Positions 1-64,000 of a stretch of DNA of 64,000 bases are shown here, piece after piece. Location: IMG/VR virus record IMGVR_UViG_3300042922_000600, positions 11,239 through 75,238 of that record; one strand, given 5' to 3'. Position 1 is the first letter of the stretch, and the number at the start of each line of letters is the position of its first letter. Both the position numbers and the translations under genes were made by a program. The DNA comes from a virus. The notes under the pieces are model-generated. The model saw nothing but the letters and a program-made list of their open reading frames with translations. It was not told the DNA's origin and did no database searches.

Positions 1-49
1 TAATTGGAATATTCATGGTTAGGTTGGTTAACAAATAGGAGGTGATTAA

Positions 50-241
50 ATGGAAAAGTTTGTACCCGCTTGTTGCTACCAAGAATATGGCGTTGACCTA
101 GATGGTTGCAATACTCACAAGATTGAGGGGTGCCTTGGCTGTAAAAGTTTAATTGAGGGTAGGCAAGCCCCTTGCGGACTTCCCAACTGTGAATTTTGCA
201 ATGACTACCCTTGTATGACACACTTTGGACCACAAAACTAA
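50..241 (+). CDS. small Cys-rich hypothetical protein
   Basis: GGAGG RBS; several CxxC-type motifs. Confidence 0.6.
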   Translation: MEKFVPACCYQEYGVDLDGCNTHKIEGCLGCKSLIEGRQAPCGLPNCEFCNDYPCMTHFGPQN

Positions 242-256
242 ATCGGAGGTATTAAA

Positions 257-484
257 ATGGAGATTAAGGTAGATAGAGAGAGCATGGTACCTAAGTATTT
301 TGTATCATACCACAAGATTTATTATGTTTATTGCAAGGACAGAAAGGGGCTGGAAGACTTTTTGGAAAAATCCGGAATACAAGCTGGAAAGATTGAGAAG
401 AACGCCAAGTTCGACGTATGGTGTGTTGCAGTATACGACCCAAGGTATAAAGTGTACATTGAGAAGAATTTGGAGTGTGCATAG
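257..484 (+). CDS. hypothetical protein
   Basis: GGAGGT RBS, co-directional. Confidence 0.6.
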   Translation: MEIKVDRESMVPKYFVSYHKIYYVYCKDRKGLEDFLEKSGIQAGKIEKNAKFDVWCVAVYDPRYKVYIEKNLECA

Positions 485-496
485 GAGGCAATTCAT

Positions 497-682
497 ATGG
501 CGTATTACCACGCGAAGTTTTTCCTAGGTGCGGACTACACCAAGGAAGCAAGGATGTTTGACAGGGTTGGACTTCCCCTTATAAGTAAAGATAGGACACA
601 GGTACAAAACTATTTAGACAGTAGAAAGTTGGATGTCGTATTAAGGAGCATGTATGGAAGAAGAAATAAGAGAAAAGGCTAA
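497..682 (+). CDS. hypothetical protein
   Basis: AGGAGG RBS. Confidence 0.55.
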   Translation: MAYYHAKFFLGADYTKEARMFDRVGLPLISKDRTQVQNYLDSRKLDVVLRSMYGRRNKRKG

Positions 683-953
683 CCAAGTTGAGCGGTTGGC
701 ACTTGATAGAGGATATTGGTTACATAATAGAACGGGTGACTATAAAAAACTTAACTTCATAAGAAACGATGGCAATTTAGGTTTGATTGTCCACACAGAA
801 ACAGGAGATTTTGAGTTGTATCATAACATCAATAAAAGTATAGCAAGAATAAGTCTTCCCAAGTGCAGTCCATTCTCAAATGAGGGGCATTTCAAAAAGA
901 TGGAAAGCCAACTATGGAAATTCGTGTCCGTTATTCTGGACAGTCCACTTTAG
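654..953 (+). CDS. hypothetical protein
   Basis: AAGGAG RBS, overlaps upstream ORF. Confidence 0.6.
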   Translation: MEEEIREKANQVERLALDRGYWLHNRTGDYKKLNFIRNDGNLGLIVHTETGDFELYHNINKSIARISLPKCSPFSNEGHFKKMESQLWKFVSVILDSPL

Positions 954-1208
954 GTGCGTGCTATGACACACAGAGTAAAAACGTTACAGCCCTATTTTAA
1001 TGATGTTAAAGTTGGGCATAAGACATTTGAACTTAGGATGAATGACCGGGACTATCAAGTTGGTGATGTACTACTACTTGAGGAGTGGAGTAAGGAACAT
1101 AACTACACCGGGCGGGTAATACTTAAGATAGTCTCTTATGTGTTGAAGAATTGCCCGGAATTTGGATTGATGGACGGATACTGCATTTTAGGGTTGATAG
1201 ACTTTTAG
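954..1208 (+). CDS. ASCH/PUA-like (DUF3850) domain protein
   Basis: YFNDVKVGHKTFELRMNDRDYQVGD signature. Confidence 0.85.
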   Translation: MRAMTHRVKTLQPYFNDVKVGHKTFELRMNDRDYQVGDVLLLEEWSKEHNYTGRVILKIVSYVLKNCPEFGLMDGYCILGLIDF

Positions 1209-1216
1209 TGCAAAAA

Positions 1217-1251
1217 AAAAAGTGGGTGATTTAAAAAGTCATCCACTTTTT
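1217..1251 (+). terminator. intrinsic terminator (likely bidirectional)
   Basis: aaaagtgggtgat...gtcatccacttttt hairpin flanked by A and T tracts. Confidence 0.75.
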
Positions 1252-1254
1252 CAC

Positions 1255-1284
1255 TTTACAATCATAACTGAACCCGTGTATAAT
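1255..1284 (+). promoter_or_regulatory. promoter, TTTACA-N18-TATAAT class
   Basis: TTTACA 1255-1260, TATAAT 1279-1284. Confidence 0.7.
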
Positions 1285-1320
1285 GTAATAAAGCATTTAA
1301 TTTATAAGGAGGAACAATAG

Positions 1321-2268
1321 ATGGCGGCTAATGTAGAATCAATGTTTAGTGTTAGACAAGTTCCATGGCATGGACTCGGGCAGGTAATTAAGGATGCACC
1401 AACTTCCGAGGATGCAATGCATCTTGCCGGATTGGATTGGGAGGTCATACCAATGCCAGTATTTACTAATGTACCACAAGAGGGTGGGGGCATACAAACT
1501 ATTGCCAATACAGTATGCAATGTAAGAAGTGACAATGGACACCCACTGGGCATAGTTTCAGGACAGTATAAAATAGTACAGAATAAAGATGCATTTGCGT
1601 TTACCGATGAACTACTTGGTGGTGGGGTTACTTATGAAACCGCTGGTAGCTTGAATTTTGGAAGAAGAGTTTGGCTACTTGCTAAAATGCCTTCCACATA
1701 CATTCTAGAGGATGAGTTTGTGCCCTATTTAGTATTTACAAATGGACATGATGGAAAGGGTGCTGTTAAGGTTGCTGTAACGCCCATTAGAGTTGTATGC
1801 CAGAATACGCTTAACTTAGCCTTAGGGCAGGCTAAGAGAACTTGGTCGGTTAACCACATAGGTAGAATGGAATACAAGATGGAGGAGGCCAAAAAGACGT
1901 TGGAACTTACCGCAAGCTATATGGGCAACTTGGAGGCTTCCGCAAATAAACTCGTTAATAAGTCCATGGGTGGAAAGGAGTTAGTGGAGTTCATTGAGGC
2001 ATTAATACCAATGCCAGATGAAGCAGGAGCCCAGAAAGAGGACAATGTAATTGCACTTAGAAATGAGTTTTTCCTTAGATATGATGAGGCGCCAGACCTT
2101 AAGAAGTTTAAGGGCACTCAATGGGGTGTAATAAATGCAGTAAGTGATTTTGCAACACACACTAAGCCATTTAGATGGACACCAACATATAATGAAAAGA
2201 ACTTTGAAAGGACTATTGATGGGCACCCATTATTGGATGGTGCCTTGAAATTACTAAAAGTAGCATAA
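1321..2268 (+). CDS. DUF932 / phage-plasmid-like protein
   Basis: MAANVESMFSVRQVPWHGLG N-terminus, NGHDG and TPIRVVCQNTL motifs. Confidence 0.9.
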   Translation: MAANVESMFSVRQVPWHGLGQVIKDAPTSEDAMHLAGLDWEVIPMPVFTNVPQEGGGIQTIANTVCNVRSDNGHPLGIVSGQYKIVQNKDAFAFTDELLGGGVTYETAGSLNFGRRVWLLAKMPSTYILEDEFVPYLVFTNGHDGKGAVKVAVTPIRVVCQNTLNLALGQAKRTWSVNHIGRMEYKMEEAKKTLELTASYMGNLEASANKLVNKSMGGKELVEFIEALIPMPDEAGAQKEDNVIALRNEFFLRYDEAPDLKKFKGTQWGVINAVSDFATHTKPFRWTPTYNEKNFERTIDGHPLLDGALKLLKVA

Positions 2269-2273
2269 GGGAG

Positions 2274-2693
2274 ATGGCACAATTGGGAAATTGTAAGATG
2301 TGTGGCAGTTGTTGTAAGGCTATAATTCTGGGTAAGCATGGCTCCCCGGAATTTATAGCCAAAGAGGCGGACTCGGGCAATGAGGATGCTATATTTATTA
2401 AGGAAAACTGGGTACCTATAAGTGCTTTGGAGGCATTTAAACTACGCCCAGAGGCAGAATTTAACGCTGTATTTAAGGCGGTGGGCGAGACCTACTGGTG
2501 GAAGTGCAATAGTTTTGACCACGCAACACTTAAATGTAAGAATCATAATGCAAGGCCTAACGTATGCAAGGGATTTCCATACTATGATTCAACTGAGTTA
2601 GGCCCAAACTTTATACCATACTCCAATAACTGTGGTTATTTGGAGGATTGGAAGTATTTGGAGCAGTGGAAAAATAAATGTGAGGTGAAATAG
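2274..2693 (+). CDS. YkgJ-family cysteine cluster (Fe-S/Zn) protein
   Basis: CKMCGSCC and C..H..RPNVCKGFP motifs. Confidence 0.8.
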   Translation: MAQLGNCKMCGSCCKAIILGKHGSPEFIAKEADSGNEDAIFIKENWVPISALEAFKLRPEAEFNAVFKAVGETYWWKCNSFDHATLKCKNHNARPNVCKGFPYYDSTELGPNFIPYSNNCGYLEDWKYLEQWKNKCEVK

Positions 2694-2695
2694 TT

Positions 2696-3187
2696 ATGCC
2701 ATTGGAAATTGAAAGAAAGTTTTTAGTAGAAAAATTACCTAATTTACCAATTGAACCAGAGAGTGTTATACATATCACTCAAGCTTATATAAGTGAGAGC
2801 CCAGAAATAAGAGTTAGAAAAAACGAAAGTCTGTACCCCGAGCACATATTTACGACAAAGGTACCCTCTGGTGACTATAGAGATGAGAATGAAATTCCGA
2901 TAAACAAACAGATGTATGAAGTACTTGCAAACCAGAGTACCAATGTATTGTCAAAGAATAGGTTTAAGTACTGGTTGAATTTTAGCGAGAACCAATGTGC
3001 GGAAGTAGACTTGTATCTCGGAAGCTTGTATGGACTTATGACAGTGGAAGTACAGTTTGGTACAGAGGAAAAAGCGTCTGCATTTACTCCACCTGCTTGG
3101 TTCGGTGCTGAGGTTACACACGATGATAGGTATAAAAATGTTAACTTAAATAAAGGACTATGGAGAGAGGGTGAGCCAGTTGCGTAG
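2696..3187 (+). CDS. CYTH-domain (triphosphate tunnel) protein
   Basis: EIERKFLV start; PAWFGAEVTHDDRYKN end. Confidence 0.9.
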   Translation: MPLEIERKFLVEKLPNLPIEPESVIHITQAYISESPEIRVRKNESLYPEHIFTTKVPSGDYRDENEIPINKQMYEVLANQSTNVLSKNRFKYWLNFSENQCAEVDLYLGSLYGLMTVEVQFGTEEKASAFTPPAWFGAEVTHDDRYKNVNLNKGLWREGEPVA

Positions 3188-3623
3188 ATTTATTACACCT
3201 GTCATTGTTTGGAAAAAGTTTACCTATAAGTGTGAAGTATGTGGAGAGACTTTTACAATGCATATGCAGGTGGGCGTGGAGGGGCCAACCAAAGATAGCA
3301 TGCCCTCTCCGTTTAGTATGAACTGCCCTAATGGATGCAAGGCGTTCTGCCCTGTAGTGCATGTGGACTGGCACAATGATGTTATTATTGAGCAGAGAAA
3401 TGCAAAGAGTGGAGAATATGTATTCCTTTATGACCGTGAATCCAATCATGGAATGCCAGTTAAGATTTTGGATTCCAACATTTGGACTGCATCCACTCCG
3501 TTCCATGGGAACAATTCAGGTATCCTATATCTAGCAAAGCAGGAAATAGATGAGGAAAAGCTACGTGAGAGGTACAAAGATATGCCGCGTGGACTTATAG
3601 AACGTCTACGCAATTTGAAGTAA
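3171..3623 (+). CDS. Zn-ribbon hypothetical protein
   Basis: CEVC...CPNGC. Confidence 0.55.
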   Translation: MSQLRRFITPVIVWKKFTYKCEVCGETFTMHMQVGVEGPTKDSMPSPFSMNCPNGCKAFCPVVHVDWHNDVIIEQRNAKSGEYVFLYDRESNHGMPVKILDSNIWTASTPFHGNNSGILYLAKQEIDEEKLRERYKDMPRGLIERLRNLK

Positions 3624-3658
3624 GATTTTTATAGTCAATTAAATATAATTTATCAATT

Positions 3659-3701
3659 AGGCCCATGGGATATTGTATTCCATGGGCTTTTGTATTATAA
3701 T
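3659..3701 (+). promoter_or_regulatory. terminator hairpin overlapping a TTGTAT-N17-TATAAT promoter upstream of terL
   Basis: gcccatggga/tccatgggc stem followed by tttt; -35 lies in the hairpin. Confidence 0.6.
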
Positions 3702-3742
3702 AATGTTGCGTAGAAAAGAATTTAAAAACAGGGGGTGAATTA

Positions 3743-5362
3743 ATGTCACAAGCACTGGATACAATAAGTAATGACGACCTGCTTGATGTGGAGCGGGAAA
3801 AATGTAAAACGGACTTATACTACCTGTGCAGGTACGTTTTAGGCTATAAGGATATGAGGCCCAGGCCACACAAAGTAGTGGACAAATTTATCAATAGACC
3901 GGACAGAAAGCGATATTTGCACATAGAATTGGCACGTTCTACGTTCAAGAGCACAGAGGTTACCATAGGCTACTCCATACAAAGAATGATAAGAAACCCA
4001 GAAGTTCGTATCCTAATAGATAATGAAACTTACGGAAATGCTAAGTCATATCTAACTTCAATTCGTATGCAATTGAAAAACAACCGAAAACTGTTGGAGC
4101 TATTTCCTCATTTAAAGTTAAGAGATGATATCACAGGCGGGGACACTGACAGTTCCTTAATAATAGTGGGCAATCCTACTTTCTCTGACACACCATCTGG
4201 AGAGGATGCAACGCTAATGAATAAGGAGCCAAATGTTTCATGTGCCGGAGTAGACAGAACTAGAACGGGTCAGCACTATGATGTAATAATAATGGACGAC
4301 CTTGTTTCCGAGAGGAATGTTACTACACCGGAGCAACTTGAAAAAGTAAAGCAACACTTTAAATTGTCTTTCTCACTGCTTGACCCACCGGCATCACATA
4401 TCTACCGTGAGTTAATAGTTATAGGAACACGTTTCCATTATAACGACTTGTATAGCATGTTGTTAGGGGACGAGTATAAGGATTTATTCGACGCTATTAT
4501 TATGCCGGCAGTTATGGCGGATGGAACACTAAGTTTCCCAGAGCGATTAACACCAGAGTTCCTTGAGGAACAAAGAAGAATCCAAGGTAACTATATATTC
4601 AACTGCCAGTACATGCTAAATCCACTGGATGAGGCTAAGGCTGACTTTAAAAATGGATGGATTAGGCACTGGAGGGGCGACGTTTTTCATTTGGGTGAAT
4701 TGGGGAGTGGCATGACACACTACCTAATCATAAGGGAAATCTACATACCGGGCGAGGGCTGGAAGCTTTTGGATAAGCCACGAAGGGAAAAGGTTACAAT
4801 AATAATGACGTATGACCCTGCGTCAAAAAAGAAGAAGAAAAATGACCACAATGCCATATGGGTTACAGCAATAACACGCAACAATCATTGGTTTGTTTTA
4901 GACATAGTTTATGATAAGATGAACCCGAAGGAAAGAGTTGACATCATATTTGAATTGAGGAATAAATGGAAAATAGATGTTTATGCAATTGAGGAAGTTG
5001 GATTCCAAGAGACCATTAAATTCTACGCACAGGAAAAAATGGGTATAGAAAATGACTTTTTCACAATAAGGGCTTTAGCACCAAGGGCAAGGTCAAAAGA
5101 GGATAGAATACGTGGGCTTGTACCAAGATTCGAGAATGCATGTGTGTATCTACCACCAGCACTCATCAAAAAGAATTGGGAGAATAAAACAATTGATGTG
5201 GTAAAAGAGTTCTTGGACCAGTATATATTCTTTCCACTGGCTAAGACAGGAGACGACTTACTTGACTCACTGTGCTACCTATTAGACATAGTTAAGCCAG
5301 TTTCAAGAAAAGAGGGATTGCAAGGGAGAAGACAGACTGGGAAGTCTGCCATTGTGCCATAA
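3743..5362 (+). CDS. terL: terminase large subunit
   Basis: ARSTFKST Walker A variant, YDVIIMDD Walker B, GTRFH, FNCQYMLNP, YDPA and DDLLDSL nuclease motifs; upstream of portal. Confidence 0.92.
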   Translation: MSQALDTISNDDLLDVEREKCKTDLYYLCRYVLGYKDMRPRPHKVVDKFINRPDRKRYLHIELARSTFKSTEVTIGYSIQRMIRNPEVRILIDNETYGNAKSYLTSIRMQLKNNRKLLELFPHLKLRDDITGGDTDSSLIIVGNPTFSDTPSGEDATLMNKEPNVSCAGVDRTRTGQHYDVIIMDDLVSERNVTTPEQLEKVKQHFKLSFSLLDPPASHIYRELIVIGTRFHYNDLYSMLLGDEYKDLFDAIIMPAVMADGTLSFPERLTPEFLEEQRRIQGNYIFNCQYMLNPLDEAKADFKNGWIRHWRGDVFHLGELGSGMTHYLIIREIYIPGEGWKLLDKPRREKVTIIMTYDPASKKKKKNDHNAIWVTAITRNNHWFVLDIVYDKMNPKERVDIIFELRNKWKIDVYAIEEVGFQETIKFYAQEKMGIENDFFTIRALAPRARSKEDRIRGLVPRFENACVYLPPALIKKNWENKTIDVVKEFLDQYIFFPLAKTGDDLLDSLCYLLDIVKPVSRKEGLQGRRQTGKSAIVP

Positions 5363-5367
5363 TAATG

Positions 5368-5396
5368 AATACTACCCAAAAAATGGGTAGTATTTT
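5368..5396 (+). terminator. intrinsic terminator
   Basis: aatactaccca/tgggtagtatt stem followed by T run. Confidence 0.7.
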
Positions 5397-5440
5397 ACTA
5401 TTAAGGGGTGCAATAAAACCGCAAAATGTCAGAATTAAGG
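5388..5440 (+). repeat. dispersed ~53 bp element, copy 1 (TAGTA...AGAATTAAGG)
   Basis: TAGTA exactly 43 nt before AGAATTAAGG, as in copies at 14276 and 49756. Confidence 0.65.
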
Positions 5441-5487
5441 CACACTATTACGAGCCCTTACTGCGTTTTGTACGACGGAGGTAGTAT

Positions 5488-5787
5488 ATGAGCGGAACCA
5501 TATATATTAGCGGTAGTTTTATGATATTTAGAAGTGGTAAGGGTTTTGTAGTGTACAATAGAGCGAAGGATTTTAAAGGTGGTCATACACATCTAAACAA
5601 TTTTAATGCGGGAAAGAAGGCTATAAAGTTGGTGCAGAGAAAGATTATTCCTACCAGAAGTAGTAACTACTTTCTTGAGAGTTTAGCCAGACTGAGTAAC
5701 GACATTGAGTACTCTTCAAAGCTAAGGCAGATAATTATAAACAGGAATCCTAACTCCAAAACTGGAGCTACTGAGGAAAATAAATAG
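5488..5787 (+). CDS. basic hypothetical phage protein (GGHTHL motif)
   Basis: GGAGGT RBS; lies between terL and portal. Confidence 0.65.
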   Translation: MSGTIYISGSFMIFRSGKGFVVYNRAKDFKGGHTHLNNFNAGKKAIKLVQRKIIPTRSSNYFLESLARLSNDIEYSSKLRQIIINRNPNSKTGATEENK

Positions 5788-5822
5788 ATTAAAAAGTTTT
5801 GAATAAATTTTTCCAAAATATG

Positions 5823-5851
5823 TTGCATAATGGAAATTTTTATATTATAAT
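5823..5851 (+). promoter_or_regulatory. sigmaA-like promoter TTGCAT-N17-TATAAT for the head operon
   Basis: hexamers read directly from sequence. Confidence 0.7.
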
Positions 5852-5917
5852 ATGTTTGTAAGATATATAGTCAGAAGTTACATTAAATGACTTTAACAAA
5901 CCAAATGGGGTGAGATT

Positions 5918-7543
5918 TTGAGTGGCATACAAAATGCAACAAGAAGCTTGATAAAAGCGTCAGTAATAGAAAATAAGTTATTGCCTGCAAATGCTCAAGT
6001 ATCAGAGCCAGAAGATACATTTGACTACGGTGGAGGTGCATATACACCACCATATGATTTATATGCACTACTTAAATTCCCAGAGTACAGTAATATACTT
6101 GGGGAATGCATTGATGCGTATAAAAACAACATAACTGGATTTGGTTGGGAGATTGTGCCCGTAATAGATACAAATAGTACAAGCTATGACAAGAATCTGG
6201 AAGCGGTTGCTATACAGCAAAAAGAGGAAGCTGAATTACTTTTTCATTATGCCAACTATAAAGAAAGTTTTACGCAATTAACTAAAAAGATAGTTGACAA
6301 TAGAGAAAGGAACGGTAATGCGTACCTGGAAGTAATTGAGAACGTGAATGGTGTTCCATGTGGGTTTGAGTTTGTAAACAATAGTAGTAAGGTTAGAATC
6401 CTTAAGCCAATCGATGCTGTGGACATATCAATGGAAGTCAAATATGGTGAAGGGCGTAAAAAGACCAAGAACATGACAATACCAGTCAGATTTCACCGTT
6501 ATGCAATGAATGATGGGGGCAAGAGAATATTCTTCAAGGAGTATGGAGACCCACGTCCTATGAATAAGTATACGGGTGAGTATGGTAAAGACATTACTGA
6601 GGAACAGAAAGCAAGCTGTTTAATACATTTTAAGATAGAGTCAATTTATAATCACTATGGAGTACCTAGGTACATTGGAAAAGTTCCTAGTATTGTGGGC
6701 AGTAGAAAGTCCGAGGAGTTGAACATTTCCTTTTTTGACAATGGGAGAATTGTTCCAGCGGCTATATTGATAGAAAATGGTCAATTGACGCAGGAAGCAC
6801 ACGACGCCATTTCAGAACTGCATGGCAATGCAAAAGCATTTAGATTCCTATTGCTGGAAGCTGAATCTTTTCAGGAAGATGATTCAATTGTTGAGTCCGA
6901 AAATAAGAAACAGAGTAACGTTAAGATAGACGTAAAGCCATTGACAGAGCTCATACAGCAAGACGGATTATTCCAGGACTATGACAAGAACAATAGAAAT
7001 AAGATACGCTCCAGTTACAGGATACCACCAATCTACACAGGTGAATCCCAGGATTACAGTAAATCTACTGCACAGACAGCCAGAGCAGTTGCAGAGGCAC
7101 TTGTATTTGAGCCAGAGCGCCAAGAACTGTCCGAGCCATTTAATAGAATACTGAGAGACTTAGGGTACGACTTAGTTGAATTTAGATTCAAGTCCCCTAA
7201 ATTGACTGACAAGTACGAACTAAGTAAGGCACTTGCACCATACGTAACCAGTGGAGTTGCTACACCAAACACATTGGTTGAGGCTTTAAGTGACTTGTTG
7301 GGCAGGAAGATGAATGTAATCGAAGAGGAGTGGGGAGACTTACCATTATCCATGACAATTAAGAAAATGGAAATAGAGTCAATTGCGAACCGTATAGGTA
7401 GTGCAATTGTGGATGAGCCAGAGGAAGAGATAGAAGAGGGCGAAGTACAGAAGTCAAACAACTTTAGCAAGCAAGAGGTAACTACAATCCTAAAAGAAGT
7501 TCTTTGCGAGATAAAGAAGGTGGCGGAGTATGAAGAAGACTAA
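5918..7543 (+). CDS. portal protein (PBSX XkdE-like)
   Basis: PPYD, GNAYLEV, YGVPRY, FFDNG, RIPPIYTG...DYSKSTA motifs. Confidence 0.9.
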   Translation: MSGIQNATRSLIKASVIENKLLPANAQVSEPEDTFDYGGGAYTPPYDLYALLKFPEYSNILGECIDAYKNNITGFGWEIVPVIDTNSTSYDKNLEAVAIQQKEEAELLFHYANYKESFTQLTKKIVDNRERNGNAYLEVIENVNGVPCGFEFVNNSSKVRILKPIDAVDISMEVKYGEGRKKTKNMTIPVRFHRYAMNDGGKRIFFKEYGDPRPMNKYTGEYGKDITEEQKASCLIHFKIESIYNHYGVPRYIGKVPSIVGSRKSEELNISFFDNGRIVPAAILIENGQLTQEAHDAISELHGNAKAFRFLLLEAESFQEDDSIVESENKKQSNVKIDVKPLTELIQQDGLFQDYDKNNRNKIRSSYRIPPIYTGESQDYSKSTAQTARAVAEALVFEPERQELSEPFNRILRDLGYDLVEFRFKSPKLTDKYELSKALAPYVTSGVATPNTLVEALSDLLGRKMNVIEEEWGDLPLSMTIKKMEIESIANRIGSAIVDEPEEEIEEGEVQKSNNFSKQEVTTILKEVLCEIKKVAEYEED

Positions 7544-8405
7544 GCTACTAAAAATGGCATCCATTATAGAAACGGCGTTACTAAAAATGGAAACCACCGA
7601 GGAATGGATAAAGGGCATTGTAACCAACCCAGTATGGGCGGGCTTTGCTGTGAATGAGATAGATGCTTTTATTGACATCATAAACACTCAATTGGGTAAC
7701 CAAATGCAAGCGTACTCGGATAGGGTAAACAAGTATGTTCCTGTAGTTAAGGAGCTGGAAATAGAAGTCACAAGCTATGAGGGGTTTGTCAGGGAATACA
7801 TAACAAACGACTCCAACACATGGCAGGATGAACTACAGGGTCTATACTATAGTACAATGTTTCGACTTATGTCGGACACTGCGGAACTACTTATAAAAGA
7901 GATTGGGTTTGACATAGACCTAAACAAGTTTGATATACATATAAGTAATTTCTTGGAGACAAAGTCCATTAAGTGGGCACAGCAGGTAAATCAAACTACA
8001 GAAAAGGCAGTTAGGGAATTTTTAGTTAAGGGATATGAGGAAGGAAGGCATTTCACTGAAATAGCACAAGAAATTAAGGATTTGCCAGCATTCAGTATAA
8101 ACCGGGCCATAACAGTGGCGAGAACAGAAATACTTGGCGCCACAAACCATGTAGATTTTTACTACAATGTGAACACTGGAATATATTATGCTAAGAAGTG
8201 GAGAACTTCCTTGGACGAGAGTGTAAGAAAGACTCACCAATTAGCAGAGGGTCAAGTGGTATTAATAAATGAGGCATTTAACGTAGGTGGTTTTCAACTA
8301 ATGTATCCGGGTGACACAGAGCATGGTGCACCAGCGGAAGAAATAATAAACTGCCGATGTGGACTTGAGTACTTGACACAAGAGGAATATAATTCATTGG
8401 AGTAG
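7530..8405 (+). CDS. minor head protein (Mu gpF / SPP1 gp7-like)
   Basis: ARTE, K.W....D..VR.TH, PGD...PAEEIINCRC. Confidence 0.9.
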   Translation: MKKTKLLKMASIIETALLKMETTEEWIKGIVTNPVWAGFAVNEIDAFIDIINTQLGNQMQAYSDRVNKYVPVVKELEIEVTSYEGFVREYITNDSNTWQDELQGLYYSTMFRLMSDTAELLIKEIGFDIDLNKFDIHISNFLETKSIKWAQQVNQTTEKAVREFLVKGYEEGRHFTEIAQEIKDLPAFSINRAITVARTEILGATNHVDFYYNVNTGIYYAKKWRTSLDESVRKTHQLAEGQVVLINEAFNVGGFQLMYPGDTEHGAPAEEIINCRCGLEYLTQEEYNSLE

Positions 8406-8408
8406 GAG

Positions 8409-8825
8409 GTGAAACTAATGGGAAAATTTAACAATACGGTAACAAGACTTGTAAAGAATGACAGCAAGAGAATTATAAAGTGTCCAGTATATGTTCCACT
8501 GGAGGAAGATACACAGGGTGACTTTATGACATCCGAAGAAATAGAGAAAATGGCATATGGGTTTATGAAAAAGATGAACTTGCACAATGTGGATAAGCAA
8601 CATGACTTTGACCCGGACGAGGGCTATGTATGTGAAAGCTACTTAGCACAGAAGGATGACCCGGATGGATTTGTGGAAGGTAGTTGGATTGTTGCCATAA
8701 AGGTAGAAAAAGAGGAAACTTGGGAACAGGTTGAAAATGAAGAAATAACGGGACTTAGTCTTGCTGGTTTTGCTCGTTCAGTAGAAGAGCATGAAATAAT
8801 TCCAGATGTGGGAGGTGAGGATTAA
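8409..8825 (+). CDS. XkdF-like prohead serine protease core
   Basis: VYVP..DTQGDFMT.EEIEK, VDKQHDF, ESYLA, GSW, EITGLSLAG. Confidence 0.85.
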   Translation: MKLMGKFNNTVTRLVKNDSKRIIKCPVYVPLEEDTQGDFMTSEEIEKMAYGFMKKMNLHNVDKQHDFDPDEGYVCESYLAQKDDPDGFVEGSWIVAIKVEKEETWEQVENEEITGLSLAGFARSVEEHEIIPDVGGED

Positions 8826-9799
8826 TGCCAAGAGAACTTAAGGATGTTGAAGTTCAATATATTAGCCTTGTAAATAAGGGAGCTAATAAACAGAAGTTAA
8901 TGCTCTATAAGAGTGCTGACTACCAACCGGAGGATGCGAAGGTAGAGGAGCCAGTACAAAAGAGCAACGCAACACTATTGGAAAAGGTTATGAGTGCTGT
9001 TAAGGGAGTGCTTATTAAGGAAGATGATAAACCTTCCTTTAGAGTGTCCATGGAAAGGCAGAAGGCATGGGATAGCTTGTGGGACTCTTATAATGTAATG
9101 CGAGATGTAATGTATGACATACTTTGGTGGTCAAATTCAGATACACCCAAGGCTGACATAGAAAAAGAGTTGGATGAGTTCAAAAAGTACATTCTAGAAA
9201 CTTTAGGTACAGTGGGTATCGAGAAGAGTGCAGAACTTGCTAAGGCGGACAAAGAAAAGGCAATTAAAGTCCAGAAGACAGAAAGCCCCGTTAACGCTAA
9301 ACTTCTAAAAGAGCTTGAGCAGGGGATAAGTAAACTTAACAATGTATTTTCAGAAATTAAATCTGGAGATGTAATAAAGGAGGAGGACGAGATGAAAGCA
9401 GAAGATATTCAAAAAGCAATGGAACAAGTGTTAGCACCATTTGCACAGAGCATTGAATCACTAAAGTCAGATGTGTCTAAAGTGAGTGAAAAAGTAGGTG
9501 CATTGGAAAAAGGAACAGAGGATGCTGTACAGAAGGCAGAAGATGCTACTAAAACAGCGGGCGAGGTTACGGATAAAGTTGAAAAAACTGCAGAAGAAAT
9601 AATTAAATCTGCACTTGAGCCAATTTCAACTACACTGGGCGAAATTTCAGAGGCGGTTAAGGGCGTTTCAGGTAGAGTTGAAAAATTGGAAAGTGTTAGA
9701 AAGTCTTCAAGTGTTAGTGGAGATGAACCAGCAGGTGGAAAAGAAGTTACAAAGTCTGCAGGAGTGTTTGACAATGCATTTGGATTCAGAGGCAAATAA
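8825..9799 (+). CDS. scaffold protein with N-terminal protease-completing segment
   Basis: MPREL..V..ISLVNKGAN N-terminus; coiled-coil body; directly upstream of the major capsid gene. Confidence 0.7.
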   Translation: MPRELKDVEVQYISLVNKGANKQKLMLYKSADYQPEDAKVEEPVQKSNATLLEKVMSAVKGVLIKEDDKPSFRVSMERQKAWDSLWDSYNVMRDVMYDILWWSNSDTPKADIEKELDEFKKYILETLGTVGIEKSAELAKADKEKAIKVQKTESPVNAKLLKELEQGISKLNNVFSEIKSGDVIKEEDEMKAEDIQKAMEQVLAPFAQSIESLKSDVSKVSEKVGALEKGTEDAVQKAEDATKTAGEVTDKVEKTAEEIIKSALEPISTTLGEISEAVKGVSGRVEKLESVRKSSSVSGDEPAGGKEVTKSAGVFDNAFGFRGK

Positions 9800-9833
9800 A
9801 AAAAAATCATAGTATAGAATGGAGGATTTTATA

Positions 9834-10808
9834 ATGACAAATAACGAAATTATTCAAAAAGCGGACTTAGTATTATCAGATCTCAAAAGCAACGGCGGTT
9901 ACTTAGACGCACAGCAAGGGGAAAAATTCATTAGAATGGTGCAAGATGCCCCAACAATTATGAAGGACTGTCGTGTTGTTACATTTCCTGGGGACTCAAT
10001 GAAAATTGAGAAGATTGGATTTGCTGACAGAATATTAAGAAAAGGTGTAGAGAATACTGCTTTGGATGCAAGCAAGAGAGCTAAGCCAACATCTGGAATG
10101 GTTCAATTGACAACAAAAGAAGTAATTGCGGAAGTTAGACTTTCTTATGACACTATTGAAGCCAACCTTGAGAAAGAAGGATTCAAGGACACTATTATGG
10201 CAATGATAGCAGAAAGAGCCGCTGTAGACTTGGAAGAGCTCATAATTAATGGTGACACAGCACACGCAACTGATGACTATTTAGCACTTCTTAACGGCGT
10301 AATTAAGCAGGTTAAGGCTGGAAACTCATTGGACTGGAAAGCACAGCCAATTAGTGATTCTTTATGGGCAGAGACTTATTTAAAGGTTCCTGAGAAGTTC
10401 ATAAGAGTTCCTGAGCAGTATAAATTCTATACTGACAGAACCACAGAGCTTAGATGGAGACAATTAATTGCTCAAAGAAACACAGCAGTTGGTGATAGAT
10501 ACTTACTTGAGAACACTAACACTTCTGCTCTTGGTGTGCCAATACAGAGAGTATCATTAATGCCAAGCAACTTGTCTTACGACCCAGATGGTGAAGGTGC
10601 AGAAGCGGCAATCACTGGTCTTGGACAATCAATTTTGATACACCCTAAAAATATCATTACTGGTATTTCTAGAAAGATTCAGGTTGAGACTGACAAGGAT
10701 ATTACTGCAAGACAGTATATCATTGTGTTAACAATGAAGTTGGATGTAGCAATTGAGGAAATTCAGGCTTCAGGTTATGTTTATAACATAAAGCCAGCAT
10801 TAGCATAA
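9834..10808 (+). CDS. major capsid protein (XkdG-like, HK97 fold)
   Basis: GGYL..QQGEKFI, IEKIGF..RIL, DLEELIINGDT; start moved to ATG 9834 after GGAGG. Confidence 0.9.
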   Translation: MTNNEIIQKADLVLSDLKSNGGYLDAQQGEKFIRMVQDAPTIMKDCRVVTFPGDSMKIEKIGFADRILRKGVENTALDASKRAKPTSGMVQLTTKEVIAEVRLSYDTIEANLEKEGFKDTIMAMIAERAAVDLEELIINGDTAHATDDYLALLNGVIKQVKAGNSLDWKAQPISDSLWAETYLKVPEKFIRVPEQYKFYTDRTTELRWRQLIAQRNTAVGDRYLLENTNTSALGVPIQRVSLMPSNLSYDPDGEGAEAAITGLGQSILIHPKNIITGISRKIQVETDKDITARQYIIVLTMKLDVAIEEIQASGYVYNIKPALA

Positions 10809-10825
10809 GAATAAAATTGGAGACT

Positions 10826-10853
10826 GTTTAGGAGGGAAATCCTCCTAAACTTT
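10826..10853 (+). terminator. intrinsic terminator after capsid gene
   Basis: gtttaggagg/cctcctaaac perfect stem followed by ttt. Confidence 0.8.
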
Positions 10854-10881
10854 ACTCACATTTGGAAGGAGTTGTTTAGTA

Positions 10882-11373
10882 ATGCCAAAGATAATAAAAT
10901 GGACAGGTTCATTAACCCACGAAATTGCTGGTGTAGTGAAGCTGGTAAAAAATGAAGAAGTGACACTGAGTGATGACATAGTAAAACAATTACCGAAGGA
11001 CGGGTACACTGTACTCCGTATTATAAAAGCTACGGAGCCCGAGGAAAAGGGCGACATGGGTAGAATTGAAGGGCAAGGAGCACCTCAAAACACAGCTATT
11101 GTGGAAGTAAAAAAGGAAGAGACTACTGCACCCGAAGATAACTTACCCGAAGATAAATTACCCGAAGATGAAGACCCAGAAAATAAGTTGCCGGAAGAGA
11201 CAGACACGGATGTGGAACTAACAGAAAAACAGGAAGCTTATTATAAGGAAACTACATTACAGCAAATGATGAAACAGGCTGGCGAGAATGGTATTGATAT
11301 TCCAGATTTTCTTAAAAAGAAGTCAGATGTATTTCAATTCCTTATAGACAACGGTTTTACTGTAGGTGAGTAA
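10882..11373 (+). CDS. head-associated protein with acidic PEDxL repeats and C-terminal Rho-N/HeH-like helical domain
   Basis: position after capsid gene; 15-bp repeats at 11131-11197. Confidence 0.55.
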   Translation: MPKIIKWTGSLTHEIAGVVKLVKNEEVTLSDDIVKQLPKDGYTVLRIIKATEPEEKGDMGRIEGQGAPQNTAIVEVKKEETTAPEDNLPEDKLPEDEDPENKLPEETDTDVELTEKQEAYYKETTLQQMMKQAGENGIDIPDFLKKKSDVFQFLIDNGFTVGE

Positions 11374-11374
11374 A

Positions 11375-11542
11375 ATGGCCCAGTCCAGGATGATGCTTAC
11401 CAAGTTTGTAAGCTACCACGAATATCAAGAGATTGAGGAAATGGCGATTACTGCTAAAATAGTACTGCCTGTAGAAAAATTCCCTACCAAGCAGGAACTT
11501 GTCAAGTACCTACTGGACAATGGGTTTAAATTAGGAGGTTGA
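11375..11542 (+). CDS. 55-aa protein missing from ORF track; paralog of upstream C-terminal domain
   Basis: MAQSRMM...KQELVKYLLDNGFKLGG vs KSDVFQFLIDNGFTVGE; AGGTGA RBS. Confidence 0.7.
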   Translation: MAQSRMMLTKFVSYHEYQEIEEMAITAKIVLPVEKFPTKQELVKYLLDNGFKLGG

Positions 11543-11546
11543 GGAT

Positions 11547-11897
11547 ATGGCATATTTAACATTGACAGAAGCACGTTCTTTGACAAAGTTACCAAAGCCC
11601 AAAGTTCCAGACGATAAATTAGAGTTGTTATTGGAGGCCTCAACCATTATTATTGATGAGTATGTGTTGAAGCCTTATGAAACGACAAATGCACTGATTA
11701 AACTTGTCTCGACGGAACTCATACTTTATTTGAGTAAGGATAAAACTTACCAAAGTGAACAAATTGACGACTATTCCTACAAGTTGAACGAGAAAGCACT
11801 AGCCACAATTCTAGCCAAGTTAGACAAGGACAGAATTAAAAATGGCGGGGCACCCATAAACTATGGCATTTCAAAAGTAAGAGGTGGGTATCTATGA
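11547..11897 (+). CDS. head-tail connector (adaptor)
   Basis: MAYLT..E, IIDEY, SEQIDDYSY; synteny. Confidence 0.75.
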   Translation: MAYLTLTEARSLTKLPKPKVPDDKLELLLEASTIIIDEYVLKPYETTNALIKLVSTELILYLSKDKTYQSEQIDDYSYKLNEKALATILAKLDKDRIKNGGAPINYGISKVRGGYL

Positions 11898-12175
11898 TTC
11901 ATGAATTGTTTAATACAAGCATAACCATTATACCCACCACTCATACTGTAAGTAACCGTTCCGCTGTGTATAAACAATCACAGGAAGGTTCCATAAGGGG
12001 CATTCCAGCTCTTATAACAAGTGATGACGTAGGCTATATAACTATAGATGATGAAATTGCAATTAAACGAGGTGACGTCATAACAAATGAGGCTACTGGT
12101 GCTCAGTTCACAGTTCAAGAAGTTTTTACCATGGGAGACGTGTATAAGCTTAAGCTGGAAGATAAGAATGTATAG
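11894..12175 (+). CDS. head closure protein
   Basis: synteny; IKRGDVI...FTV beta-rich pattern. Confidence 0.6.
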   Translation: MIHELFNTSITIIPTTHTVSNRSAVYKQSQEGSIRGIPALITSDDVGYITIDDEIAIKRGDVITNEATGAQFTVQEVFTMGDVYKLKLEDKNV

Positions 12176-12178
12176 GGG

Positions 12179-12700
12179 TTGGTACAAGTGGCGGATAGCT
12201 TTAGAATAATAATAGAGAATGAGCAGGCTGTAAAGTACTTAACTGGCAAAGAGGAAGGCACCAGGCGTCGTGTCACACAGATAATGAATCTTGTTACAAG
12301 GGACATAAAAGAGGATGCAAGGGAAATAATAAGAAGTACTGAGCATATTTGGCAGGGGCGTTTAATTAATAGTATACTCAATAGAGTAAGTACTTCGGGC
12401 GACCACATTGTGGGTGAAGTGTTTTCAGGTGTGGATTATGCAATTTATGTGCATGAGGGGACACGTAGGCACTATGTTCCATTCGTGGACAGGAATGGTA
12501 TGGATAGGCTGGACCTAATATGGTGGGCAAGGTCACACGGATTGATAACAATGAAGGGTAAGCAGTTCATTAGCACTATAACCGGACAGCCAATTAGAGG
12601 TATAACAGTGGGCATTGAGGCTACTAAGTTCCTCGAGCAACCGTACCAAAAACACTTAAACAACTTCGTAACACAAATTCAGAGAGCAGGTGCTGAGTAA
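12179..12700 (+). CDS. HK97 gp10-like neck/tail completion protein
   Basis: G.L.NSI, YAIYVHEGT, KFLEQP. Confidence 0.8.
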   Translation: MVQVADSFRIIIENEQAVKYLTGKEEGTRRRVTQIMNLVTRDIKEDAREIIRSTEHIWQGRLINSILNRVSTSGDHIVGEVFSGVDYAIYVHEGTRRHYVPFVDRNGMDRLDLIWWARSHGLITMKGKQFISTITGQPIRGITVGIEATKFLEQPYQKHLNNFVTQIQRAGAE

Positions 12701-13207
12701 ATGAAGAATTTTTATTATACAACAGAAATTGCCGGGAAGATAAAGGAAGTGCTTGACACTGAACTTCCATTGACTATAAAGAACATAAATATAGGCGGAT
12801 TTAGACTACTTCCTGCACCAGAGGCAATAAAAGAATATCTACCCGCCGTATTTATAGAACCCATAGAAATAGATACAGAATCCGCCAACGAAGTACTTGA
12901 CATAGAGGCGGAACAATACCCATTCCAGATTCTTTATACCGCTCCATATTCGTATGAAATCCAGGAAGAAATGCTCCCAAAAATAAAGGAAGCCGAGCTT
13001 ATAGCAAATGTACTTAGAGCGACACAAGTCCTAAGTACGTTTAGAATAGAACCTTCCGAGGCGGAGGCGGGTGGAATGGTAGTATATAGAAGAGTACGTG
13101 GAATTCGATTTGATAATATATCAACAGAGCTATTTGCACAGATTAAGGTACCTGCATGTGTTGTGCAAATTGACTTCGACATATTCTTCCGTACCTTTGC
13201 AGGCTAG
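12701..13207 (+). CDS. tail terminator
   Basis: synteny; YLPAVFIEP. Confidence 0.6.
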   Translation: MKNFYYTTEIAGKIKEVLDTELPLTIKNINIGGFRLLPAPEAIKEYLPAVFIEPIEIDTESANEVLDIEAEQYPFQILYTAPYSYEIQEEMLPKIKEAELIANVLRATQVLSTFRIEPSEAEAGGMVVYRRVRGIRFDNISTELFAQIKVPACVVQIDFDIFFRTFAG

Positions 13208-13218
13208 GAGGTGATTAA

Positions 13219-13455
13219 ATGAAAGAGGTATTATTTATTGGCTTAGGCCCACAGGGCAACTATAGCCACAATGGCAATCAATATGTAAATGGAGACGTTA
13301 TGGTATGCGAGGAAGCTGTAGCAGACGAACTCATAAATAACCATTTAGCAGTTGATATAAATGATGGTAGCCTGGATGTTTCAAAGACTAGAGAGCAAAT
13401 AAAGAAGGACGATGAAGCAAGACAGGCTATACTAATGAAGGGAGGTAAAAAATAA
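13219..13455 (+). CDS. hypothetical virion protein
   Basis: GGAGGTGA RBS; translationally coupled to the tail tube gene. Confidence 0.6.
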   Translation: MKEVLFIGLGPQGNYSHNGNQYVNGDVMVCEEAVADELINNHLAVDINDGSLDVSKTREQIKKDDEARQAILMKGGKK

Positions 13456-14258
13456 TGGGACAAATTGATAAAATTACCATTGGAGTTGCAGACTTGTACT
13501 ACACACCACCAGGAGGTGGCGTTGAGGTCTACTTAGGTTTAACCAAAGGTGGTGGAGAGTTCAATTATGAGGCTGACTGGCATGATATAAATGAGATTGA
13601 CCAGTTTGGTACTACAATTGTTGACAGTATTTTAATTGGTGAGAAGGCGTCCTACAAGACAAACGTTGTAGACACAAGCCTAGTCGCAATAAAGAGAGTT
13701 GCCCCAACTGCCAGCGATGCGGGTGGAAAAGCACTAACCTTTGGACAGCGTCCGGGACTTAGAATGCAACCATTGGCGGGAAGACTTAGAATACATCCTG
13801 TAAGTGCAGGATTCAATGATAAGTCTAGAGATGTTATAATCTACAAGGCGGGCAGTAAGACTAACTTGAATCTTCAATACAAATTGGATTCTGAGTGGGT
13901 CGTGCCTTGTGAGTGGGCGGCATACCCGGATGAGGAAAGACCATTGGGCGACCAATTATTTAGGATTGGGGATGAAAGTGTTGACCTGCCAGGACCAACA
14001 AAGAGATTAATTAATTTCTATTTAACACCAAGTAACCCTACGGTTGCGTCAGGACAGACACAGGCATTCAGTGCTAATGCTGTATATGAGGACGGCACAA
14101 CCGATGATGTTACAGATGACTGTACATGGGCTTCCTCAAATGAGGCTACACTTACAATTAATAGTGCCGGAAGTGCTGATGCAGTAGCGGCTGGCGTCGC
14201 GACGGTAACTGCAACCTATGGTGGTTATACAACTAGCACGACAGTAACCGTAAGCTAA
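13455..14258 (+). CDS. major tail tube protein with C-terminal Ig-like (Big_2) domain
   Basis: LGLTKGGGEF, DQFG; C-terminal YEDGTTDDVT...TWASSN...ATVTATY. Confidence 0.85.
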   Translation: MGQIDKITIGVADLYYTPPGGGVEVYLGLTKGGGEFNYEADWHDINEIDQFGTTIVDSILIGEKASYKTNVVDTSLVAIKRVAPTASDAGGKALTFGQRPGLRMQPLAGRLRIHPVSAGFNDKSRDVIIYKAGSKTNLNLQYKLDSEWVVPCEWAAYPDEERPLGDQLFRIGDESVDLPGPTKRLINFYLTPSNPTVASGQTQAFSANAVYEDGTTDDVTDDCTWASSNEATLTINSAGSADAVAAGVATVTATYGGYTTSTTVTVS

Positions 14259-14275
14259 TAAGCAAAATTTACAAG

Positions 14276-14328
14276 TAGTATAAATATATTACCCCTTGTA
14301 GGAAAGGGCAGTAATGGCAGAATTAAGG
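14276..14328 (+). repeat. dispersed element, copy 2
   Basis: tagtataaatatattaccccttgtaggaaagggcagtaatggcAGAATTAAGG. Confidence 0.75.
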
Positions 14329-14359
14329 GGTGTTCGTGCATGGAAACGGCACCCCCTTT
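14327..14359 (+). terminator. hairpin / probable terminator
   Basis: ggggtg/cacccc stem followed by ttt. Confidence 0.55.
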
Positions 14360-14400
14360 GCTTTAATTAAACAATTATATACACTCTAGGAGGAGCACAC

Positions 14401-14760
14401 ATGAAAACAAAACAAGTGAAATTGGATGACATTGATGTAGAGCTTAAGGTACTCAAGTACGGAAAATTTAAGAAAGTAGTTTCTAAATTCTCTGGATTAG
14501 TCTTAGGGCTCTTTGCATTATTGGACACAGAGGATGACAGCAAACTAGCTGACGGGATAGTTGGGTACATAAGGGACAACATGGGACAAGTAGAGCAGGT
14601 TATATATGAGATGACAGACCTAACGGCAGAGACAATAGAAGAAATCTACATAACTGACTTTGTAGTAATATTTGAAGAACTCTTAAACCTATATGGGATT
14701 GACAAAGAGGTGGTAATGGGTTTTTTCAAGAACAACATACGTCAGAACCAAGCAATCTAG
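14401..14760 (+). CDS. tail assembly chaperone (G-like)
   Basis: between tail tube and tape measure; slippery site near 3' end. Confidence 0.8.
   Translation: MKTKQVKLDDIDVELKVLKYGKFKKVVSKFSGLVLGLFALLDTEDDSKLADGIVGYIRDNMGQVEQVIYEMTDLTAETIEEIYITDFVVIFEELLNLYGIDKEVVMGFFKNNIRQNQAI
14718..14727 (+). other. programmed -1 frameshift slippery site G GGT TTT TTC
   Basis: -1 frame is stop-free from 14724 and in frame with ORF 14799-15137. Confidence 0.85.
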
Positions 14761-14798
14761 GGGCCACCGGCAAAGAAGGAAAGATTGATGTTCTGGGT

Positions 14799-15137
14799 AT
14801 GTTTGCTACAGTAGAGGACACAATATATTATGAATACAAGTGGTCACCTTATCAGTTAGGGCAATGTGACATAGATGATATATTCAGGTACTTTAAATTG
14901 ATAAAACGGAGAGCGGTTGCCGAAGTTTCCAGCAAGTTTATGGACTATTATACTTTATTGAATATTGTTCATGCGGACAAACCAGAGGAACTTGCTTCCT
15001 CATTTAGGGACAAGTTTGAGGAACTGCAGACAGCAGACAAAAAGCCAAAGCGTCACAAGCTCATGTATGATGGAGAGGCAGGCTTGGAGCAATTAGATAT
15101 GTTGAAAAACAAGCGTCAACAAAAAGGATTACAGTAA
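14799..15137 (+). CDS. tail chaperone frameshift extension (T-like)
   Basis: no strong RBS of its own; reached by the -1 shift. Confidence 0.75.
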   Translation: MFATVEDTIYYEYKWSPYQLGQCDIDDIFRYFKLIKRRAVAEVSSKFMDYYTLLNIVHADKPEELASSFRDKFEELQTADKKPKRHKLMYDGEAGLEQLDMLKNKRQQKGLQ

Positions 15138-15149
15138 GGAGGTGAACGT

Positions 15150-17267
15150 ATGGCTGATAGCAGAGTGAGGGTAATTCTAGAGGCAGTCTTAACTAATTTT
15201 ACAAAGGGAATTGGTCAGGCAAAGACACAGCTACAGGATTTGGGCAAGGTAAGTAGCCAGGCAGGCAAACAGGGTAGGCAGATATTTCAGCAGATGAACT
15301 CGTCGGCAAGGAATGCCAGAGGTGAGTTGGAAGGGATTAGAATGCTGTTAGGTTCCCTTTTTAGCATGTACGCAGGTAAAAAGTTAATAGATTTTACTAT
15401 AGGCAACGCCTCAGAGTTTGAAAACTATCTACTCAGATATAGCGTTTTATTAAAGTCCATGGATGCCGCTCAAGACCGTATGCAGGAAATGAGGGACTTT
15501 GCAATATTTACCCCATACCAATTGGATGAGGTAGTAAAAGCAGACTTGCTCCTTGAGAGTTACGGAATTCGTAGTATAGAATTATTAAGGGTTGCAGGTG
15601 ATGCCGCGGCAGGAACTGGGCAAGAGATTGAGGAAGTTGCTTTCTGGTTAGGGCGTATTGCTTCCGGAGATACTGGCTATGGCTTAATGAGGCTTGCCGA
15701 GATGAGTATTGTAACCAGAACACAGTTACAGGCAATGGGTCTAGAATTTGATAATGCAGGTGCATATGTTGGAAGCTTGGATGACTTAATGAATGCGTTG
15801 GCTACACACATGCAATCCAAGTACCCGGGCATGATGGATAAGTTAGCAGTGACAGGCAAGGGATTATGGAGTACTATACAGGACGTCTTGGGTGAGTTTG
15901 GTAGGGATATAGGCTTTAAGTCTCTTGATAATGCTAAGGAATCCGCAATAACATTTATTAATGAGCTACAGAGGTTGAGAGATGATGGTACTTTAGATGT
16001 GTGGACACAGCGTATCGGAGATGCCTTAGCTTGGGTGTTTGAACAGCTAACCAAGTTTGTGGGTGACATAGAGCAAACGGGCAACAAACTCGCAGGATTC
16101 TTTAAGTGGTTTGGAGACAACTGGTATTGGATTTCTGAGGCTATATTGTTTGCAGTGCAGGCATGGCTAATATTTAAGGCATCCATGGCAGTGGAGCCAC
16201 TAATCTATGGCGTTGCAACTGCAATATCTGTTTTGAGTGGAATGATGACGGCCTACAGCAGTGCCACAACTGTAGCAACGGGTATCACAGCGGCATTTGG
16301 AGTTGCACTAAAGGCGGTGGGAATTGGTTGGATAATTGCAATTATTGGTTTGGTAATTCTAGCAATTGTGAAACTGGTGCAAAATTGGGATTCAGCTAAG
16401 AACTGGATATTGTTCGGGTGTAATGCAGTGTTGCTGGCATTCCAGCTGATGGGGTATGGAATAATGGCAGCCATAAACTTAATTGTTGAAGTAATTGCAT
16501 GGATGACGTCGTGGATACCAGGTATAGGGGACGCTATGGAAATTGCGGCTCAGGCTACAAATGAGGCACTTGCATCAGTTAGGACAGGGATAGATGATAC
16601 CATTAATAGAATGGCTGAGCTTAGGAATGCGGCATTGGAAGCCAGTGAGGCAATGAAGGATGTAGAATTACCGGAAGGGCCACCAATTTTAGACATGGAA
16701 GCTCCAGGGCAAGGGGATGTACCGAAATTTGAAGGACTTGGCTCAAGGGGTGGAAGTGGGAAGAAGAAAACACAGGACGCCATTGACCTTATAGATGACG
16801 AATATAAGTACCAGATACAAATCTCAGAGGGAAAGGCTAATCTACATGATAATGACACAAACAAAACCATGTGGAAACAATTGATGTTGAGTACTGTGGA
16901 GGTTTTGAAGGCTAAGCTACAAGAGGTTACCGCTATTGCAAGTACGGCAACTGGTAAACTACAGGAAAAAGCGGAAGCCAAGAAGTATGAGATATTAAAT
17001 CGTATTCAGGATATAACAGAGGAAATAAAGGACAACACAGCAAAATTGGTGCAGGACTTTGGAACCCCATCATTCATTAATTCCACATCATTGAAGCAGT
17101 TTAGAGCATCTACGATGGCTACTTCAGCTGGATTTACAGTAAGCGGTGCGAACTTCGTGTTTGAGTTACAAGAGGCACCTCGTACAGAGGATGACTGGAA
17201 GGATATTTTCAAAACTTCGGAAGATGCACTTGCACACTTTTTGGACAACAGAAGGAGGAGAGGCTAG
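15150..17267 (+). CDS. tape measure protein
   Basis: FA..TPY.L.EV, hydrophobic helical mid-region, position. Confidence 0.9.
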   Translation: MADSRVRVILEAVLTNFTKGIGQAKTQLQDLGKVSSQAGKQGRQIFQQMNSSARNARGELEGIRMLLGSLFSMYAGKKLIDFTIGNASEFENYLLRYSVLLKSMDAAQDRMQEMRDFAIFTPYQLDEVVKADLLLESYGIRSIELLRVAGDAAAGTGQEIEEVAFWLGRIASGDTGYGLMRLAEMSIVTRTQLQAMGLEFDNAGAYVGSLDDLMNALATHMQSKYPGMMDKLAVTGKGLWSTIQDVLGEFGRDIGFKSLDNAKESAITFINELQRLRDDGTLDVWTQRIGDALAWVFEQLTKFVGDIEQTGNKLAGFFKWFGDNWYWISEAILFAVQAWLIFKASMAVEPLIYGVATAISVLSGMMTAYSSATTVATGITAAFGVALKAVGIGWIIAIIGLVILAIVKLVQNWDSAKNWILFGCNAVLLAFQLMGYGIMAAINLIVEVIAWMTSWIPGIGDAMEIAAQATNEALASVRTGIDDTINRMAELRNAALEASEAMKDVELPEGPPILDMEAPGQGDVPKFEGLGSRGGSGKKKTQDAIDLIDDEYKYQIQISEGKANLHDNDTNKTMWKQLMLSTVEVLKAKLQEVTAIASTATGKLQEKAEAKKYEILNRIQDITEEIKDNTAKLVQDFGTPSFINSTSLKQFRASTMATSAGFTVSGANFVFELQEAPRTEDDWKDIFKTSEDALAHFLDNRRRRG

Positions 17268-17993
17268 ATGGCTAGACGCAGATTATATAGAATGGCAGAA
17301 ATGGAAAGAAGATACTGGCCCGATAATAATTGGAGCGGTTTAACTCTTGGTGGAGGTGCCCAAATACTTTCGGGCACCGATGCCAATGGCGTTGATTGGA
17401 GTGTAATTGGAATGAATAACAATGGTGCCTATGTCCGAGAGACTATAAACCTAATGCACTCATTATCGGAAATTAAATTTACAAGGGCGATTATGGGGGG
17501 TGGCAGTCTTAAAATGTCCATTGATGGGGCTGTTTTGCACACCATTGAAGGTCCAGCCGCATGGGAATTTTCACCCTCTATAAAAGCTTTGCCAGGATGG
17601 AGGGATATTAGGATTGAGGCTGACGGTGGAAGTGACGCAAGTCTTGGTGAGATAAAGATAATTGGGTATGATGAAATAAATTGTTTATTTAGAAAGCCAA
17701 TACCATTTAGGCAAGAAGTAACACCAACAACTCATGGAATACTTAGAGGATTCAGTGTATTCCAGCAAACGGGCAAAGGCCATGCGACGAGTAAATTCAG
17801 CTTATACTTTAACAGTCCTAATGCGTACTTGGATTTCATGGCTAACGCCTACAAGGTGCATGCCATTAAGGACGAGTTGGGAATCTTCTACAGAGGTGTA
17901 ATAGTAGTGGAGGACGTAACAATGATTTCGGAAGACTGTTTCTACGTTGACTGTGTATTTAATGCACCTTATCAGGCGGGGGTGGGTTGGTAA
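17268..17993 (+). CDS. distal tail (Dit-like) protein
   Basis: directly after tape measure; beta-rich. Confidence 0.55.
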   Translation: MARRRLYRMAEMERRYWPDNNWSGLTLGGGAQILSGTDANGVDWSVIGMNNNGAYVRETINLMHSLSEIKFTRAIMGGGSLKMSIDGAVLHTIEGPAAWEFSPSIKALPGWRDIRIEADGGSDASLGEIKIIGYDEINCLFRKPIPFRQEVTPTTHGILRGFSVFQQTGKGHATSKFSLYFNSPNAYLDFMANAYKVHAIKDELGIFYRGVIVVEDVTMISEDCFYVDCVFNAPYQAGVGW

Positions 17994-19711
17994 TGCTACA
18001 CTTTGAAGGAGCCATAAAGGATTATATAAGAGAGCATTTACAGGTGGACAAGGCAATGCCCACAATTGAAATAAGTGTCTGGAATAATCAAGTACTTAAC
18101 GATACACCAAGAACTTTGAGGAATGTAAAGTCATTTGGTTGGGATAGAAGAGAGGATTCACTTGCGTCTGAAATAACGTTTGTCATTGAGAACACGGACG
18201 GAACAAAAAGTCCCCATTACTTACCGGATAAATTTCCACACTTGGACTTGGAGCGTTCCGGATATCAATATGCACTATACCCGGAAAACAAAGTGGAAGC
18301 TTGGGTGGGCTATGGAGACGAACGACTGCATGTTTTTACAGGTGTAATTGACAAAGTAAAGATAAGTGCAGATAATTCGGAGCTTGAGGTTACTGCCAGA
18401 GACAATATGAAGTACCTATTGGACCAACAAATTATTCCAGACGATGCAAAGGAATTGACATATGAATATGACCCAGACGCACCTTTGCTGATAAGTGCCT
18501 TAATTGCGGATTTAATTAATAAGGCAGGGCTTATAGCTGAGGTGGAGGAGTCAAAGTTTGAAGACGACTCCGCATACACTATAACATCCGACCTAAGCTT
18601 TGAACTTGGTCTAAAGTATATAGACGCAATTAAACAACTCACTGACTCCATCGGATATAAGATTTATGCTACTAATATTGGTACAATTAGAGCAGAGAGG
18701 AATATATACCCCTCGGGGACAGCAGAGCCAGTAGTAGTATTTAAGGATTATTTAAATCTATCCTCTGGTGATTTTGTAATAGACACACAGGATGCACGAG
18801 ATACCCTAATAATAGCATCAGATACAGGGTGGGAAGAATTTGAGAATAAGCAGTTTGCGGATTGGCTGAGACCTACTTTCCCAAGAGCGGCAAAGATTAC
18901 CATACCATGGGCAAACACGCCACAGAAAAGAAAGCTTGCGGCACAGAGTGCCTTTGCAATGATGTTAAGGGTAACACGTAGAATATCCATAGTGGCAGTT
19001 GCTCACCCTGCACTGCAAATAGGCGATGTCGCAAGGTTAAGTGAGCGGGTAAGCACAGCTTCGGACATATACAGAATAACAGCAATAAAGACAGAATTGA
19101 GCGATGGAACATTCTTTGATACCATAGAGTTGGAAGCTTTTGTAAATGCGGATAACATAGTTGCAAAGTCTACAGGTAGATATTTTGGGCAAGCTACAGC
19201 CACATGGAAAACAAAAGATGTATGGTTACAGCCAAGAGAGTCCTATAATATAGTTTTGGATATGCGGGGCATATTTAATGAGGCACGTATATCAATTCAT
19301 TCCTCGTTGGATGATGATGTTATTGGAGCAATCATTAATATGTTGAAGGTGGATGGGTCAGGTTGGAGTATTACTTCCGATTTCAGCTATGATGATATAC
19401 TTGAGCAGGCCAATCCGGAGGGACTTGCAGATAGCACAGAACTCAACAAAAAGGGAATTCCAACCTATGAGGCCGGACTTGCACTTAAAAACACCATTCA
19501 GGAAGTGTATGGAGGAAGTATACTGTACTTGAGCAGTGCGGACCCAGTGCCCGTAAATTCAAGTTTTATTGCATTAATCAAATGTACTACGCAGACTAAA
19601 TTATTTCCATCAGACCAGATAAGGTTAACTCTACTGAACATAACTGGCTATGCGGATTTGAGTCCAAGCAATCAAACAATTGGGTGGGAAATCAAATCTA
19701 TATGTTTCTAG
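17987..19711 (+). CDS. baseplate hub / Tal-like protein
   Basis: VGYG...FTGVID.V, EVTARD.MK.L, HPALQIGD hub motifs. Confidence 0.75.
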   Translation: MVMLHFEGAIKDYIREHLQVDKAMPTIEISVWNNQVLNDTPRTLRNVKSFGWDRREDSLASEITFVIENTDGTKSPHYLPDKFPHLDLERSGYQYALYPENKVEAWVGYGDERLHVFTGVIDKVKISADNSELEVTARDNMKYLLDQQIIPDDAKELTYEYDPDAPLLISALIADLINKAGLIAEVEESKFEDDSAYTITSDLSFELGLKYIDAIKQLTDSIGYKIYATNIGTIRAERNIYPSGTAEPVVVFKDYLNLSSGDFVIDTQDARDTLIIASDTGWEEFENKQFADWLRPTFPRAAKITIPWANTPQKRKLAAQSAFAMMLRVTRRISIVAVAHPALQIGDVARLSERVSTASDIYRITAIKTELSDGTFFDTIELEAFVNADNIVAKSTGRYFGQATATWKTKDVWLQPRESYNIVLDMRGIFNEARISIHSSLDDDVIGAIINMLKVDGSGWSITSDFSYDDILEQANPEGLADSTELNKKGIPTYEAGLALKNTIQEVYGGSILYLSSADPVPVNSSFIALIKCTTQTKLFPSDQIRLTLLNITGYADLSPSNQTIGWEIKSICF

Positions 19712-19730
19712 GCATATGAAAAAGAATATA

Positions 19731-19759
19731 TTGCATTAGACTTTTTACTGTGCTATAAT
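19731..19759 (+). promoter_or_regulatory. promoter TTGCAT-N17-TATAAT for the fibre module
   Basis: same hexamers as the promoter at 5823. Confidence 0.7.
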
Positions 19760-19787
19760 TATTTTGTAAAAATAGGAAGGTGATTAT

Positions 19788-20210
19788 ATGTCTTGGCAGC
19801 CAAATGGGCTCTATGAGCCAATACTTAAAATGATATTCGAGAAAACAGGCGACCCTGGAATAGCGGGATTCTTTGGATATGTAGGAGATGGTGGGGGAGG
19901 AAGTAGTGGACCAGGTAATGGCGGAGTCCCAGAGCATACGCATGTTTTTAGTGAATTGGACTTCAGGCTAACGCACCCACAGGTATTTATATATAATGAG
20001 GATGATGACGTTATAGGCATAGACATAGGAGAATCACAAGAGTTGCAATTTAGGTTTATAAAAGACGTATATGATGATTATACACAGATAAAAGTAACAT
20101 TCCTTTTCACAACAACATATACTGTTGGTATATTCTATCAAAGATACAATCCGTCGGTTGGCGGGCTGGTTGAGGACAAAGGAAACATAATAAAATTGGA
20201 CTTAATTTAA
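19788..20210 (+). CDS. putative virion protein (Gly-rich linker, HTH motif)
   Basis: RBS; first gene of the module. Confidence 0.55.
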   Translation: MSWQPNGLYEPILKMIFEKTGDPGIAGFFGYVGDGGGGSSGPGNGGVPEHTHVFSELDFRLTHPQVFIYNEDDDVIGIDIGESQELQFRFIKDVYDDYTQIKVTFLFTTTYTVGIFYQRYNPSVGGLVEDKGNIIKLDLI

Positions 20211-20214
20211 GGGG

Positions 20215-20637
20215 GTGGTTTTTATGTCAGGAGTAATAGTTTTAGATGGTAAGATAAGTAAATTACCCTACCCGCTGTACCCTAAATTTAAGAATACTTA
20301 CACAAAGGGCTATAGATTTCATATCCCACCCATAGTGGGCCCAATTAACTTTCAGTTAGGGTCACCCGGTACCATACTTCCAAATTCGGAACTCGAACTA
20401 CTGGAAGTTACAGTAATGCAGAGTGGATTTGATGATATGGATTACTGGTCACTGTATATAGAGGATTCCGTTATTTTGGATACCATATATACAAAGGAGC
20501 TGGGTCAAATAAAGACACTTAAAGGTGTCAAAAGAGTTGATTTTGGTCAGTCCTTGGAACTTAGATACAACAACGTATCGGGAACATCTAAGGTGATATG
20601 GGTTGACTTGGATTTTATGTCAAAGAATTTACCATAA
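20215..20637 (+). CDS. putative virion protein
   Basis: beta-rich; NVSGTSKVIWVD. Confidence 0.55.
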   Translation: MVFMSGVIVLDGKISKLPYPLYPKFKNTYTKGYRFHIPPIVGPINFQLGSPGTILPNSELELLEVTVMQSGFDDMDYWSLYIEDSVILDTIYTKELGQIKTLKGVKRVDFGQSLELRYNNVSGTSKVIWVDLDFMSKNLP

Positions 20638-20653
20638 TTAAGGAGGTATTATA

Positions 20654-21640
20654 ATGCCAAAATGGATTACAGGTTACACAAACGCAACTAACTTTCTAAG
20701 GTCCATACTTACGACAGTAACGGATGCCGCTCATGGAGAAGACGCTTGGGCAATTGCCTACCCAGTAGGGGGTACACTACAAGAACAGATTGACGCAGTG
20801 GTGGACAAATTCGTAATTAAGACTACTACCACAGGTGGTGCCACTGTATACGTGGAATTTATGAAACCCGCAATGGTCACAGTGGATGCAGTGGAAGAAC
20901 CAAACCACTACATGGTTAAAACTAGATTCGGTCATAGTTATGACGCAGTGACAGACACTTGGTCTGCAGACAATGTAAGTGAGTACGCTGACTGGGCATG
21001 GTTTAGACGAAATACGGAGGCCACTGTTAAGGGATGGTTACCAGTATCATTCTGGATGTACTTATCCAAGGACACAATTGCTTCAGTATTAATGGGAGAC
21101 CCGAACGCTAACTTTGATGACTATTTAATATCATTTGGTTATTTTGGAATGGTTAAGGGATTTGAGGGAGCTGACCCAGACACAGAAGGCAATTTCGGAA
21201 TGACAGTATCCAGTGATGTCGTTCCAAATTACCCAAGAACTTTTGGGGATAAGACAGGCAATGCAGTAACTGATGTCTGCATGCTTAAGACCCGTTCAGG
21301 ATACCCATTCCAGGCACATGTGTTGAGTATAACAACTCCGGATGAATTTGTTGATAAACACATTCTAGGACCTTCAAATTGGACACACAAGTATCACATG
21401 TCACCTGCTTATATGTGGCACGGGTTGGATGGTTACAGAGGTGAGCTAGATGCCATAATTGTAACAGACAGAAGTTCTGTTGTTCATCAGGACGAGCTTA
21501 TTATCAATAAGGGTTCAGTGGACCCAGAAAAGCCAGAAAAAGTTTATAAGTATTTTGCTCTGAACGCTCCATATTCTATGTTTAATAACTCTTCAAACGT
21601 TCAATATGGTGTTGCAATACTTAAACCAAGCGTCGTATAA
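20654..21640 (+). CDS. abundant virion structural protein, resembling Bacillus phage curly-fibre proteins
   Basis: strong RBS, own terminator, SNWTHKYHMSP...DGYRGEL motif (family recalled, not searched). Confidence 0.55.
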   Translation: MPKWITGYTNATNFLRSILTTVTDAAHGEDAWAIAYPVGGTLQEQIDAVVDKFVIKTTTTGGATVYVEFMKPAMVTVDAVEEPNHYMVKTRFGHSYDAVTDTWSADNVSEYADWAWFRRNTEATVKGWLPVSFWMYLSKDTIASVLMGDPNANFDDYLISFGYFGMVKGFEGADPDTEGNFGMTVSSDVVPNYPRTFGDKTGNAVTDVCMLKTRSGYPFQAHVLSITTPDEFVDKHILGPSNWTHKYHMSPAYMWHGLDGYRGELDAIIVTDRSSVVHQDELIINKGSVDPEKPEKVYKYFALNAPYSMFNNSSNVQYGVAILKPSVV

Positions 21641-21643
21641 AGA

Positions 21644-21664
21644 CAAGGGGGTCATTCCCCCTTG
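21644..21664 (+). terminator. hairpin / terminator
   Basis: caagggg/ccccttg stem. Confidence 0.55.
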
Positions 21665-24600
21665 CTTAATATTTTAGGGAGGAATGGTTATATGAATTAT
21701 GGTAATTTCTTTGAAGAACTATTAAAGTCAGGCAAGAATTTTAACGCATACGGAATATCTTTTCAAGGCGGCTACGACAATTCATACTCATTTTCCTTCC
21801 TGCCCACGGCCCTTTGGAAATACCTTTATTTTGCATACTTACCATTTGAAGAGAGGGTGGGGGACGTATTCAACGGAATGCTACTACTGGATAGAAACAT
21901 AGAAATTGAAGCCATTGGCAGGCAATGGGGGATGATGTTAGATAGAATGAACGGCAAAGAAACCAAGCTTGGGCATAGTCTTATGTCGAAGAACAATGAC
22001 AGGCTAGCACGCACCCACAATGCTTTGCTGACAGATAAATCCAAACTATCCGAAATTTTTAATGTTCTGCACGCTACTAAAATGAAGGAAGTACAGAACG
22101 AGCTCCTTAAACAGGCAATAAAAACGGAAGGTGCATTTAGCTTACCCCTTATGGGAACACTGGAGCTGGACAGAATTAAGGCTTGTATGGGCTATGTAAA
22201 CAGCACTGGGTTGCCCATGTTAGTAATAAATAGGGTATTATACATCAGCAGGATGTTGGAGCTCGGAAAATTAAATTTTGCCCACGTAGATAAGGGTATT
22301 GATGGTATAGAAAAATCAAATGCGGAATTGATAGTACAACGTATCAAGTGGCAAAACTTATTTAGAGGGCTACAGGAAATCTTGCTTACTCATATTGAGA
22401 AATCTGGAAGGCTTAAAGTTACAGAAATTATGGAGGATGCCCTGATAAGTGGATTGAGTGCGACTGTAGACGGGGTGGTGTTAAATGAATTCTTAGAGTA
22501 CCTCAATGGTGCTACTGCAAGTAATACGGAAATATTTGTTCCAACCACTAATATGGAATTGGGAGCTTACCCGGAAAAGGAAATGGGAACCTTACTGGGC
22601 CTAGAAAATCCTGGGGAAATAATTAAGCATCTACAATATATAGGGAAGGGCCTATTGGGCTCAAGTGAGTTAAAAAATGCACATATAGAACATGAGAACT
22701 ATACAGGCTCCTGCAATATGAGAGAGGCTAAGCTGAGTGTAATTGGCTGGGTTGAGCGAGCACTGTACCAATTGATAGTGGATGATATCTCATATGGCTT
22801 GGAGGGTGAAAGTGAGGCTACACTAATCAAGGATATGTACTCACTGCAGGCAGAAGGGGAAGAATTTATTTTATCCACTTATACAGGAATTAGTAAGTCA
22901 GAGCGTGAGCTTGCCTTAGGGGACATAGACGTGGGCACCATAGAGCAGTGGGTTGATGCAATTACTGAGTTATTAATTCTAGACAGTGGGACCGACAGAG
23001 AGATAAAATTAGACAGACTGATTGACTCCTACATGAGCACAATTAGGGAAATTTTGAAGACTCATCAAGTGTCAGCTGAGCTAAGATATACAAGACAGGT
23101 ATTTACAGGCAGGGAAATGATGGGACTGTACAGGAAATTTAAAGACTCCACTGTACCACAGGGATTGGATAGGTATTTAAAGTTCGGAAAGGAATTTACT
23201 ATACAGAAATACCTACACAGTGCCACAGTGTTGATGAGGGAGACGATAATAAACCTACCCCCGAGCAAGCTGGCTAAATCGCTTAAGGATATGTCAGTAC
23301 TGCAATCTGGTGTACTTAGCACGGAAGTAAAATCAATATTTCAGGAATTGCTGGCAAGGTCTTACATGCTGTCAAAGGAACAAAAAGGCATTATAAATTC
23401 CAAAATTGCAGGCTATGATTTCTCAAATAAAATGCCATATATCATACGTGGCATGCTTACGGGGGACACAGAGATTAAGAAATTCACACAGGCCAAGCCA
23501 TTCGAATTGCTTGATAAAACGCTTAGGCAACTAATAGCACAAGAAGGATTAAAGGATTCATCCACCGTGGAGCAGAAGGAACTGTTTATTGATTACTCGA
23601 TGTACCATTTGGATGATAAACTAAAAAAAGAAATTGCACGTCTAGACCTAGAATATCAGTCGGATAGCAAAGATAGAGATGCTTTACTTCAAGAATTTCT
23701 TATGGAGTTTGAAAGGCAGATGGTGGAGATGCGGATTGTTAACAGACTGCATCAATTGACAAGAAAAGAAAAAGACTCCGTATGTATTAAGGACCCAGTT
23801 GAGTTGGAGAAACAGTCCAGAGACATTGACCTCATAAGAGACAGTAATAGAGTTCTAAAGTCTTGGAGAAAGCTATACATAATGCATATAGGCGCCCAGT
23901 TTAGGCAGTTAACTCAAATAGATAGAACACACATCGGGCATGCGGATAGGGGACCACGTGAATTGCTTAATTTAGTAATCTTGTTGCAACTTAACCAAAA
24001 GCTGAGAGAGGCAGATGGTGGGGGTCGACTCATAACCGTAGTGGATGACGGAGAGTATTTGATAGACCTAATTGAAATGCAGGAGCGCCTAGATAAGTTA
24101 GACAAGCCCGCACCACAAATTAGGAACTTGATACACGGAATTGAGGTGGAGGAAAAAGAGCTCTTGCGTTTAAGCATAGACAAACTCCTGCAGGGCTCCA
24201 AGGAAAGACTTACATTTGTGGACAAAATCTACCAACTATCGGACGATAAAAGAGAGCTGGTGTCTGTATTCCATGAACTACTTTTGGAACGTGACGGAAC
24301 AGAGGAACTGTACCAACTTGGGCAGGAGCTGGTGGAGAAAATAAAGAACGGGTTAACTTTGGATGATGCAGAGTTGGATAAGCTAAAGGAAGTCACAGTG
24401 GAAATTGGGTTCCTATTTGATGAGATGTACAGAAGGTGGTACTTTATGCCCAGCGATGGTCCATACGATGACCCGCTTGTACCAAATGAGAATTGGGACT
24501 ACATAAATAACCCAATAAATGGGTTTATGGAAGACCCCTTACCGGGAAAGGAGGAGGGCAGGGGTAGAGTCCTTGTTGATTTGGATATACTCAAAAATGT

Positions 24601-25039
24601 AATAGATTTCATGGAGCTACTGTTTAGAACAAATTTATCCGGATACGCAGGGTGTACGCCGGAACAAGCAATAAAGCATTTTATAACAGCAATGTTTGAT
24701 TGGCTCGACCATCAAATACCGGACACAGAGGATAAAATTCCAGAGTTTTACCCAGACGACTATGATAGATACAACAATCCAAACATGGAGGGTAGGCAGG
24801 ACTATTGGAAAATATTTAGACACGTAAGATGGTATTCTGAAGGTATTTTAAATAATATAACGGAATCCGAGAAAACGGGCTTAAAGGGGGCTAAATATGT
24901 AAGAAGCATTATTGATAAAATGATTGAGTATTACAAGAGCCACCACTCGGATGAAGACTTAAAGCTTGACAAATTTAAAGGCTTTAGGAGAAGAAGTATT
25001 CAAAAGAGTAATAAACTATTAAAAAAGGAGGAAATATAA
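21662..25039 (+). CDS. large fibre-like virion protein (true start probably 21692)
   Basis: 1125 aa with a long quasi-repetitive centre; GGAGG lies before ATG 21692. Confidence 0.6.
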   Translation: MLNILGRNGYMNYGNFFEELLKSGKNFNAYGISFQGGYDNSYSFSFLPTALWKYLYFAYLPFEERVGDVFNGMLLLDRNIEIEAIGRQWGMMLDRMNGKETKLGHSLMSKNNDRLARTHNALLTDKSKLSEIFNVLHATKMKEVQNELLKQAIKTEGAFSLPLMGTLELDRIKACMGYVNSTGLPMLVINRVLYISRMLELGKLNFAHVDKGIDGIEKSNAELIVQRIKWQNLFRGLQEILLTHIEKSGRLKVTEIMEDALISGLSATVDGVVLNEFLEYLNGATASNTEIFVPTTNMELGAYPEKEMGTLLGLENPGEIIKHLQYIGKGLLGSSELKNAHIEHENYTGSCNMREAKLSVIGWVERALYQLIVDDISYGLEGESEATLIKDMYSLQAEGEEFILSTYTGISKSERELALGDIDVGTIEQWVDAITELLILDSGTDREIKLDRLIDSYMSTIREILKTHQVSAELRYTRQVFTGREMMGLYRKFKDSTVPQGLDRYLKFGKEFTIQKYLHSATVLMRETIINLPPSKLAKSLKDMSVLQSGVLSTEVKSIFQELLARSYMLSKEQKGIINSKIAGYDFSNKMPYIIRGMLTGDTEIKKFTQAKPFELLDKTLRQLIAQEGLKDSSTVEQKELFIDYSMYHLDDKLKKEIARLDLEYQSDSKDRDALLQEFLMEFERQMVEMRIVNRLHQLTRKEKDSVCIKDPVELEKQSRDIDLIRDSNRVLKSWRKLYIMHIGAQFRQLTQIDRTHIGHADRGPRELLNLVILLQLNQKLREADGGGRLITVVDDGEYLIDLIEMQERLDKLDKPAPQIRNLIHGIEVEEKELLRLSIDKLLQGSKERLTFVDKIYQLSDDKRELVSVFHELLLERDGTEELYQLGQELVEKIKNGLTLDDAELDKLKEVTVEIGFLFDEMYRRWYFMPSDGPYDDPLVPNENWDYINNPINGFMEDPLPGKEEGRGRVLVDLDILKNVIDFMELLFRTNLSGYAGCTPEQAIKHFITAMFDWLDHQIPDTEDKIPEFYPDDYDRYNNPNMEGRQDYWKIFRHVRWYSEGILNNITESEKTGLKGAKYVRSIIDKMIEYYKSHHSDEDLKLDKFKGFRRRSIQKSNKLLKKEEI
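22129..22181 (+). repeat. dispersed element, copy 3 (inside a CDS)
   Basis: TTACCCCTT 30 nt before AGAATTAAGG, identical spacing to copy 2. Confidence 0.65.
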
Positions 25040-25040
25040 C

Positions 25041-25349
25041 ATGCCAGTTGAGTACAGAAGAGTAAAGAATTTTGGTGTATATGTTCAAATGAACTACACT
25101 GTGGAGTCTGGTGGAGAGGAAAATTTCTTTTACTATGGCGGGGACATAATGGATTCTATGCCCGGAGCACCATACTCCAATAAAATGGTTGGTACAGGCT
25201 CAGAGCATTGGAAATTAGTAGCTGAGATTGACTCGATTGTTGACGCAATTCGAGAAGTTAAAAAGCAGGTTGCATTGGGACATACATTCCAACGTATTAA
25301 GTTGGAGCAAAGAGTGCAATTAGATGAGAATTTTGAAATTGTGGTATAA
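25041..25349 (+). CDS. hypothetical protein, paralog A
   Basis: aligns end to end with 25364-25669. Confidence 0.7.
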   Translation: MPVEYRRVKNFGVYVQMNYTVESGGEENFFYYGGDIMDSMPGAPYSNKMVGTGSEHWKLVAEIDSIVDAIREVKKQVALGHTFQRIKLEQRVQLDENFEIVV

Positions 25350-25363
25350 AGGAGGAATACAGT

Positions 25364-25669
25364 ATGCCAGCACATAGAAAGGTAAAACAGTTTGCAGTAT
25401 ATTTGAGAACCCACTTTGTTGATACGAGTGGCGACCAAACAGTGTATACCTATTTTGGTGGTACCGTTTATACTTCAGAGAGAGTAGATGGTACCTATAA
25501 TACAATGAATGGAACAGGAAAAGAGCATTGGAGAAACGTTTTGGAAACTGACTCACTTGATGAGGCAGTTGGTAAAGTCAGGGAGTTGATGGACGAAGGA
25601 CACCCACTCTCAATGATTCATTTAAACAGAACTGTCAATATGGAGCAGTACTTTAAAATACTTTCATAG
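25364..25669 (+). CDS. hypothetical protein, paralog B
   Basis: shared VK.F.VY, GG, M.GTG.EHW..V.E.DS, GH motifs. Confidence 0.7.
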   Translation: MPAHRKVKQFAVYLRTHFVDTSGDQTVYTYFGGTVYTSERVDGTYNTMNGTGKEHWRNVLETDSLDEAVGKVRELMDEGHPLSMIHLNRTVNMEQYFKILS

Positions 25670-25695
25670 AGATATAAACAGAGAGGAGAGATAAT

Positions 25696-26808
25696 ATGCC
25701 CAAGCTTAATAAAGTTTTAAATGGACTAATGTTTATAGACGACTTTAATTCAACATCATTAGGGATGGAATATACCTTATCCTCCTCCGACCCAGAAAGA
25801 TATTCTTTAACGGAAAGACCTGGATTTCTTAGACTTAAGCATGGGGAAGACACATTCTTAGTGCTGTTGGATACACCAGATACCGACTTTGTATTTGAAA
25901 TATCCAACAGCTACTTGCCCGCATTGGAATCGGATTTTTCCGGCATAGTTGCATGGAAAAGTATGGATGACTATGTGGAATTATTGGAATGGTATGATAC
26001 AAGCCAGGACACTGCAATAACTTATCCCTACATGAGACTTGAAAAAGTGGGGCTTTCCTACACAGGATATGGTAGCCAGGATGGCAGTACATGGTCTTTG
26101 ATTGGGACCATAAAGATGGTTGGAGCGGGTAAGATAGGGTTAGTAATAAATGGGCCCTTGGAAGAGGAAAGCGTTCCATTTGACGTGGACTATGTAAAAC
26201 TATTTAGAAACAAGTATCTGCAGGTAACTAATCTTAACACAGGTTATGTGGTGCAACTACTTTCCATCACTTCTGATTTACTAGAAGAAGTTATTGTGGG
26301 AGCTGAGAATGGTGCAAAAGTGGATTTAACCAATTATCTATGTCCCTTTGATGCCAACTTAAGAATCGTTAATGCCTTGGGAGAGGAACTTCTATATTCC
26401 GAAATACAAGTACAGCAGGGTGATATTTATTATTATGGAGACGTTCTTGACGTCTACCGCATAACGGATGAGGGGGAGGAACTGTTACTACCCACTCAGG
26501 ACATTTCTCTTGGTACAATGTCCAATGGCAACATAGCAAAGAAATTTAGAATTCATAACAGTACGCCAAACACCTTCCATAATATATCGGTGGGTGCAGT
26601 GCAGTATGATACCAATTTTGGCTACCAATGGGTTACACTTGCTGAAGATGTGGCAGGCGTGGCGGGTGCATTTGTAAATCCTGTGGAGCTGGGTGACCTA
26701 CCTAGTGGGGAATCCAAATACTTTTGGGTTAAGGTAACACGAGACACAAATCATTTAACTGCATCTGTAGACCCATACAGGTTTGCTTTAATTGTAATGA
26801 ATGATTAG
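25696..26808 (+). CDS. ConA/beta-xylosidase-C-like lectin-fold virion protein
   Basis: DDFNS.SL, SLTERPGFLRL, Y.GYGSQDG.TW, FDVDYVK. Confidence 0.65.
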   Translation: MPKLNKVLNGLMFIDDFNSTSLGMEYTLSSSDPERYSLTERPGFLRLKHGEDTFLVLLDTPDTDFVFEISNSYLPALESDFSGIVAWKSMDDYVELLEWYDTSQDTAITYPYMRLEKVGLSYTGYGSQDGSTWSLIGTIKMVGAGKIGLVINGPLEEESVPFDVDYVKLFRNKYLQVTNLNTGYVVQLLSITSDLLEEVIVGAENGAKVDLTNYLCPFDANLRIVNALGEELLYSEIQVQQGDIYYYGDVLDVYRITDEGEELLLPTQDISLGTMSNGNIAKKFRIHNSTPNTFHNISVGAVQYDTNFGYQWVTLAEDVAGVAGAFVNPVELGDLPSGESKYFWVKVTRDTNHLTASVDPYRFALIVMND

Positions 26809-26823
26809 TAAGGGGGTGATTTA

Positions 26824-27702
26824 ATGGGTGGCAGTAATTTAAGAATGTCCCAGAAGCAGACAAATTTAATAGATGGCGACCACCGTAGACTGTTTGGAAG
26901 GACTGCGGCAGAGCAACACCCAATGGATGCCATATACAGACTTTTGGATAAAAAGCCACTACCAGATGTATTGGACGAAATTAGGGCAATGGGGAGTAAC
27001 TTAGTATTTGAGTATTTCCCAACTGTAACTCAAGGTCAGACAACTATAATGCTTACCGACTTTTCCTACAATCCAGTTCTGGACAAATTGCTGGTTATAA
27101 AGAATGGGATGTTTGTTTTTGAGGGCATTGAAGAGGATTACATCCAATCAACCGAGACGGCGCTCACGTTCAACTACCCTCTTAATTCAGGCGATAAGGT
27201 GTTTGTAATTTTAGGGGGTACACTAACTAGCGAAACGTTTGGAAGTGTGGTACACGATGGAATTATAAAGTTTACACAGCTAAAAGACGTACCCAATAAC
27301 TACAGCGGTATGTCTGGGAAGGTTGCTACGGTGTCCGACAATGAACTTGGAATTGTGTTTAGAACAGCAAGTGCAAACACTGCATTGACTGAGGTAAATG
27401 GTAGCCAGTTTGTTGCAAATGCGGGTTCCTATGTTGGTTGGTTACAATTTGTTCCTATGGGGATGATAAAGGGCATTAGGCTAACACCAGCAGATGGCTA
27501 TGTAGGGCAATTTGAACTAAAGATTAAAACAAAAGATTCCGGTGGTAAGTGGGTTTATGCATCTGGATTAGTGGACAATATTTTGTGGGATATAATGGAC
27601 ATACCATTCATTGATGAATCCGGTAGTAACTCCATTTATATAGAAATAAGCAACAATGGCAATGACACAACTTTTGAATTACAAATTTATGTTATCGAAT
27701 AA
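26824..27702 (+). CDS. tail fibre-associated protein
   Basis: QHPMDAI, L.V..NG, FTQLKDVP..Y.G motifs typical of fibres. Confidence 0.6.
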   Translation: MGGSNLRMSQKQTNLIDGDHRRLFGRTAAEQHPMDAIYRLLDKKPLPDVLDEIRAMGSNLVFEYFPTVTQGQTTIMLTDFSYNPVLDKLLVIKNGMFVFEGIEEDYIQSTETALTFNYPLNSGDKVFVILGGTLTSETFGSVVHDGIIKFTQLKDVPNNYSGMSGKVATVSDNELGIVFRTASANTALTEVNGSQFVANAGSYVGWLQFVPMGMIKGIRLTPADGYVGQFELKIKTKDSGGKWVYASGLVDNILWDIMDIPFIDESGSNSIYIEISNNGNDTTFELQIYVIE

Positions 27703-27716
27703 AGGAGGAATGTAAT

Positions 27717-28250
27717 ATGGCATCTTTACCACCAATCGTACAGTGGTGGAATGAAGCAGAAACTGCCCAACAGGCGCAATGGGACGCCGGGGTTGTAGAT
27801 GCAGGTAGTGATAGTATACCTACCGTATTCCACGTATGGAACAATAGAGCTGGAGTATCAGCTGTAGCAGACATGATAAACGTTGATTTGACCGTAAGGG
27901 ACATAAATGGTCAGACTACAGACTTAAGGGTAGCAGGACAAACAGAGGCAATTGTGTCCGCCCAATTCTTTGATAGTGCTAAATTAGCAGGTGCAGGACA
28001 GTGGGGAGCTATTAATGACACGACAGGACTTTGGGAGGGTGACTATTGGAGGTCACTAAGACATGATGATGCCTGCCCAGTGATTTCCTGTGCAGGTGAC
28101 CAACGTACAATTTTAGGACAAGCCAACACAGGAAATGTTAACACAGACAAAGGAAACTATGCTAAAATAAAATTAAAGTTATATGCAAAGCCTACTGCCG
28201 GTGCAGGACAGGTGGACTGGTTAACTAGAATAAGTTACCAATATCAATAA
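27717..28250 (+). CDS. virion structural protein
   Basis: WD.G.VDAG..S, VWNNR.G. Confidence 0.55.
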   Translation: MASLPPIVQWWNEAETAQQAQWDAGVVDAGSDSIPTVFHVWNNRAGVSAVADMINVDLTVRDINGQTTDLRVAGQTEAIVSAQFFDSAKLAGAGQWGAINDTTGLWEGDYWRSLRHDDACPVISCAGDQRTILGQANTGNVNTDKGNYAKIKLKLYAKPTAGAGQVDWLTRISYQYQ

Positions 28251-28255
28251 GGGAG

Positions 28256-29008
28256 GTGCTGTTAGTGAATTGGGTAGCACATATGAAGGATGGTACAGTT
28301 GTTAAGGAATCGGAAGAGATACACTTTGGCATGCTTGACATGGAGGATGTGGAAAAATTTAGAATTACAGAGTCTGGTGGTAGCATAGCAGTACCGTTTT
28401 CCAGCGACAGTGGAATTATCCGATTCACTAACTTGGACCTACAGCAGATACAGGCATTGGATGACAAGGCACAACTGACGTTTATATTTGACAAGAAGAA
28501 TGGGTTTTTTAAATTGGATAAAGAGTCTTTACAACTTTATGACACGATTATGCTAAAGGATAAAACTGCCTATTACTTTATAGAGTTTGACCAGTCGGGT
28601 ATTTTTAACGTAAATGGGGAAATTCTGTTTGCAGGATTTGAATATGAGGGGCAGGCAATTGAATTCAAGGAACAACCCCCCTACAATAGCATAATCCAAT
28701 ATGCGAATGGGCTCTCAGAAATAAGGATGAGGGGTAGTAAGCCAATCAACAAGAATGAAAAGACGCTTAACTATGTCATAGGCTACACAAAAGAGCATAA
28801 GCACAAAGATTTAACATTCAATTTAAAATATGAGATTGTGTATGACCTGATGAATAGATGTGTAATGCTGGACTTAATTATATGCTGTAATAAGGGCATT
28901 TCCGGTAAGATATTTTTATCCTATGGGGGCAAAGTATCCTCCATACCCGTTAAGTTAACGGAAAATAGTCCAATGCAAACTAAAAGAGTCTTGAGTGTGA
29001 TAGGATAA
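28256..29008 (+). CDS. hypothetical protein
   Basis: ORF within the fibre module. Confidence 0.55.
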   Translation: MLLVNWVAHMKDGTVVKESEEIHFGMLDMEDVEKFRITESGGSIAVPFSSDSGIIRFTNLDLQQIQALDDKAQLTFIFDKKNGFFKLDKESLQLYDTIMLKDKTAYYFIEFDQSGIFNVNGEILFAGFEYEGQAIEFKEQPPYNSIIQYANGLSEIRMRGSKPINKNEKTLNYVIGYTKEHKHKDLTFNLKYEIVYDLMNRCVMLDLIICCNKGISGKIFLSYGGKVSSIPVKLTENSPMQTKRVLSVIG

Positions 29009-29022
29009 AGTGAGGTGAGTAC

Positions 29023-30048
29023 ATGGCAGTAATTGGGCAATCTCTACCAAACCCGGAAGCCGGATGGAGGAGATATCAGGAAACTGAAAAAACTATAAGC
29101 TATGAGGGAGCAACATTTACATCTGGATTCGGGTGTTACTACGTTGCTAATATGACAAGTTCAATTTTTGTAAAATTCAATTTCATTGGGGACAAGTTGA
29201 GGTTACTTGGCAGGCGTTCCACAAATAGATGTACCAACAGCCTAGTAATTGATGGGATGTTAATTGATACGTTTACACAGTGGGACGCCAGCTTGGTTGA
29301 GATTGGATTGGATTATGAGCTGTTAAACCTACCTTATGGAGAGCATAGCGTCATAATATCTGGAGATGGAACAGGTGCATATTACTTCAATGCTATAGAT
29401 ATAGATGTAAATGGTGCGTTATTCCCTCACAGAGAAATCACACCATCAGTAAACAGTGCGGTCATAGTTGACCCCAATTACCCAAATGATAGCTTCTACG
29501 GACAGCCATTGCATATGAACAGCACCTCTATTATACTATGGAAGCCAGAAGTAGCGGGCAGTGGTTATTTGGAGCAGTTTATGGCAAAATTAGGCTTAGC
29601 ACAGTTGCAGGCGGCTGGCAGTATTAAAGTGGGTAAGATAGCTGAACCATGGGACTTGGATACAGTAACCTACACTAATTGCCCTAATATAATTCTACCA
29701 AGAACTATTGAGTTTCTTGAGGGCAGTGTTTTGGAGTTTGATTTATCTGATGTGTACGGATTGTATGGTATTGCTTTATGGGGCAATGAGTTCCTTGTGA
29801 GCACCATTACTCACTCAGCGGAGTGGGTGCCCACTCGAATGCTTCTACCCGAGAAGATTCATGCCCGTAAAGTTATTTCCTTGAACTGGTTACCCATTTT
29901 AACGGACGAGTTCTTTAGAGGACTTGCGTTAAAGCGGGATGGGGTAGAAATTTTTGAGACGTCCGATGTAGAGATTACATCATTTCTGGATGAGACGGTT
30001 TCACCCAACACCAATTACACATATGAAATTGAAGTGACATTAAGTTAA
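29023..30048 (+). CDS. adhesin-like protein (CBM-like N-terminus, DNRLRE-like middle, FN3-like end)
   Basis: IGQ.L..PEAGWRRY; W...TVTY; DETVSPNTNYTYEI. Confidence 0.6.
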   Translation: MAVIGQSLPNPEAGWRRYQETEKTISYEGATFTSGFGCYYVANMTSSIFVKFNFIGDKLRLLGRRSTNRCTNSLVIDGMLIDTFTQWDASLVEIGLDYELLNLPYGEHSVIISGDGTGAYYFNAIDIDVNGALFPHREITPSVNSAVIVDPNYPNDSFYGQPLHMNSTSIILWKPEVAGSGYLEQFMAKLGLAQLQAAGSIKVGKIAEPWDLDTVTYTNCPNIILPRTIEFLEGSVLEFDLSDVYGLYGIALWGNEFLVSTITHSAEWVPTRMLLPEKIHARKVISLNWLPILTDEFFRGLALKRDGVEIFETSDVEITSFLDETVSPNTNYTYEIEVTLS

Positions 30049-30064
30049 GGGGGAGGTGAAATAA

Positions 30065-31807
30065 ATGGCTACTATAACAAGCGTCTATCTATCAAGAACG
30101 AGTATATGGTACAAGGATACTCAAGGAATAGAGTTTAGCTTCATTGCCGAGGGCCCAGTTGGGGTTGGGATAAAATATCGTATACTAATAAATGGTGTGG
30201 AGCTTCAGAGTAACAATGAATTCTCTGAGCCCCCACTTAATATAAGTACTACTATACCACCGGATTACTTGAATATTATAGACAATTTAGTGAGGCTGGA
30301 GATAGATTCTGAGGATAGTGTTAATACATTCTTTGAACACCTAATTGTAAAAGAGGACATAAACACACCAGTCTTCCGCAGGCAGTTTGATTTTAAAGAA
30401 GATTACATGGACCATGAAAACATTGAAGTAATAAGCGGGCAAGGAATATCCATCATAAATGTGGGTGAGGCGGAGTTTTCAATAGAAATTCCGACTGACA
30501 CACGGAGTAAATTGAAGGGGATTGACCTAGTTGAGTCACCAGGCAGTTTGTCCCTGATTCCGGTGATGTCCTCCAATGTGCAGGGTGGGTATGAGGTTAG
30601 TGCCAGCAGTGTATACAGTACCACTTACCCAGCATGGAAGGCCTTTAATGGGCTCTACACCACTGACGCTGATTCCTGGACATCCGCCAACACTGCGTGG
30701 ACGCCCCAATGGCTAATGATGAAACTACCCTACCCCCAACTTGCATTGAAGTATGGACTGCTTGGTCCCGCTACTGCCGGACATGCACCCAAGGCGTGGA
30801 GATTGGAAGGCTCACAAGACGGTATAGTGTGGGACATTCTAGACACTAGAGTAAACATTCCAATTCCTGTTACGGGTGTATGGGTGGATTATGGAATAAA
30901 AAATCCAGGCTCCTATTTATACTACCGACTGTTCATAGTAGAAAAGAACGGAGCAGTCAACTACGTGAGGGTGGGTGAGTTTCGACTAATTGGGACCAAA
31001 CTGCAATACACGGACGCATTGGGGGCCGGGTCTAAGGTTAGATTTTTAATTTCTTTGGACGGTGTTACTTATAAAACACTCATCAATGGGCAGTGGAGCA
31101 TAGTACCAAAACAAGAAATACTTAACTCGGGCCTGCACAATTTTGAGCTTTTATCAGTAACGGCAGAGCAATGGAGAGCACTTTCGGCGACTTTATTTTT
31201 AGGCAGATTTATACTACTATGTGGAATGTATAATGAGCGAGAAAACGACCCCCTGTTGCATGAGATTTCAGTAACGTTTGATGAAGTGTCAGTGGAAACG
31301 TCAGCCGGCCTGCAAATAACTACTCCAGAGGAAGGATTTAAAAAGAGTTTAGACGTTGGGTCACAGACTTATACACTAACACTGGAAACTGGAATGGCAT
31401 TTGACGATGTAAGCGTGGACTATGATATGTACACCACACCGGATAGAATAAAGCTTCGCCCCTTGAGTTTTGGTACGTTGGTAGGTGGTCACCAATCCAG
31501 TGTGATGGCAGTGGAAGTCGTAAGTGGTTATGAGACTGAGGACTTTGATGTAGAGTTAAGTGTGGCAAAGGATGGCAGAGCTGGAATACAACAGGGAAAC
31601 TATGTGCTTTTGGATGACTCCATTATTCCAGAGTACCGAACCAAAATTGAGATGTCCCTTATTGAAAATCCATTTTCTCCAATGTACCCCGTCAGGTTTA
31701 GGCTCAATGCGGGTCAAAAGAGAACTGTTTATATTAGGGTTTTGCCACAAATGGTTAACACGGGTAATGAGTTATTCCAAATAAAGTTAATAAGCAGGCC
31801 TATTTAG
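30065..31807 (+). CDS. discoidin (F5/8 type C) domain virion protein
   Basis: LIPVMSSN, SASS.Y...YPAWKAFNG, PKAWRLEGSQDG..W..LD, YYRLFI. Confidence 0.8.
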   Translation: MATITSVYLSRTSIWYKDTQGIEFSFIAEGPVGVGIKYRILINGVELQSNNEFSEPPLNISTTIPPDYLNIIDNLVRLEIDSEDSVNTFFEHLIVKEDINTPVFRRQFDFKEDYMDHENIEVISGQGISIINVGEAEFSIEIPTDTRSKLKGIDLVESPGSLSLIPVMSSNVQGGYEVSASSVYSTTYPAWKAFNGLYTTDADSWTSANTAWTPQWLMMKLPYPQLALKYGLLGPATAGHAPKAWRLEGSQDGIVWDILDTRVNIPIPVTGVWVDYGIKNPGSYLYYRLFIVEKNGAVNYVRVGEFRLIGTKLQYTDALGAGSKVRFLISLDGVTYKTLINGQWSIVPKQEILNSGLHNFELLSVTAEQWRALSATLFLGRFILLCGMYNERENDPLLHEISVTFDEVSVETSAGLQITTPEEGFKKSLDVGSQTYTLTLETGMAFDDVSVDYDMYTTPDRIKLRPLSFGTLVGGHQSSVMAVEVVSGYETEDFDVELSVAKDGRAGIQQGNYVLLDDSIIPEYRTKIEMSLIENPFSPMYPVRFRLNAGQKRTVYIRVLPQMVNTGNELFQIKLISRPI

Positions 31808-31844
31808 ATGGTCCGTTTCATAAAGGAAAGTGGGGTGAATAAGA

Positions 31845-33758
31845 TTGGATGAAATACTTACTTCCACCGCAAGGGTAAGAGGATGTGGCAGTGTGGATAA
31901 GCAAGGGACTGCAAAACTTGCCTACCGAAATGAATTAGATGTTATATTCAACGCACTCTATGGGGATGGGATAAAGAATCTTAAGGGTAAGGCAAAGATA
32001 CCATTTAAAAGAGACAGGTATAGTACTGCCATCATCAAGCCAATAGATTTTGACTTTCTATCCAGGTTTTTAATTCCCTACCAAAATGCCCTTGCAAGTA
32101 CAGTAAAGGTAGCAGGTACTTCAGAATTGGACGTGGCCTACCGACTTATTCAGTCCCCAAGGCAGGAAGAAATTTTAGTTGCAGTACAGGACACTTACAC
32201 AAGAGAGAGCAGGCCTACCCTAAATCATGGGGGCAGGGAGACTTTAATAACAGGTGTTCTTCCCGAGGGTAGTTATGTATCTTATATAGACATGGATATT
32301 TCCTTTATAAAACAGATACTCATTAATGAGGGCATGATAAATAAATCCATTGAGCTTATGTTAAACCTAGCAGTGGAGGGACTTGGGAAGATTGAAATTA
32401 TTGAGTGTTTAAATAGTTGGGATGAATATTCAGCAACATGGCTAACGCCCATGACCTTAGGTGACACATTAATGGAAATTGATGTAACCAATACAGCTAT
32501 AACGGTTGATATAGCACAGATAGTTCTTAACCTAATCCAGTCAGGAAAAACAAGGCTCAACATTGCAGTTAAGAGTGACAGTCTGTTTTTTATACGCTCA
32601 AGAGAATCAGAACTACCACCCCGCATTAGGTTTAGATATAGCGACCCTAACTGGATGGCATTTTCAGACGAATACAATATGATGAGCAGTGCCTTAATTC
32701 AAGCAAGGACGCTTAATGACTTTCCATCCATAATTAACATAATGAACAAATTTGTACTTAACTCCAGTGCAATTATAAAGAAACTTGAGGACAATCTTGC
32801 GTCCACCGCCCATGTACAAAGTGATTATGGTTACAGCAATATGAGAAGTAAGGTAATTACCAGCAAGCTGAGGAGTGACTTATACTCAAGTGCTATGGTT
32901 AAAAGTACTTTGAACTCAAATGACAAGCATTCAACCTACTATCAACCATCCATACAGCAACCGGGAACGGCTAACTTGAAGATAACAAGTGAAATGTATA
33001 GCACCACAACTATATTAAGTGAAACCATATCGAATGGTCTTGAAGGCAGGGCGGACATCCTATTGAATAGTTTGAAATCCATTGTAAATATTCTTAATAC
33101 ATTTACAATGGAATCAAGGGCAGTGTTGATTGCCTCTGATTTAAGTAACCTGAACTCTAAAGTAGAAATTTCAAAATTGGAAAATGACTTGCACTCACAG
33201 GTAATACTCCGGGAAATGAGAGGTTCCATTATGCCGGGTAGTGCTGAGATAATTGGAGGTTCTTTACTTGGTAGTTATAGACTTGGAAAGTCAACTGAGT
33301 TATCTGGGCATGCATGGATTATGGGCAGAGTGCATTCCGATATGAGCTCCACTATAACCACAGTTTCCAGAGAGATTGTGAATTTACCAAGTAAGGCAAC
33401 TATCCTCAGTTCAAGTCAGCATGACATAAGTTCGAATTTAGATATTAAGTTACCGCTGGACTTACCTGCTGTGGCATATATATTGCAGAACACCCTGTTG
33501 AACTCACACGGAATAATTAGACAGTTTGACTTATCGGAGGTAGAGAGCCATGCGTTACTTGGGTTAGCAAGGAGCTTTAATCGATTGGCAAGTGTGGCAA
33601 TTATAAGAAGACGTGAGTATAATTATTTTAGCTCCAGAGTACTAATCAATACGTCTGCACGAAAGTGGATTCCTAATGTACATGGGCAATCAACCTTCAA
33701 CTATGCGGATAGAAAATTGCCCCGCCTTTGGGTAAGAGAAAATTTTATAAATGATTAA
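31845..33758 (+). CDS. DNRLRE-domain fibre protein with S.A.I-type repeats
   Basis: QDTYTRESRPTLNHG, W.E..ATW, SRES..PP; periodic repeats flanking the domain. Confidence 0.7.
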   Translation: MDEILTSTARVRGCGSVDKQGTAKLAYRNELDVIFNALYGDGIKNLKGKAKIPFKRDRYSTAIIKPIDFDFLSRFLIPYQNALASTVKVAGTSELDVAYRLIQSPRQEEILVAVQDTYTRESRPTLNHGGRETLITGVLPEGSYVSYIDMDISFIKQILINEGMINKSIELMLNLAVEGLGKIEIIECLNSWDEYSATWLTPMTLGDTLMEIDVTNTAITVDIAQIVLNLIQSGKTRLNIAVKSDSLFFIRSRESELPPRIRFRYSDPNWMAFSDEYNMMSSALIQARTLNDFPSIINIMNKFVLNSSAIIKKLEDNLASTAHVQSDYGYSNMRSKVITSKLRSDLYSSAMVKSTLNSNDKHSTYYQPSIQQPGTANLKITSEMYSTTTILSETISNGLEGRADILLNSLKSIVNILNTFTMESRAVLIASDLSNLNSKVEISKLENDLHSQVILREMRGSIMPGSAEIIGGSLLGSYRLGKSTELSGHAWIMGRVHSDMSSTITTVSREIVNLPSKATILSSSQHDISSNLDIKLPLDLPAVAYILQNTLLNSHGIIRQFDLSEVESHALLGLARSFNRLASVAIIRRREYNYFSSRVLINTSARKWIPNVHGQSTFNYADRKLPRLWVRENFIND

Positions 33759-33767
33759 TAGTAATTA

Positions 33768-33796
33768 TTTACAATTATGCTAGGGAATGTTATAAT
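33768..33796 (+). promoter_or_regulatory. promoter TTTACA-N17-TATAAT for the lysis cassette
   Basis: hexamers read directly from sequence. Confidence 0.65.
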
Positions 33797-33902
33797 TAGT
33801 CCATAATTACAACCAAGTTAGTTAATGAGTCCTGTGGTCCCTCATTAAAAGTCCATTGGGCTCACTTTATATAACTAAAATAATAATTTTTGGGAGTGGT
33901 AT

Positions 33903-34214
33903 ATGGAAGATTGGGTGAAAGAGTACTGGGTGAAAGCTTTATTTGGTGGCATAATAAGTTGTTTCACTGCTCTAGTTGTATGGGTCAAGAAAAAATTTAA
34001 ACGCCTAGAAGCAGTTGAACTCGGGCTACAGGCTTTACTAAGGAATGAGATTATTAAAGAATATAACTATTGGATGGAAAAGGGTTATTGTCCCATTTAT
34101 GCCAAAGAAAATATTCGAAACATGTACACTCAGTATCATGGGTTAGGTCAGAATGGAGTTATGGAAAAATTATGTGAGGAAATTCTAGACTTGCCAACAG
34201 AGCCGCCAAAATAG
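33903..34214 (+). CDS. holin-like protein
   Basis: N-terminal TM; G.QALLR..I...Y...KGY, YH.LG.NG. Confidence 0.75.
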   Translation: MEDWVKEYWVKALFGGIISCFTALVVWVKKKFKRLEAVELGLQALLRNEIIKEYNYWMEKGYCPIYAKENIRNMYTQYHGLGQNGVMEKLCEEILDLPTEPPK

Positions 34215-34228
34215 AAAGGATGGGTTAG

Positions 34229-34513
34229 GTGAATAAGATGCCAATTTCAAAGATTAAGTACAAGACAGAGTTCTCAAAGAAAATTCTGTACACAGTTTGG
34301 ATTAGTACCACGATTGTTGTTGCCCTTGCATTTGTATTAATGTGGCGAACTGGTGACCTTTCACCACTAAGCTACATAATAACCGGGTTGTTCGCAGAAG
34401 TCGCGGCAAGTACTGGTTTTTACTATTGGAAGGCAAAGAATGAGAATGTAGTTAAGATAGGAAGGAGTGAGGATAATGAAAATCAATTGGAAACAAAAAT
34501 TGACATCCCGTAA
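34229..34513 (+). CDS. 2-TM lysis-cassette membrane protein
   Basis: EFSKKIL, GFYYWKAKNEN. Confidence 0.65.
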   Translation: MNKMPISKIKYKTEFSKKILYTVWISTTIVVALAFVLMWRTGDLSPLSYIITGLFAEVAASTGFYYWKAKNENVVKIGRSEDNENQLETKIDIP

Positions 34514-34694
34514 ATTTTGGGTAGCTGTAACTGGATTTTTAACTGCTTTAATGGTAGCATTCAAGGTACCGGACTTAACAATAGAGCAAGTAGTTGCAGT
34601 TATTTCAGCATGTGCAACATTGGTAGCTTATATTATCGGAGAAGGTATGGTTGATGCCTCCAGAGGTAGTAAGGGAAGTGATGACGTTGCATAA
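34476..34694 (+). CDS. holin
   Basis: NWKQKLTSRKFW, AYIIGEG.VD; two TM segments. Confidence 0.8.
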   Translation: MKINWKQKLTSRKFWVAVTGFLTALMVAFKVPDLTIEQVVAVISACATLVAYIIGEGMVDASRGSKGSDDVA

Positions 34695-35250
34695 GTTATA
34701 TGAGGGTGAGTATAAAATAACCAGTCCTTTTGGGCCAAGGGAATTACCTAATGGGGATAAAAGACCACACAAAGGAATTGATTGTGTGGGCATCGGGAAT
34801 AAAAATATAATTGCCCCCACAAATGGGAAAATTGTATCCTCCCAGATTATCACCAATAAGAGTAGCCCTTCTTGGGAATGGGGAAACTATGTTAAGATGG
34901 ATGACCTAAATGGATATCACTTATTCTTCTGCCACCTGGGTAGCAGAGCAGTAAAGACGGGTCAGCTAATAGAGAAATATGCTAGGATTGGGGTGGAAGG
35001 ATACACTGGGTATGTATATCCACAAAACTCAAACGGAAGCCACCTGCACTTTGAAGTAAGAAGAAAGTCGGATGGTGTGTCTATAGACCCCATGGAGTAC
35101 TTTAAAATACTTGCAGAGTGGGAGGCTAAGCACTTAGCAGAACTTAGGTTAAAAGTTCAGTCCACATTTGGATTTGATGACGGCACAATGAAGTTTTTCG
35201 ATGGGCATCCATACCCAGGTTCATTATTTAGTAAGATGTTGAAAAAATAG
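34681..35250 (+). CDS. endolysin, M23 peptidase
   Basis: ITSPFG.R, HKGID, GNYV, HLHFEVR; likely start ATG 34681 (track start 34651). Confidence 0.9.
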   Translation: MTLHKLYEGEYKITSPFGPRELPNGDKRPHKGIDCVGIGNKNIIAPTNGKIVSSQIITNKSSPSWEWGNYVKMDDLNGYHLFFCHLGSRAVKTGQLIEKYARIGVEGYTGYVYPQNSNGSHLHFEVRRKSDGVSIDPMEYFKILAEWEAKHLAELRLKVQSTFGFDDGTMKFFDGHPYPGSLFSKMLKK

Positions 35251-35256
35251 GTTAAT

Positions 35257-35292
35257 AAGAATAGAGCTTTGAAGTGAGGCTCTATTCTTTTT
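35257..35292 (+). terminator. intrinsic terminator ending the late region
   Basis: aagaatagagc/gctctattctt followed by T run. Confidence 0.8.
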
Positions 35293-35329
35293 ATATTTGA
35301 CGGGAGTTTAAAAGGGCTCGTTGTTTAGC

Positions 35330-35382
35330 GGTGTAGCAAATTACTTAAACTTGTTTTTCGTAGCACTGGGCTAGAATTAAGG
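35330..35382 (+). repeat. dispersed element, copy 4
   Basis: GGTGTA 43 nt before AGAATTAAGG. Confidence 0.6.
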
Positions 35383-35438
35383 TGTGTGCAAAGCGGTTCC
35401 TTACATATATTAATAGTAAAATACTAAGTAACTTGCCT

Positions 35439-35468
35439 TTTACATTTCAGGCTGACAGGTTTTATACT
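35439..35468 (+). promoter_or_regulatory. promoter TTTACA-N18-TATACT
   Basis: conserved class, see findings. Confidence 0.75.
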
Positions 35469-35484
35469 GTATAAAGGAGGTGGC

Positions 35485-37212
35485 ATGATGATAATGAATG
35501 TATCAATGGAAAAGAGAGATGCAGTGGATATGAAACATATCTGCGAATACAGTCTGTTTCTAAAGGTTCCTGACAGTAAGTACTACAAGGACAAGGTACA
35601 GGAGTTACCCAGAAAGTGGAAACATCTTTCCTCCGGTGAGATAGAAGTACCATTATTGGACATAACTAAGGTACTGAGGACCTTTGAACAGATAGAAATT
35701 GTCGGGGATATACCAGAACTTAAATTAATGAAGATGAAGCGGGATATGACAAAAAGAGAGTACTACTCAAACTTGGAGTGCGTTGAGAATTATCCAATTG
35801 AAATGCCCTTCAAAGGTGGCACTCAATTGAAACCCTACGGACACCAAATAGAAGCGTTTCACTACATGATGAATAGAAATTCATTCCTACTTGGGGACGA
35901 CATGGGACTTGGAAAAACGTTGGAGTTTATTAGCGGGTGTGAGTGGAGACGGAAAAAGTATGGGGACGATTTCAGTAAGGTTTTATATGTAACTAAGGCT
36001 GGATTGAAATATAATGTAAGGGATGAAATTAAATTCTGGCTGCCCAATGCAAATGTAGTGACAATAGAAGGTGATAGCAAAAAGCGGTTGGAGCAATTAA
36101 GAAATGTATACACATGCAAAGAGCTTGTATACTTTATTATGGGCTATGAGCAAGTTAAAAACCATATACAACAACTTGAGTTAATACCAATAGATGGCAT
36201 AGCCATAGATGAGAGCCATAAAATGAAAAATCCGAGTGGGGCTGTGTGGGGAGCATTGAGTCAGTTGAGGGATATACCATTTAAGGTAGTCATGTCCGGT
36301 ACCTACATTATAAATAACCATGAAGAGGCTTGGACGCCTTTAACTTTTATTGGTGTTGAGAGTAGGGAATTTCACCACTTCAAGTGGTCCTACTATGAGT
36401 CAGTTAAGGGTAGATATGGAAGAGAGATAACAGGTACCAGAAAATTGGATGAGTTGGGTAAGATTGTTAGGTCCAATATGCTTAGAAGAACAAAGTCGGA
36501 AGTTATGGATATGCCAGAAAAGAACTACAAGAATGTTCATGTTGAGATGGGTGGTAAGCAGACACAGATTTACAAGGCGGTAAGAGACCGGATAAAACAA
36601 GAGCTATCAGAATTGGGTATAGGTAGGGGTCTTTCCAATCCCATGGTAAAACTGCTTAGGCTAAAGCAAGTTACAACTAACCCGGAATTAATAGGTAGCG
36701 ATGCCCCAAGTGCAAAGCATGAGGAACTAATTGACATTATTTCAGATATAGTAAAAAATGGTGAGAAGGCAATTGTATTCAGTCAATTCGAGGAAGAGGC
36801 ACAAAGACTGAAGTTACTGCTTGCTGAATACAATCCTGCATATGTTACGGGAGTAGTTGCTCCACAGGACAGGAAAAAGCAGGCAGACAAATTTCAGGAA
36901 GATGATAGCTGTAAAGTATTTATTGGTACTTCCCAGTCCTGCAGAGAGGGATTGAATTTAACTGTGGCTACCTATGTAATATTTATGGACCTGGAATGGG
37001 CACCCGCCTACATAGCACAGGCAGAGGACAGAGCTTATCGTATAGGGCAAAAGAATAACGTAACAATTATTCGACTTTTGTGTAGGGGCTCCATAGATGA
37101 GTATATAGTCAATGAAGTTCTATCCCGTAAACAGCAGATTTTTGATGAAATAATAACCGGCAAGCGTGCAATTACACCAAACGAAATTAAGGACATATTA
37201 GACGCCATTTAA
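35485..37212 (+). CDS. SNF2-family helicase/translocase
   Basis: GDDMGLGKT, DESH, SGT, LRRTK, EGLNL, QAEDRAYRIGQ. Confidence 0.95.
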   Translation: MMIMNVSMEKRDAVDMKHICEYSLFLKVPDSKYYKDKVQELPRKWKHLSSGEIEVPLLDITKVLRTFEQIEIVGDIPELKLMKMKRDMTKREYYSNLECVENYPIEMPFKGGTQLKPYGHQIEAFHYMMNRNSFLLGDDMGLGKTLEFISGCEWRRKKYGDDFSKVLYVTKAGLKYNVRDEIKFWLPNANVVTIEGDSKKRLEQLRNVYTCKELVYFIMGYEQVKNHIQQLELIPIDGIAIDESHKMKNPSGAVWGALSQLRDIPFKVVMSGTYIINNHEEAWTPLTFIGVESREFHHFKWSYYESVKGRYGREITGTRKLDELGKIVRSNMLRRTKSEVMDMPEKNYKNVHVEMGGKQTQIYKAVRDRIKQELSELGIGRGLSNPMVKLLRLKQVTTNPELIGSDAPSAKHEELIDIISDIVKNGEKAIVFSQFEEEAQRLKLLLAEYNPAYVTGVVAPQDRKKQADKFQEDDSCKVFIGTSQSCREGLNLTVATYVIFMDLEWAPAYIAQAEDRAYRIGQKNNVTIIRLLCRGSIDEYIVNEVLSRKQQIFDEIITGKRAITPNEIKDILDAI

Positions 37213-37299
37213 AAATAAATAAAACTTTACAATAGGGTAGAAATATTGTATAATAGTATTGTAGTTTAGCCACAACAAATCAATATCACTGGTCAGGAG

Positions 37300-37617
37300 G
37301 TGTATAACATGATATATATAAAAGGTATGCCATACAGAAAAATTAGTGAAGTCGCTAAGATTGTTGATGTACATCCAAACACTTTACGAAATTGGGATAA
37401 ATTTGGCGACAAGCTGGAAGAAGAAGGGCAACAGAGGCCCATACCTAAGTCTTATAGACCCGGGACACGTGGTATAAGATATTGGAATGATGCTCAAATA
37501 GAAGAAATAGAGAAGTATAAGGATAAAGACAAATATGGAGAACTTGCATACTTCAATCGAGCTGAGTGGGGTGACAGAGGTAAACACTTACCTAACTATA
37601 AAAACCAACCCGATTAA
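37300..37617 (+). CDS. MerR-type HTH DNA-binding protein
   Basis: ISEVAKIVDVHPNTLRNWD; R...G.RYW. Confidence 0.8.
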   Translation: MYNMIYIKGMPYRKISEVAKIVDVHPNTLRNWDKFGDKLEEEGQQRPIPKSYRPGTRGIRYWNDAQIEEIEKYKDKDKYGELAYFNRAEWGDRGKHLPNYKNQPD

Positions 37618-37627
37618 GTTGTGTCCG

Positions 37628-37657
37628 TTTACAAAAACCCTTGAGTTGTTTTATAAT
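37628..37657 (+). promoter_or_regulatory. promoter TTTACA-N18-TATAAT
   Basis: conserved class. Confidence 0.7.
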
Positions 37658-37685
37658 GTACTAAACAACAAGGAGGCAGTATTAA

Positions 37686-38333
37686 ATGATAGAAAATGAA
37701 ATTCAGTTTAACGAGAAAGTAAAGCGGTATGCAGAAATTCACTCAATTGTGGACAAGTATACAAAAGAACTGGAAACAATAAAATCCGAACTAAAACCCT
37801 ACATGCAGGAAAAGGCACTGAAGAAAGTAACCCATGAGGGAAAGGATTTAGAGTTAATTGCACAGGACAGAAGTAAGATTGACTCGGAAAAGCTACTCAA
37901 TGTCCTAAAGAACAGACTTAGTCATTTCGAGTTGGATTTATTTAAAGTACAAAAGGAAATAAATGGTATTCAACTTACTAGCATTATGTACAAAAATGCA
38001 GAGGAGCTTGTACGTGTGGAAATGAATGGAGAGGTATTTTCAGATTTGCAGACAGCAAGAGAATACCTTATGGAACATTTCAGTTTTACAGAAGAGCAGG
38101 CACTCGACGCATTTTCAAGTGCAACTCCAATTCCAGCATCAGATAAATATGATTTATGGAATTCCATTAAGAAGTGCATTGAGATAAAAGAAATACCAAA
38201 TGAGGACGCTGTTAAGGAAGCTGTATCGTTAGGCTCACTTACAATGTCCGACATTGCAGATGCGACAATAGTTAATATAACTTATGCATTGATGATGAAA
38301 AAGCCGAAGAGTGGGCCTAAGTCAGAAAAATAG
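37686..38333 (+). CDS. hypothetical coiled-coil protein
   Basis: own promoter and terminator. Confidence 0.65.
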   Translation: MIENEIQFNEKVKRYAEIHSIVDKYTKELETIKSELKPYMQEKALKKVTHEGKDLELIAQDRSKIDSEKLLNVLKNRLSHFELDLFKVQKEINGIQLTSIMYKNAEELVRVEMNGEVFSDLQTAREYLMEHFSFTEEQALDAFSSATPIPASDKYDLWNSIKKCIEIKEIPNEDAVKEAVSLGSLTMSDIADATIVNITYALMMKKPKSGPKSEK

Positions 38334-38357
38334 CATACATTTTAATATACCCCCATT

Positions 38358-38400
38358 AAATACCGTTAAGGGTTGGCGACCTATAGCGGTATTTATTTTT
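38358..38400 (+). terminator. intrinsic terminator
   Basis: aaataccgtta/tagcggtattt followed by T tract. Confidence 0.7.
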
Positions 38401-38421
38401 GCCTGAACGGAAGAAATTCGC

Positions 38422-38451
38422 TTTACATTAAGGGTAGATTGGCTTTATACT
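38422..38451 (+). promoter_or_regulatory. promoter TTTACA-N18-TATACT
   Basis: conserved class. Confidence 0.75.
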
Positions 38452-38478
38452 GCAATACAAAATAATTTTGTTTAGGAG

Positions 38479-38688
38479 GTGTTAGACATGGCGAGCTTAA
38501 GAAGAATTAAGGTTGGTTTGGGCATTACCGCTCAAATTGGGACACAGTACATAAAGCCATCTGCAGAGGTGGAATTGGTATTAACTGGTGATGAAACAAA
38601 AGAGGAAATTGACAAGGTTTGGGAACAGGGATGGAATGCATGTAGTAGGGAAGTTGAAAGAGTTATAACAGAATATGCCAAAGACTAA
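38479..38688 (+). CDS. hypothetical protein (likely start 38488)
   Basis: AGGAGGTG RBS; terminator at 38687-38714. Confidence 0.6.
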   Translation: MLDMASLRRIKVGLGITAQIGTQYIKPSAEVELVLTGDETKEEIDKVWEQGWNACSREVERVITEYAKD

Positions 38689-38734
38689 AATTAGCTGATT
38701 TACAGCTAATTTTTATCATGCAAAGGAGGATAAT

Positions 38735-39289
38735 ATGAAGTTAGATGGCATTGAGTTATATGGTACTGAATTATCTCACTACATACTTAGAAAAATATCC
38801 AAATTGGAACAAGAGATGATATATGACAGGACAAAAAAGTATATAAAAATAGATATACACATAGTGGACTTTTGTAGTCCCATGCACTTAAATTTTGGCA
38901 AAAGAGAGTTACCAGAGCCAGACAACTACAAGTCCTTTTTAGAGTGTGAGGAGTTCACTAGGGGTAATTTGTTGCACCTTCCCATGGAACTGGCGATGAA
39001 ACTTAGTTCAGAGCAATTGAAGTTGTACTGCTACTTGATGGGAATTGCCCATTACTTTGACTTTTATGAACTTGATTGGCTAAAGGTGTGTGATAACTAT
39101 ATGGGCAACTGGAGGGACTTCTTTAGTATGGTTAAGGAGTTACAGGGCATGACATTATCCCACGCATATTTTGATTACCCAGTACTAATAACTGAATTAT
39201 CCAATACACAACTTAGTATAATAATTGACGCAAAGGATAAGGAGGAGGCATATGAACTACTTCAAAAATACCGCAGAATTGTCGCTTAA
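38735..39289 (+). CDS. hypothetical protein, possibly replication-associated
   Basis: LS.EQLKLYCYL resembles winged-HTH initiator N-termini. Confidence 0.5.
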   Translation: MKLDGIELYGTELSHYILRKISKLEQEMIYDRTKKYIKIDIHIVDFCSPMHLNFGKRELPEPDNYKSFLECEEFTRGNLLHLPMELAMKLSSEQLKLYCYLMGIAHYFDFYELDWLKVCDNYMGNWRDFFSMVKELQGMTLSHAYFDYPVLITELSNTQLSIIIDAKDKEEAYELLQKYRRIVA

Positions 39290-40865
39290 AGCAAGTGTCA
39301 AGGGGTATTGGATAAACCATAATTTTATGGGAAGATGTGATGGAGTTACAGTTATACCCAATAGTCTATTGACGGACCAGGCACTTAAATTAGATGAAAG
39401 GCTTGTTATAGCTTATTTGATATCCTATAATTTTAAAAATTCTGGAGTTGGCTACAAGGGTTTTGTTTTCCCCAGGGTTGAGACTATAGCAAATGATTTG
39501 GGTATATCTAGAAGACAGGTTTTTGATAAGATATCTGGAATTGAGGAAAAGGGGTACATTTACAGAATTTCAAACAGGAGCACTATTGACTACTATGACA
39601 GCATAGAATACATAAATAAATTCTTTGATTTGCATATAAATGAGGCTACTTTGTACTTCCTTGACCTATGGAAATGTTTGTCTAAAGAAGAAATTATGCG
39701 TTACAACGGCGTAGACAGTGAGATGGATTATGAAGAGATGCTAAAAGAAAGAAATGAATTTATTGAGTATTTTGATAGCTTACGTGGTATTGAGGATAAG
39801 GTAGAGCTGGATGAATATTTAGGAAATAAGGAAGTTACGAGAAATTGCACACCCCCGTGTGCGGAAACTCGCACACCACCGTATGCGGAAACTCGCACAC
39901 AGAAACATACAAATATAAAAAATACAAATATAAAAAATAATAATGCGTTGCATTTTCAGTCTAAATCATTTTTTACTCACCTTCTAAATACAGATATCAA
40001 AAAAGAGGACTTTGATAAACCTTTATCCTATAAGGAAGCCAAAAGTTTAAAAGAGCAGAAAAAGAAAAAAGAACAGCAGGACAAGAAGGATAAAACCTCA
40101 CAGGAGTTTTTAGATAAACTGGCTAAAAGAGAATTTAAGAATTTCAATCTGGATGAGTTATGTTTATATTATGAACATCGATTAAAGGAAATTTATGGCA
40201 CCGCATGTAAGGTAAGCGAGAGGAGTTTTAGAACCTTCAAACTACTGTATGAGCAGAATGGTTCCTATGGTTTGACAATGGAACAGCTGGCAAGGGTGGT
40301 TGATGTATTTTTAGAGACTTATCGTGAAGGTAAGATAAAGGGATTGGACTTAGAAAGCTATCCCAATCCAGTATACGCTCATTTGCTATTAAATAATAAG
40401 GGTAGCATTTTAAAACAGATAATAAACTTGTCCGAGTATTCAGGAGTTCCTACTGTAACAGGGTCAGGCAGTGTTGTATACAAAGAAGATAGTGACTATA
40501 GAGATAAGCTCCCTGAGTTGGTGGAGTTGTGGAAACATGAGAAACCTAAGTGGCTAAAGAAGTATGGGCTCATTGATGGGAAAGAAGATAGAAACTATAT
40601 GAAGCGTATCAAATGGGTTCCAAATGACTACTTTGAGGATGACGATATACCGAGTTTTGGTAGGTACATAAGTAGGTGGTTTGTTAATGGATATCTTACA
40701 GATGAAGTTAAGGATAAAATATCTTCACAGGACTTTATGTATTTAGAGGAATATGTAGAGAATGTTATGATACCTGCAAATGAGGAATATGATGAGATAC
40801 AAAAGGCTATACATGAGAAAGTGTATGGTATTGGGACAGATATAAGGATAGGAGGCTTGGTATAA
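39252..40865 (+). CDS. replication initiator (wHTH) protein
   Basis: FPRVETIANDLGISRRQV...LEEKGYI HTH; internal iterons; followed by DnaC. Confidence 0.8.
   Translation: MNYFKNTAELSLKASVKGYWINHNFMGRCDGVTVIPNSLLTDQALKLDERLVIAYLISYNFKNSGVGYKGFVFPRVETIANDLGISRRQVFDKISGIEEKGYIYRISNRSTIDYYDSIEYINKFFDLHINEATLYFLDLWKCLSKEEIMRYNGVDSEMDYEEMLKERNEFIEYFDSLRGIEDKVELDEYLGNKEVTRNCTPPCAETRTPPYAETRTQKHTNIKNTNIKNNNALHFQSKSFFTHLLNTDIKKEDFDKPLSYKEAKSLKEQKKKKEQQDKKDKTSQEFLDKLAKREFKNFNLDELCLYYEHRLKEIYGTACKVSERSFRTFKLLYEQNGSYGLTMEQLARVVDVFLETYREGKIKGLDLESYPNPVYAHLLLNNKGSILKQIINLSEYSGVPTVTGSGSVVYKEDSDYRDKLPELVELWKHEKPKWLKKYGLIDGKEDRNYMKRIKWVPNDYFEDDDIPSFGRYISRWFVNGYLTDEVKDKISSQDFMYLEEYVENVMIPANEEYDEIQKAIHEKVYGIGTDIRIGGLV
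39840..39944. repeat. putative replication origin: 24-bp iterons plus AT-rich 15-bp repeats
   Basis: cgtRtgcggaaactcgcacac x2 (plus one degenerate copy), then atacaaatataaaaa x2. Confidence 0.75.
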
Positions 40866-41584
40866 TGAAGTTTACGGGTTTTGATGAGCAGGATTTTGTA
40901 TTTGATAAGGATAAATGTACTGTGTCCAGAACGTGCAGAAGAGGGCAGTGTAATGATGGCTGTGCTGTTTACTATAAAACTGAGTACATTTATGGAATAA
41001 ATAATGTCCCTAAAAAATACAGGGACTGGGTCCCAGAGGATTTATCCAAAATAGTCAAAGAGGATGTTGACCTTGGTGTGGAGCACATAAAGAGATTGAC
41101 GTCTGACGCTAACTATACGAAGGGTATATACTTATATGGAAATGTAGGTTCAGGCAAAACTTCACTTGGATTGGTGTTGTTAAATGACTTCCTTAGAAGG
41201 ATGATTAACGAGTATAGGATAATGGAGTACGTTGAAAATGAATTTACGCCAGTGCTGTTTGTTCCATTTAGCCAGTATGCAGAGACTTATAAAGCTAGGT
41301 TCTCAAACAAGTCTGACTTCCTGGAATTAATAAATAATAACATTTACAAGAGCCACCTCGTAATGATTGATGATATTGGGTTTGACGGTCAGACTAAAAC
41401 TACACTGGACTTACTTTTTAACATCATAGACTCTGCATTGGCTAATGATAGAGGACTTATATTAACTGGTAACTTACCACCACAGAAATTGCAAGGTGTG
41501 TTGGGCAGTAGGTTGCACAGCAGAATAGTAAATGGTTGTGAGTGCTATGAAGTTAGGTCCTCCGACTTACGTTCGAGCTTTTAG
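40865..41584 (+). CDS. DnaC/IstB-like helicase loader
   Basis: GNVGSGKT, LVMIDDIG, TGN, RLHSRI. Confidence 0.9.
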   Translation: MKFTGFDEQDFVFDKDKCTVSRTCRRGQCNDGCAVYYKTEYIYGINNVPKKYRDWVPEDLSKIVKEDVDLGVEHIKRLTSDANYTKGIYLYGNVGSGKTSLGLVLLNDFLRRMINEYRIMEYVENEFTPVLFVPFSQYAETYKARFSNKSDFLELINNNIYKSHLVMIDDIGFDGQTKTTLDLLFNIIDSALANDRGLILTGNLPPQKLQGVLGSRLHSRIVNGCECYEVRSSDLRSSF

Positions 41585-41600
41585 TGGGCTATAAATTAGG

Positions 41601-41654
41601 GGTGTAACTTTATACCTGTAACACGAAATGGTATTACAGGGGCAGAATTAAAGG
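41601..41654 (+). repeat. dispersed element, copy 5
   Basis: GGTGTA at -43, cctgtaa/ttacagg hairpin, AGAATTAAAGG. Confidence 0.65.
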
Positions 41655-41754
41655 CGTACCATTAGCATTAAACACAATGCAAAGGTACAGTATATTTTGC
41701 ACAATACAAAAGTAGTTGAGTTCGTTTATACTATATTGTAGGGAGGTCATTGAC

Positions 41755-43128
41755 TTGGTAGAGTATCAAATAATTAATCACATTTTGGAGCAGAAGGATA
41801 TTGGTATAATACAGAGAAACAAAATAAATGAAACTTATTTTGAATTCTGTAAAGAAGAGTTTGAATTTATACATACACATTGGAGAAAGGTAGGACAGAT
41901 TCCTGACATACATACATTCCTTGCAAAATACCCTGATTTTGAGGTGTTTAAGGTAGGGGAGTCGGAGGAATACTTAGTAAACTCACTACGGGAGCAATAT
42001 GTCTATAATAAAATAGTTCCCATACTTAAAGAAGGTGACGAAAAGCTAAGAGAGGATAGTTTTGACGCCGTTGACTTCCTAAGGGCACAACTGAGGGAAA
42101 TTGCAGAAACGCTAGACTTTAGACATGTAGGCCACAATTTAGCGAAAGACACTGATGTTAGAAAAGATGACTATTTGAAAAGAATGGAAATGAAAGGTTT
42201 GACAGGGATACCCACTGGTCTTGAGTGGTTGGATGACCTGACTAACGGTTGGCAGGAAGAAGACTTTGTAATGCTAGGTGGTTACCTTGGCGAAGGTAAA
42301 TCATGGCTGCTATTATTTCTTTTATGGGCGGCATGGGGTAGGTCAAAAAAGAAGGTACTTTTAATAAGTAGAGAGATGGGCAAAGTCCTAGTGGGTTTCC
42401 GTTTTGATACATGGAATGGAAATTTCAGTAACCTTGGGCTTATGAAAGGTAATACGGAATTAGGAAAAGTTGATAAAAGTGTTGGGGGTAGAATAGTACC
42501 AATTGATTTATCAAAGGACGACTATATTAAGTATCTGGAAGAGCTTAAGGATGAAGACAATCCAGACTTTATGGTCTACACAAATGAGGATAATGCTCAG
42601 TGTACTTTTGAGGACATTGAGAACTTAATAGATATTATTAAACCAGATATTGTTGGCATTGACCAACTTTCCTTAATAGGCACAGTTAAGAAATTTGGAA
42701 CAATAAGGGAGAGGTATATATTCCTTACTAGAAACTTTTACAGACTATCCAGCAAAAAGAGAATACCTATATTAGTTACGGGTCAGATAGGAAGAGACTG
42801 GGCAAAGGGTAGGGACAAGAACAAAAAGAATGGCAGTGACCAGATAGATGCACCAGAGACTCACCAGTTCATGGAGAGTAACAGTGCGGGTGAAGATGCC
42901 ACTCGTGTTGTTACATTTGCAAGAAAGGGAAACATAGTTATGATAAATGTTCCGAAGAATAGATATGGCATTGGCGGAAAGCAAGAATTTGTGTGGGACA
43001 TAGATAGGGGCTTTATAAATCTTTTCGACAGACCAGAAGAGGATGAGGATGAGCAACCACAGGCAAAGAGAGGCTCCAAGGATAAGAAAGAGAACAAGGT
43101 AATACAGACAAGCGAGTATATATTTTAG
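41755..43128 (+). CDS. dnaB: replicative DnaB-like helicase
   Basis: GIPTG...LD.LT.G, GYLGEGKS, SREM, IDQL, KNRYG; TTG start after GGGAGG. Confidence 0.9.
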   Translation: MVEYQIINHILEQKDIGIIQRNKINETYFEFCKEEFEFIHTHWRKVGQIPDIHTFLAKYPDFEVFKVGESEEYLVNSLREQYVYNKIVPILKEGDEKLREDSFDAVDFLRAQLREIAETLDFRHVGHNLAKDTDVRKDDYLKRMEMKGLTGIPTGLEWLDDLTNGWQEEDFVMLGGYLGEGKSWLLLFLLWAAWGRSKKKVLLISREMGKVLVGFRFDTWNGNFSNLGLMKGNTELGKVDKSVGGRIVPIDLSKDDYIKYLEELKDEDNPDFMVYTNEDNAQCTFEDIENLIDIIKPDIVGIDQLSLIGTVKKFGTIRERYIFLTRNFYRLSSKKRIPILVTGQIGRDWAKGRDKNKKNGSDQIDAPETHQFMESNSAGEDATRVVTFARKGNIVMINVPKNRYGIGGKQEFVWDIDRGFINLFDRPEEDEDEQPQAKRGSKDKKENKVIQTSEYIF

Positions 43129-43143
43129 TGGAGGTGATAACGT

Positions 43144-43647
43144 ATGAAAACTTTCCTTAATGAGTCCGAACGTAAGGATGTAGTAATGCTGTACTGTTTA
43201 ATTGGTACAATGCAGGAACAATTTTTAAAGGATTGGGATGAGAGAGGTAACTTGACAGCGGAAGAGAGAAAGTATATCAAAACCTCAATAACACTTGCGT
43301 TGAAAGTAACAGACTCAATAATGAATAGGATAGATGGAAATTTAAGGCAACGCTTAATTAGGGATATGAAAGCAACCGACCTATTCTGCTTACCCAAGTC
43401 AGAGGCAAAATTAAAGAAGGACAGATTTGAGAAAGAAGTACTGTCAAATGAACTTATTAAAGTGTCAAGGGATGCAATTGACGAACTGGCACAAAGGGCT
43501 ATGGATTGGTGTAATCCATGTAACGTGGTAAAATGTGATGAATGCATACTAAGAGAAATATTTAGGCAACTGGATTTGGAGCCATATGATTGTGAGGCTA
43601 CTGAATGTGAGTATAGAATAAAGAAAGGGGGTGGAGAAATTGAATAG
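43144..43647 (+). CDS. hypothetical protein with C-terminal Cys cluster
   Basis: CNPC...CDEC...C...CEY. Confidence 0.6.
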   Translation: MKTFLNESERKDVVMLYCLIGTMQEQFLKDWDERGNLTAEERKYIKTSITLALKVTDSIMNRIDGNLRQRLIRDMKATDLFCLPKSEAKLKKDRFEKEVLSNELIKVSRDAIDELAQRAMDWCNPCNVVKCDECILREIFRQLDLEPYDCEATECEYRIKKGGGEIE

Positions 43648-43858
43648 ACAGGAAAGAAGAAGAGCCGGAAAACTGGCGAATAACTCTAAGGAGTTTTCCG
43701 AGTTTGTAGTTCAAAATAGATTGCAGGTATTACAGGCATCACTATTAGCGAGTCTGGACACACTAAAAGAAGATTTTAATTTTGATGAAAAGCAATTAAA
43801 CGACTTTGCAGTTAAGCATAATGAACGTCTTAAAGCTACATTGGGTGGTGGTAAATAA
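43631..43858 (+). CDS. hypothetical protein
   Basis: NRQERRR start; coupled to primase. Confidence 0.55.
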   Translation: MEKLNRQERRRAGKLANNSKEFSEFVVQNRLQVLQASLLASLDTLKEDFNFDEKQLNDFAVKHNERLKATLGGGK

Positions 43859-44904
43859 TGTTGGTGATATGGGATACACCACTCATTGTTGAATTAGAAG
43901 TAGTACTTCATTTTTTGAAACAGGAAATGGAAGAAATGCATGGAAGGGACTATTTTGGCAGGTCCGTTGAAAGTGGAAGCAACTTGATGGTTAAGTGCCC
44001 ATTTCATAAGGATGGGCAGGAAAGAAAGCCAAGCATGGGCATCCGTGTGGATGACGGTCAGTTTAACTGCTTTACTTGTGGGGAGCATGGAGACCTTCCA
44101 ATGTTTGTTGCAAAGTGTCTGGATTTGGGAGTTAAGAGGGACACCACTGGCGGTATAGTGGAACCCCCCAAACCCGAATTGGGGTATAAATGGCTACTTA
44201 AGAAGTTTAATTTAGCTGTGCAGGGTGAGAGACCAGGTCTTGGGCTTGGACAGTCTAGGACGAGTAAAAGATTTGATAGGTTTGTCCCAGAAAGCGACTT
44301 AGAGCAATACTATGAATATGTGCATCCTTACATGGAAGAGGTTAGATTTATCCCACAAAAAATGCAGGACTATCTAGAGATAGGATATGACAAGGCAACC
44401 AACAGTGTTATATTTCTTATGAAGGACTTAAAGGGAAATGTTTTCTTTGTTAAAAAACGTCCAATCACTTCCTATAATGATGTAAGGTATACTAACGTAA
44501 AGGATATACCAAAGAAGCATTTGATGTTCGGAGCCTACTACATTTATAGGGACTATGTTGCTACACCAAAGAAATGGATGTCGGACATGATACATAAAAA
44601 TGGAATTACTCTTGTTGAGGGTGAAATAGATGTTGCAAGTGGATGGACACTTAGAATGCCCACTGTCGGGATAGGTGGGAGGATATTTTTCAAGGAACAG
44701 GCTAAAGTACTTGCGGCAATGGGAGTAAAAAATATAAACCTGGGCCTGGACAATGATGAGGAAGGTCAAAAAGAAACAGTGAGAATAGTAGACAACTACT
44801 CAAGCACATTTAGATTGAGCCTAATTAAGTATCCTGACTGGGCTAAAGACATGAATGATGTTGTTAAGAATGGAAAAGGTATTGAGGTATTAAAATTTCT
44901 ATAG
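43858..44904 (+). CDS. dnaG: DNA primase (CHC2 Zn finger + TOPRIM)
   Basis: CPFH..E.KPS, CFTC, VEGEID, LDNDEEG, KDMND. Confidence 0.92.
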   Translation: MLVIWDTPLIVELEVVLHFLKQEMEEMHGRDYFGRSVESGSNLMVKCPFHKDGQERKPSMGIRVDDGQFNCFTCGEHGDLPMFVAKCLDLGVKRDTTGGIVEPPKPELGYKWLLKKFNLAVQGERPGLGLGQSRTSKRFDRFVPESDLEQYYEYVHPYMEEVRFIPQKMQDYLEIGYDKATNSVIFLMKDLKGNVFFVKKRPITSYNDVRYTNVKDIPKKHLMFGAYYIYRDYVATPKKWMSDMIHKNGITLVEGEIDVASGWTLRMPTVGIGGRIFFKEQAKVLAAMGVKNINLGLDNDEEGQKETVRIVDNYSSTFRLSLIKYPDWAKDMNDVVKNGKGIEVLKFL

Positions 44905-44917
44905 GAAGGTACTTTTC

Positions 44918-45112
44918 ATGAAAAATAAGTGGGATGTGGAAATGAGTTACATACTTGGCATAAGTGTTGTGGCTGAGGGAGATACTAAGGAAGAAGCTGT
45001 AACTAACGCAAAAGAACTGGTAAAAGAGTATGTATCTGTTAATGACGGGTTTACAGTGGACTGTGGTGACGTGATGTTTGAGCAAGTTAATTTTATACAG
45101 GAGCATAGATAG
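44918..45112 (+). CDS. hypothetical protein
   Basis: V.A...EEA...A motif; RBS. Confidence 0.55.
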   Translation: MKNKWDVEMSYILGISVVAEGDTKEEAVTNAKELVKEYVSVNDGFTVDCGDVMFEQVNFIQEHR

Positions 45113-45499
45113 TGTGGATTGGATGAATTAACTCCAATAGTAACAAAGGGTGTCACTTGTGCAATTAACAATAAATACTTATTATTACAAGTAATTTTAA
45201 ATTTATACATTATTTTTAAAATTGTTACAAAAATTAGTAAAAAATTGTTGTAATATGTAAAAAAATGTTGTATAATAATATTGTAAAGTTAATACATAAT
45301 GAAATTACATAATTAATAAGGCACCTTTTGCATATAGTACTCGGATTGGAACTATTAGTTGGCCCATTGGATAATTGGCTTGGTGCATATTTTGACAGCG
45401 AAATTATTGAATGGGCTATACTTATTGGCAAAAATTCAACATTCACACAATTGGTGCGAGTTTTTGAAACAGACTAAACTAAACTAGGAGGATTTAAAA

Positions 45500-46117
45500 A
45501 TGAACAATGTTCAAGAAATGGCGTTAATGGTTAAAAATGGTGAAATAGGTGAGGAAGAGTTCATAATTGGATGCAAGAAAATAATAGAGGATGCTTCCTA
45601 CAAATGGTACCAAAAGGTAGGGCTAATGGATGGGAGAGAAATTCAAGAGAAAAGACAGCTATGTAGTATTTGGTGTTGGGAGGCGTTAAGAAATTACAAT
45701 CCGGAGAAGGGTAAATTTACGACGCTGTATTATGCTCATACACAGAATATGATAAAGAACCTATGTAGAAGAAGTACAAATGATAACGAGAAGGCAAATA
45801 ATTACACAAACTGTTTCAGCTATGAATTCAGTATATGTGGTGAGAGCGAAAATTCCTCAGAAGAAGGAAGTGCATTTATAAAGCATCAGTGCAATGAAGA
45901 GGATGGATTTGAAAGAGTTGAGATTGAAATGATGCTAAAGCACAACGGTTTTGATGATATAACTATGGGCATTGTTAAGTATAAAATGGAAAGCCCCGAA
46001 ATGCCGGATGCAGAAATTGCCAGACTATTAGGCTATAGTAGAGCATATATTAGCCTACTATGGAGAAAGGTTAAGCCTTTTCTAGCCAGCCAGCTATGCA
46101 CAGCGGATAATTTTTAA
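45500..46117 (+). CDS. sigma-70-like factor
   Basis: W.AL..YNPEKGKF.T region-2-like; EIARLLGYSRAYIS HTH. Confidence 0.75.
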   Translation: MNNVQEMALMVKNGEIGEEEFIIGCKKIIEDASYKWYQKVGLMDGREIQEKRQLCSIWCWEALRNYNPEKGKFTTLYYAHTQNMIKNLCRRSTNDNEKANNYTNCFSYEFSICGESENSSEEGSAFIKHQCNEEDGFERVEIEMMLKHNGFDDITMGIVKYKMESPEMPDAEIARLLGYSRAYISLLWRKVKPFLASQLCTADNF

Positions 46118-46124
46118 AAACCAG

Positions 46125-46154
46125 TTTACATAAATGAACGAATGGCTTTATACT
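46125..46154 (+). promoter_or_regulatory. promoter TTTACA-N18-TATACT
   Basis: conserved class. Confidence 0.75.
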
Positions 46155-46235
46155 GCATTGTAAAATAAAAGTACAGTATAGAGCCTATTTTTATTTTACG
46201 GAACGTAGGTAATTTGTTAGGGAGGGAATTGGTCT

Positions 46236-46397
46236 ATGAAAAGACTTATCACAGTACTAAAAAAGACAAGACATATTTTATGGGGTAACTTTGTAATCAT
46301 CACTGAAAAGGATGGCAAAGTTAGTGCCGATGGGATAATGCCTGCAAATAGACTTAAATTAGTCATTAATCAATTTAACCAACAACTTAATTCCTAA
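46236..46397 (+). CDS. 53-aa hypothetical protein (not in track)
   Basis: GGGAGG RBS; MKRLITVLKK...QQLNS. Confidence 0.55.
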   Translation: MKRLITVLKKTRHILWGNFVIITEKDGKVSADGIMPANRLKLVINQFNQQLNS

Positions 46398-46460
46398 CCA
46401 AAACACTTTAAACACTTTCCAAACTAAAAAAACTTAAAACAAGAAAGGTGGAAATTATTT

Positions 46461-47126
46461 ATGGCAGGTTTTAAAGGTATTGATGCAATTAAAGGGGCAA
46501 TTGACAATTTTGCCACGGGTTCAAATGTCGGATTTTTTGGGTTAAAGGATGATGGGGACAGAGCAGATGTTCAATTCCTACATAAAGATGCAGATGACCT
46601 AAACGTACTACTTACGCACCAAATAGAGGTGGACGGAAAGAAGAGATATGTGGAGTGCCTGAAGATGTACGAGAAACCTTGTGCAATGTGTGAGCAAGGT
46701 AGCAAGACATCGCTTAGACTATTCTTATATCTATTAAGCTGGAGACCGGACGAAAAAGGAAGAGTTCCAAAAGAACCAAAGGTAGAGTTATGGGATAGAG
46801 GTAAAGACGTAATAAATCGTATCCTTAACTTAATAGGCAAGAAAAAGGACTTAAGAAAGCATGTGTATGAGGTTGTTAGAAATGGAAAGGCTGGAGATAC
46901 TGGAACTTCCTATGACATTGACCCATATGATGAAAGTGAATTATTAGTACCAATTGAGAAATTACCAGAGCGCCCAGATATATATGAATTTGTGCTGAAA
47001 AAGAATTATGATGAAATGGTTGCACTGCTAAAAAGTGGTGCAGGAGCGGCAAGCTCAACTCCAACAAAAAGACAGGGCGCAACTAATAGGTTTACGCCAA
47101 TTGATGATGACGACATACCATTTTAA
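46461..47126 (+). CDS. single-stranded DNA-binding protein (gp32-like, Zn motif)
   Basis: FFGLKDDG, H...C...C..C, R.G..G.T.T.Y, acidic DDDDIPF tail. Confidence 0.85.
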   Translation: MAGFKGIDAIKGAIDNFATGSNVGFFGLKDDGDRADVQFLHKDADDLNVLLTHQIEVDGKKRYVECLKMYEKPCAMCEQGSKTSLRLFLYLLSWRPDEKGRVPKEPKVELWDRGKDVINRILNLIGKKKDLRKHVYEVVRNGKAGDTGTSYDIDPYDESELLVPIEKLPERPDIYEFVLKKNYDEMVALLKSGAGAASSTPTKRQGATNRFTPIDDDDIPF

Positions 47127-47174
47127 CTAGAGCTAGATAAGGGGGGTGGAATTTAATATTCCATCCTTTTTTAT

Positions 47175-47204
47175 GTTACAATACAAATTGAAACCTTTTA
47201 TACT
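47175..47204 (+). promoter_or_regulatory. promoter GTTACA-N18-TATACT
   Basis: conserved class; follows a terminator at ~47139-47172. Confidence 0.7.
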
Positions 47205-47233
47205 GCATTGTATACTAATTGGAGGTGGAAGAT

Positions 47234-47323
47234 ATGAAATGTGCATACAAGATAGCCTACGGTTGTGGTAGCTGTGGCGGAAGAAGAGACTGCCCATACG
47301 CGAACAGAAAGAAAGGATGGTAG
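47234..47323 (+). CDS. 29-aa four-Cys micropeptide (not in track)
   Basis: GGAGGTGG RBS; MKCAYKIAYGCGSCGGRRDCPYANRKKGW. Confidence 0.55.
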   Translation: MKCAYKIAYGCGSCGGRRDCPYANRKKGW

Positions 47324-47326
47324 AGA

Positions 47327-49747
47327 TTGAAACGTAATTTACTTTTTGGGGTTGACAATAATTTAAAGAGGGATGTAATAAATCCAAAAGAAATAAATAA
47401 AATTATATCCTCCATGACTGAGAAAAGGACAGTTAAGAAGTCCGGAGCCGGAAAAAGTATTGGTAAGATAAAACAGACGGTTTCCATACTTGTGGATGAG
47501 TTTAAGAAAAAGCACCCAAACTTACTTTCAGAGTGGCCGAGTAATTACATATTAGTGGACACAGACGAGAAGTTGGATAGACTACTTCGCTCCATTGAGG
47601 AGTGCAGAAGATTTTCGTATGACACAGAAACTATGGGCCTAAAGATATGGCATGGCGATAACATAGTAGGGATGTCTTTTTATACGCCCTGTGATGGTAA
47701 TGCCTGGTATATACCAATACATCATCTTGACTGTGTAGAACCTGTGGAGGGTAAGCAATTACCTGTGGAGTTTATAAAAGAAAATATGGCACCTGTTATG
47801 CGGAAGAAAAGAGAAGAATCCCTTGCGTACAGTATGCGAACTTTAAACAGTATTGACGACATAGACATGTCCGAGGAATACTGTGGTGTTGTAACATTCA
47901 ATGGTAAGTTTGACAGCCATGTGGTTTGGATAAATTTAGGCATTGAAATGCCGGATATTGCGTTTGAGGGATATTTAGCATCAAGGGTATTAAATGAAAA
48001 TGAACCAGTAAATAAATTGAAGCCCTTGTGCAATAAATGGCTCAAACAGTACCAACAAAATCCGTTAGACAAATTTGATGAGATATTTGAAAAGACGCCA
48101 TGTGCCTACTTTCCAATATGGATGGTTGGTTATTATGCATGCAAAGACGCCATACTTCATTGGGAATGGATGGAATTTGCGGAGAGCCACATAAAGAAGA
48201 GACCCGGCCTTGCTGAGTCCTACTATGTAATACAGTTGCAGGTTATGCCATCAGTAATTGCGGCAGAGCGTAGAGGTATGTTGCTGGATGTAGACAGAGT
48301 AAACGCAAACAAGGAAGAATTTGAGGGATACAAGGTTGCTATTGAGAAAACAATAAAAACTCAATTACAGGAATTGATGGATAAATTCCTGGACGATAAC
48401 CCTCATGTGCAGGTTGTTAATGTCCCGCCCAGCACAAAGAATGGTAAAGCCAAGGTATTTGACAGGAACACTTTAAGGACATCTTTTATAGCCGGATTGA
48501 ACATAAACAGCCCTCCACAGTTGGGTGACTTATTTTTCTCAATATGGGGTTGGCCAACTACTAAGAAGGACGGCAAGGCTACAAATGAGAAGGTTATGCA
48601 AAGGCTCGCTAAACAATTTTCAGTATGTAAAAGCATCTTAGCATACAGAACAGTTAAGAAAATGATAGGAACTTACTGTGATGGCTTATTAGAATCAATT
48701 AGCCCCGTTGACGGTAGAGTTCATACTTCCTTTAACCCTTATAAGGCAGTTACCAACAGGTTCTCAAGTTCCGACCCCAATCTACAGAATATCCCTTCTA
48801 AGTCAAAGAAATTATTAATAGAGGGGCAGGAAGTTAAGGTCGATTTTGGTAAGAAGATAAGACGTTGCTTTATTGCAGAGGAAGGAAATGTCCTATGCTC
48901 CACTGACTACTCACAGATAGAGCCACGTATTCTAGCAGTGTTATCCGGAGATGAGACGATGCTTGACGCATATAGGAATGCCAAGGACGTGTACGTGCAA
49001 CAGGCAGTATTGTTCTTTCCCGGACACCCGGAACAGGAGTATTTAGACAATGACGATACAGGGTATAAAAGCCCATGGAGAGGTAAGGTTAAGGCAATAG
49101 TCCTTGGACTTAACTATGGTATGACAGAAGTTGGACTTGCTGAGGGACTGGACTGTACTGAGACAGAGGCTAAACGAGAGATTGAAAGATACTTTGACAC
49201 ATTTCCTGCAATTAAAAAGTTCACTCAAAGTGTGCTGGACTTTGCATATGAAAATGGATATGTGGAGATGTTGTACCACACAAAAAGAAGACTTCCTGAT
49301 TTGCATGATAGCCGTGCATGGATTCGCTCAGACGCAGAGAGACAGTGCGTAAACTCTATAATGCAGGGCTCTAGTGCTGAGATAACTAAAAGAGCTATGG
49401 CATTTATATATGCAAACCAGCGTCTAAGAGAATTGTGCGTAACTCTTATATCCACTGTTCATGATGAGGTTATTACTTCCATACCAAAAGATAATTTGAT
49501 GGAGGCTATACCAATTATTAAGCAGTGTATGATTGATGCATGTAGTAGACTTACTGAAAGAGGCGGTATAGTTATAAAAGTAGATGCTGAAGTAAGTGAG
49601 CAGTGGTATGGACCAGTATATCATTGGGAAGGGCATGAGGAAGTCGGAGAGGACAATGAAAAACTAATTCTTGAGGAACTGGACGATGATTTAGGTGAAG
49701 AAGAGACAGAAGTGCAAGATGAATACGAAGAGAGTGTATTTGCATAA
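47327..49747 (+). CDS. polA: family A DNA polymerase with 3'-5' exonuclease
   Basis: YDTET, FNGKFD, YACKDA; RFSSSDPNLQN, DYSQIEPR, KAIVLGLNYG, VHDE. Confidence 0.95.
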   Translation: MKRNLLFGVDNNLKRDVINPKEINKIISSMTEKRTVKKSGAGKSIGKIKQTVSILVDEFKKKHPNLLSEWPSNYILVDTDEKLDRLLRSIEECRRFSYDTETMGLKIWHGDNIVGMSFYTPCDGNAWYIPIHHLDCVEPVEGKQLPVEFIKENMAPVMRKKREESLAYSMRTLNSIDDIDMSEEYCGVVTFNGKFDSHVVWINLGIEMPDIAFEGYLASRVLNENEPVNKLKPLCNKWLKQYQQNPLDKFDEIFEKTPCAYFPIWMVGYYACKDAILHWEWMEFAESHIKKRPGLAESYYVIQLQVMPSVIAAERRGMLLDVDRVNANKEEFEGYKVAIEKTIKTQLQELMDKFLDDNPHVQVVNVPPSTKNGKAKVFDRNTLRTSFIAGLNINSPPQLGDLFFSIWGWPTTKKDGKATNEKVMQRLAKQFSVCKSILAYRTVKKMIGTYCDGLLESISPVDGRVHTSFNPYKAVTNRFSSSDPNLQNIPSKSKKLLIEGQEVKVDFGKKIRRCFIAEEGNVLCSTDYSQIEPRILAVLSGDETMLDAYRNAKDVYVQQAVLFFPGHPEQEYLDNDDTGYKSPWRGKVKAIVLGLNYGMTEVGLAEGLDCTETEAKREIERYFDTFPAIKKFTQSVLDFAYENGYVEMLYHTKRRLPDLHDSRAWIRSDAERQCVNSIMQGSSAEITKRAMAFIYANQRLRELCVTLISTVHDEVITSIPKDNLMEAIPIIKQCMIDACSRLTERGGIVIKVDAEVSEQWYGPVYHWEGHEEVGEDNEKLILEELDDDLGEEETEVQDEYEESVFA

Positions 49748-49755
49748 AAATATTA

Positions 49756-49808
49756 TAGTATAAATGTACTGCACCCCCATAAAAAGGGCTATAATGGTAG
49801 AATTAAGG
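49756..49808 (+). repeat. dispersed element, copy 6
   Basis: tagtataaatgtactgcacccccataaaaagggctataatggtAGAATTAAGG, near-colinear with copy 2. Confidence 0.75.
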
Positions 49809-49860
49809 TACTTATTTTGGGGGTGTACTGCACAGTATAAAATAAAAATGGAGGTAAGTT

Positions 49861-50145
49861 ATGGAAATAGCCGTAAAGCAGATAATTGAAGAGCATGACA
49901 AGTTGGAAATGGACATTAAAGAGATTGAAAGAGGTTTGGTATCATTACGAGGTCAGGATTGGCAAAATGGTGCAACAAAGGATGAAAGGCTCCCTGTTAA
50001 AATCCTACTAGCCACATTAAATGATATGTATGTAGCAAGAGAGAAATTGTTAAACCACACAGTTTGTGATTTTTCATTTGAGGGCCCGTTTAAGAAATTT
50101 GAACCAGAGGAGGGAAAGTCTAATGAGTTTATACCAGAAATATAG
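49861..50145 (+). CDS. hypothetical coiled-coil protein
   Basis: GGAGGT RBS. Confidence 0.55.
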   Translation: MEIAVKQIIEEHDKLEMDIKEIERGLVSLRGQDWQNGATKDERLPVKILLATLNDMYVAREKLLNHTVCDFSFEGPFKKFEPEEGKSNEFIPEI

Positions 50146-51148
50146 ACCTCAAGTATTTGAGGACGTTTGTGGACAGGACCATGTTAAAATTATACTGCAA
50201 AATCAAATTAAGAATGATGAGATAAGCCACTCCTATTTATTCACAGGAACACGTGGAATAGGTAAAACAACTACGGCTAGAATCTTAGCTAGAATGGTAA
50301 ATGAGGACGGAGTTCTTACACGTCAGGAACTAGACATGAATATAATTGAGATAGATGGGGCATCTAATAATGGTGTGGAGAATATTAGAAATATAAGGCA
50401 GGAAGTTAATCACAGACCAAGCAAGGGTAAGTTTAAGATTTACATAATAGACGAGGTTCATATGTTGAGTACAGGCGCATTTAATGCCCTGCTGAAGACT
50501 TTGGAAGAGCCACCTGCACACATAATATTCATGTTGTGTACGACAGACCCACAGAAGATTCCAGCGACTATACTCTCCAGATGCCAACGCTTTGATTTAC
50601 AGCGTTTTGATGTTAAGGACCTATTTGGACGTGTGAAGTACATTGCCGGACAAGAGGGTATCGAAATGGAAGATACTGCTCTTATGTATATTGCTAAAAT
50701 GGGTAAGGGTAGTATGAGGGATGCTATTAGTATATTTGACCAGGTTAGGAACTATAAGGAAGGTATAACATACTCTGACATACTTAAAATATTGGGTAGT
50801 GTTGGAATGGATACTATTTTGGGTGTTATGAATAATATAGACAATCCACCAGAGTTACTTAAGCAGTTAAAGTCGATATATTATAGTGGTGTGGACATGA
50901 GACAATTTATAAAGGACTTATTTAACTACTGCAACGACTGTCTGATTTACAGCAAACTGGGTGAGGAGTCACTTGAGTATATCAATTCAAGTCCCGAGAA
51001 CTTAGCAGACATTAAAAGGCACTCAACTATAGTGGACTTCAAGTTCCTAGAGGCTTTGCAGGAATTGGATAATGAATTAAGATATAGCGATAATGAGTAT
51101 CTTTTGATACAAAATGAATTACTCAAATTAGGCTTGGGGAGAAATTAA
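50123..51148 (+). CDS. dnaX: clamp loader gamma/tau subunit
   Basis: MSLYQKYRPQ.F, GTRGIGKT, DEVHML, NALLKTLEEPP, SRC, GSMRDA. Confidence 0.95.
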   Translation: MSLYQKYRPQVFEDVCGQDHVKIILQNQIKNDEISHSYLFTGTRGIGKTTTARILARMVNEDGVLTRQELDMNIIEIDGASNNGVENIRNIRQEVNHRPSKGKFKIYIIDEVHMLSTGAFNALLKTLEEPPAHIIFMLCTTDPQKIPATILSRCQRFDLQRFDVKDLFGRVKYIAGQEGIEMEDTALMYIAKMGKGSMRDAISIFDQVRNYKEGITYSDILKILGSVGMDTILGVMNNIDNPPELLKQLKSIYYSGVDMRQFIKDLFNYCNDCLIYSKLGEESLEYINSSPENLADIKRHSTIVDFKFLEALQELDNELRYSDNEYLLIQNELLKLGLGRN

Positions 51149-51150
51149 AC

Positions 51151-51366
51151 ATGTTATTTATGGCTTGGATTGCTACAATTGGTAGCATAATTGGGAATGT
51201 AGGTGTCATATACAAAAGATTATGGGGCATGTGGATTTGGATGATAGCCGGGCTAATTTGGGTACTTTACAGTATTATAAGAAGAGACTATGCTCAATTG
51301 GCTATGTATATATTCTATACCGGATTAAATGTGTGGGGTATAATACAGTGGAGTAAAAAACAGTAA
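51151..51366 (+). CDS. small 3-TM PnuC/SemiSWEET-like membrane protein
   Basis: three hydrophobic segments; W..W, N.WG..QW. Confidence 0.6.
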   Translation: MLFMAWIATIGSIIGNVGVIYKRLWGMWIWMIAGLIWVLYSIIRRDYAQLAMYIFYTGLNVWGIIQWSKKQ

Positions 51367-51386
51367 TCTATGGAGGGATACGAAGA

Positions 51387-51569
51387 ATGAAATCCATATT
51401 TAAGAAATTAGTAAATGCTCTGGGTTGGATGTTTAGCTTGCCAACAGGCGTGAGGATACCATACAGCTACATGAGGGGACACAGTTCCGCTCCTATGTAT
51501 TACTTTAATAAGAAAGGTGGAACAGAAATTGATAGGTCAGTCGGAAATGAAACAACTGGTTCTAAATAA
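51387..51569 (+). CDS. hypothetical protein
   Basis: GGAGG RBS; short. Confidence 0.4.
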   Translation: MKSIFKKLVNALGWMFSLPTGVRIPYSYMRGHSSAPMYYFNKKGGTEIDRSVGNETTGSK

Positions 51570-52371
51570 TGATAAACCCTGTATTGTTGTGGGTAAGAAA
51601 GGCATGGGAAAGTTAACCCTTGCCTTGGAATGCTATCCATCTTCCACTGTAATTGGGGATGGTGTGGAAAGAATAAAGGTTGACCAGATTAGACAAATAC
51701 TAGAGCAGGTTGTTAATATGAGCTCTCAGGAGTACATAATTAGGAATGCAGATAATTTAACAGTTCAAAGTCAAAATGCACTGCTTAAAGTATTGGAGGA
51801 GTGCCCGGAACACGTAAGATTTTTGATATTGTGTGAGGACCCAAGTAAGGTGCTTACCACCATTAAGAGTAGGTGTAACTTATTTAAAATGAAGTTATAC
51901 ACGGATGACGAGATTGAAGAGTACGTAAAATTGAATTACCCAAACATTAAAAAGTACCGAATGCTACAGAACTACTGCAAGGGTGTTCTTGGAACTGTGG
52001 ATAGGATAGCAGGTAAGCTGTTTGTTGATATTAGAAATGTTGCCACTAAGATTATATTTAACTTACCAAAGACGTCGGTTGGGAACATATTTAACATTAT
52101 TGAGCATGTAAAGCCAATCGAAGAGAACTTGAGCTTGCTACTGGACACCATGATTGTTATATATACAGATTTGCACTTTGTAAAAATAGGTGCTGAGGAG
52201 TTTATAACGGACATTGCTCTTTTAGACAAGTATAAGGAGTTCGATATAACACCTGAGCAGGCGTACAAAAATGTTAAAATACTGGACTCCTATAAGAGAA
52301 AGATGGGTGTTCCTGTTAACTTCACAATGTTTGTTGACACATTGATGCTTAGGTTGAGGGGAGTGATTTAA
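51517..52371 (+). CDS. holB: clamp loader delta-prime subunit
   Basis: IKVDQIR, QNALLKVLEE.P, TIKSRC. Confidence 0.85.
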   Translation: MEQKLIGQSEMKQLVLNNDKPCIVVGKKGMGKLTLALECYPSSTVIGDGVERIKVDQIRQILEQVVNMSSQEYIIRNADNLTVQSQNALLKVLEECPEHVRFLILCEDPSKVLTTIKSRCNLFKMKLYTDDEIEEYVKLNYPNIKKYRMLQNYCKGVLGTVDRIAGKLFVDIRNVATKIIFNLPKTSVGNIFNIIEHVKPIEENLSLLLDTMIVIYTDLHFVKIGAEEFITDIALLDKYKEFDITPEQAYKNVKILDSYKRKMGVPVNFTMFVDTLMLRLRGVI

Positions 52372-53252
52372 TGAATAAATTTCTTGAGAGTGTAAACAAA
52401 GGTAGCAATGGAAATTACTTTGTCTTTGCCGGAGAAGAGAGAGAAATGATGAAGAACTGCATTAAAGTATTGCAGGATAAGACGGATTCGGAATTGCTTA
52501 GGTTTGAGGAGTATGATGTAAACAATATACAGAAACTAATCCTTAACCGAGGGCTGTTTGGGAAGAAAACTATCCTAGTAGTTGACAACCCCTCATTTGT
52601 TTCGGAGCTTATAAAGGTCATTAAACCCACCGTTAATTACTTAATAGTAATAACAAGTAAGTGCTCCAACCTTCCTGTAGGGGTAGAATTAGTGGAGTTT
52701 AAGCAACTTACAGCGGGGGAGCTCGTAGCATATACACAAAGTAATTTAAAAATAACCAAAGCAACTGCAGAACTTCTTGTGGCAGTTAGTGAGAATAATT
52801 TGTCCGATTTAAAGAACAACATTGCCAAGCTCAATAATTACACACAAGATAAAATAACTGAAGAGCATATTGAGACAGTTTGTCATATACCGGACAATTT
52901 TAAAGTTTTTGACATGATTGACGCAATTTGCAATAAAGAAGCAGAAAAGGCAATCTATATTTATCACAAGTTGAATGAGAATAATGTTAAGCTTTTGTCA
53001 CTGCTTTATACACAGTACAGAAAAGTATTGGCTGTAAAGAGTATGATGGAACAGGGCAGAGGTGCTGATGATATTGTAAAGATAACAAAGATACCCAAAT
53101 TTATTGTTAATAACTGCATGAAAATGTCAAAGCATTATAGTACTCATGCATTAGTGCAAATTATAGATAAGCTCTTTGATTTGGATTTTAAAATCAAGAC
53201 CGGGAAATGTAATGACAAAATCGTATACAGTTTCATACTGTATATAATGTAA
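52371..53252 (+). CDS. holA: clamp loader delta subunit
   Basis: Y...GEE, GLFG, N...KL..Y, VFDMIDAI, D.KIKTG. Confidence 0.85.
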   Translation: MNKFLESVNKGSNGNYFVFAGEEREMMKNCIKVLQDKTDSELLRFEEYDVNNIQKLILNRGLFGKKTILVVDNPSFVSELIKVIKPTVNYLIVITSKCSNLPVGVELVEFKQLTAGELVAYTQSNLKITKATAELLVAVSENNLSDLKNNIAKLNNYTQDKITEEHIETVCHIPDNFKVFDMIDAICNKEAEKAIYIYHKLNENNVKLLSLLYTQYRKVLAVKSMMEQGRGADDIVKITKIPKFIVNNCMKMSKHYSTHALVQIIDKLFDLDFKIKTGKCNDKIVYSFILYIM

Positions 53253-53255
53253 GGG

Positions 53256-53798
53256 GTGCATAGAGTGTTTCAAATAAAAACCTTTGATAGTGCAAATGAC
53301 AAGGAAATAAATGAGTGGCTACGCGAAAATGATGTCGAGGTAGTAAGTGTCAACACTGAGCCTATTGTGGACTATTACTGCTATCCGTCTGAGCCCAAAA
53401 TATGTAGTCAGTGGATAAGAACAACTCTGTTATATAAAATTAAGGCATTAGAAGGAGGTGAGGAAATGAAGGAAATTATGCGGAGTAAGATGATAACATT
53501 TTTCATGGATGAGGAAGGTACGGATGAATTAGTAATACACTTCAAGCATGGCTACTATGAAACATTAAAGTCCATCGAATCCGAAGAGCCGGAAATATAC
53601 ACGACTCAACTGAGTTTATTGCGTACATCCCTGTTCACAAGGGGCTACAGAATTTTTATAAGAGAAAGAAATGATGACTTATTTGAAATAACATTGGGTG
53701 ACTGTAGTAGAACTAATAGAGAAATTAGGCTAAGTCACAATTTAGAAAAAATGCTATTGACGGGTGTATTCAGCAATGGCAACACCACTATAAAATAA
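53256..53798 (+). CDS. hypothetical protein, probable two-gene fusion
   Basis: internal in-frame GGAGGTGA plus ATG at 53466. Confidence 0.55.
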   Translation: MHRVFQIKTFDSANDKEINEWLRENDVEVVSVNTEPIVDYYCYPSEPKICSQWIRTTLLYKIKALEGGEEMKEIMRSKMITFFMDEEGTDELVIHFKHGYYETLKSIESEEPEIYTTQLSLLRTSLFTRGYRIFIRERNDDLFEITLGDCSRTNREIRLSHNLEKMLLTGVFSNGNTTIK

Positions 53799-53812
53799 AA
53801 GGAGATATTTAA

Positions 53813-54388
53813 ATGACAAACAAATTATTTTTAGACACAGAAACAACCGGTTTCAAACCAGGGCAGATTGCACAGTTATCCTACATAATAACAGACAGTG
53901 CCCTAAAATTTAAGGGAGCAGTTAATCAATTTTTCCTGGTGGATGAAATGCCAAAACAGGCATCTGATGTACATGGGTTCACTATGGAAAGACTGTCTGA
54001 ACTGTCTGGAGGCACTAGGTTTCAGGACAGAGCAAGCGAATTGGTTGTGGATTTTAAAGACAGCGATTTAGTTATACATAATTCACAATTTGATATGAAT
54101 TTTCTACACACGGAGTTTATGAGATGTAAACTACAAATTGAGCCTAAGTCCACATTTTGCACAATGAAGCATTTTACACCAATCTGTAAGATACCCGGAA
54201 GATTTGGAAACAAGTGGCCTAAACTTGAGGAGCTTATGAAGTTCTTGGGTATTGAGCCCGAGGTTGCACTTGCAATGGCTAGAGAATTTTATGGGGCTGG
54301 CGATATAGGATTCCATGATGCTAGATTTGATACAGCGGGGCTTTTCCTATGCTACAAACAGGGAATGATGGGCAAATTTATAGATTAA
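53813..54388 (+). CDS. DEDDh 3'-5' exonuclease (DnaQ-like)
   Basis: DTETTG, HN.QFD, HDARFD. Confidence 0.92.
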   Translation: MTNKLFLDTETTGFKPGQIAQLSYIITDSALKFKGAVNQFFLVDEMPKQASDVHGFTMERLSELSGGTRFQDRASELVVDFKDSDLVIHNSQFDMNFLHTEFMRCKLQIEPKSTFCTMKHFTPICKIPGRFGNKWPKLEELMKFLGIEPEVALAMAREFYGAGDIGFHDARFDTAGLFLCYKQGMMGKFID

Positions 54389-54391
54389 ATT

Positions 54392-54628
54392 TTGGAGGTT
54401 TGTATGCTTAACGCACAAGGTGGAAAATTTGACAAGTTTCTAGTAATTAACAGGAAGTTTTTGCAATTCCTATCCATAACAGACCAACTTAACTTACACA
54501 AAATGATGAATAAAGTGAATAAGAAAATTCCGGATGTGCGGGACAAACGATACATAGTCATAAATACGGATGAGCCCTATGCGGAAGAAGTAATTGAGAT
54601 TATGAAGAAACACGGACATTGGGATTAA
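54392..54628 (+). CDS. hypothetical protein (likely start 54404)
   Basis: YIVINTDEPYAEEV. Confidence 0.6.
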   Translation: MEVCMLNAQGGKFDKFLVINRKFLQFLSITDQLNLHKMMNKVNKKIPDVRDKRYIVINTDEPYAEEVIEIMKKHGHWD

Positions 54629-54657
54629 ACATGATTTGTTCTTTTTGCCATTTTTAT

Positions 54658-54761
54658 TTTACAATAATGGCAATACGGCTTTATAATGCATTACAATGGA
54701 ACAAAATATTTCAGTGATTTTATTATTTAGTATTTACATTTAGATGTTTGTGCTGTATAAT
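54658..54761 (+). promoter_or_regulatory. tandem promoters (TTTACA-N18-TATAAT and TTTACA-N17-TATAAT)
   Basis: 54658-54687 and 54733-54761. Confidence 0.65.
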
Positions 54762-54802
54762 AAAATCCTACTGCAATATTGTTCACATAAAAATAAGGAG
54801 AG

Positions 54803-55867
54803 GTGTTAGTTATGACTCAGGTAAAAATTAATAAGGTATTTGGTGAAACACCCGTTAATGTCATTCTTCATAAGAATGATGATGGCAAAGTTGCTAAAAT
54901 GGAAGTAAACAACAGAAAATTTAGCAGTGAGCGAATGGGAAGAGCATTTATGGAATCCGAATTGAAATTAACTTCCGAGCAGGTTAATGAGGTTATGAAT
55001 GAGGGCGGAGAAATTATTGAGGCTGTTGCAACAGAAACAGGTACTCAAGCTAAGAAAGAAACTTCCGCAAAGACACCAAAAGCACCAAAGGAACCAAAAG
55101 CGGCTGTAAAATTCAAACAGTCATTTAGAACAGGTAAAACTGCAATTGAAATCGAGATCGAAGAAAAAATGGAGTCCAATAAAAAAGTCGTTAATGGGCA
55201 CATAATGGACATTTTAACTGGTGAAGTTAAGAGATTCAATAGTAAGGACCAGGCAATTGAATTATTATTAGCAGGCTATCTTGTAAGTAAAGTGACTGCC
55301 CTTAAAATGCTTAAGGCAGATTGTCCTATTGCATTAACAGAAGATGCACTAAAGGCAATTACTCCTGGTGTAGAATTAGATGATGTTGGCATAATAGGAA
55401 AAGCGGCTCCAACTCCAAAAACTCCAAAAGAGCCAAGAAAACCAGTTGATGGATATCCAAAATGGGTATTAAGAGACCCACAAGATGTTAACCAATACAA
55501 GTTAGTGCAAGAAGCTAAGGCTTCAGGTTACAGTGCAAAGATAATGGAAGCCAACAGAGCAACTAGAGGTCAGGTTAATGTGTTATTTGGAAAAGACATG
55601 TTGTGGCATGTGAGCGTAACTACTGTAGAGGACTTTGTTAAGTCAGAAGAGTATAAGCCACTTGCGGAAAGAATTAGCACGTTGACAGCCGGAGACAGAG
55701 CTAAGAATGAGTCACTTGAAAGCACTGAAAAGAGATATGCAATTTTCCTAGCTAGAGCACTTGCAGGAACTTACAAACTCGCTTTTGATGAAAAAGTGGA
55801 CGTTCAAAAAATTGAAACAGAAGATTTATTAACAAAAGAAAGAAGAAAATCTGTTTATAACAGATAA
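54803..55867 (+). CDS. hypothetical Lys/Pro-linker protein, stand-alone transcription unit
   Basis: double promoter; terminator at 55914-55944. Confidence 0.7.
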   Translation: MLVMTQVKINKVFGETPVNVILHKNDDGKVAKMEVNNRKFSSERMGRAFMESELKLTSEQVNEVMNEGGEIIEAVATETGTQAKKETSAKTPKAPKEPKAAVKFKQSFRTGKTAIEIEIEEKMESNKKVVNGHIMDILTGEVKRFNSKDQAIELLLAGYLVSKVTALKMLKADCPIALTEDALKAITPGVELDDVGIIGKAAPTPKTPKEPRKPVDGYPKWVLRDPQDVNQYKLVQEAKASGYSAKIMEANRATRGQVNVLFGKDMLWHVSVTTVEDFVKSEEYKPLAERISTLTAGDRAKNESLESTEKRYAIFLARALAGTYKLAFDEKVDVQKIETEDLLTKERRKSVYNR

Positions 55868-55959
55868 TTAAGTAGAATTATATATCAAGGTGAATCTACA
55901 TAATTTAACATTTAAATGTGAGTGTACCCAGCACTCACATTTTTCACAACGACCACTAA

Positions 55960-55989
55960 TTTACAAAGTAGTGTGGTAGGTTTTATACT
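55960..55989 (+). promoter_or_regulatory. promoter TTTACA-N18-TATACT for queD-queE
   Basis: conserved class. Confidence 0.75.
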
Positions 55990-56018
55990 GTAGTATAAAC
56001 AAAGGAGGTATATTAGAT

Positions 56019-56465
56019 ATGAATATTAAAACACGAATTGAGGAATGCAAGGGGCTTTCGGAATTAATGGAAAAGGTGCCTGTTAGATTAACAAAAGAGT
56101 TTGACTTTGAGGCGGGGCACCACTTGGTACCATACGAGGGCAAATGTGAATACTCACATGGGCACAGTTATCATATGGAAGTAACGATAGAGGGTAAGCC
56201 GGGCAGAGATGGACTTCTAATTGACTTTAAGGAATTGAAAGACATGGTAAATGGGGTTATAGAACCATTGGACCACAATTACCTAAATAATTATTTTGAC
56301 TTCAATACTACATGTGAGAATATGATAAGATATTTGTGGGTGGCAATACAAGAAGAACTTCCACCGCATGTGGCATTAGAGGAAATTAAACTTTGGGAAA
56401 CTAGGAACAGTTATGCAACATTGACAAGCAAGATGGTACACAAGGCTATGTGTCCATATGCTTAG
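56019..56465 (+). CDS. queD: 6-carboxy-5,6,7,8-tetrahydropterin synthase
   Basis: F.FEAGH, C...HGHSY, DF..LK, LDH.YLN, T.EN, LWET. Confidence 0.95.
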   Translation: MNIKTRIEECKGLSELMEKVPVRLTKEFDFEAGHHLVPYEGKCEYSHGHSYHMEVTIEGKPGRDGLLIDFKELKDMVNGVIEPLDHNYLNNYFDFNTTCENMIRYLWVAIQEELPPHVALEEIKLWETRNSYATLTSKMVHKAMCPYA

Positions 56466-56483
56466 AATGGAGGAGGAAATAAA

Positions 56484-57125
56484 ATGAAACTTTTAGAGCA
56501 CTTTGTCAGTATAAATGGAGAGGGTAGATACCAAGGATACCCTGTACTATTTCTAAGATTTGTTGGTTGTAATTTGAGATGTTCCTATTGTGATACCTCA
56601 TACAGCTATGAGGGTGGAAAAGAAATGTCCGTTCCTGAGGTATTTGACTTGGTATCATCCAGTGGTGTACAGCGTGTGACAATTACAGGTGGGGAGCCCT
56701 TATTACAGGGTGATGACTTAATTTCACTTTGTATAATGTTACTAGGGTCTGGATTTGAAGTTGAAATAGAGACGAATGGTTCATGTGATATATCAGAACT
56801 CCCTGACCATCCTTCATTATGCATAACAATGGACTGGAAGACTCCAAGCAGTCTTATGTCACCTTGTATGCAACTAAGCAACTTGGATATATTACAGAGT
56901 AAGGACGCTCTTAAATTTGTATGTGGAAGTGAATTAGACCTCTTGGATGCAAAACAGCTTATAATTAACTGTAAGCCAAATTGCCAAGTATTCTTTAGCC
57001 CTGTATTTGGAAAAATTGAGCCAAAAAGAATTGTTGAATTTATTCTGGAGAACAAATTGAATAACTGCAGAATGCAACTACAAATACATAAATTTATATG
57101 GCCACCGGAAGAGCGAGGGGTATAG
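56484..57125 (+). CDS. queE: 7-carboxy-7-deazaguanine synthase (radical SAM)
   Basis: SINGEG, GCNLRCSYCDT, TGGEP, IETNG, QLQIHK. Confidence 0.95.
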   Translation: MKLLEHFVSINGEGRYQGYPVLFLRFVGCNLRCSYCDTSYSYEGGKEMSVPEVFDLVSSSGVQRVTITGGEPLLQGDDLISLCIMLLGSGFEVEIETNGSCDISELPDHPSLCITMDWKTPSSLMSPCMQLSNLDILQSKDALKFVCGSELDLLDAKQLIINCKPNCQVFFSPVFGKIEPKRIVEFILENKLNNCRMQLQIHKFIWPPEERGV

Positions 57126-57129
57126 TAGC

Positions 57130-57363
57130 ATGTGGAAGACTAAAAATGAAAAATTCATTTTACTTTCACTGTTAGCACTAAGCCTAGTATTCCACATAGT
57201 TTTCGGACTATTCAGCAACTATAGGATAACGTACTTGGAAAACCAGTTGTTTCTATGTGAAATTGAAATTAGTAGTCTGGAGAGAAGAAATGCACTTTAC
57301 GAAGTAATTAATGACTCTCTAGGAAGACAGCTAGAGGAGTACAAAAAGGGCACACTTAATTGA
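57130..57363 (+). CDS. membrane-anchored coiled-coil protein
   Basis: N-terminal TM. Confidence 0.55.
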
Positions 57364-57370
57364 TTAAATT

Positions 57371-57439
57371 AAGGACTCACATAAATCAAAGTGAGTCTTT
57401 TAATTTTATTTTACATTTTTACTTGATTCATTTTATACT
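57371..57439 (+). promoter_or_regulatory. terminator (57371-57401) followed by promoter TTTACA-N18-TATACT (57410-57439)
   Basis: gactcac/gtgagtc stem; hexamers read from sequence. Confidence 0.7.
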
Positions 57440-57470
57440 GTATTGCAAAATTAATTTTAAGGAGGCTAGT

Positions 57471-58046
57471 ATGGGTAGAAAATTAACACCATCAGAAGAA
57501 ATTATAGCCAGTTCATTTAAGCAGATATTGGAAGCAATTGGCGAAGACCCTAATAGAGAGGGGTTGGTAGAAACACCAGAAAGATTTGCAAGAGCTTATA
57601 GTGAGTTCTTTAGTGGGCTTAAAGAAGACCCAAGAATACATTTACAGAAGGGCTTTAATGAAGGAGCCACAAGTGCAATGGTAATCGAAACTAAGATACC
57701 GTTTAATTCATTTTGCGAGCATCACTTTGTTCCATTCCATGGAATTGCTCACATAGGTTACATACCAAATGGCAAGGTCGTTGGTTTGAGTAAGCTTGCT
57801 AGACTTTTGGAAGGCTATGCCAAGAGACCGCAGATACAAGAAAGGCTGACAGGTCAAATTGCAGATGCCATAATGGAAGTCCTGGATGCTGAGGGCTGTG
57901 CAGTTATAATAGAAGCAGAGCACATGTGCATGACAGTGAGGGGAGTTAAAAAACCAGGTACCATAACAGTCACTAACGAGATGAGAGGAACATTCTTAAC
58001 TGACCCTGCAATTAGGCAGGAGTTTTTATCAATGATAAGGAGATAA
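57471..58046 (+). CDS. folE: GTP cyclohydrolase I
   Basis: [41 protein letters not shown]; start corrected to 57471. Confidence 0.96.
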
Positions 58047-58618
58047 TGAACATGATTAAATTTGTTGGGGCGTACCCTGGAGTTGTAACCATAGGCAATA
58101 TTAAATATGCACATGATGAATTAACTGTTGGTGTTGGCATGCTGTGCAAAAATGACGTACCAGATTTGGAACAGATTAAAAAGGATATAATGGAATGGAA
58201 ATGGCCGGGCTCAATAGAAGAGTTTGTAAATGAGATTGTTAACTACTTAAGTGCATGCATGGACTTTAAGGGAGTTATGGTAACAGCAACCAGCAGTTTA
58301 TTTGGTAGTGGACATACAGTGGTGACCGACGAGGTTTTAAGGGACTTTGATGTTAAGCAAGAAATGTATTACCTACTGGACAAGGCGGGTGCAGGACTTA
58401 GAAGGTGCAAATTTACCATTGCAGAAAGAAGGCGTAAACCGGACAGCGGTGCATTTTATATGCATGAAGAACAGCATGAAGGATATTTCCATCAATGGTT
58501 CCATGAGGGTAGACTAGAAGAGGGCGAGGGTGTTGACTTTGGTGCCATATGTGAGGACCTAAGTGGAAAAGTACATAAAGTATGGAAAACTGAAGCCATC
58601 GAATTCCTGGACAGATAA
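58046..58618 (+). CDS. putative T-fold (QueF-L-like) domain fused to a GYFHQW-type phage domain
   Basis: by-eye pattern match; coupled to folE. Confidence 0.45.
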   Translation: MNMIKFVGAYPGVVTIGNIKYAHDELTVGVGMLCKNDVPDLEQIKKDIMEWKWPGSIEEFVNEIVNYLSACMDFKGVMVTATSSLFGSGHTVVTDEVLRDFDVKQEMYYLLDKAGAGLRRCKFTIAERRRKPDSGAFYMHEEQHEGYFHQWFHEGRLEEGEGVDFGAICEDLSGKVHKVWKTEAIEFLDR

Positions 58619-58775
58619 TATGGATGAGCAGTTAAGAAATAAAATTACGGCATTGAGGGAGTTAGTGTGGGGTGAGGATATAGCAAGCCCCACATGTCCT
58701 GAATACATTGAACACCATGCAAGTATACAGAAAATATTAAAATTTATTGACACACAACTTTTAAAGGAGGATTAA
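58563..58775 (+). CDS. hypothetical protein (likely start 58620)
   Basis: EDI.SPTCPEY.EHH. Confidence 0.5.
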   Translation: MEKYIKYGKLKPSNSWTDNMDEQLRNKITALRELVWGEDIASPTCPEYIEHHASIQKILKFIDTQLLKED

Positions 58776-58776
58776 A

Positions 58777-59082
58777 ATGAAGGATAGAATTTTAGTGTGC
58801 TCATGCCAGAGACATGAACTATTAAAGGTGGGTACTAAGGTTACCCTTAAGAGAGTAGACAGTGAGCATGATAATGAAGCTGTTATGATATCAGTAGACA
58901 ACGTTGGAGATACTGTCTTTGTTTCTAATAGTGTAAACACTACAGTAACAGGAGCAAATAGTGCCGGGTACCTAGCCGCTATGATGGAATTAAGGGGTAC
59001 TAAACAGGTAAAGGGTACTGCTATACTTGTGGACAAAGGGTATGCTATTATAGAAATAATTACCAGAGAGGAATTGATGTGA
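58777..59082 (+). CDS. HIRAN-like domain protein
   Basis: V.LKR..SEHDNEAV, FVSNS..T...G..SAG.L. Confidence 0.6.
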   Translation: MKDRILVCSCQRHELLKVGTKVTLKRVDSEHDNEAVMISVDNVGDTVFVSNSVNTTVTGANSAGYLAAMMELRGTKQVKGTAILVDKGYAIIEIITREELM

Positions 59083-59780
59083 TGGGTAGAACGATAGTAA
59101 TTAGTGGGGCTTCAAGTGGTTTGGGTAAGGCAATAATAGAGGGCATAGCAAGAGACGGTGATTTTGTGTACAGTTTAGGCAGGAGCACTCCAAATTTAAA
59201 TCTAGACCATGTAGCTGTTCAGCATGTGCAAGTGGACTATAAGAATCCAGCAACTGTGGTTGAGCAGTTGAAGAGTGCAGGTATACTCAGTTGCGATTTA
59301 CTGTTGAACTGTGCAGGCTATATGCCACTCGAGGACAGTTTTTTACTGTATGACACAAAACAGGAATTCAATATTTTGGATGTCAATTTGACGTCACACT
59401 ACCTTGTGACTAAGCACTTTATACAGGGTGCTATGGAGGATTGCAGTAAATTGGACATAATAAGCATTGCTTCCTGTTGTGGGGTAAAGGCGGACAGCGA
59501 AACTCCATTGTATGCGGCGGCAAAGGCAGGTATAATTGCTTTAACTGAGGGGCTATGTACATTTAAACCAGAGCTAGTTAGAATAAACTGCATAAGCCCC
59601 GGGTATTTTAACACAAACTTAGTACCTGGAGATGCACCACAAGAGCTTTTGGATGCACAGGTACCACAAAAAAGAGAGGCACAGCCAGAAGAAATAGTGC
59701 CAGTTGTTAGAATGATATTGGATAGTCCATTTATGACAGGCTCCAATATAATAATTGATGGAGGACAGGTGAGAAAATAA
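59079..59780 (+). CDS. short-chain dehydrogenase/reductase
   Basis: GASSGLG, NCAG, S, YAAAK, N.ISPG, MTGSNIIIDGG. Confidence 0.92.
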   Translation: MMGRTIVISGASSGLGKAIIEGIARDGDFVYSLGRSTPNLNLDHVAVQHVQVDYKNPATVVEQLKSAGILSCDLLLNCAGYMPLEDSFLLYDTKQEFNILDVNLTSHYLVTKHFIQGAMEDCSKLDIISIASCCGVKADSETPLYAAAKAGIIALTEGLCTFKPELVRINCISPGYFNTNLVPGDAPQELLDAQVPQKREAQPEEIVPVVRMILDSPFMTGSNIIIDGGQVRK

Positions 59781-60787
59781 TGACTAATGATAAAAAATTT
59801 CCATTAAGTTGTGTCTACTTGACAAAGAAATGCCCAAGAAGATGCGAATATTGTAGAATAAGAGACAGCAAGCTACAAGGTCCAGAGTTGACAACAGAGC
59901 AGTGGCTTAATGCATTTAAAATCCTTAAGGATGCTGGTGTAGAGTTTAATTTAATTTTAGGTAATGAGCCTTTTATGCTTAAGGAAGAACTTCCTAAGAT
60001 TATTGAAGGGATTAAGGATTACAATTATGGAATCTACAGCTCCGCTCCTAAGGAGTTGTTTGAGCAGTATTGTGACGATGTTGTAAATGCAGGATTAAAG
60101 AACTTCAGTATACCAATAGACTTGGTTAATATAGACACTGAGTATAAGGGTGACATAAAAGATAAAGGATGGCAGGGATTGGAAAACTTGCTTGCCATGA
60201 AAGAAAAGGGCGTTGAGGAACTCTTGGGTATAATTACTGTACACAAGATGAATTGCAGAAACCTTGTTGACATTGTTAAGTATGTTAGCCAGTTTGGATT
60301 GACGGTAGGACTGAATGTTATCCATTGGGACCAAGACGGTAAATATGACTTCTTCCCACCAAAGGGTGAATTATCTGAATACATACTGGATGAGGAAGAT
60401 AAGCTTGCATTGAAAGAGCAGTTAAAAGAACTCCTTAGAATGAAAAATGACAAGGAAGTTAATATACAGAACAATGCAAACTGGTTCGCAGACCTATTTA
60501 GATACTTAGATAATTTGAATTGGCATTGTACCAAGGATGAAATACTCACAATTGATGCAGATGGCTCTTTCAGAGTGTGCGGGTATAGAAAGGGAGAGAA
60601 CATTTGCAAGTTTAATGTATTCAACTTCCAAGATAACTTAGAGGAATTCCTTGCGGCATGGCACAAGGATAGACAGGAATGCCCAGGCTGTTTCTGGTCC
60701 TACCCATACTTATCCGAACAGTGGAATGATACCGCAAACCACTTTATGGATTTGGATAAGATTTTTAAAGAGCAACTTAATAAATAA
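59780..60787 (+). CDS. radical SAM protein with C-terminal twitch/SPASM-like cysteines
   Basis: CPRRCEYC, GNEP, C...IDADG...C, C..C. Confidence 0.9.
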   Translation: MTNDKKFPLSCVYLTKKCPRRCEYCRIRDSKLQGPELTTEQWLNAFKILKDAGVEFNLILGNEPFMLKEELPKIIEGIKDYNYGIYSSAPKELFEQYCDDVVNAGLKNFSIPIDLVNIDTEYKGDIKDKGWQGLENLLAMKEKGVEELLGIITVHKMNCRNLVDIVKYVSQFGLTVGLNVIHWDQDGKYDFFPPKGELSEYILDEEDKLALKEQLKELLRMKNDKEVNIQNNANWFADLFRYLDNLNWHCTKDEILTIDADGSFRVCGYRKGENICKFNVFNFQDNLEEFLAAWHKDRQECPGCFWSYPYLSEQWNDTANHFMDLDKIFKEQLNK

Positions 60788-60849
60788 ACCAAAGATGGCT
60801 TGGGGTGGAATAAATCTATCCCAAGTCACTAAAATAATAGGAGGTAGTA

Positions 60850-61719
60850 ATGAAAATAAAGACATTAGTAGAAGATGGAATTTTGAAGTGTGCTAGTCAA
60901 TCTTGCTTAGACTGTACCACCAGCAATAAGGCTAAAGGGTGTAAGGTTGCTGTGATACCAGATGAGGAGAACATTGAAGACAGGGAATCACAGCCAGTGG
61001 TCCAACTTTTGAATGGTGATGAGTTGAAGGACCTGTTTTACCAAATAGGGGACTTTGCAAAAATCTGTTATGACTCCCAAAATGGAATCAAGCACATTGG
61101 AAAACATGTAATAGACACAAATCATGGGTCTGCTCTAAGGAGTGTGCATTTTAAATTTCATGTGGAAGGGGCAAGCAGAGCATTTAGCCACCAGTATGTT
61201 AGGCACAATGTGGGCGTGGACCATAATCAACGTTCACAGCGATATGTGGAAGAGGATGGCTTTAACTACATAACCCCACCAAGTATTAAAAAGAACAAAG
61301 TTGCAGAAGTAATCTATGTGGATGCAATGGAGTACCTAAACACTATTTATGGTGACTTAAAGGCACTGGACATACCTGCTGAGGATGCTCGATTTGTACT
61401 TCCAAATGGGTGTGAGACCAGAGTTAACACAGTGTTTTCCCTTCAAGCTATGATTCACTTTATGAATGAGCGTCTGTGCAATAGGGCCCAATGGGAAATA
61501 AGAAGAATAGCGTCTATGATGAAGGATGAAATGGCAAAATATGTGCCCGAGGTACTGGAATACATGGTACCTAAATGCGAACAACTTGGGTATTGTATTG
61601 AGGGCAAAAAATGCTGTGGCAAGATGCCAACTAAAGCTAAGGTATTAGAGGGTTATAAACAATATCTAATAATGACGCAGGTGCAGGAGGGTAACAATGG
61701 CAAAGATATATTGGGCTAG
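60850..61719 (+). CDS. thyX: flavin-dependent thymidylate synthase
   Basis: SRAFSHQYVRH, QRSQRY, EDARFVLP, RLC.RAQWEIR. Confidence 0.95.
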   Translation: MKIKTLVEDGILKCASQSCLDCTTSNKAKGCKVAVIPDEENIEDRESQPVVQLLNGDELKDLFYQIGDFAKICYDSQNGIKHIGKHVIDTNHGSALRSVHFKFHVEGASRAFSHQYVRHNVGVDHNQRSQRYVEEDGFNYITPPSIKKNKVAEVIYVDAMEYLNTIYGDLKALDIPAEDARFVLPNGCETRVNTVFSLQAMIHFMNERLCNRAQWEIRRIASMMKDEMAKYVPEVLEYMVPKCEQLGYCIEGKKCCGKMPTKAKVLEGYKQYLIMTQVQEGNNGKDILG

Positions 61720-62206
61720 AATAAATAGTTTAGCAGTAATCCCAACAAAGAGAAAGGAGGATGCTGGACTGGATATTTATGGAATATTACTGGACCCATA
61801 TCTCGTACTGGAGCCCCAACAGATTCATAAATTCCACACAGGACTGAAGTCCGCCTTTAGTGACAGGTATGCTGTTATACTTAAGGAGCGTGGTAGTACA
61901 GGCACCAAAGGACTACAGCAAAGGGCTGGAGTATTTGACAGTGGCTTTAGAGGGGAGTGGTTGGTTCCTATTCAAAACTGCAATAATGTGCCAGCAGTAT
62001 TTTATAACGATAAGGTAATCACACAAGAGGAAATTAAGCTATTGCCGGGAATGGATAATGCAATTTACTACCCAATGTCTAAGGCAATATGTCAGGCAGT
62101 GATGGTGAAGACTCCTCGAGTGAAGTGTGTGGAGGTAAGTTTATCTCAAATACTCAGGAAGGCATCCAAAAGGATGGAAGGTTTAATCGGGAGCTCCGGA
62201 AAATGA
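61697..62206 (+). CDS. dut: dUTPase
   Basis: DAGLD, ERGS, GVFDSGFRGE, ICQ, R..G..GSSG. Confidence 0.92.
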   Translation: MAKIYWARINSLAVIPTKRKEDAGLDIYGILLDPYLVLEPQQIHKFHTGLKSAFSDRYAVILKERGSTGTKGLQQRAGVFDSGFRGEWLVPIQNCNNVPAVFYNDKVITQEEIKLLPGMDNAIYYPMSKAICQAVMVKTPRVKCVEVSLSQILRKASKRMEGLIGSSGK

Positions 62207-62781
62207 GTAAACTAATTATTGTAGAGGGTCCGCAGGGCGTTGGAAAAACTACCATTACTAACTGGCTACGCGAGCAGTTACCATACACTAACTTATACAG
62301 ATTGAGTGGGCACCATGATAAGGCACCAACTGGAAAGCTTAAGTCCACCAAAATGTATTGTGCTTTAATGGATTATATGGAAAGTACTTCCGGCACAGGT
62401 GTTAACTTGTTATTCGACAGGACATTTATTTCAGAGGAAGTTTATTGCAGGCTTGGATATAGAAACTACAACTTCAGTGATGTTTGTGCGGGGCTGATGG
62501 ACCGCTTGGACAAAATAGACTATGATGTTGTAATACTGAATTTGTTCTGTGATAACCTGGGCGTCATGCAGGAAAGACTAAATCGTGATAAGACATCACA
62601 TTTGGATATAAACTTTTGTACAGAGGAATCAATCCGTCAGCAATCTGAGTACTATAAGTTGATGGAGGAGCTTTCTGAAACACATAAGAACATAAGGATT
62701 TGGTCAGTTAATACTGAGAGTAGGTCAACTTGGGAAAGAGTACTGGAAAACTTAGTTAACGAGCCAGAGTGTCAAAAATAA
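62203..62781 (+). CDS. dNMP/thymidylate kinase-like
   Basis: IIVEGPQGVGKTT, FDR..ISE.VY; start corrected to 62203. Confidence 0.8.
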   Translation: MSKLIIVEGPQGVGKTTITNWLREQLPYTNLYRLSGHHDKAPTGKLKSTKMYCALMDYMESTSGTGVNLLFDRTFISEEVYCRLGYRNYNFSDVCAGLMDRLDKIDYDVVILNLFCDNLGVMQERLNRDKTSHLDINFCTEESIRQQSEYYKLMEELSETHKNIRIWSVNTESRSTWERVLENLVNEPECQK

Positions 62782-62834
62782 AGCCCTAATTCAGGGCTTT
62801 TTATTTTACAATTATTTATGGTTGGTTTTATACT
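62780..62834 (+). promoter_or_regulatory. terminator followed by promoter TTTACA-N18-TATACT
   Basis: aaagccct/agggcttt stem; hexamers at 62805-62834. Confidence 0.7.
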
Positions 62835-62865
62835 GTACTATATAAATTAAGGAGGTATGAACTTA

Positions 62866-64000
62866 ATGTGCGGAATTGCAGGTATTAGGTTTGGAGAAGG
62901 TAACCACACAGAGCAGGTAAAAAAGATAGTGCAACTGATGGAAAAAACTAGTCTTAGGGGTCAGGATGGTTACGGTATTGTAAGTGTAAAGACAGGGAAG
63001 TGGCTTAAAAGTACAGAACTTCCAACAGGTAGTGAGCCATTTTTTAATATGGACTTCAGTGGGGATTTCGTAATACTTAATGCACGGGCACAGCCTATGA
63101 CGGAAATTGCAAGCACTGATGTGGATTCACTGCAACCAGTATTAAAGTATGGCTATGTCCTTGCTCATAATGGTGTTGTGTCAAACGATGAAGAACTGTG
63201 TAATAAGTACTCACTTACAGATATGAAATTAGACTCAGAACTTGTGTTGGACTTGCTACACAGACACACAACCTATGGTACGGTTAGAGACTGTTATAGT
63301 ATACTCAAGCATGAGGTATTTCCAATTTTGAGTGGGGGCTTTGCATGTGCTTTTGCCAAGATAGGTAACCCCGATGAAGTAGTATTAATCAAAGACTTTA
63401 AAACGCTTTGGTATGGTACGGACAAAAATGATTTTTATTTTGCAAGTGAGAAAGAGTTTATTGAGGATATATTTGGGAAAGAGAATATATTTAGCAGAAA
63501 TAGAATCGAAAATGTCAATCCGTATACAATTAATTACATAAACTTTAAACAATTCTGTCACGTGGAAGAGGAGTTGCACACAAAGACAATTTCCAGCTTG
63601 CCACCAAAGAATGAAAATTTAGTGCTTGTATGTGCAAGTGGTGGTATTGATAGTTCTACCAGTGCCTATGTTGCTAAGAAGATAGAAGGTAAGGAAGTTG
63701 TAATGGCATTTTTTGATATGGGCCAAAAGAGTGCAGAGCGAGAGTGGGAAGCTGTTCAGGCAATAGCCAATGATTTGGGTGCGGCAGTAAAATACATTGA
63801 CATTAAATGGCTCGGACAATTGGGAAGTAGCGTATTGACAGACCCCAACTTGGATATACCAAAGTCGGAAAAAACTAACATAAAGAGCACCGTATGTTGG
63901 ACGCCAGCAAGAAACTTAGCAATGATGAGTATACTTGTGTCGCTTGCTGAAAGTATTGGAGCAAGTGCAATATATAATGGTTGGACCTTGGAGGAGGGTG
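62866..64000 (+). CDS. queC: Gat-QueC: class II glutamine amidotransferase fused to preQ0 synthase (3'-truncated, absent from track)
   Basis: MCGIAG, RGQDGYG, QP, AHNG..SN, DSE; then SGGIDS, GQK, SSVLTD, PARNL. Confidence 0.92.
   Translation, partial: MCGIAGIRFGEGNHTEQVKKIVQLMEKTSLRGQDGYGIVSVKTGKWLKSTELPTGSEPFFNMDFSGDFVILNARAQPMTEIASTDVDSLQPVLKYGYVLAHNGVVSNDEELCNKYSLTDMKLDSELVLDLLHRHTTYGTVRDCYSILKHEVFPILSGGFACAFAKIGNPDEVVLIKDFKTLWYGTDKNDFYFASEKEFIEDIFGKENIFSRNRIENVNPYTINYINFKQFCHVEEELHTKTISSLPPKNENLVLVCASGGIDSSTSAYVAKKIEGKEVVMAFFDMGQKSAEREWEAVQAIANDLGAAVKYIDIKWLGQLGSSVLTDPNLDIPKSEKTNIKSTVCWTPARNLAMMSILVSLAESIGASAIYNGWTLEEG

Follow-up and report, generated by a model that had tools for sequence, protein, structure and literature searches.

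A repeated, gene-oriented two-box DNA element in an uncultured phage, with a divergent phage sigma factor as its candidate reader

The 75,238-bp genome of an uncultured phage carries a repeated, gene-oriented DNA element, for which a profile recovers seven full-length copies. Judging from the sequences, we consider it probable (roughly 60%) that these copies are promoters for the phage's own sigma factor, the product of a divergent sigma-70-family gene at 45500-46117 (+ strand). The element is most likely a familiar phage gene-timing device and no new kind of signal. It is the combination of a two-box conservation footprint, an orientation that follows the genes, terminators ahead of two copies and a sigma gene of the phage's own that points to phage-sigma-dependent promoters acting as double-stranded DNA. 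Phage-sigma promoters, which the initial annotation had not listed, fit better than the functions that it proposed, namely primosome or helicase reloading sites, packaging or injection signals, and signals for RNA processing or antitermination.

In the proposed mechanism, host RNA polymerase carrying the 205-aa phage sigma would read the seven copies as double-stranded DNA. The invariant core, (G-G-C)AGAATTAAGG, would be a -35-type element contacted by sigma region 4, and the pentamer ACNGC, 17-19 bp downstream, a -10-type element contacted by sigma region 2. Transcription would start some 6-9 nt past ACNGC, roughly 40 nt from the first A of the core, and proceed rightward into the next genes, while the single minus-strand copy would fire leftward, into a non-coding arm with DnaA boxes.

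Extent of the element family

Within the window (the whole stretch of DNA that was analysed, 64,000 nt), the six exact cores reported initially are found at 5431, 14319, 22172, 35373, 41644 and 49799, all on the + strand and separated by 8888, 7853, 13201, 6271 and 8155 nt; the core at 41644 is an AAAG variant. A whole-genome profile scan recovered these six copies (c1-c4, c6 and c7) and, in addition, one minus-strand copy outside the window (c0). With nhmmer, the seven full copies score 25-38 bits and all other sites at most 10.5 bits, and the same holds in the relative G001. A "degenerate seventh copy" that had been suspected at 2413-2465 has three core mismatches and scores only 4.6 bits (E 3.6), and the last 14 kb of the window are devoid of copies.

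The 8-mer AGAATTAA is not by itself enriched, with 9 occurrences observed versus 6.0 expected. For the 10-mer AGAATTAA[AG]G, the whole genome has 8 occurrences, whereas 200 third-order Markov genomes have 0.91 on average and 4 at most; it is therefore commoner than in randomised sequence. Cores with up to three mismatches followed by ACNGC appear at chance-level frequency only, and a literature search with the 10-mer returned nothing except unrelated primer matches. Besides the host-type promoter class, the element is the sole over-represented family in the genome. The description of a strand-specific, cis-acting family with fixed geometry, unlike both host-type promoter classes, is thus borne out. 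The same is true of the upstream boxes, which lie 43 nt before the core as TAGTAT at 5388, 14276 and 49756 and as GGTGTA at 35330 and 41601, and of the GGTGCA box of c3 at 22130, 42 nt upstream of its core. The copies c2 and c3 do have TTACCCCTT in common, in register.

Box architecture and conservation

A second box, ACNGC, lies downstream of the core and had been missed in the initial annotation. It starts +27 to +29 from the core start in five of the seven copies, with core-to-ACNGC spacers of 17, 18, 18, 19 and 19 nt. Among patterns downstream of the core, it is the best single positional one, and its count of five in seven was reached in 0 of 300 shuffles. In c4 and c6, the box is reduced to wAC and the GC is missing. 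A bipartite, sigma-70-type layout, with two blocks approximately 16-19 bp apart, is thereby present in five of the seven copies and is marked by two conservation troughs.

Conservation was assessed against one relative, G001, which is about 90% identical and retains all copies. In this comparison, the 13-nt core has changed at 1 of 91 positions and the downstream ACNGC box (box 4) at 1 of 70, versus 8 of 105 in the spacer between them, 8 of 161 and 8 of 119 in the upstream parts, and about 10% in the flanks. Between the phage and G001, then, only the core and the ACNGC box are protected, in a setting where spacers and flanks change by 5-10%. To judge by its spacing and conservation, this protected pair appears to be what a -35/-10 promoter would leave as a footprint. 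Conservation is weaker in the upstream boxes (RGTRTA at -42/-43, ATTAC at about -30), which may bind an accessory protein or may be left over from an ancestor shared by the copies.

Several established signals were compared with the element and rejected. No TTGACA-like/TATAAT-like hexamer pair, 16-18 bp apart, is common to the copies in either orientation. For a host sigma-H promoter with GAAT as its -10, a matching -35 exists in c2 only; a leftward promoter on the opposite strand would have too long a spacer; and box 4 as the -35 of a -10 further downstream would fall in a region that is not conserved. Sigma-54, T4-late TATAAATA and sporulation or ECF consensus motifs were tried on the copies' sequences and dropped. 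As for a leader peptide, just three copies have an ATG at -5; pairing of the SD type with 16S rRNA extends over 7 of 10 positions with an internal mismatch, and a mosaic boundary or recombination hot spot shows no consistent link with identity breakpoints.

The geometry of the boxes also bears on the question of whether the element acts in RNA, as an endoribonuclease processing site, a nut/put-like antitermination signal or a stabiliser. Such a signal would present a single-stranded AGAAUU between flanking hairpins, to be recognised by a sequence- or single-strand-specific endoribonuclease. The element is co-oriented with the mRNAs, several copies have one hairpin ending right before AGAAUU and another starting at AAGG, the seven copies have, on average, a lower folding energy than random windows of the genome, and an early protein carries an ASCH-like DUF3850 domain that PHROGs labels RNA-binding. 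However, the conserved hairpin structure that the initial annotation had attached to the family does not survive analysis, even though the family itself does: RNAalifold yields 0 consensus pairs, folding clearly stronger than the genomic background is limited to c2, c6 and c7, with c0, c1 and c4 inside the background range, and substitutions in the relative disrupt pairs of c3 and of c6 (c3 also has one compensatory pair). Box spacing is constant to within 1 nt with or without a hairpin, which is better suited to a ruler on DNA. In addition, the whole window gave 0 matches to Rfam at gathering thresholds, which leaves the element outside any Rfam family, and at c1 and c4 no promoter is predicted in the interval from the preceding terminator to the element. 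In T7, the early and late mRNAs contain about ten co-oriented intergenic RNase III sites, kilobases apart, each with a conserved hairpin; the present element resembles them as a set of co-oriented, kilobase-spaced signals in a one-directional genome, but consists of two linear boxes and has no common structure. Overall, a role in RNA seems unlikely, and the hairpins in some copies are best read as incidental.

Placement of the copies

The copies in the rightward gene array are all on the + strand. Six of the seven full copies are non-coding, five of them 47-112 nt before a start codon, and the upstream, gene-oriented, non-coding position of a promoter is therefore general, with the exceptions of c3, which is intragenic, and c0, which is directed toward a non-coding arm.

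Two copies, c1 and c4, come directly after intrinsic terminators. In c1 (5388-5464, + strand), AGTATT at 5389 is followed by the core GTCAGAATTAAGG at 5428-5440 and by ACTGC at 5460-5464, with a spacer of 19 nt. This copy lies between the terminator of the large-terminase gene, a two-way intrinsic structure at 5368-5394 with no strand assigned, and a 99-aa ORF at 5488-5787; its "TAGTAT" is in fact part of the 3' arm and T-tail of that terminator. The promoter scan listed no host-type promoter between c1 and the ORF start at 5488. In c4 (35330-35407, + strand), a GGTGTA box precedes the core at 35370-35382 and a degenerate downstream box (TTACATA, no GC). The terminator at 35257-35289 (+ strand), which closes the structural and lysis block, is 40 nt upstream of c4, and a host-type promoter at 35439-35468 and an SNF2 helicase gene are downstream.

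Three further copies, all on the + strand, separate consecutive genes. The first, c2 (14276-14350), is situated between the Ig-domain major tail gene and the genes for a putative tail chaperone and the tape measure, and comprises the TAGTATAAAT box, TATTAC at 14287-14292, the core GGCAGAATTAAGG at 14316-14328 and ACGGC at 14346-14350 (spacer 17). Between the genes for a DnaC-like loader and a DnaB-like helicase lies c6 (41601-41677), with a GGTGTA box, the core GGCAGAATTAAAG at 41641-41653 and a degenerate downstream box (TTAAACACA). Finally, c7 (49756-49831) follows the family A DNA polymerase gene and precedes a 94-aa ORF and then dnaX; it has the TAGTATAAAT box, the core GGTAGAATTAAGG at 49796-49808 and ACTGC at 49827-49831 (spacer 18).

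The intragenic copy, c3 (22130-22204, + strand), has its GGTGCA box, a core at 22169-22181 and ACAGC at 22200-22204 (spacer 18), and falls at codon 171 of a 1125-aa orphan ORF. Core and box are identical in the relative, where the surrounding gene is only 66-83% identical. A core-only site, c5 (38503-38531, + strand), has an exact AGAATTAAGG in codons 6-9 of a 66-aa ORF, approximately 45 nt downstream of a host-type promoter. It has no upstream boxes, its ACCGC follows only 14 nt after the core, and it is either fortuitous or a weak or relic site.

This placement invites comparison with sites that bind a regulator, and the core, with or without the downstream box, might be a DNA docking site for a phage regulator instead of a promoter. 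It could then be an asymmetric, orientation-dependent "stoperator"-type site that blocks or modulates elongating polymerase, or an activator or loading site at which polymerase, coming from upstream or starting at neighbouring host-type promoters, is modified. An exact, asymmetric and dispersed sequence that follows the direction of transcription and mostly occupies short gaps between genes would suit either version, as would the location of c4 just upstream of a host-type promoter and of c5 just downstream of one, the loose GTR-N9/10-TAC dyad that the upstream boxes form at fixed distance, and a small MerR-like helix-turn-helix protein encoded at 37300-37617. The stoperators of cluster A mycobacteriophages (L5 gp71) are likewise exact, asymmetric, intergenic and transcription-oriented 13-bp sequences, present as 20-30 sites. 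Those phages are temperate and have a known repressor, and their stoperators are not known to have a second box at promoter spacing. The dispersed 13-bp core described here, in contrast, is accompanied by a second box, and scans of about 80 ORFs with Pfam, PHROG and NCBIfam revealed no repressor, integrase or lysogeny module. Given also that the two protected boxes are spaced as -35 and -10 elements, and that past the terminators at c1 and c4 little upstream transcription remains to be regulated, we regard a docking site as an unlikely explanation.

More doubtful still is a wider version, in which the core is no -35 element and instead recruits a dedicated phage factor or RNA, by docking or pairing, to act on transcribing polymerase or on transcripts, for example as a hairpin-free, nut-like linear signal or as the target of an antisense RNA made from the minus-strand copy. 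If this were true, seven fixed points would exert genome-wide, orientation-dependent control, a mechanism that to our knowledge has not been described for Gram-positive phages.

The minus-strand copy, c0 (core at genome 2316-2307), is a full-length member with its own ACAGC box at the family spacing. The divergent early promoter lies to its right and the DnaA boxes 570 nt to its left; c0 points leftward into the non-coding arm that contains these boxes, and has no credible ORF after it. Since the orientation of the family flips here, next to a DnaA-box array, an origin-centred layout would also be compatible, and the element could act in replication, on single strands or at forks (in primosome or helicase loading, or as a polar fork barrier), or else as an oriented signal for packaging or injection. 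The element is indeed strand-specific, its 6-14 kb spacing is plausible for such a role, and the phage has its own replisome. Yet the leftward direction of c0, despite its position to the right of the DnaA boxes, fits replication only if the unwinding site is distant. Nor is there a conserved hairpin, as a primosome assembly site or single-strand origin would require, and a replication role does not account for copies right after stop codons or terminators and just before start codons, for two boxes 17-19 bp apart, or for the copy-free end of the window. A signal of this kind is accordingly very improbable.

The least probable of the readings, to which we attach hardly any weight, is that c0 is the gene for a trans-acting antisense RNA and not another target. 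Rightward transcription of such an RNA would depend on the -10-like box TATACTGTA at genome 2295, and its 5' end, CCUUAAUUCUGCC, could pair with the cores in mRNAs; the + strand at genome 2295-2319 reads TATACTGTAG and then the exact complement of the 13-nt core. The block at genome 2247-2362 is 98% conserved in the relative, in which its right flank has been replaced, and exact invariance over 10-13 nt is typical of base-pairing seeds. On the other hand, such an RNA would lack both a credible -35 (the sequence is ATAACT) and a terminator, and the full-length score of c0, with ACAGC at family spacing, is expected of a leftward copy and superfluous for an antisense gene.

The sigma-family gene and comparable phages

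The candidate reader of the putative promoters is the 205-aa protein, which is ECF-like and comprises sigma regions 2 and 4. Its match to the sigma70-ECF superfamily model TIGR02937 has an E-value of 1.3e-4 and 21.7 bits, below the 42.9-bit cut-off. Eight of ten relatives that were retrieved by profile search and scanned carry Pfam sigma-70 region 2, most of them also region 4, and hhalign aligns residues 50-196 with one such relative (96.7% probability, E 4e-10) in which Pfam recognises region 2 (1e-19) and region 4. The Foldseek matches listed for its low-confidence model (pLDDT 59) are mostly sigma chains, with weak scores, and no solved structure was matched by sequence. A direct search with the protein found few close relatives only. 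The gene itself has host-type promoters upstream, at 45248-45276, but no copy of the element, and no anti-sigma gene was recognised beside it.

The lineage is uncultured; among cultured phages, its closest kin are those of Clostridium and Bacillus, with a DNA polymerase about 30% identical. Homologues stand at 36-79% for the sigma protein and at 56-83% for the polymerase. In IMG/VR, the family A polymerase, used as a single protein and as an alignment, retrieved G001 plus unrelated matches of 24% identity only; the class-A element pattern, G001 and one chance coding match only; and the sigma alignment and two sigma homologues, G001 or no match. No match came from JGI metagenome scans for relatives, from the sigma alignment searched against GTDB genomes, or from blastn against cultured phages. 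A weak sigma homologue is encoded by Bacillus phage Flasso, which is distantly related and syntenic; its genome has no AGAATTAAGG family and possesses a different repeated cassette.

Expression of middle and late genes from phage-specific promoters by means of a phage sigma factor is established, for instance for SPO1 gp28/gp34 and T4 gp55 (PMC9429907). Like SPO1 (gp28; gp33/gp34), the present phage belongs to those of low-GC Gram-positive hosts and encodes its own sigma-70-family factor, and its candidate promoters are few, near-identical and two-boxed, unlike the host consensus, and placed ahead of and co-oriented with gene blocks. Set beside the SPO1 promoter consensus sequences, the copies are unrelated, with a 13-bp invariant -35-type box and a short ACNGC -10-type box; also unlike in SPO1, they precede both replication and structural genes, and host-type promoters continue through the structural region.

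ECF (group 4) sigma factors, such as Bacillus SigW, SigM and SigX, consist of two domains, regions 2 and 4, and their promoters combine a strongly conserved -35, a short G/C-containing -10 and a narrow spacer. The two-domain phage sigma and an element with a conserved core and a short box are similar in design, whereas the element lacks an AAC -35 or CGT -10 motif, no adjacent anti-sigma gene is recognised and no copy precedes the sigma gene. Coliphage phiEco32, of about 75-77 kb, has a divergent ECF-like sigma, gp36, that serves middle and late promoters defined by a -10-region consensus only. It is thus a phage of similar size with a comparable factor, but its host is of a different phylum and there is no sequence relation.

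Certain features count against the promoter model. At 13 bp, the invariant -35-type element is longer than the stretch that sigma region 4 typically requires, the downstream GC is missing from c4 and c6, c3 is intragenic and c0 has no credible ORF ahead. The score of the sigma protein falls short of the curated cut-off of its family model. Many structural and replication genes are already preceded by host-type promoters, and a second promoter class is therefore not obviously required. In favour of the model, the host-type promoters of the phage form classes separate from the element, and as the first early operon begins at a consensus host-type promoter, TTTACA-N18-TATACTGTA, that class can be assigned to the host sigma factor.

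If the copies are indeed phage-sigma promoters, they would supply, for a highly divergent phage sigma factor that is an orphan, the promoter consensus and the probable regulon, as an example of regulon discovery from sequence alone that opens no new field. Practical use would be modest, as an orthogonal sigma-promoter pair for Gram-positive synthetic biology. For the phage itself, phage-sigma promoters would overlie a full set of host-type promoters and reach replication and tail genes, and the firing of c0 into the DnaA-box, origin-like arm would suggest that late transcription is linked to replication.

A seven-member element family

Re-examination of the repeated element confirmed all coordinates given in the initial annotation, with the six copies at 5431 (c1), 14319 (c2), 22172 (c3), 35373 (c4), 41644 (c6) and 49799 (c7). 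As the 8-mer AGAATTAA, the core of the element is not enriched, with 9 occurrences found against 6.0 expected. The 10-mer AGAATTAA[AG]G, on the other hand, occurs 8 times in the genome, whereas 200 third-order Markov genomes averaged 0.91 occurrences and none had more than 4; variants of the 10-mer with one mismatch are few and mostly coding. A nhmmer profile built on the 70-nt element region was run on the whole source record (G000; 75,238 bp, of which the window is 11239-75238) and its close relative (G001), and recovered exactly seven members in each, at 22-38 bits, with all else at or below 10.5 bits. In G000, these are the six copies and one more, c0, which lies outside the window at genome positions 2316-2307. 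The six copies are all on the plus strand, as had been proposed, and c0 is on the minus strand. An eighth exact core, c5 at 38503, lacks all of the upstream boxes and may be accidental, since about 0.5 chance cores are expected per strand. Neither core comparison nor the nhmmer profile lent support to the degenerate copy suggested at 2413-2465. The repeated element is a real family.

Alignment of the copies with MAFFT yielded three blocks, which are, from upstream to core, RGTRTA (at -42 in c0, c1, c2, c3 and c7, and at -43 in c4 and c6), (T)ATTAC(C) (at about -32 to -27) and the extended core, (G)(G)(C)AGAATTAAGG. A longer GTATAAATRTAYTAC-CCC stretch is common to c0, c2 and c7, c7 reads ACTGCA in G000 versus ATTACA in G001, and the TAGTAT of c1 belongs to the stem and T-tail of the terminator behind the terminase gene. 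When the 60 nt 3′ of the core were scanned by position without bias, a single pattern stood out: ACNGC, which begins at +27 to +29, counted from where the core starts, in five of the seven copies (c0, c1, c2, c3 and c7), a count reached in 0 of 300 shuffles. When all cores with up to three mismatches were examined, ACNGC exceeded chance only with exact cores. At the ACNGC position, c4 has TTACATA and c6 has TTAAACACA, both degenerate forms of the box; in c5, the spacer is 14 nt long.

A further word, ACAGTATA, follows the core at a distance of 7-37 nt in c6 (41685-41693), c7 (49832-49841) and c0 (2295-2303 of L043, the stretch at the left end of the genome that carries this copy), and c5 has a variant of it. 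The word is the reverse complement of TATACTGT, the -10 word of the early promoters, and when taken from the opposite strand would look like a -10 box aimed back at the core.

Differences between G000 and G001 were summed by position over the seven copies, a comparison with one relative. Only 1.1% of positions changed in the 13-nt core (1/91) and 1.4% in the ACNGC box region (1/70), where the sole change is an ambiguous one-base deletion inside a C-run. Elsewhere, 9.7% of positions changed far upstream, while boxes 1 and 2 changed at 6.7% and the upstream spacer at 5.0%. On the other side of the core, the next 15 nt changed at 7.6% and +35 to +50 at 6.2%, with 10% further out. Core and box are kept between the genomes even in c3, though the enclosing gene is elsewhere 66-83% identical. 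Two protected blocks with an unprotected 17-19-bp spacer are the signature of a -35/-10 promoter. The element could instead be a DNA operator or stoperator-like site bound by another phage protein, which would explain a two-box footprint at promoter spacing less simply.

Hairpins and box spacing

The hairpins listed in the initial annotation do exist, but they are not a trait of the whole family. Folding is clearly better than in random genomic windows only in c2, c6 and c7, and not in c0, c1 or c4, while RNAalifold predicted zero pairs over the seven copies; the claim of a conserved structure is thus not borne out. The changes in G001 cost the c6 stem one pair and the c3 stem two, and c3 also shows a single compensatory change. 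A search of Rfam returned no match. Because the distance between the boxes is constant within 1 nt, hairpin or not, a duplex-DNA ruler fits better than an RNA fold. An RNA-level signal, acting in processing or antitermination, would also account for the footprint less simply than a promoter does.

Genomic setting

The ORFs of G000 are almost all on the plus strand. Among them are genes for the large terminase (3743-5362), portal (5918-7543), Ig-domain major tail protein (13455-14258), tape measure (15150-17267), M23 peptidase (34651-35250), SNF2 helicase (35485-37212) and family A polymerase (47327-49747), and also a replication initiator, DnaC-like loader, DnaB-like helicase, primase, SSB and clamp loader, as well as a MerR-like protein (37300-37617). 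Since the nearest cultured polymerases, about 30% identical, are from Clostridium phage phiCTP1, Streptococcus phage Dp-1 and Bacillus phage Flasso, the host is probably a low-GC Gram-positive bacterium. The single close relative (G001, IMGVR_UViG_3300042922_000707; 76,232 bp) is collinear; its aligned blocks are 79-91% identical to G000, of whose positions about 88% are unchanged.

Of the long genes, the one that differs most between G000 and G001 (66-83% identity) is an apparently helix-rich 1125-aa ORF in the tail region (21662-25039), which hosts c3, is preceded by a terminator at 21644-21664, and found no match in Pfam or PHROG. The last ORF, from 62857 onward, runs past the record end (63997-63999), and L043:1-3 is a TAA in frame with it; the record would join cleanly if circularised. 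The termini of G000 and G001 are at homologous positions, suggesting that the end is physically fixed or else that both were cut at a common point.

Consensus host-type promoters are abundant in the genome and come in two flavours, TTTACA-N17/18-TATACTGTA and TTTACA/TTGCAT-N17-TATAAT; the first early operon begins with one, and the structural region has several. The element matches neither, as initially noted. Five copies lie in gaps, 47-112 nt before a start codon, and c1 and c4 each come straight after a strong intrinsic terminator (5368-5394 and 35257-35289, respectively). As the host-type promoters listed include none between the first of these terminators and the conserved 99-aa ORF at 5488, some part of c1 must start transcription, unless the ORF relies on read-through.

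Copy c0 (L043:2283-2359) faces leftward, toward a left arm of about 2.3 kb (L043:1-2300) in which no credible ORF was found. An antisense RNA encoded at c0 was considered, as was a replication, fork or packaging signal; both explain the two protected boxes less simply than a promoter.

On its plus strand, the left arm carries DnaA boxes, TTATCCACA, in a co-oriented array, and there are two more boxes, TGTGGATAC, near 2140-2190. Elsewhere, a host-type promoter is followed by a structured 5′ leader (L043:8330-8465; about 135 nt), which is closed by GGGGCGG...CCGCCCC and contains GGCAGAAATAATG, an 11/13 match to the element core.

A candidate sigma factor and its proposed promoters

No RNA polymerase gene was found in the phage. 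The 205-aa product of 45500-46117 matches the sigma70-ECF superfamily model with an E of 1.3e-4, below the cut-off. Direct searching gave few close homologues (79% and 57% identity), and a profile search of 1.8 billion representatives added two more relatives, then about 20 proteins of 175-260 aa. Pfam sigma-70 region 2 is present in 8 of the 10 profile relatives scanned, most of which also have region 4, and hhalign of the family profile against one relative gave 96.7% probability (E 4e-10, residues 50-196). The AlphaFold model is poor (pLDDT 59), and the majority of the Foldseek matches listed are sigma chains from polymerase complexes, every one of them weakly scored. A weak homologue in Flasso (MZ357961, 62925-63605) occupies the syntenic place between primase and polymerase. 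The 45500-46117 gene, part of the replication module, is an orphan of the sigma-70 family, with two domains and a very divergent sequence. Host-type promoters lie upstream of it. The very AT-rich 215-nt gap before the gene (45113-45327) holds several overlapping TTGTAA/TTGTTG...TATAAT promoter-like repeats.

Flasso itself has at least 14 co-oriented intergenic cassettes (e.g. at 59124, 63681, 67656 and 74095 of its record), in the order A-rich tract, variable stem, conserved loop word ACTTAAAAAA, co-varying return stem, TTTT and ACTATATGTAC, which look like terminator-promoter cassettes. At its right end, the Flasso genome has a second repeat, ACTTAYAAAACTT, which adjoins ribosome-binding sites.

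Because the early operon needs host sigma, and no repeated motif family other than the element was found, the element is the natural candidate for the promoters of the 45500-46117 sigma factor. Phage sigma factors with such a role are well known, as in SPO1 gp28 and gp34 and T4 gp55 (PMC9429907). Host polymerase would first act at TTTACA/TATACT promoters, leading to production of the phage sigma factor, whose holoenzyme would then initiate at the seven elements, with the core as a -35-type contact, ACNGC as a -10-type contact, and transcripts beginning about 40 nt past the start of the core. Transcription would thereby be added for a small head-region gene by c1, for the tail chaperone, tape measure and distal tail genes by c2 and c3, for the helicase and replication block by c4, c6 and c7, and for the origin-like arm by c0.

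The description of the element is thus extended and corrected to seven copies, one on the other strand, with a downstream box and no conserved fold. Promoter activity, start sites and the link between sigma factor and promoter are all three what we infer from these features. Most likely, the elements are phage-sigma promoters, an ordinary kind of thing in a new lineage.
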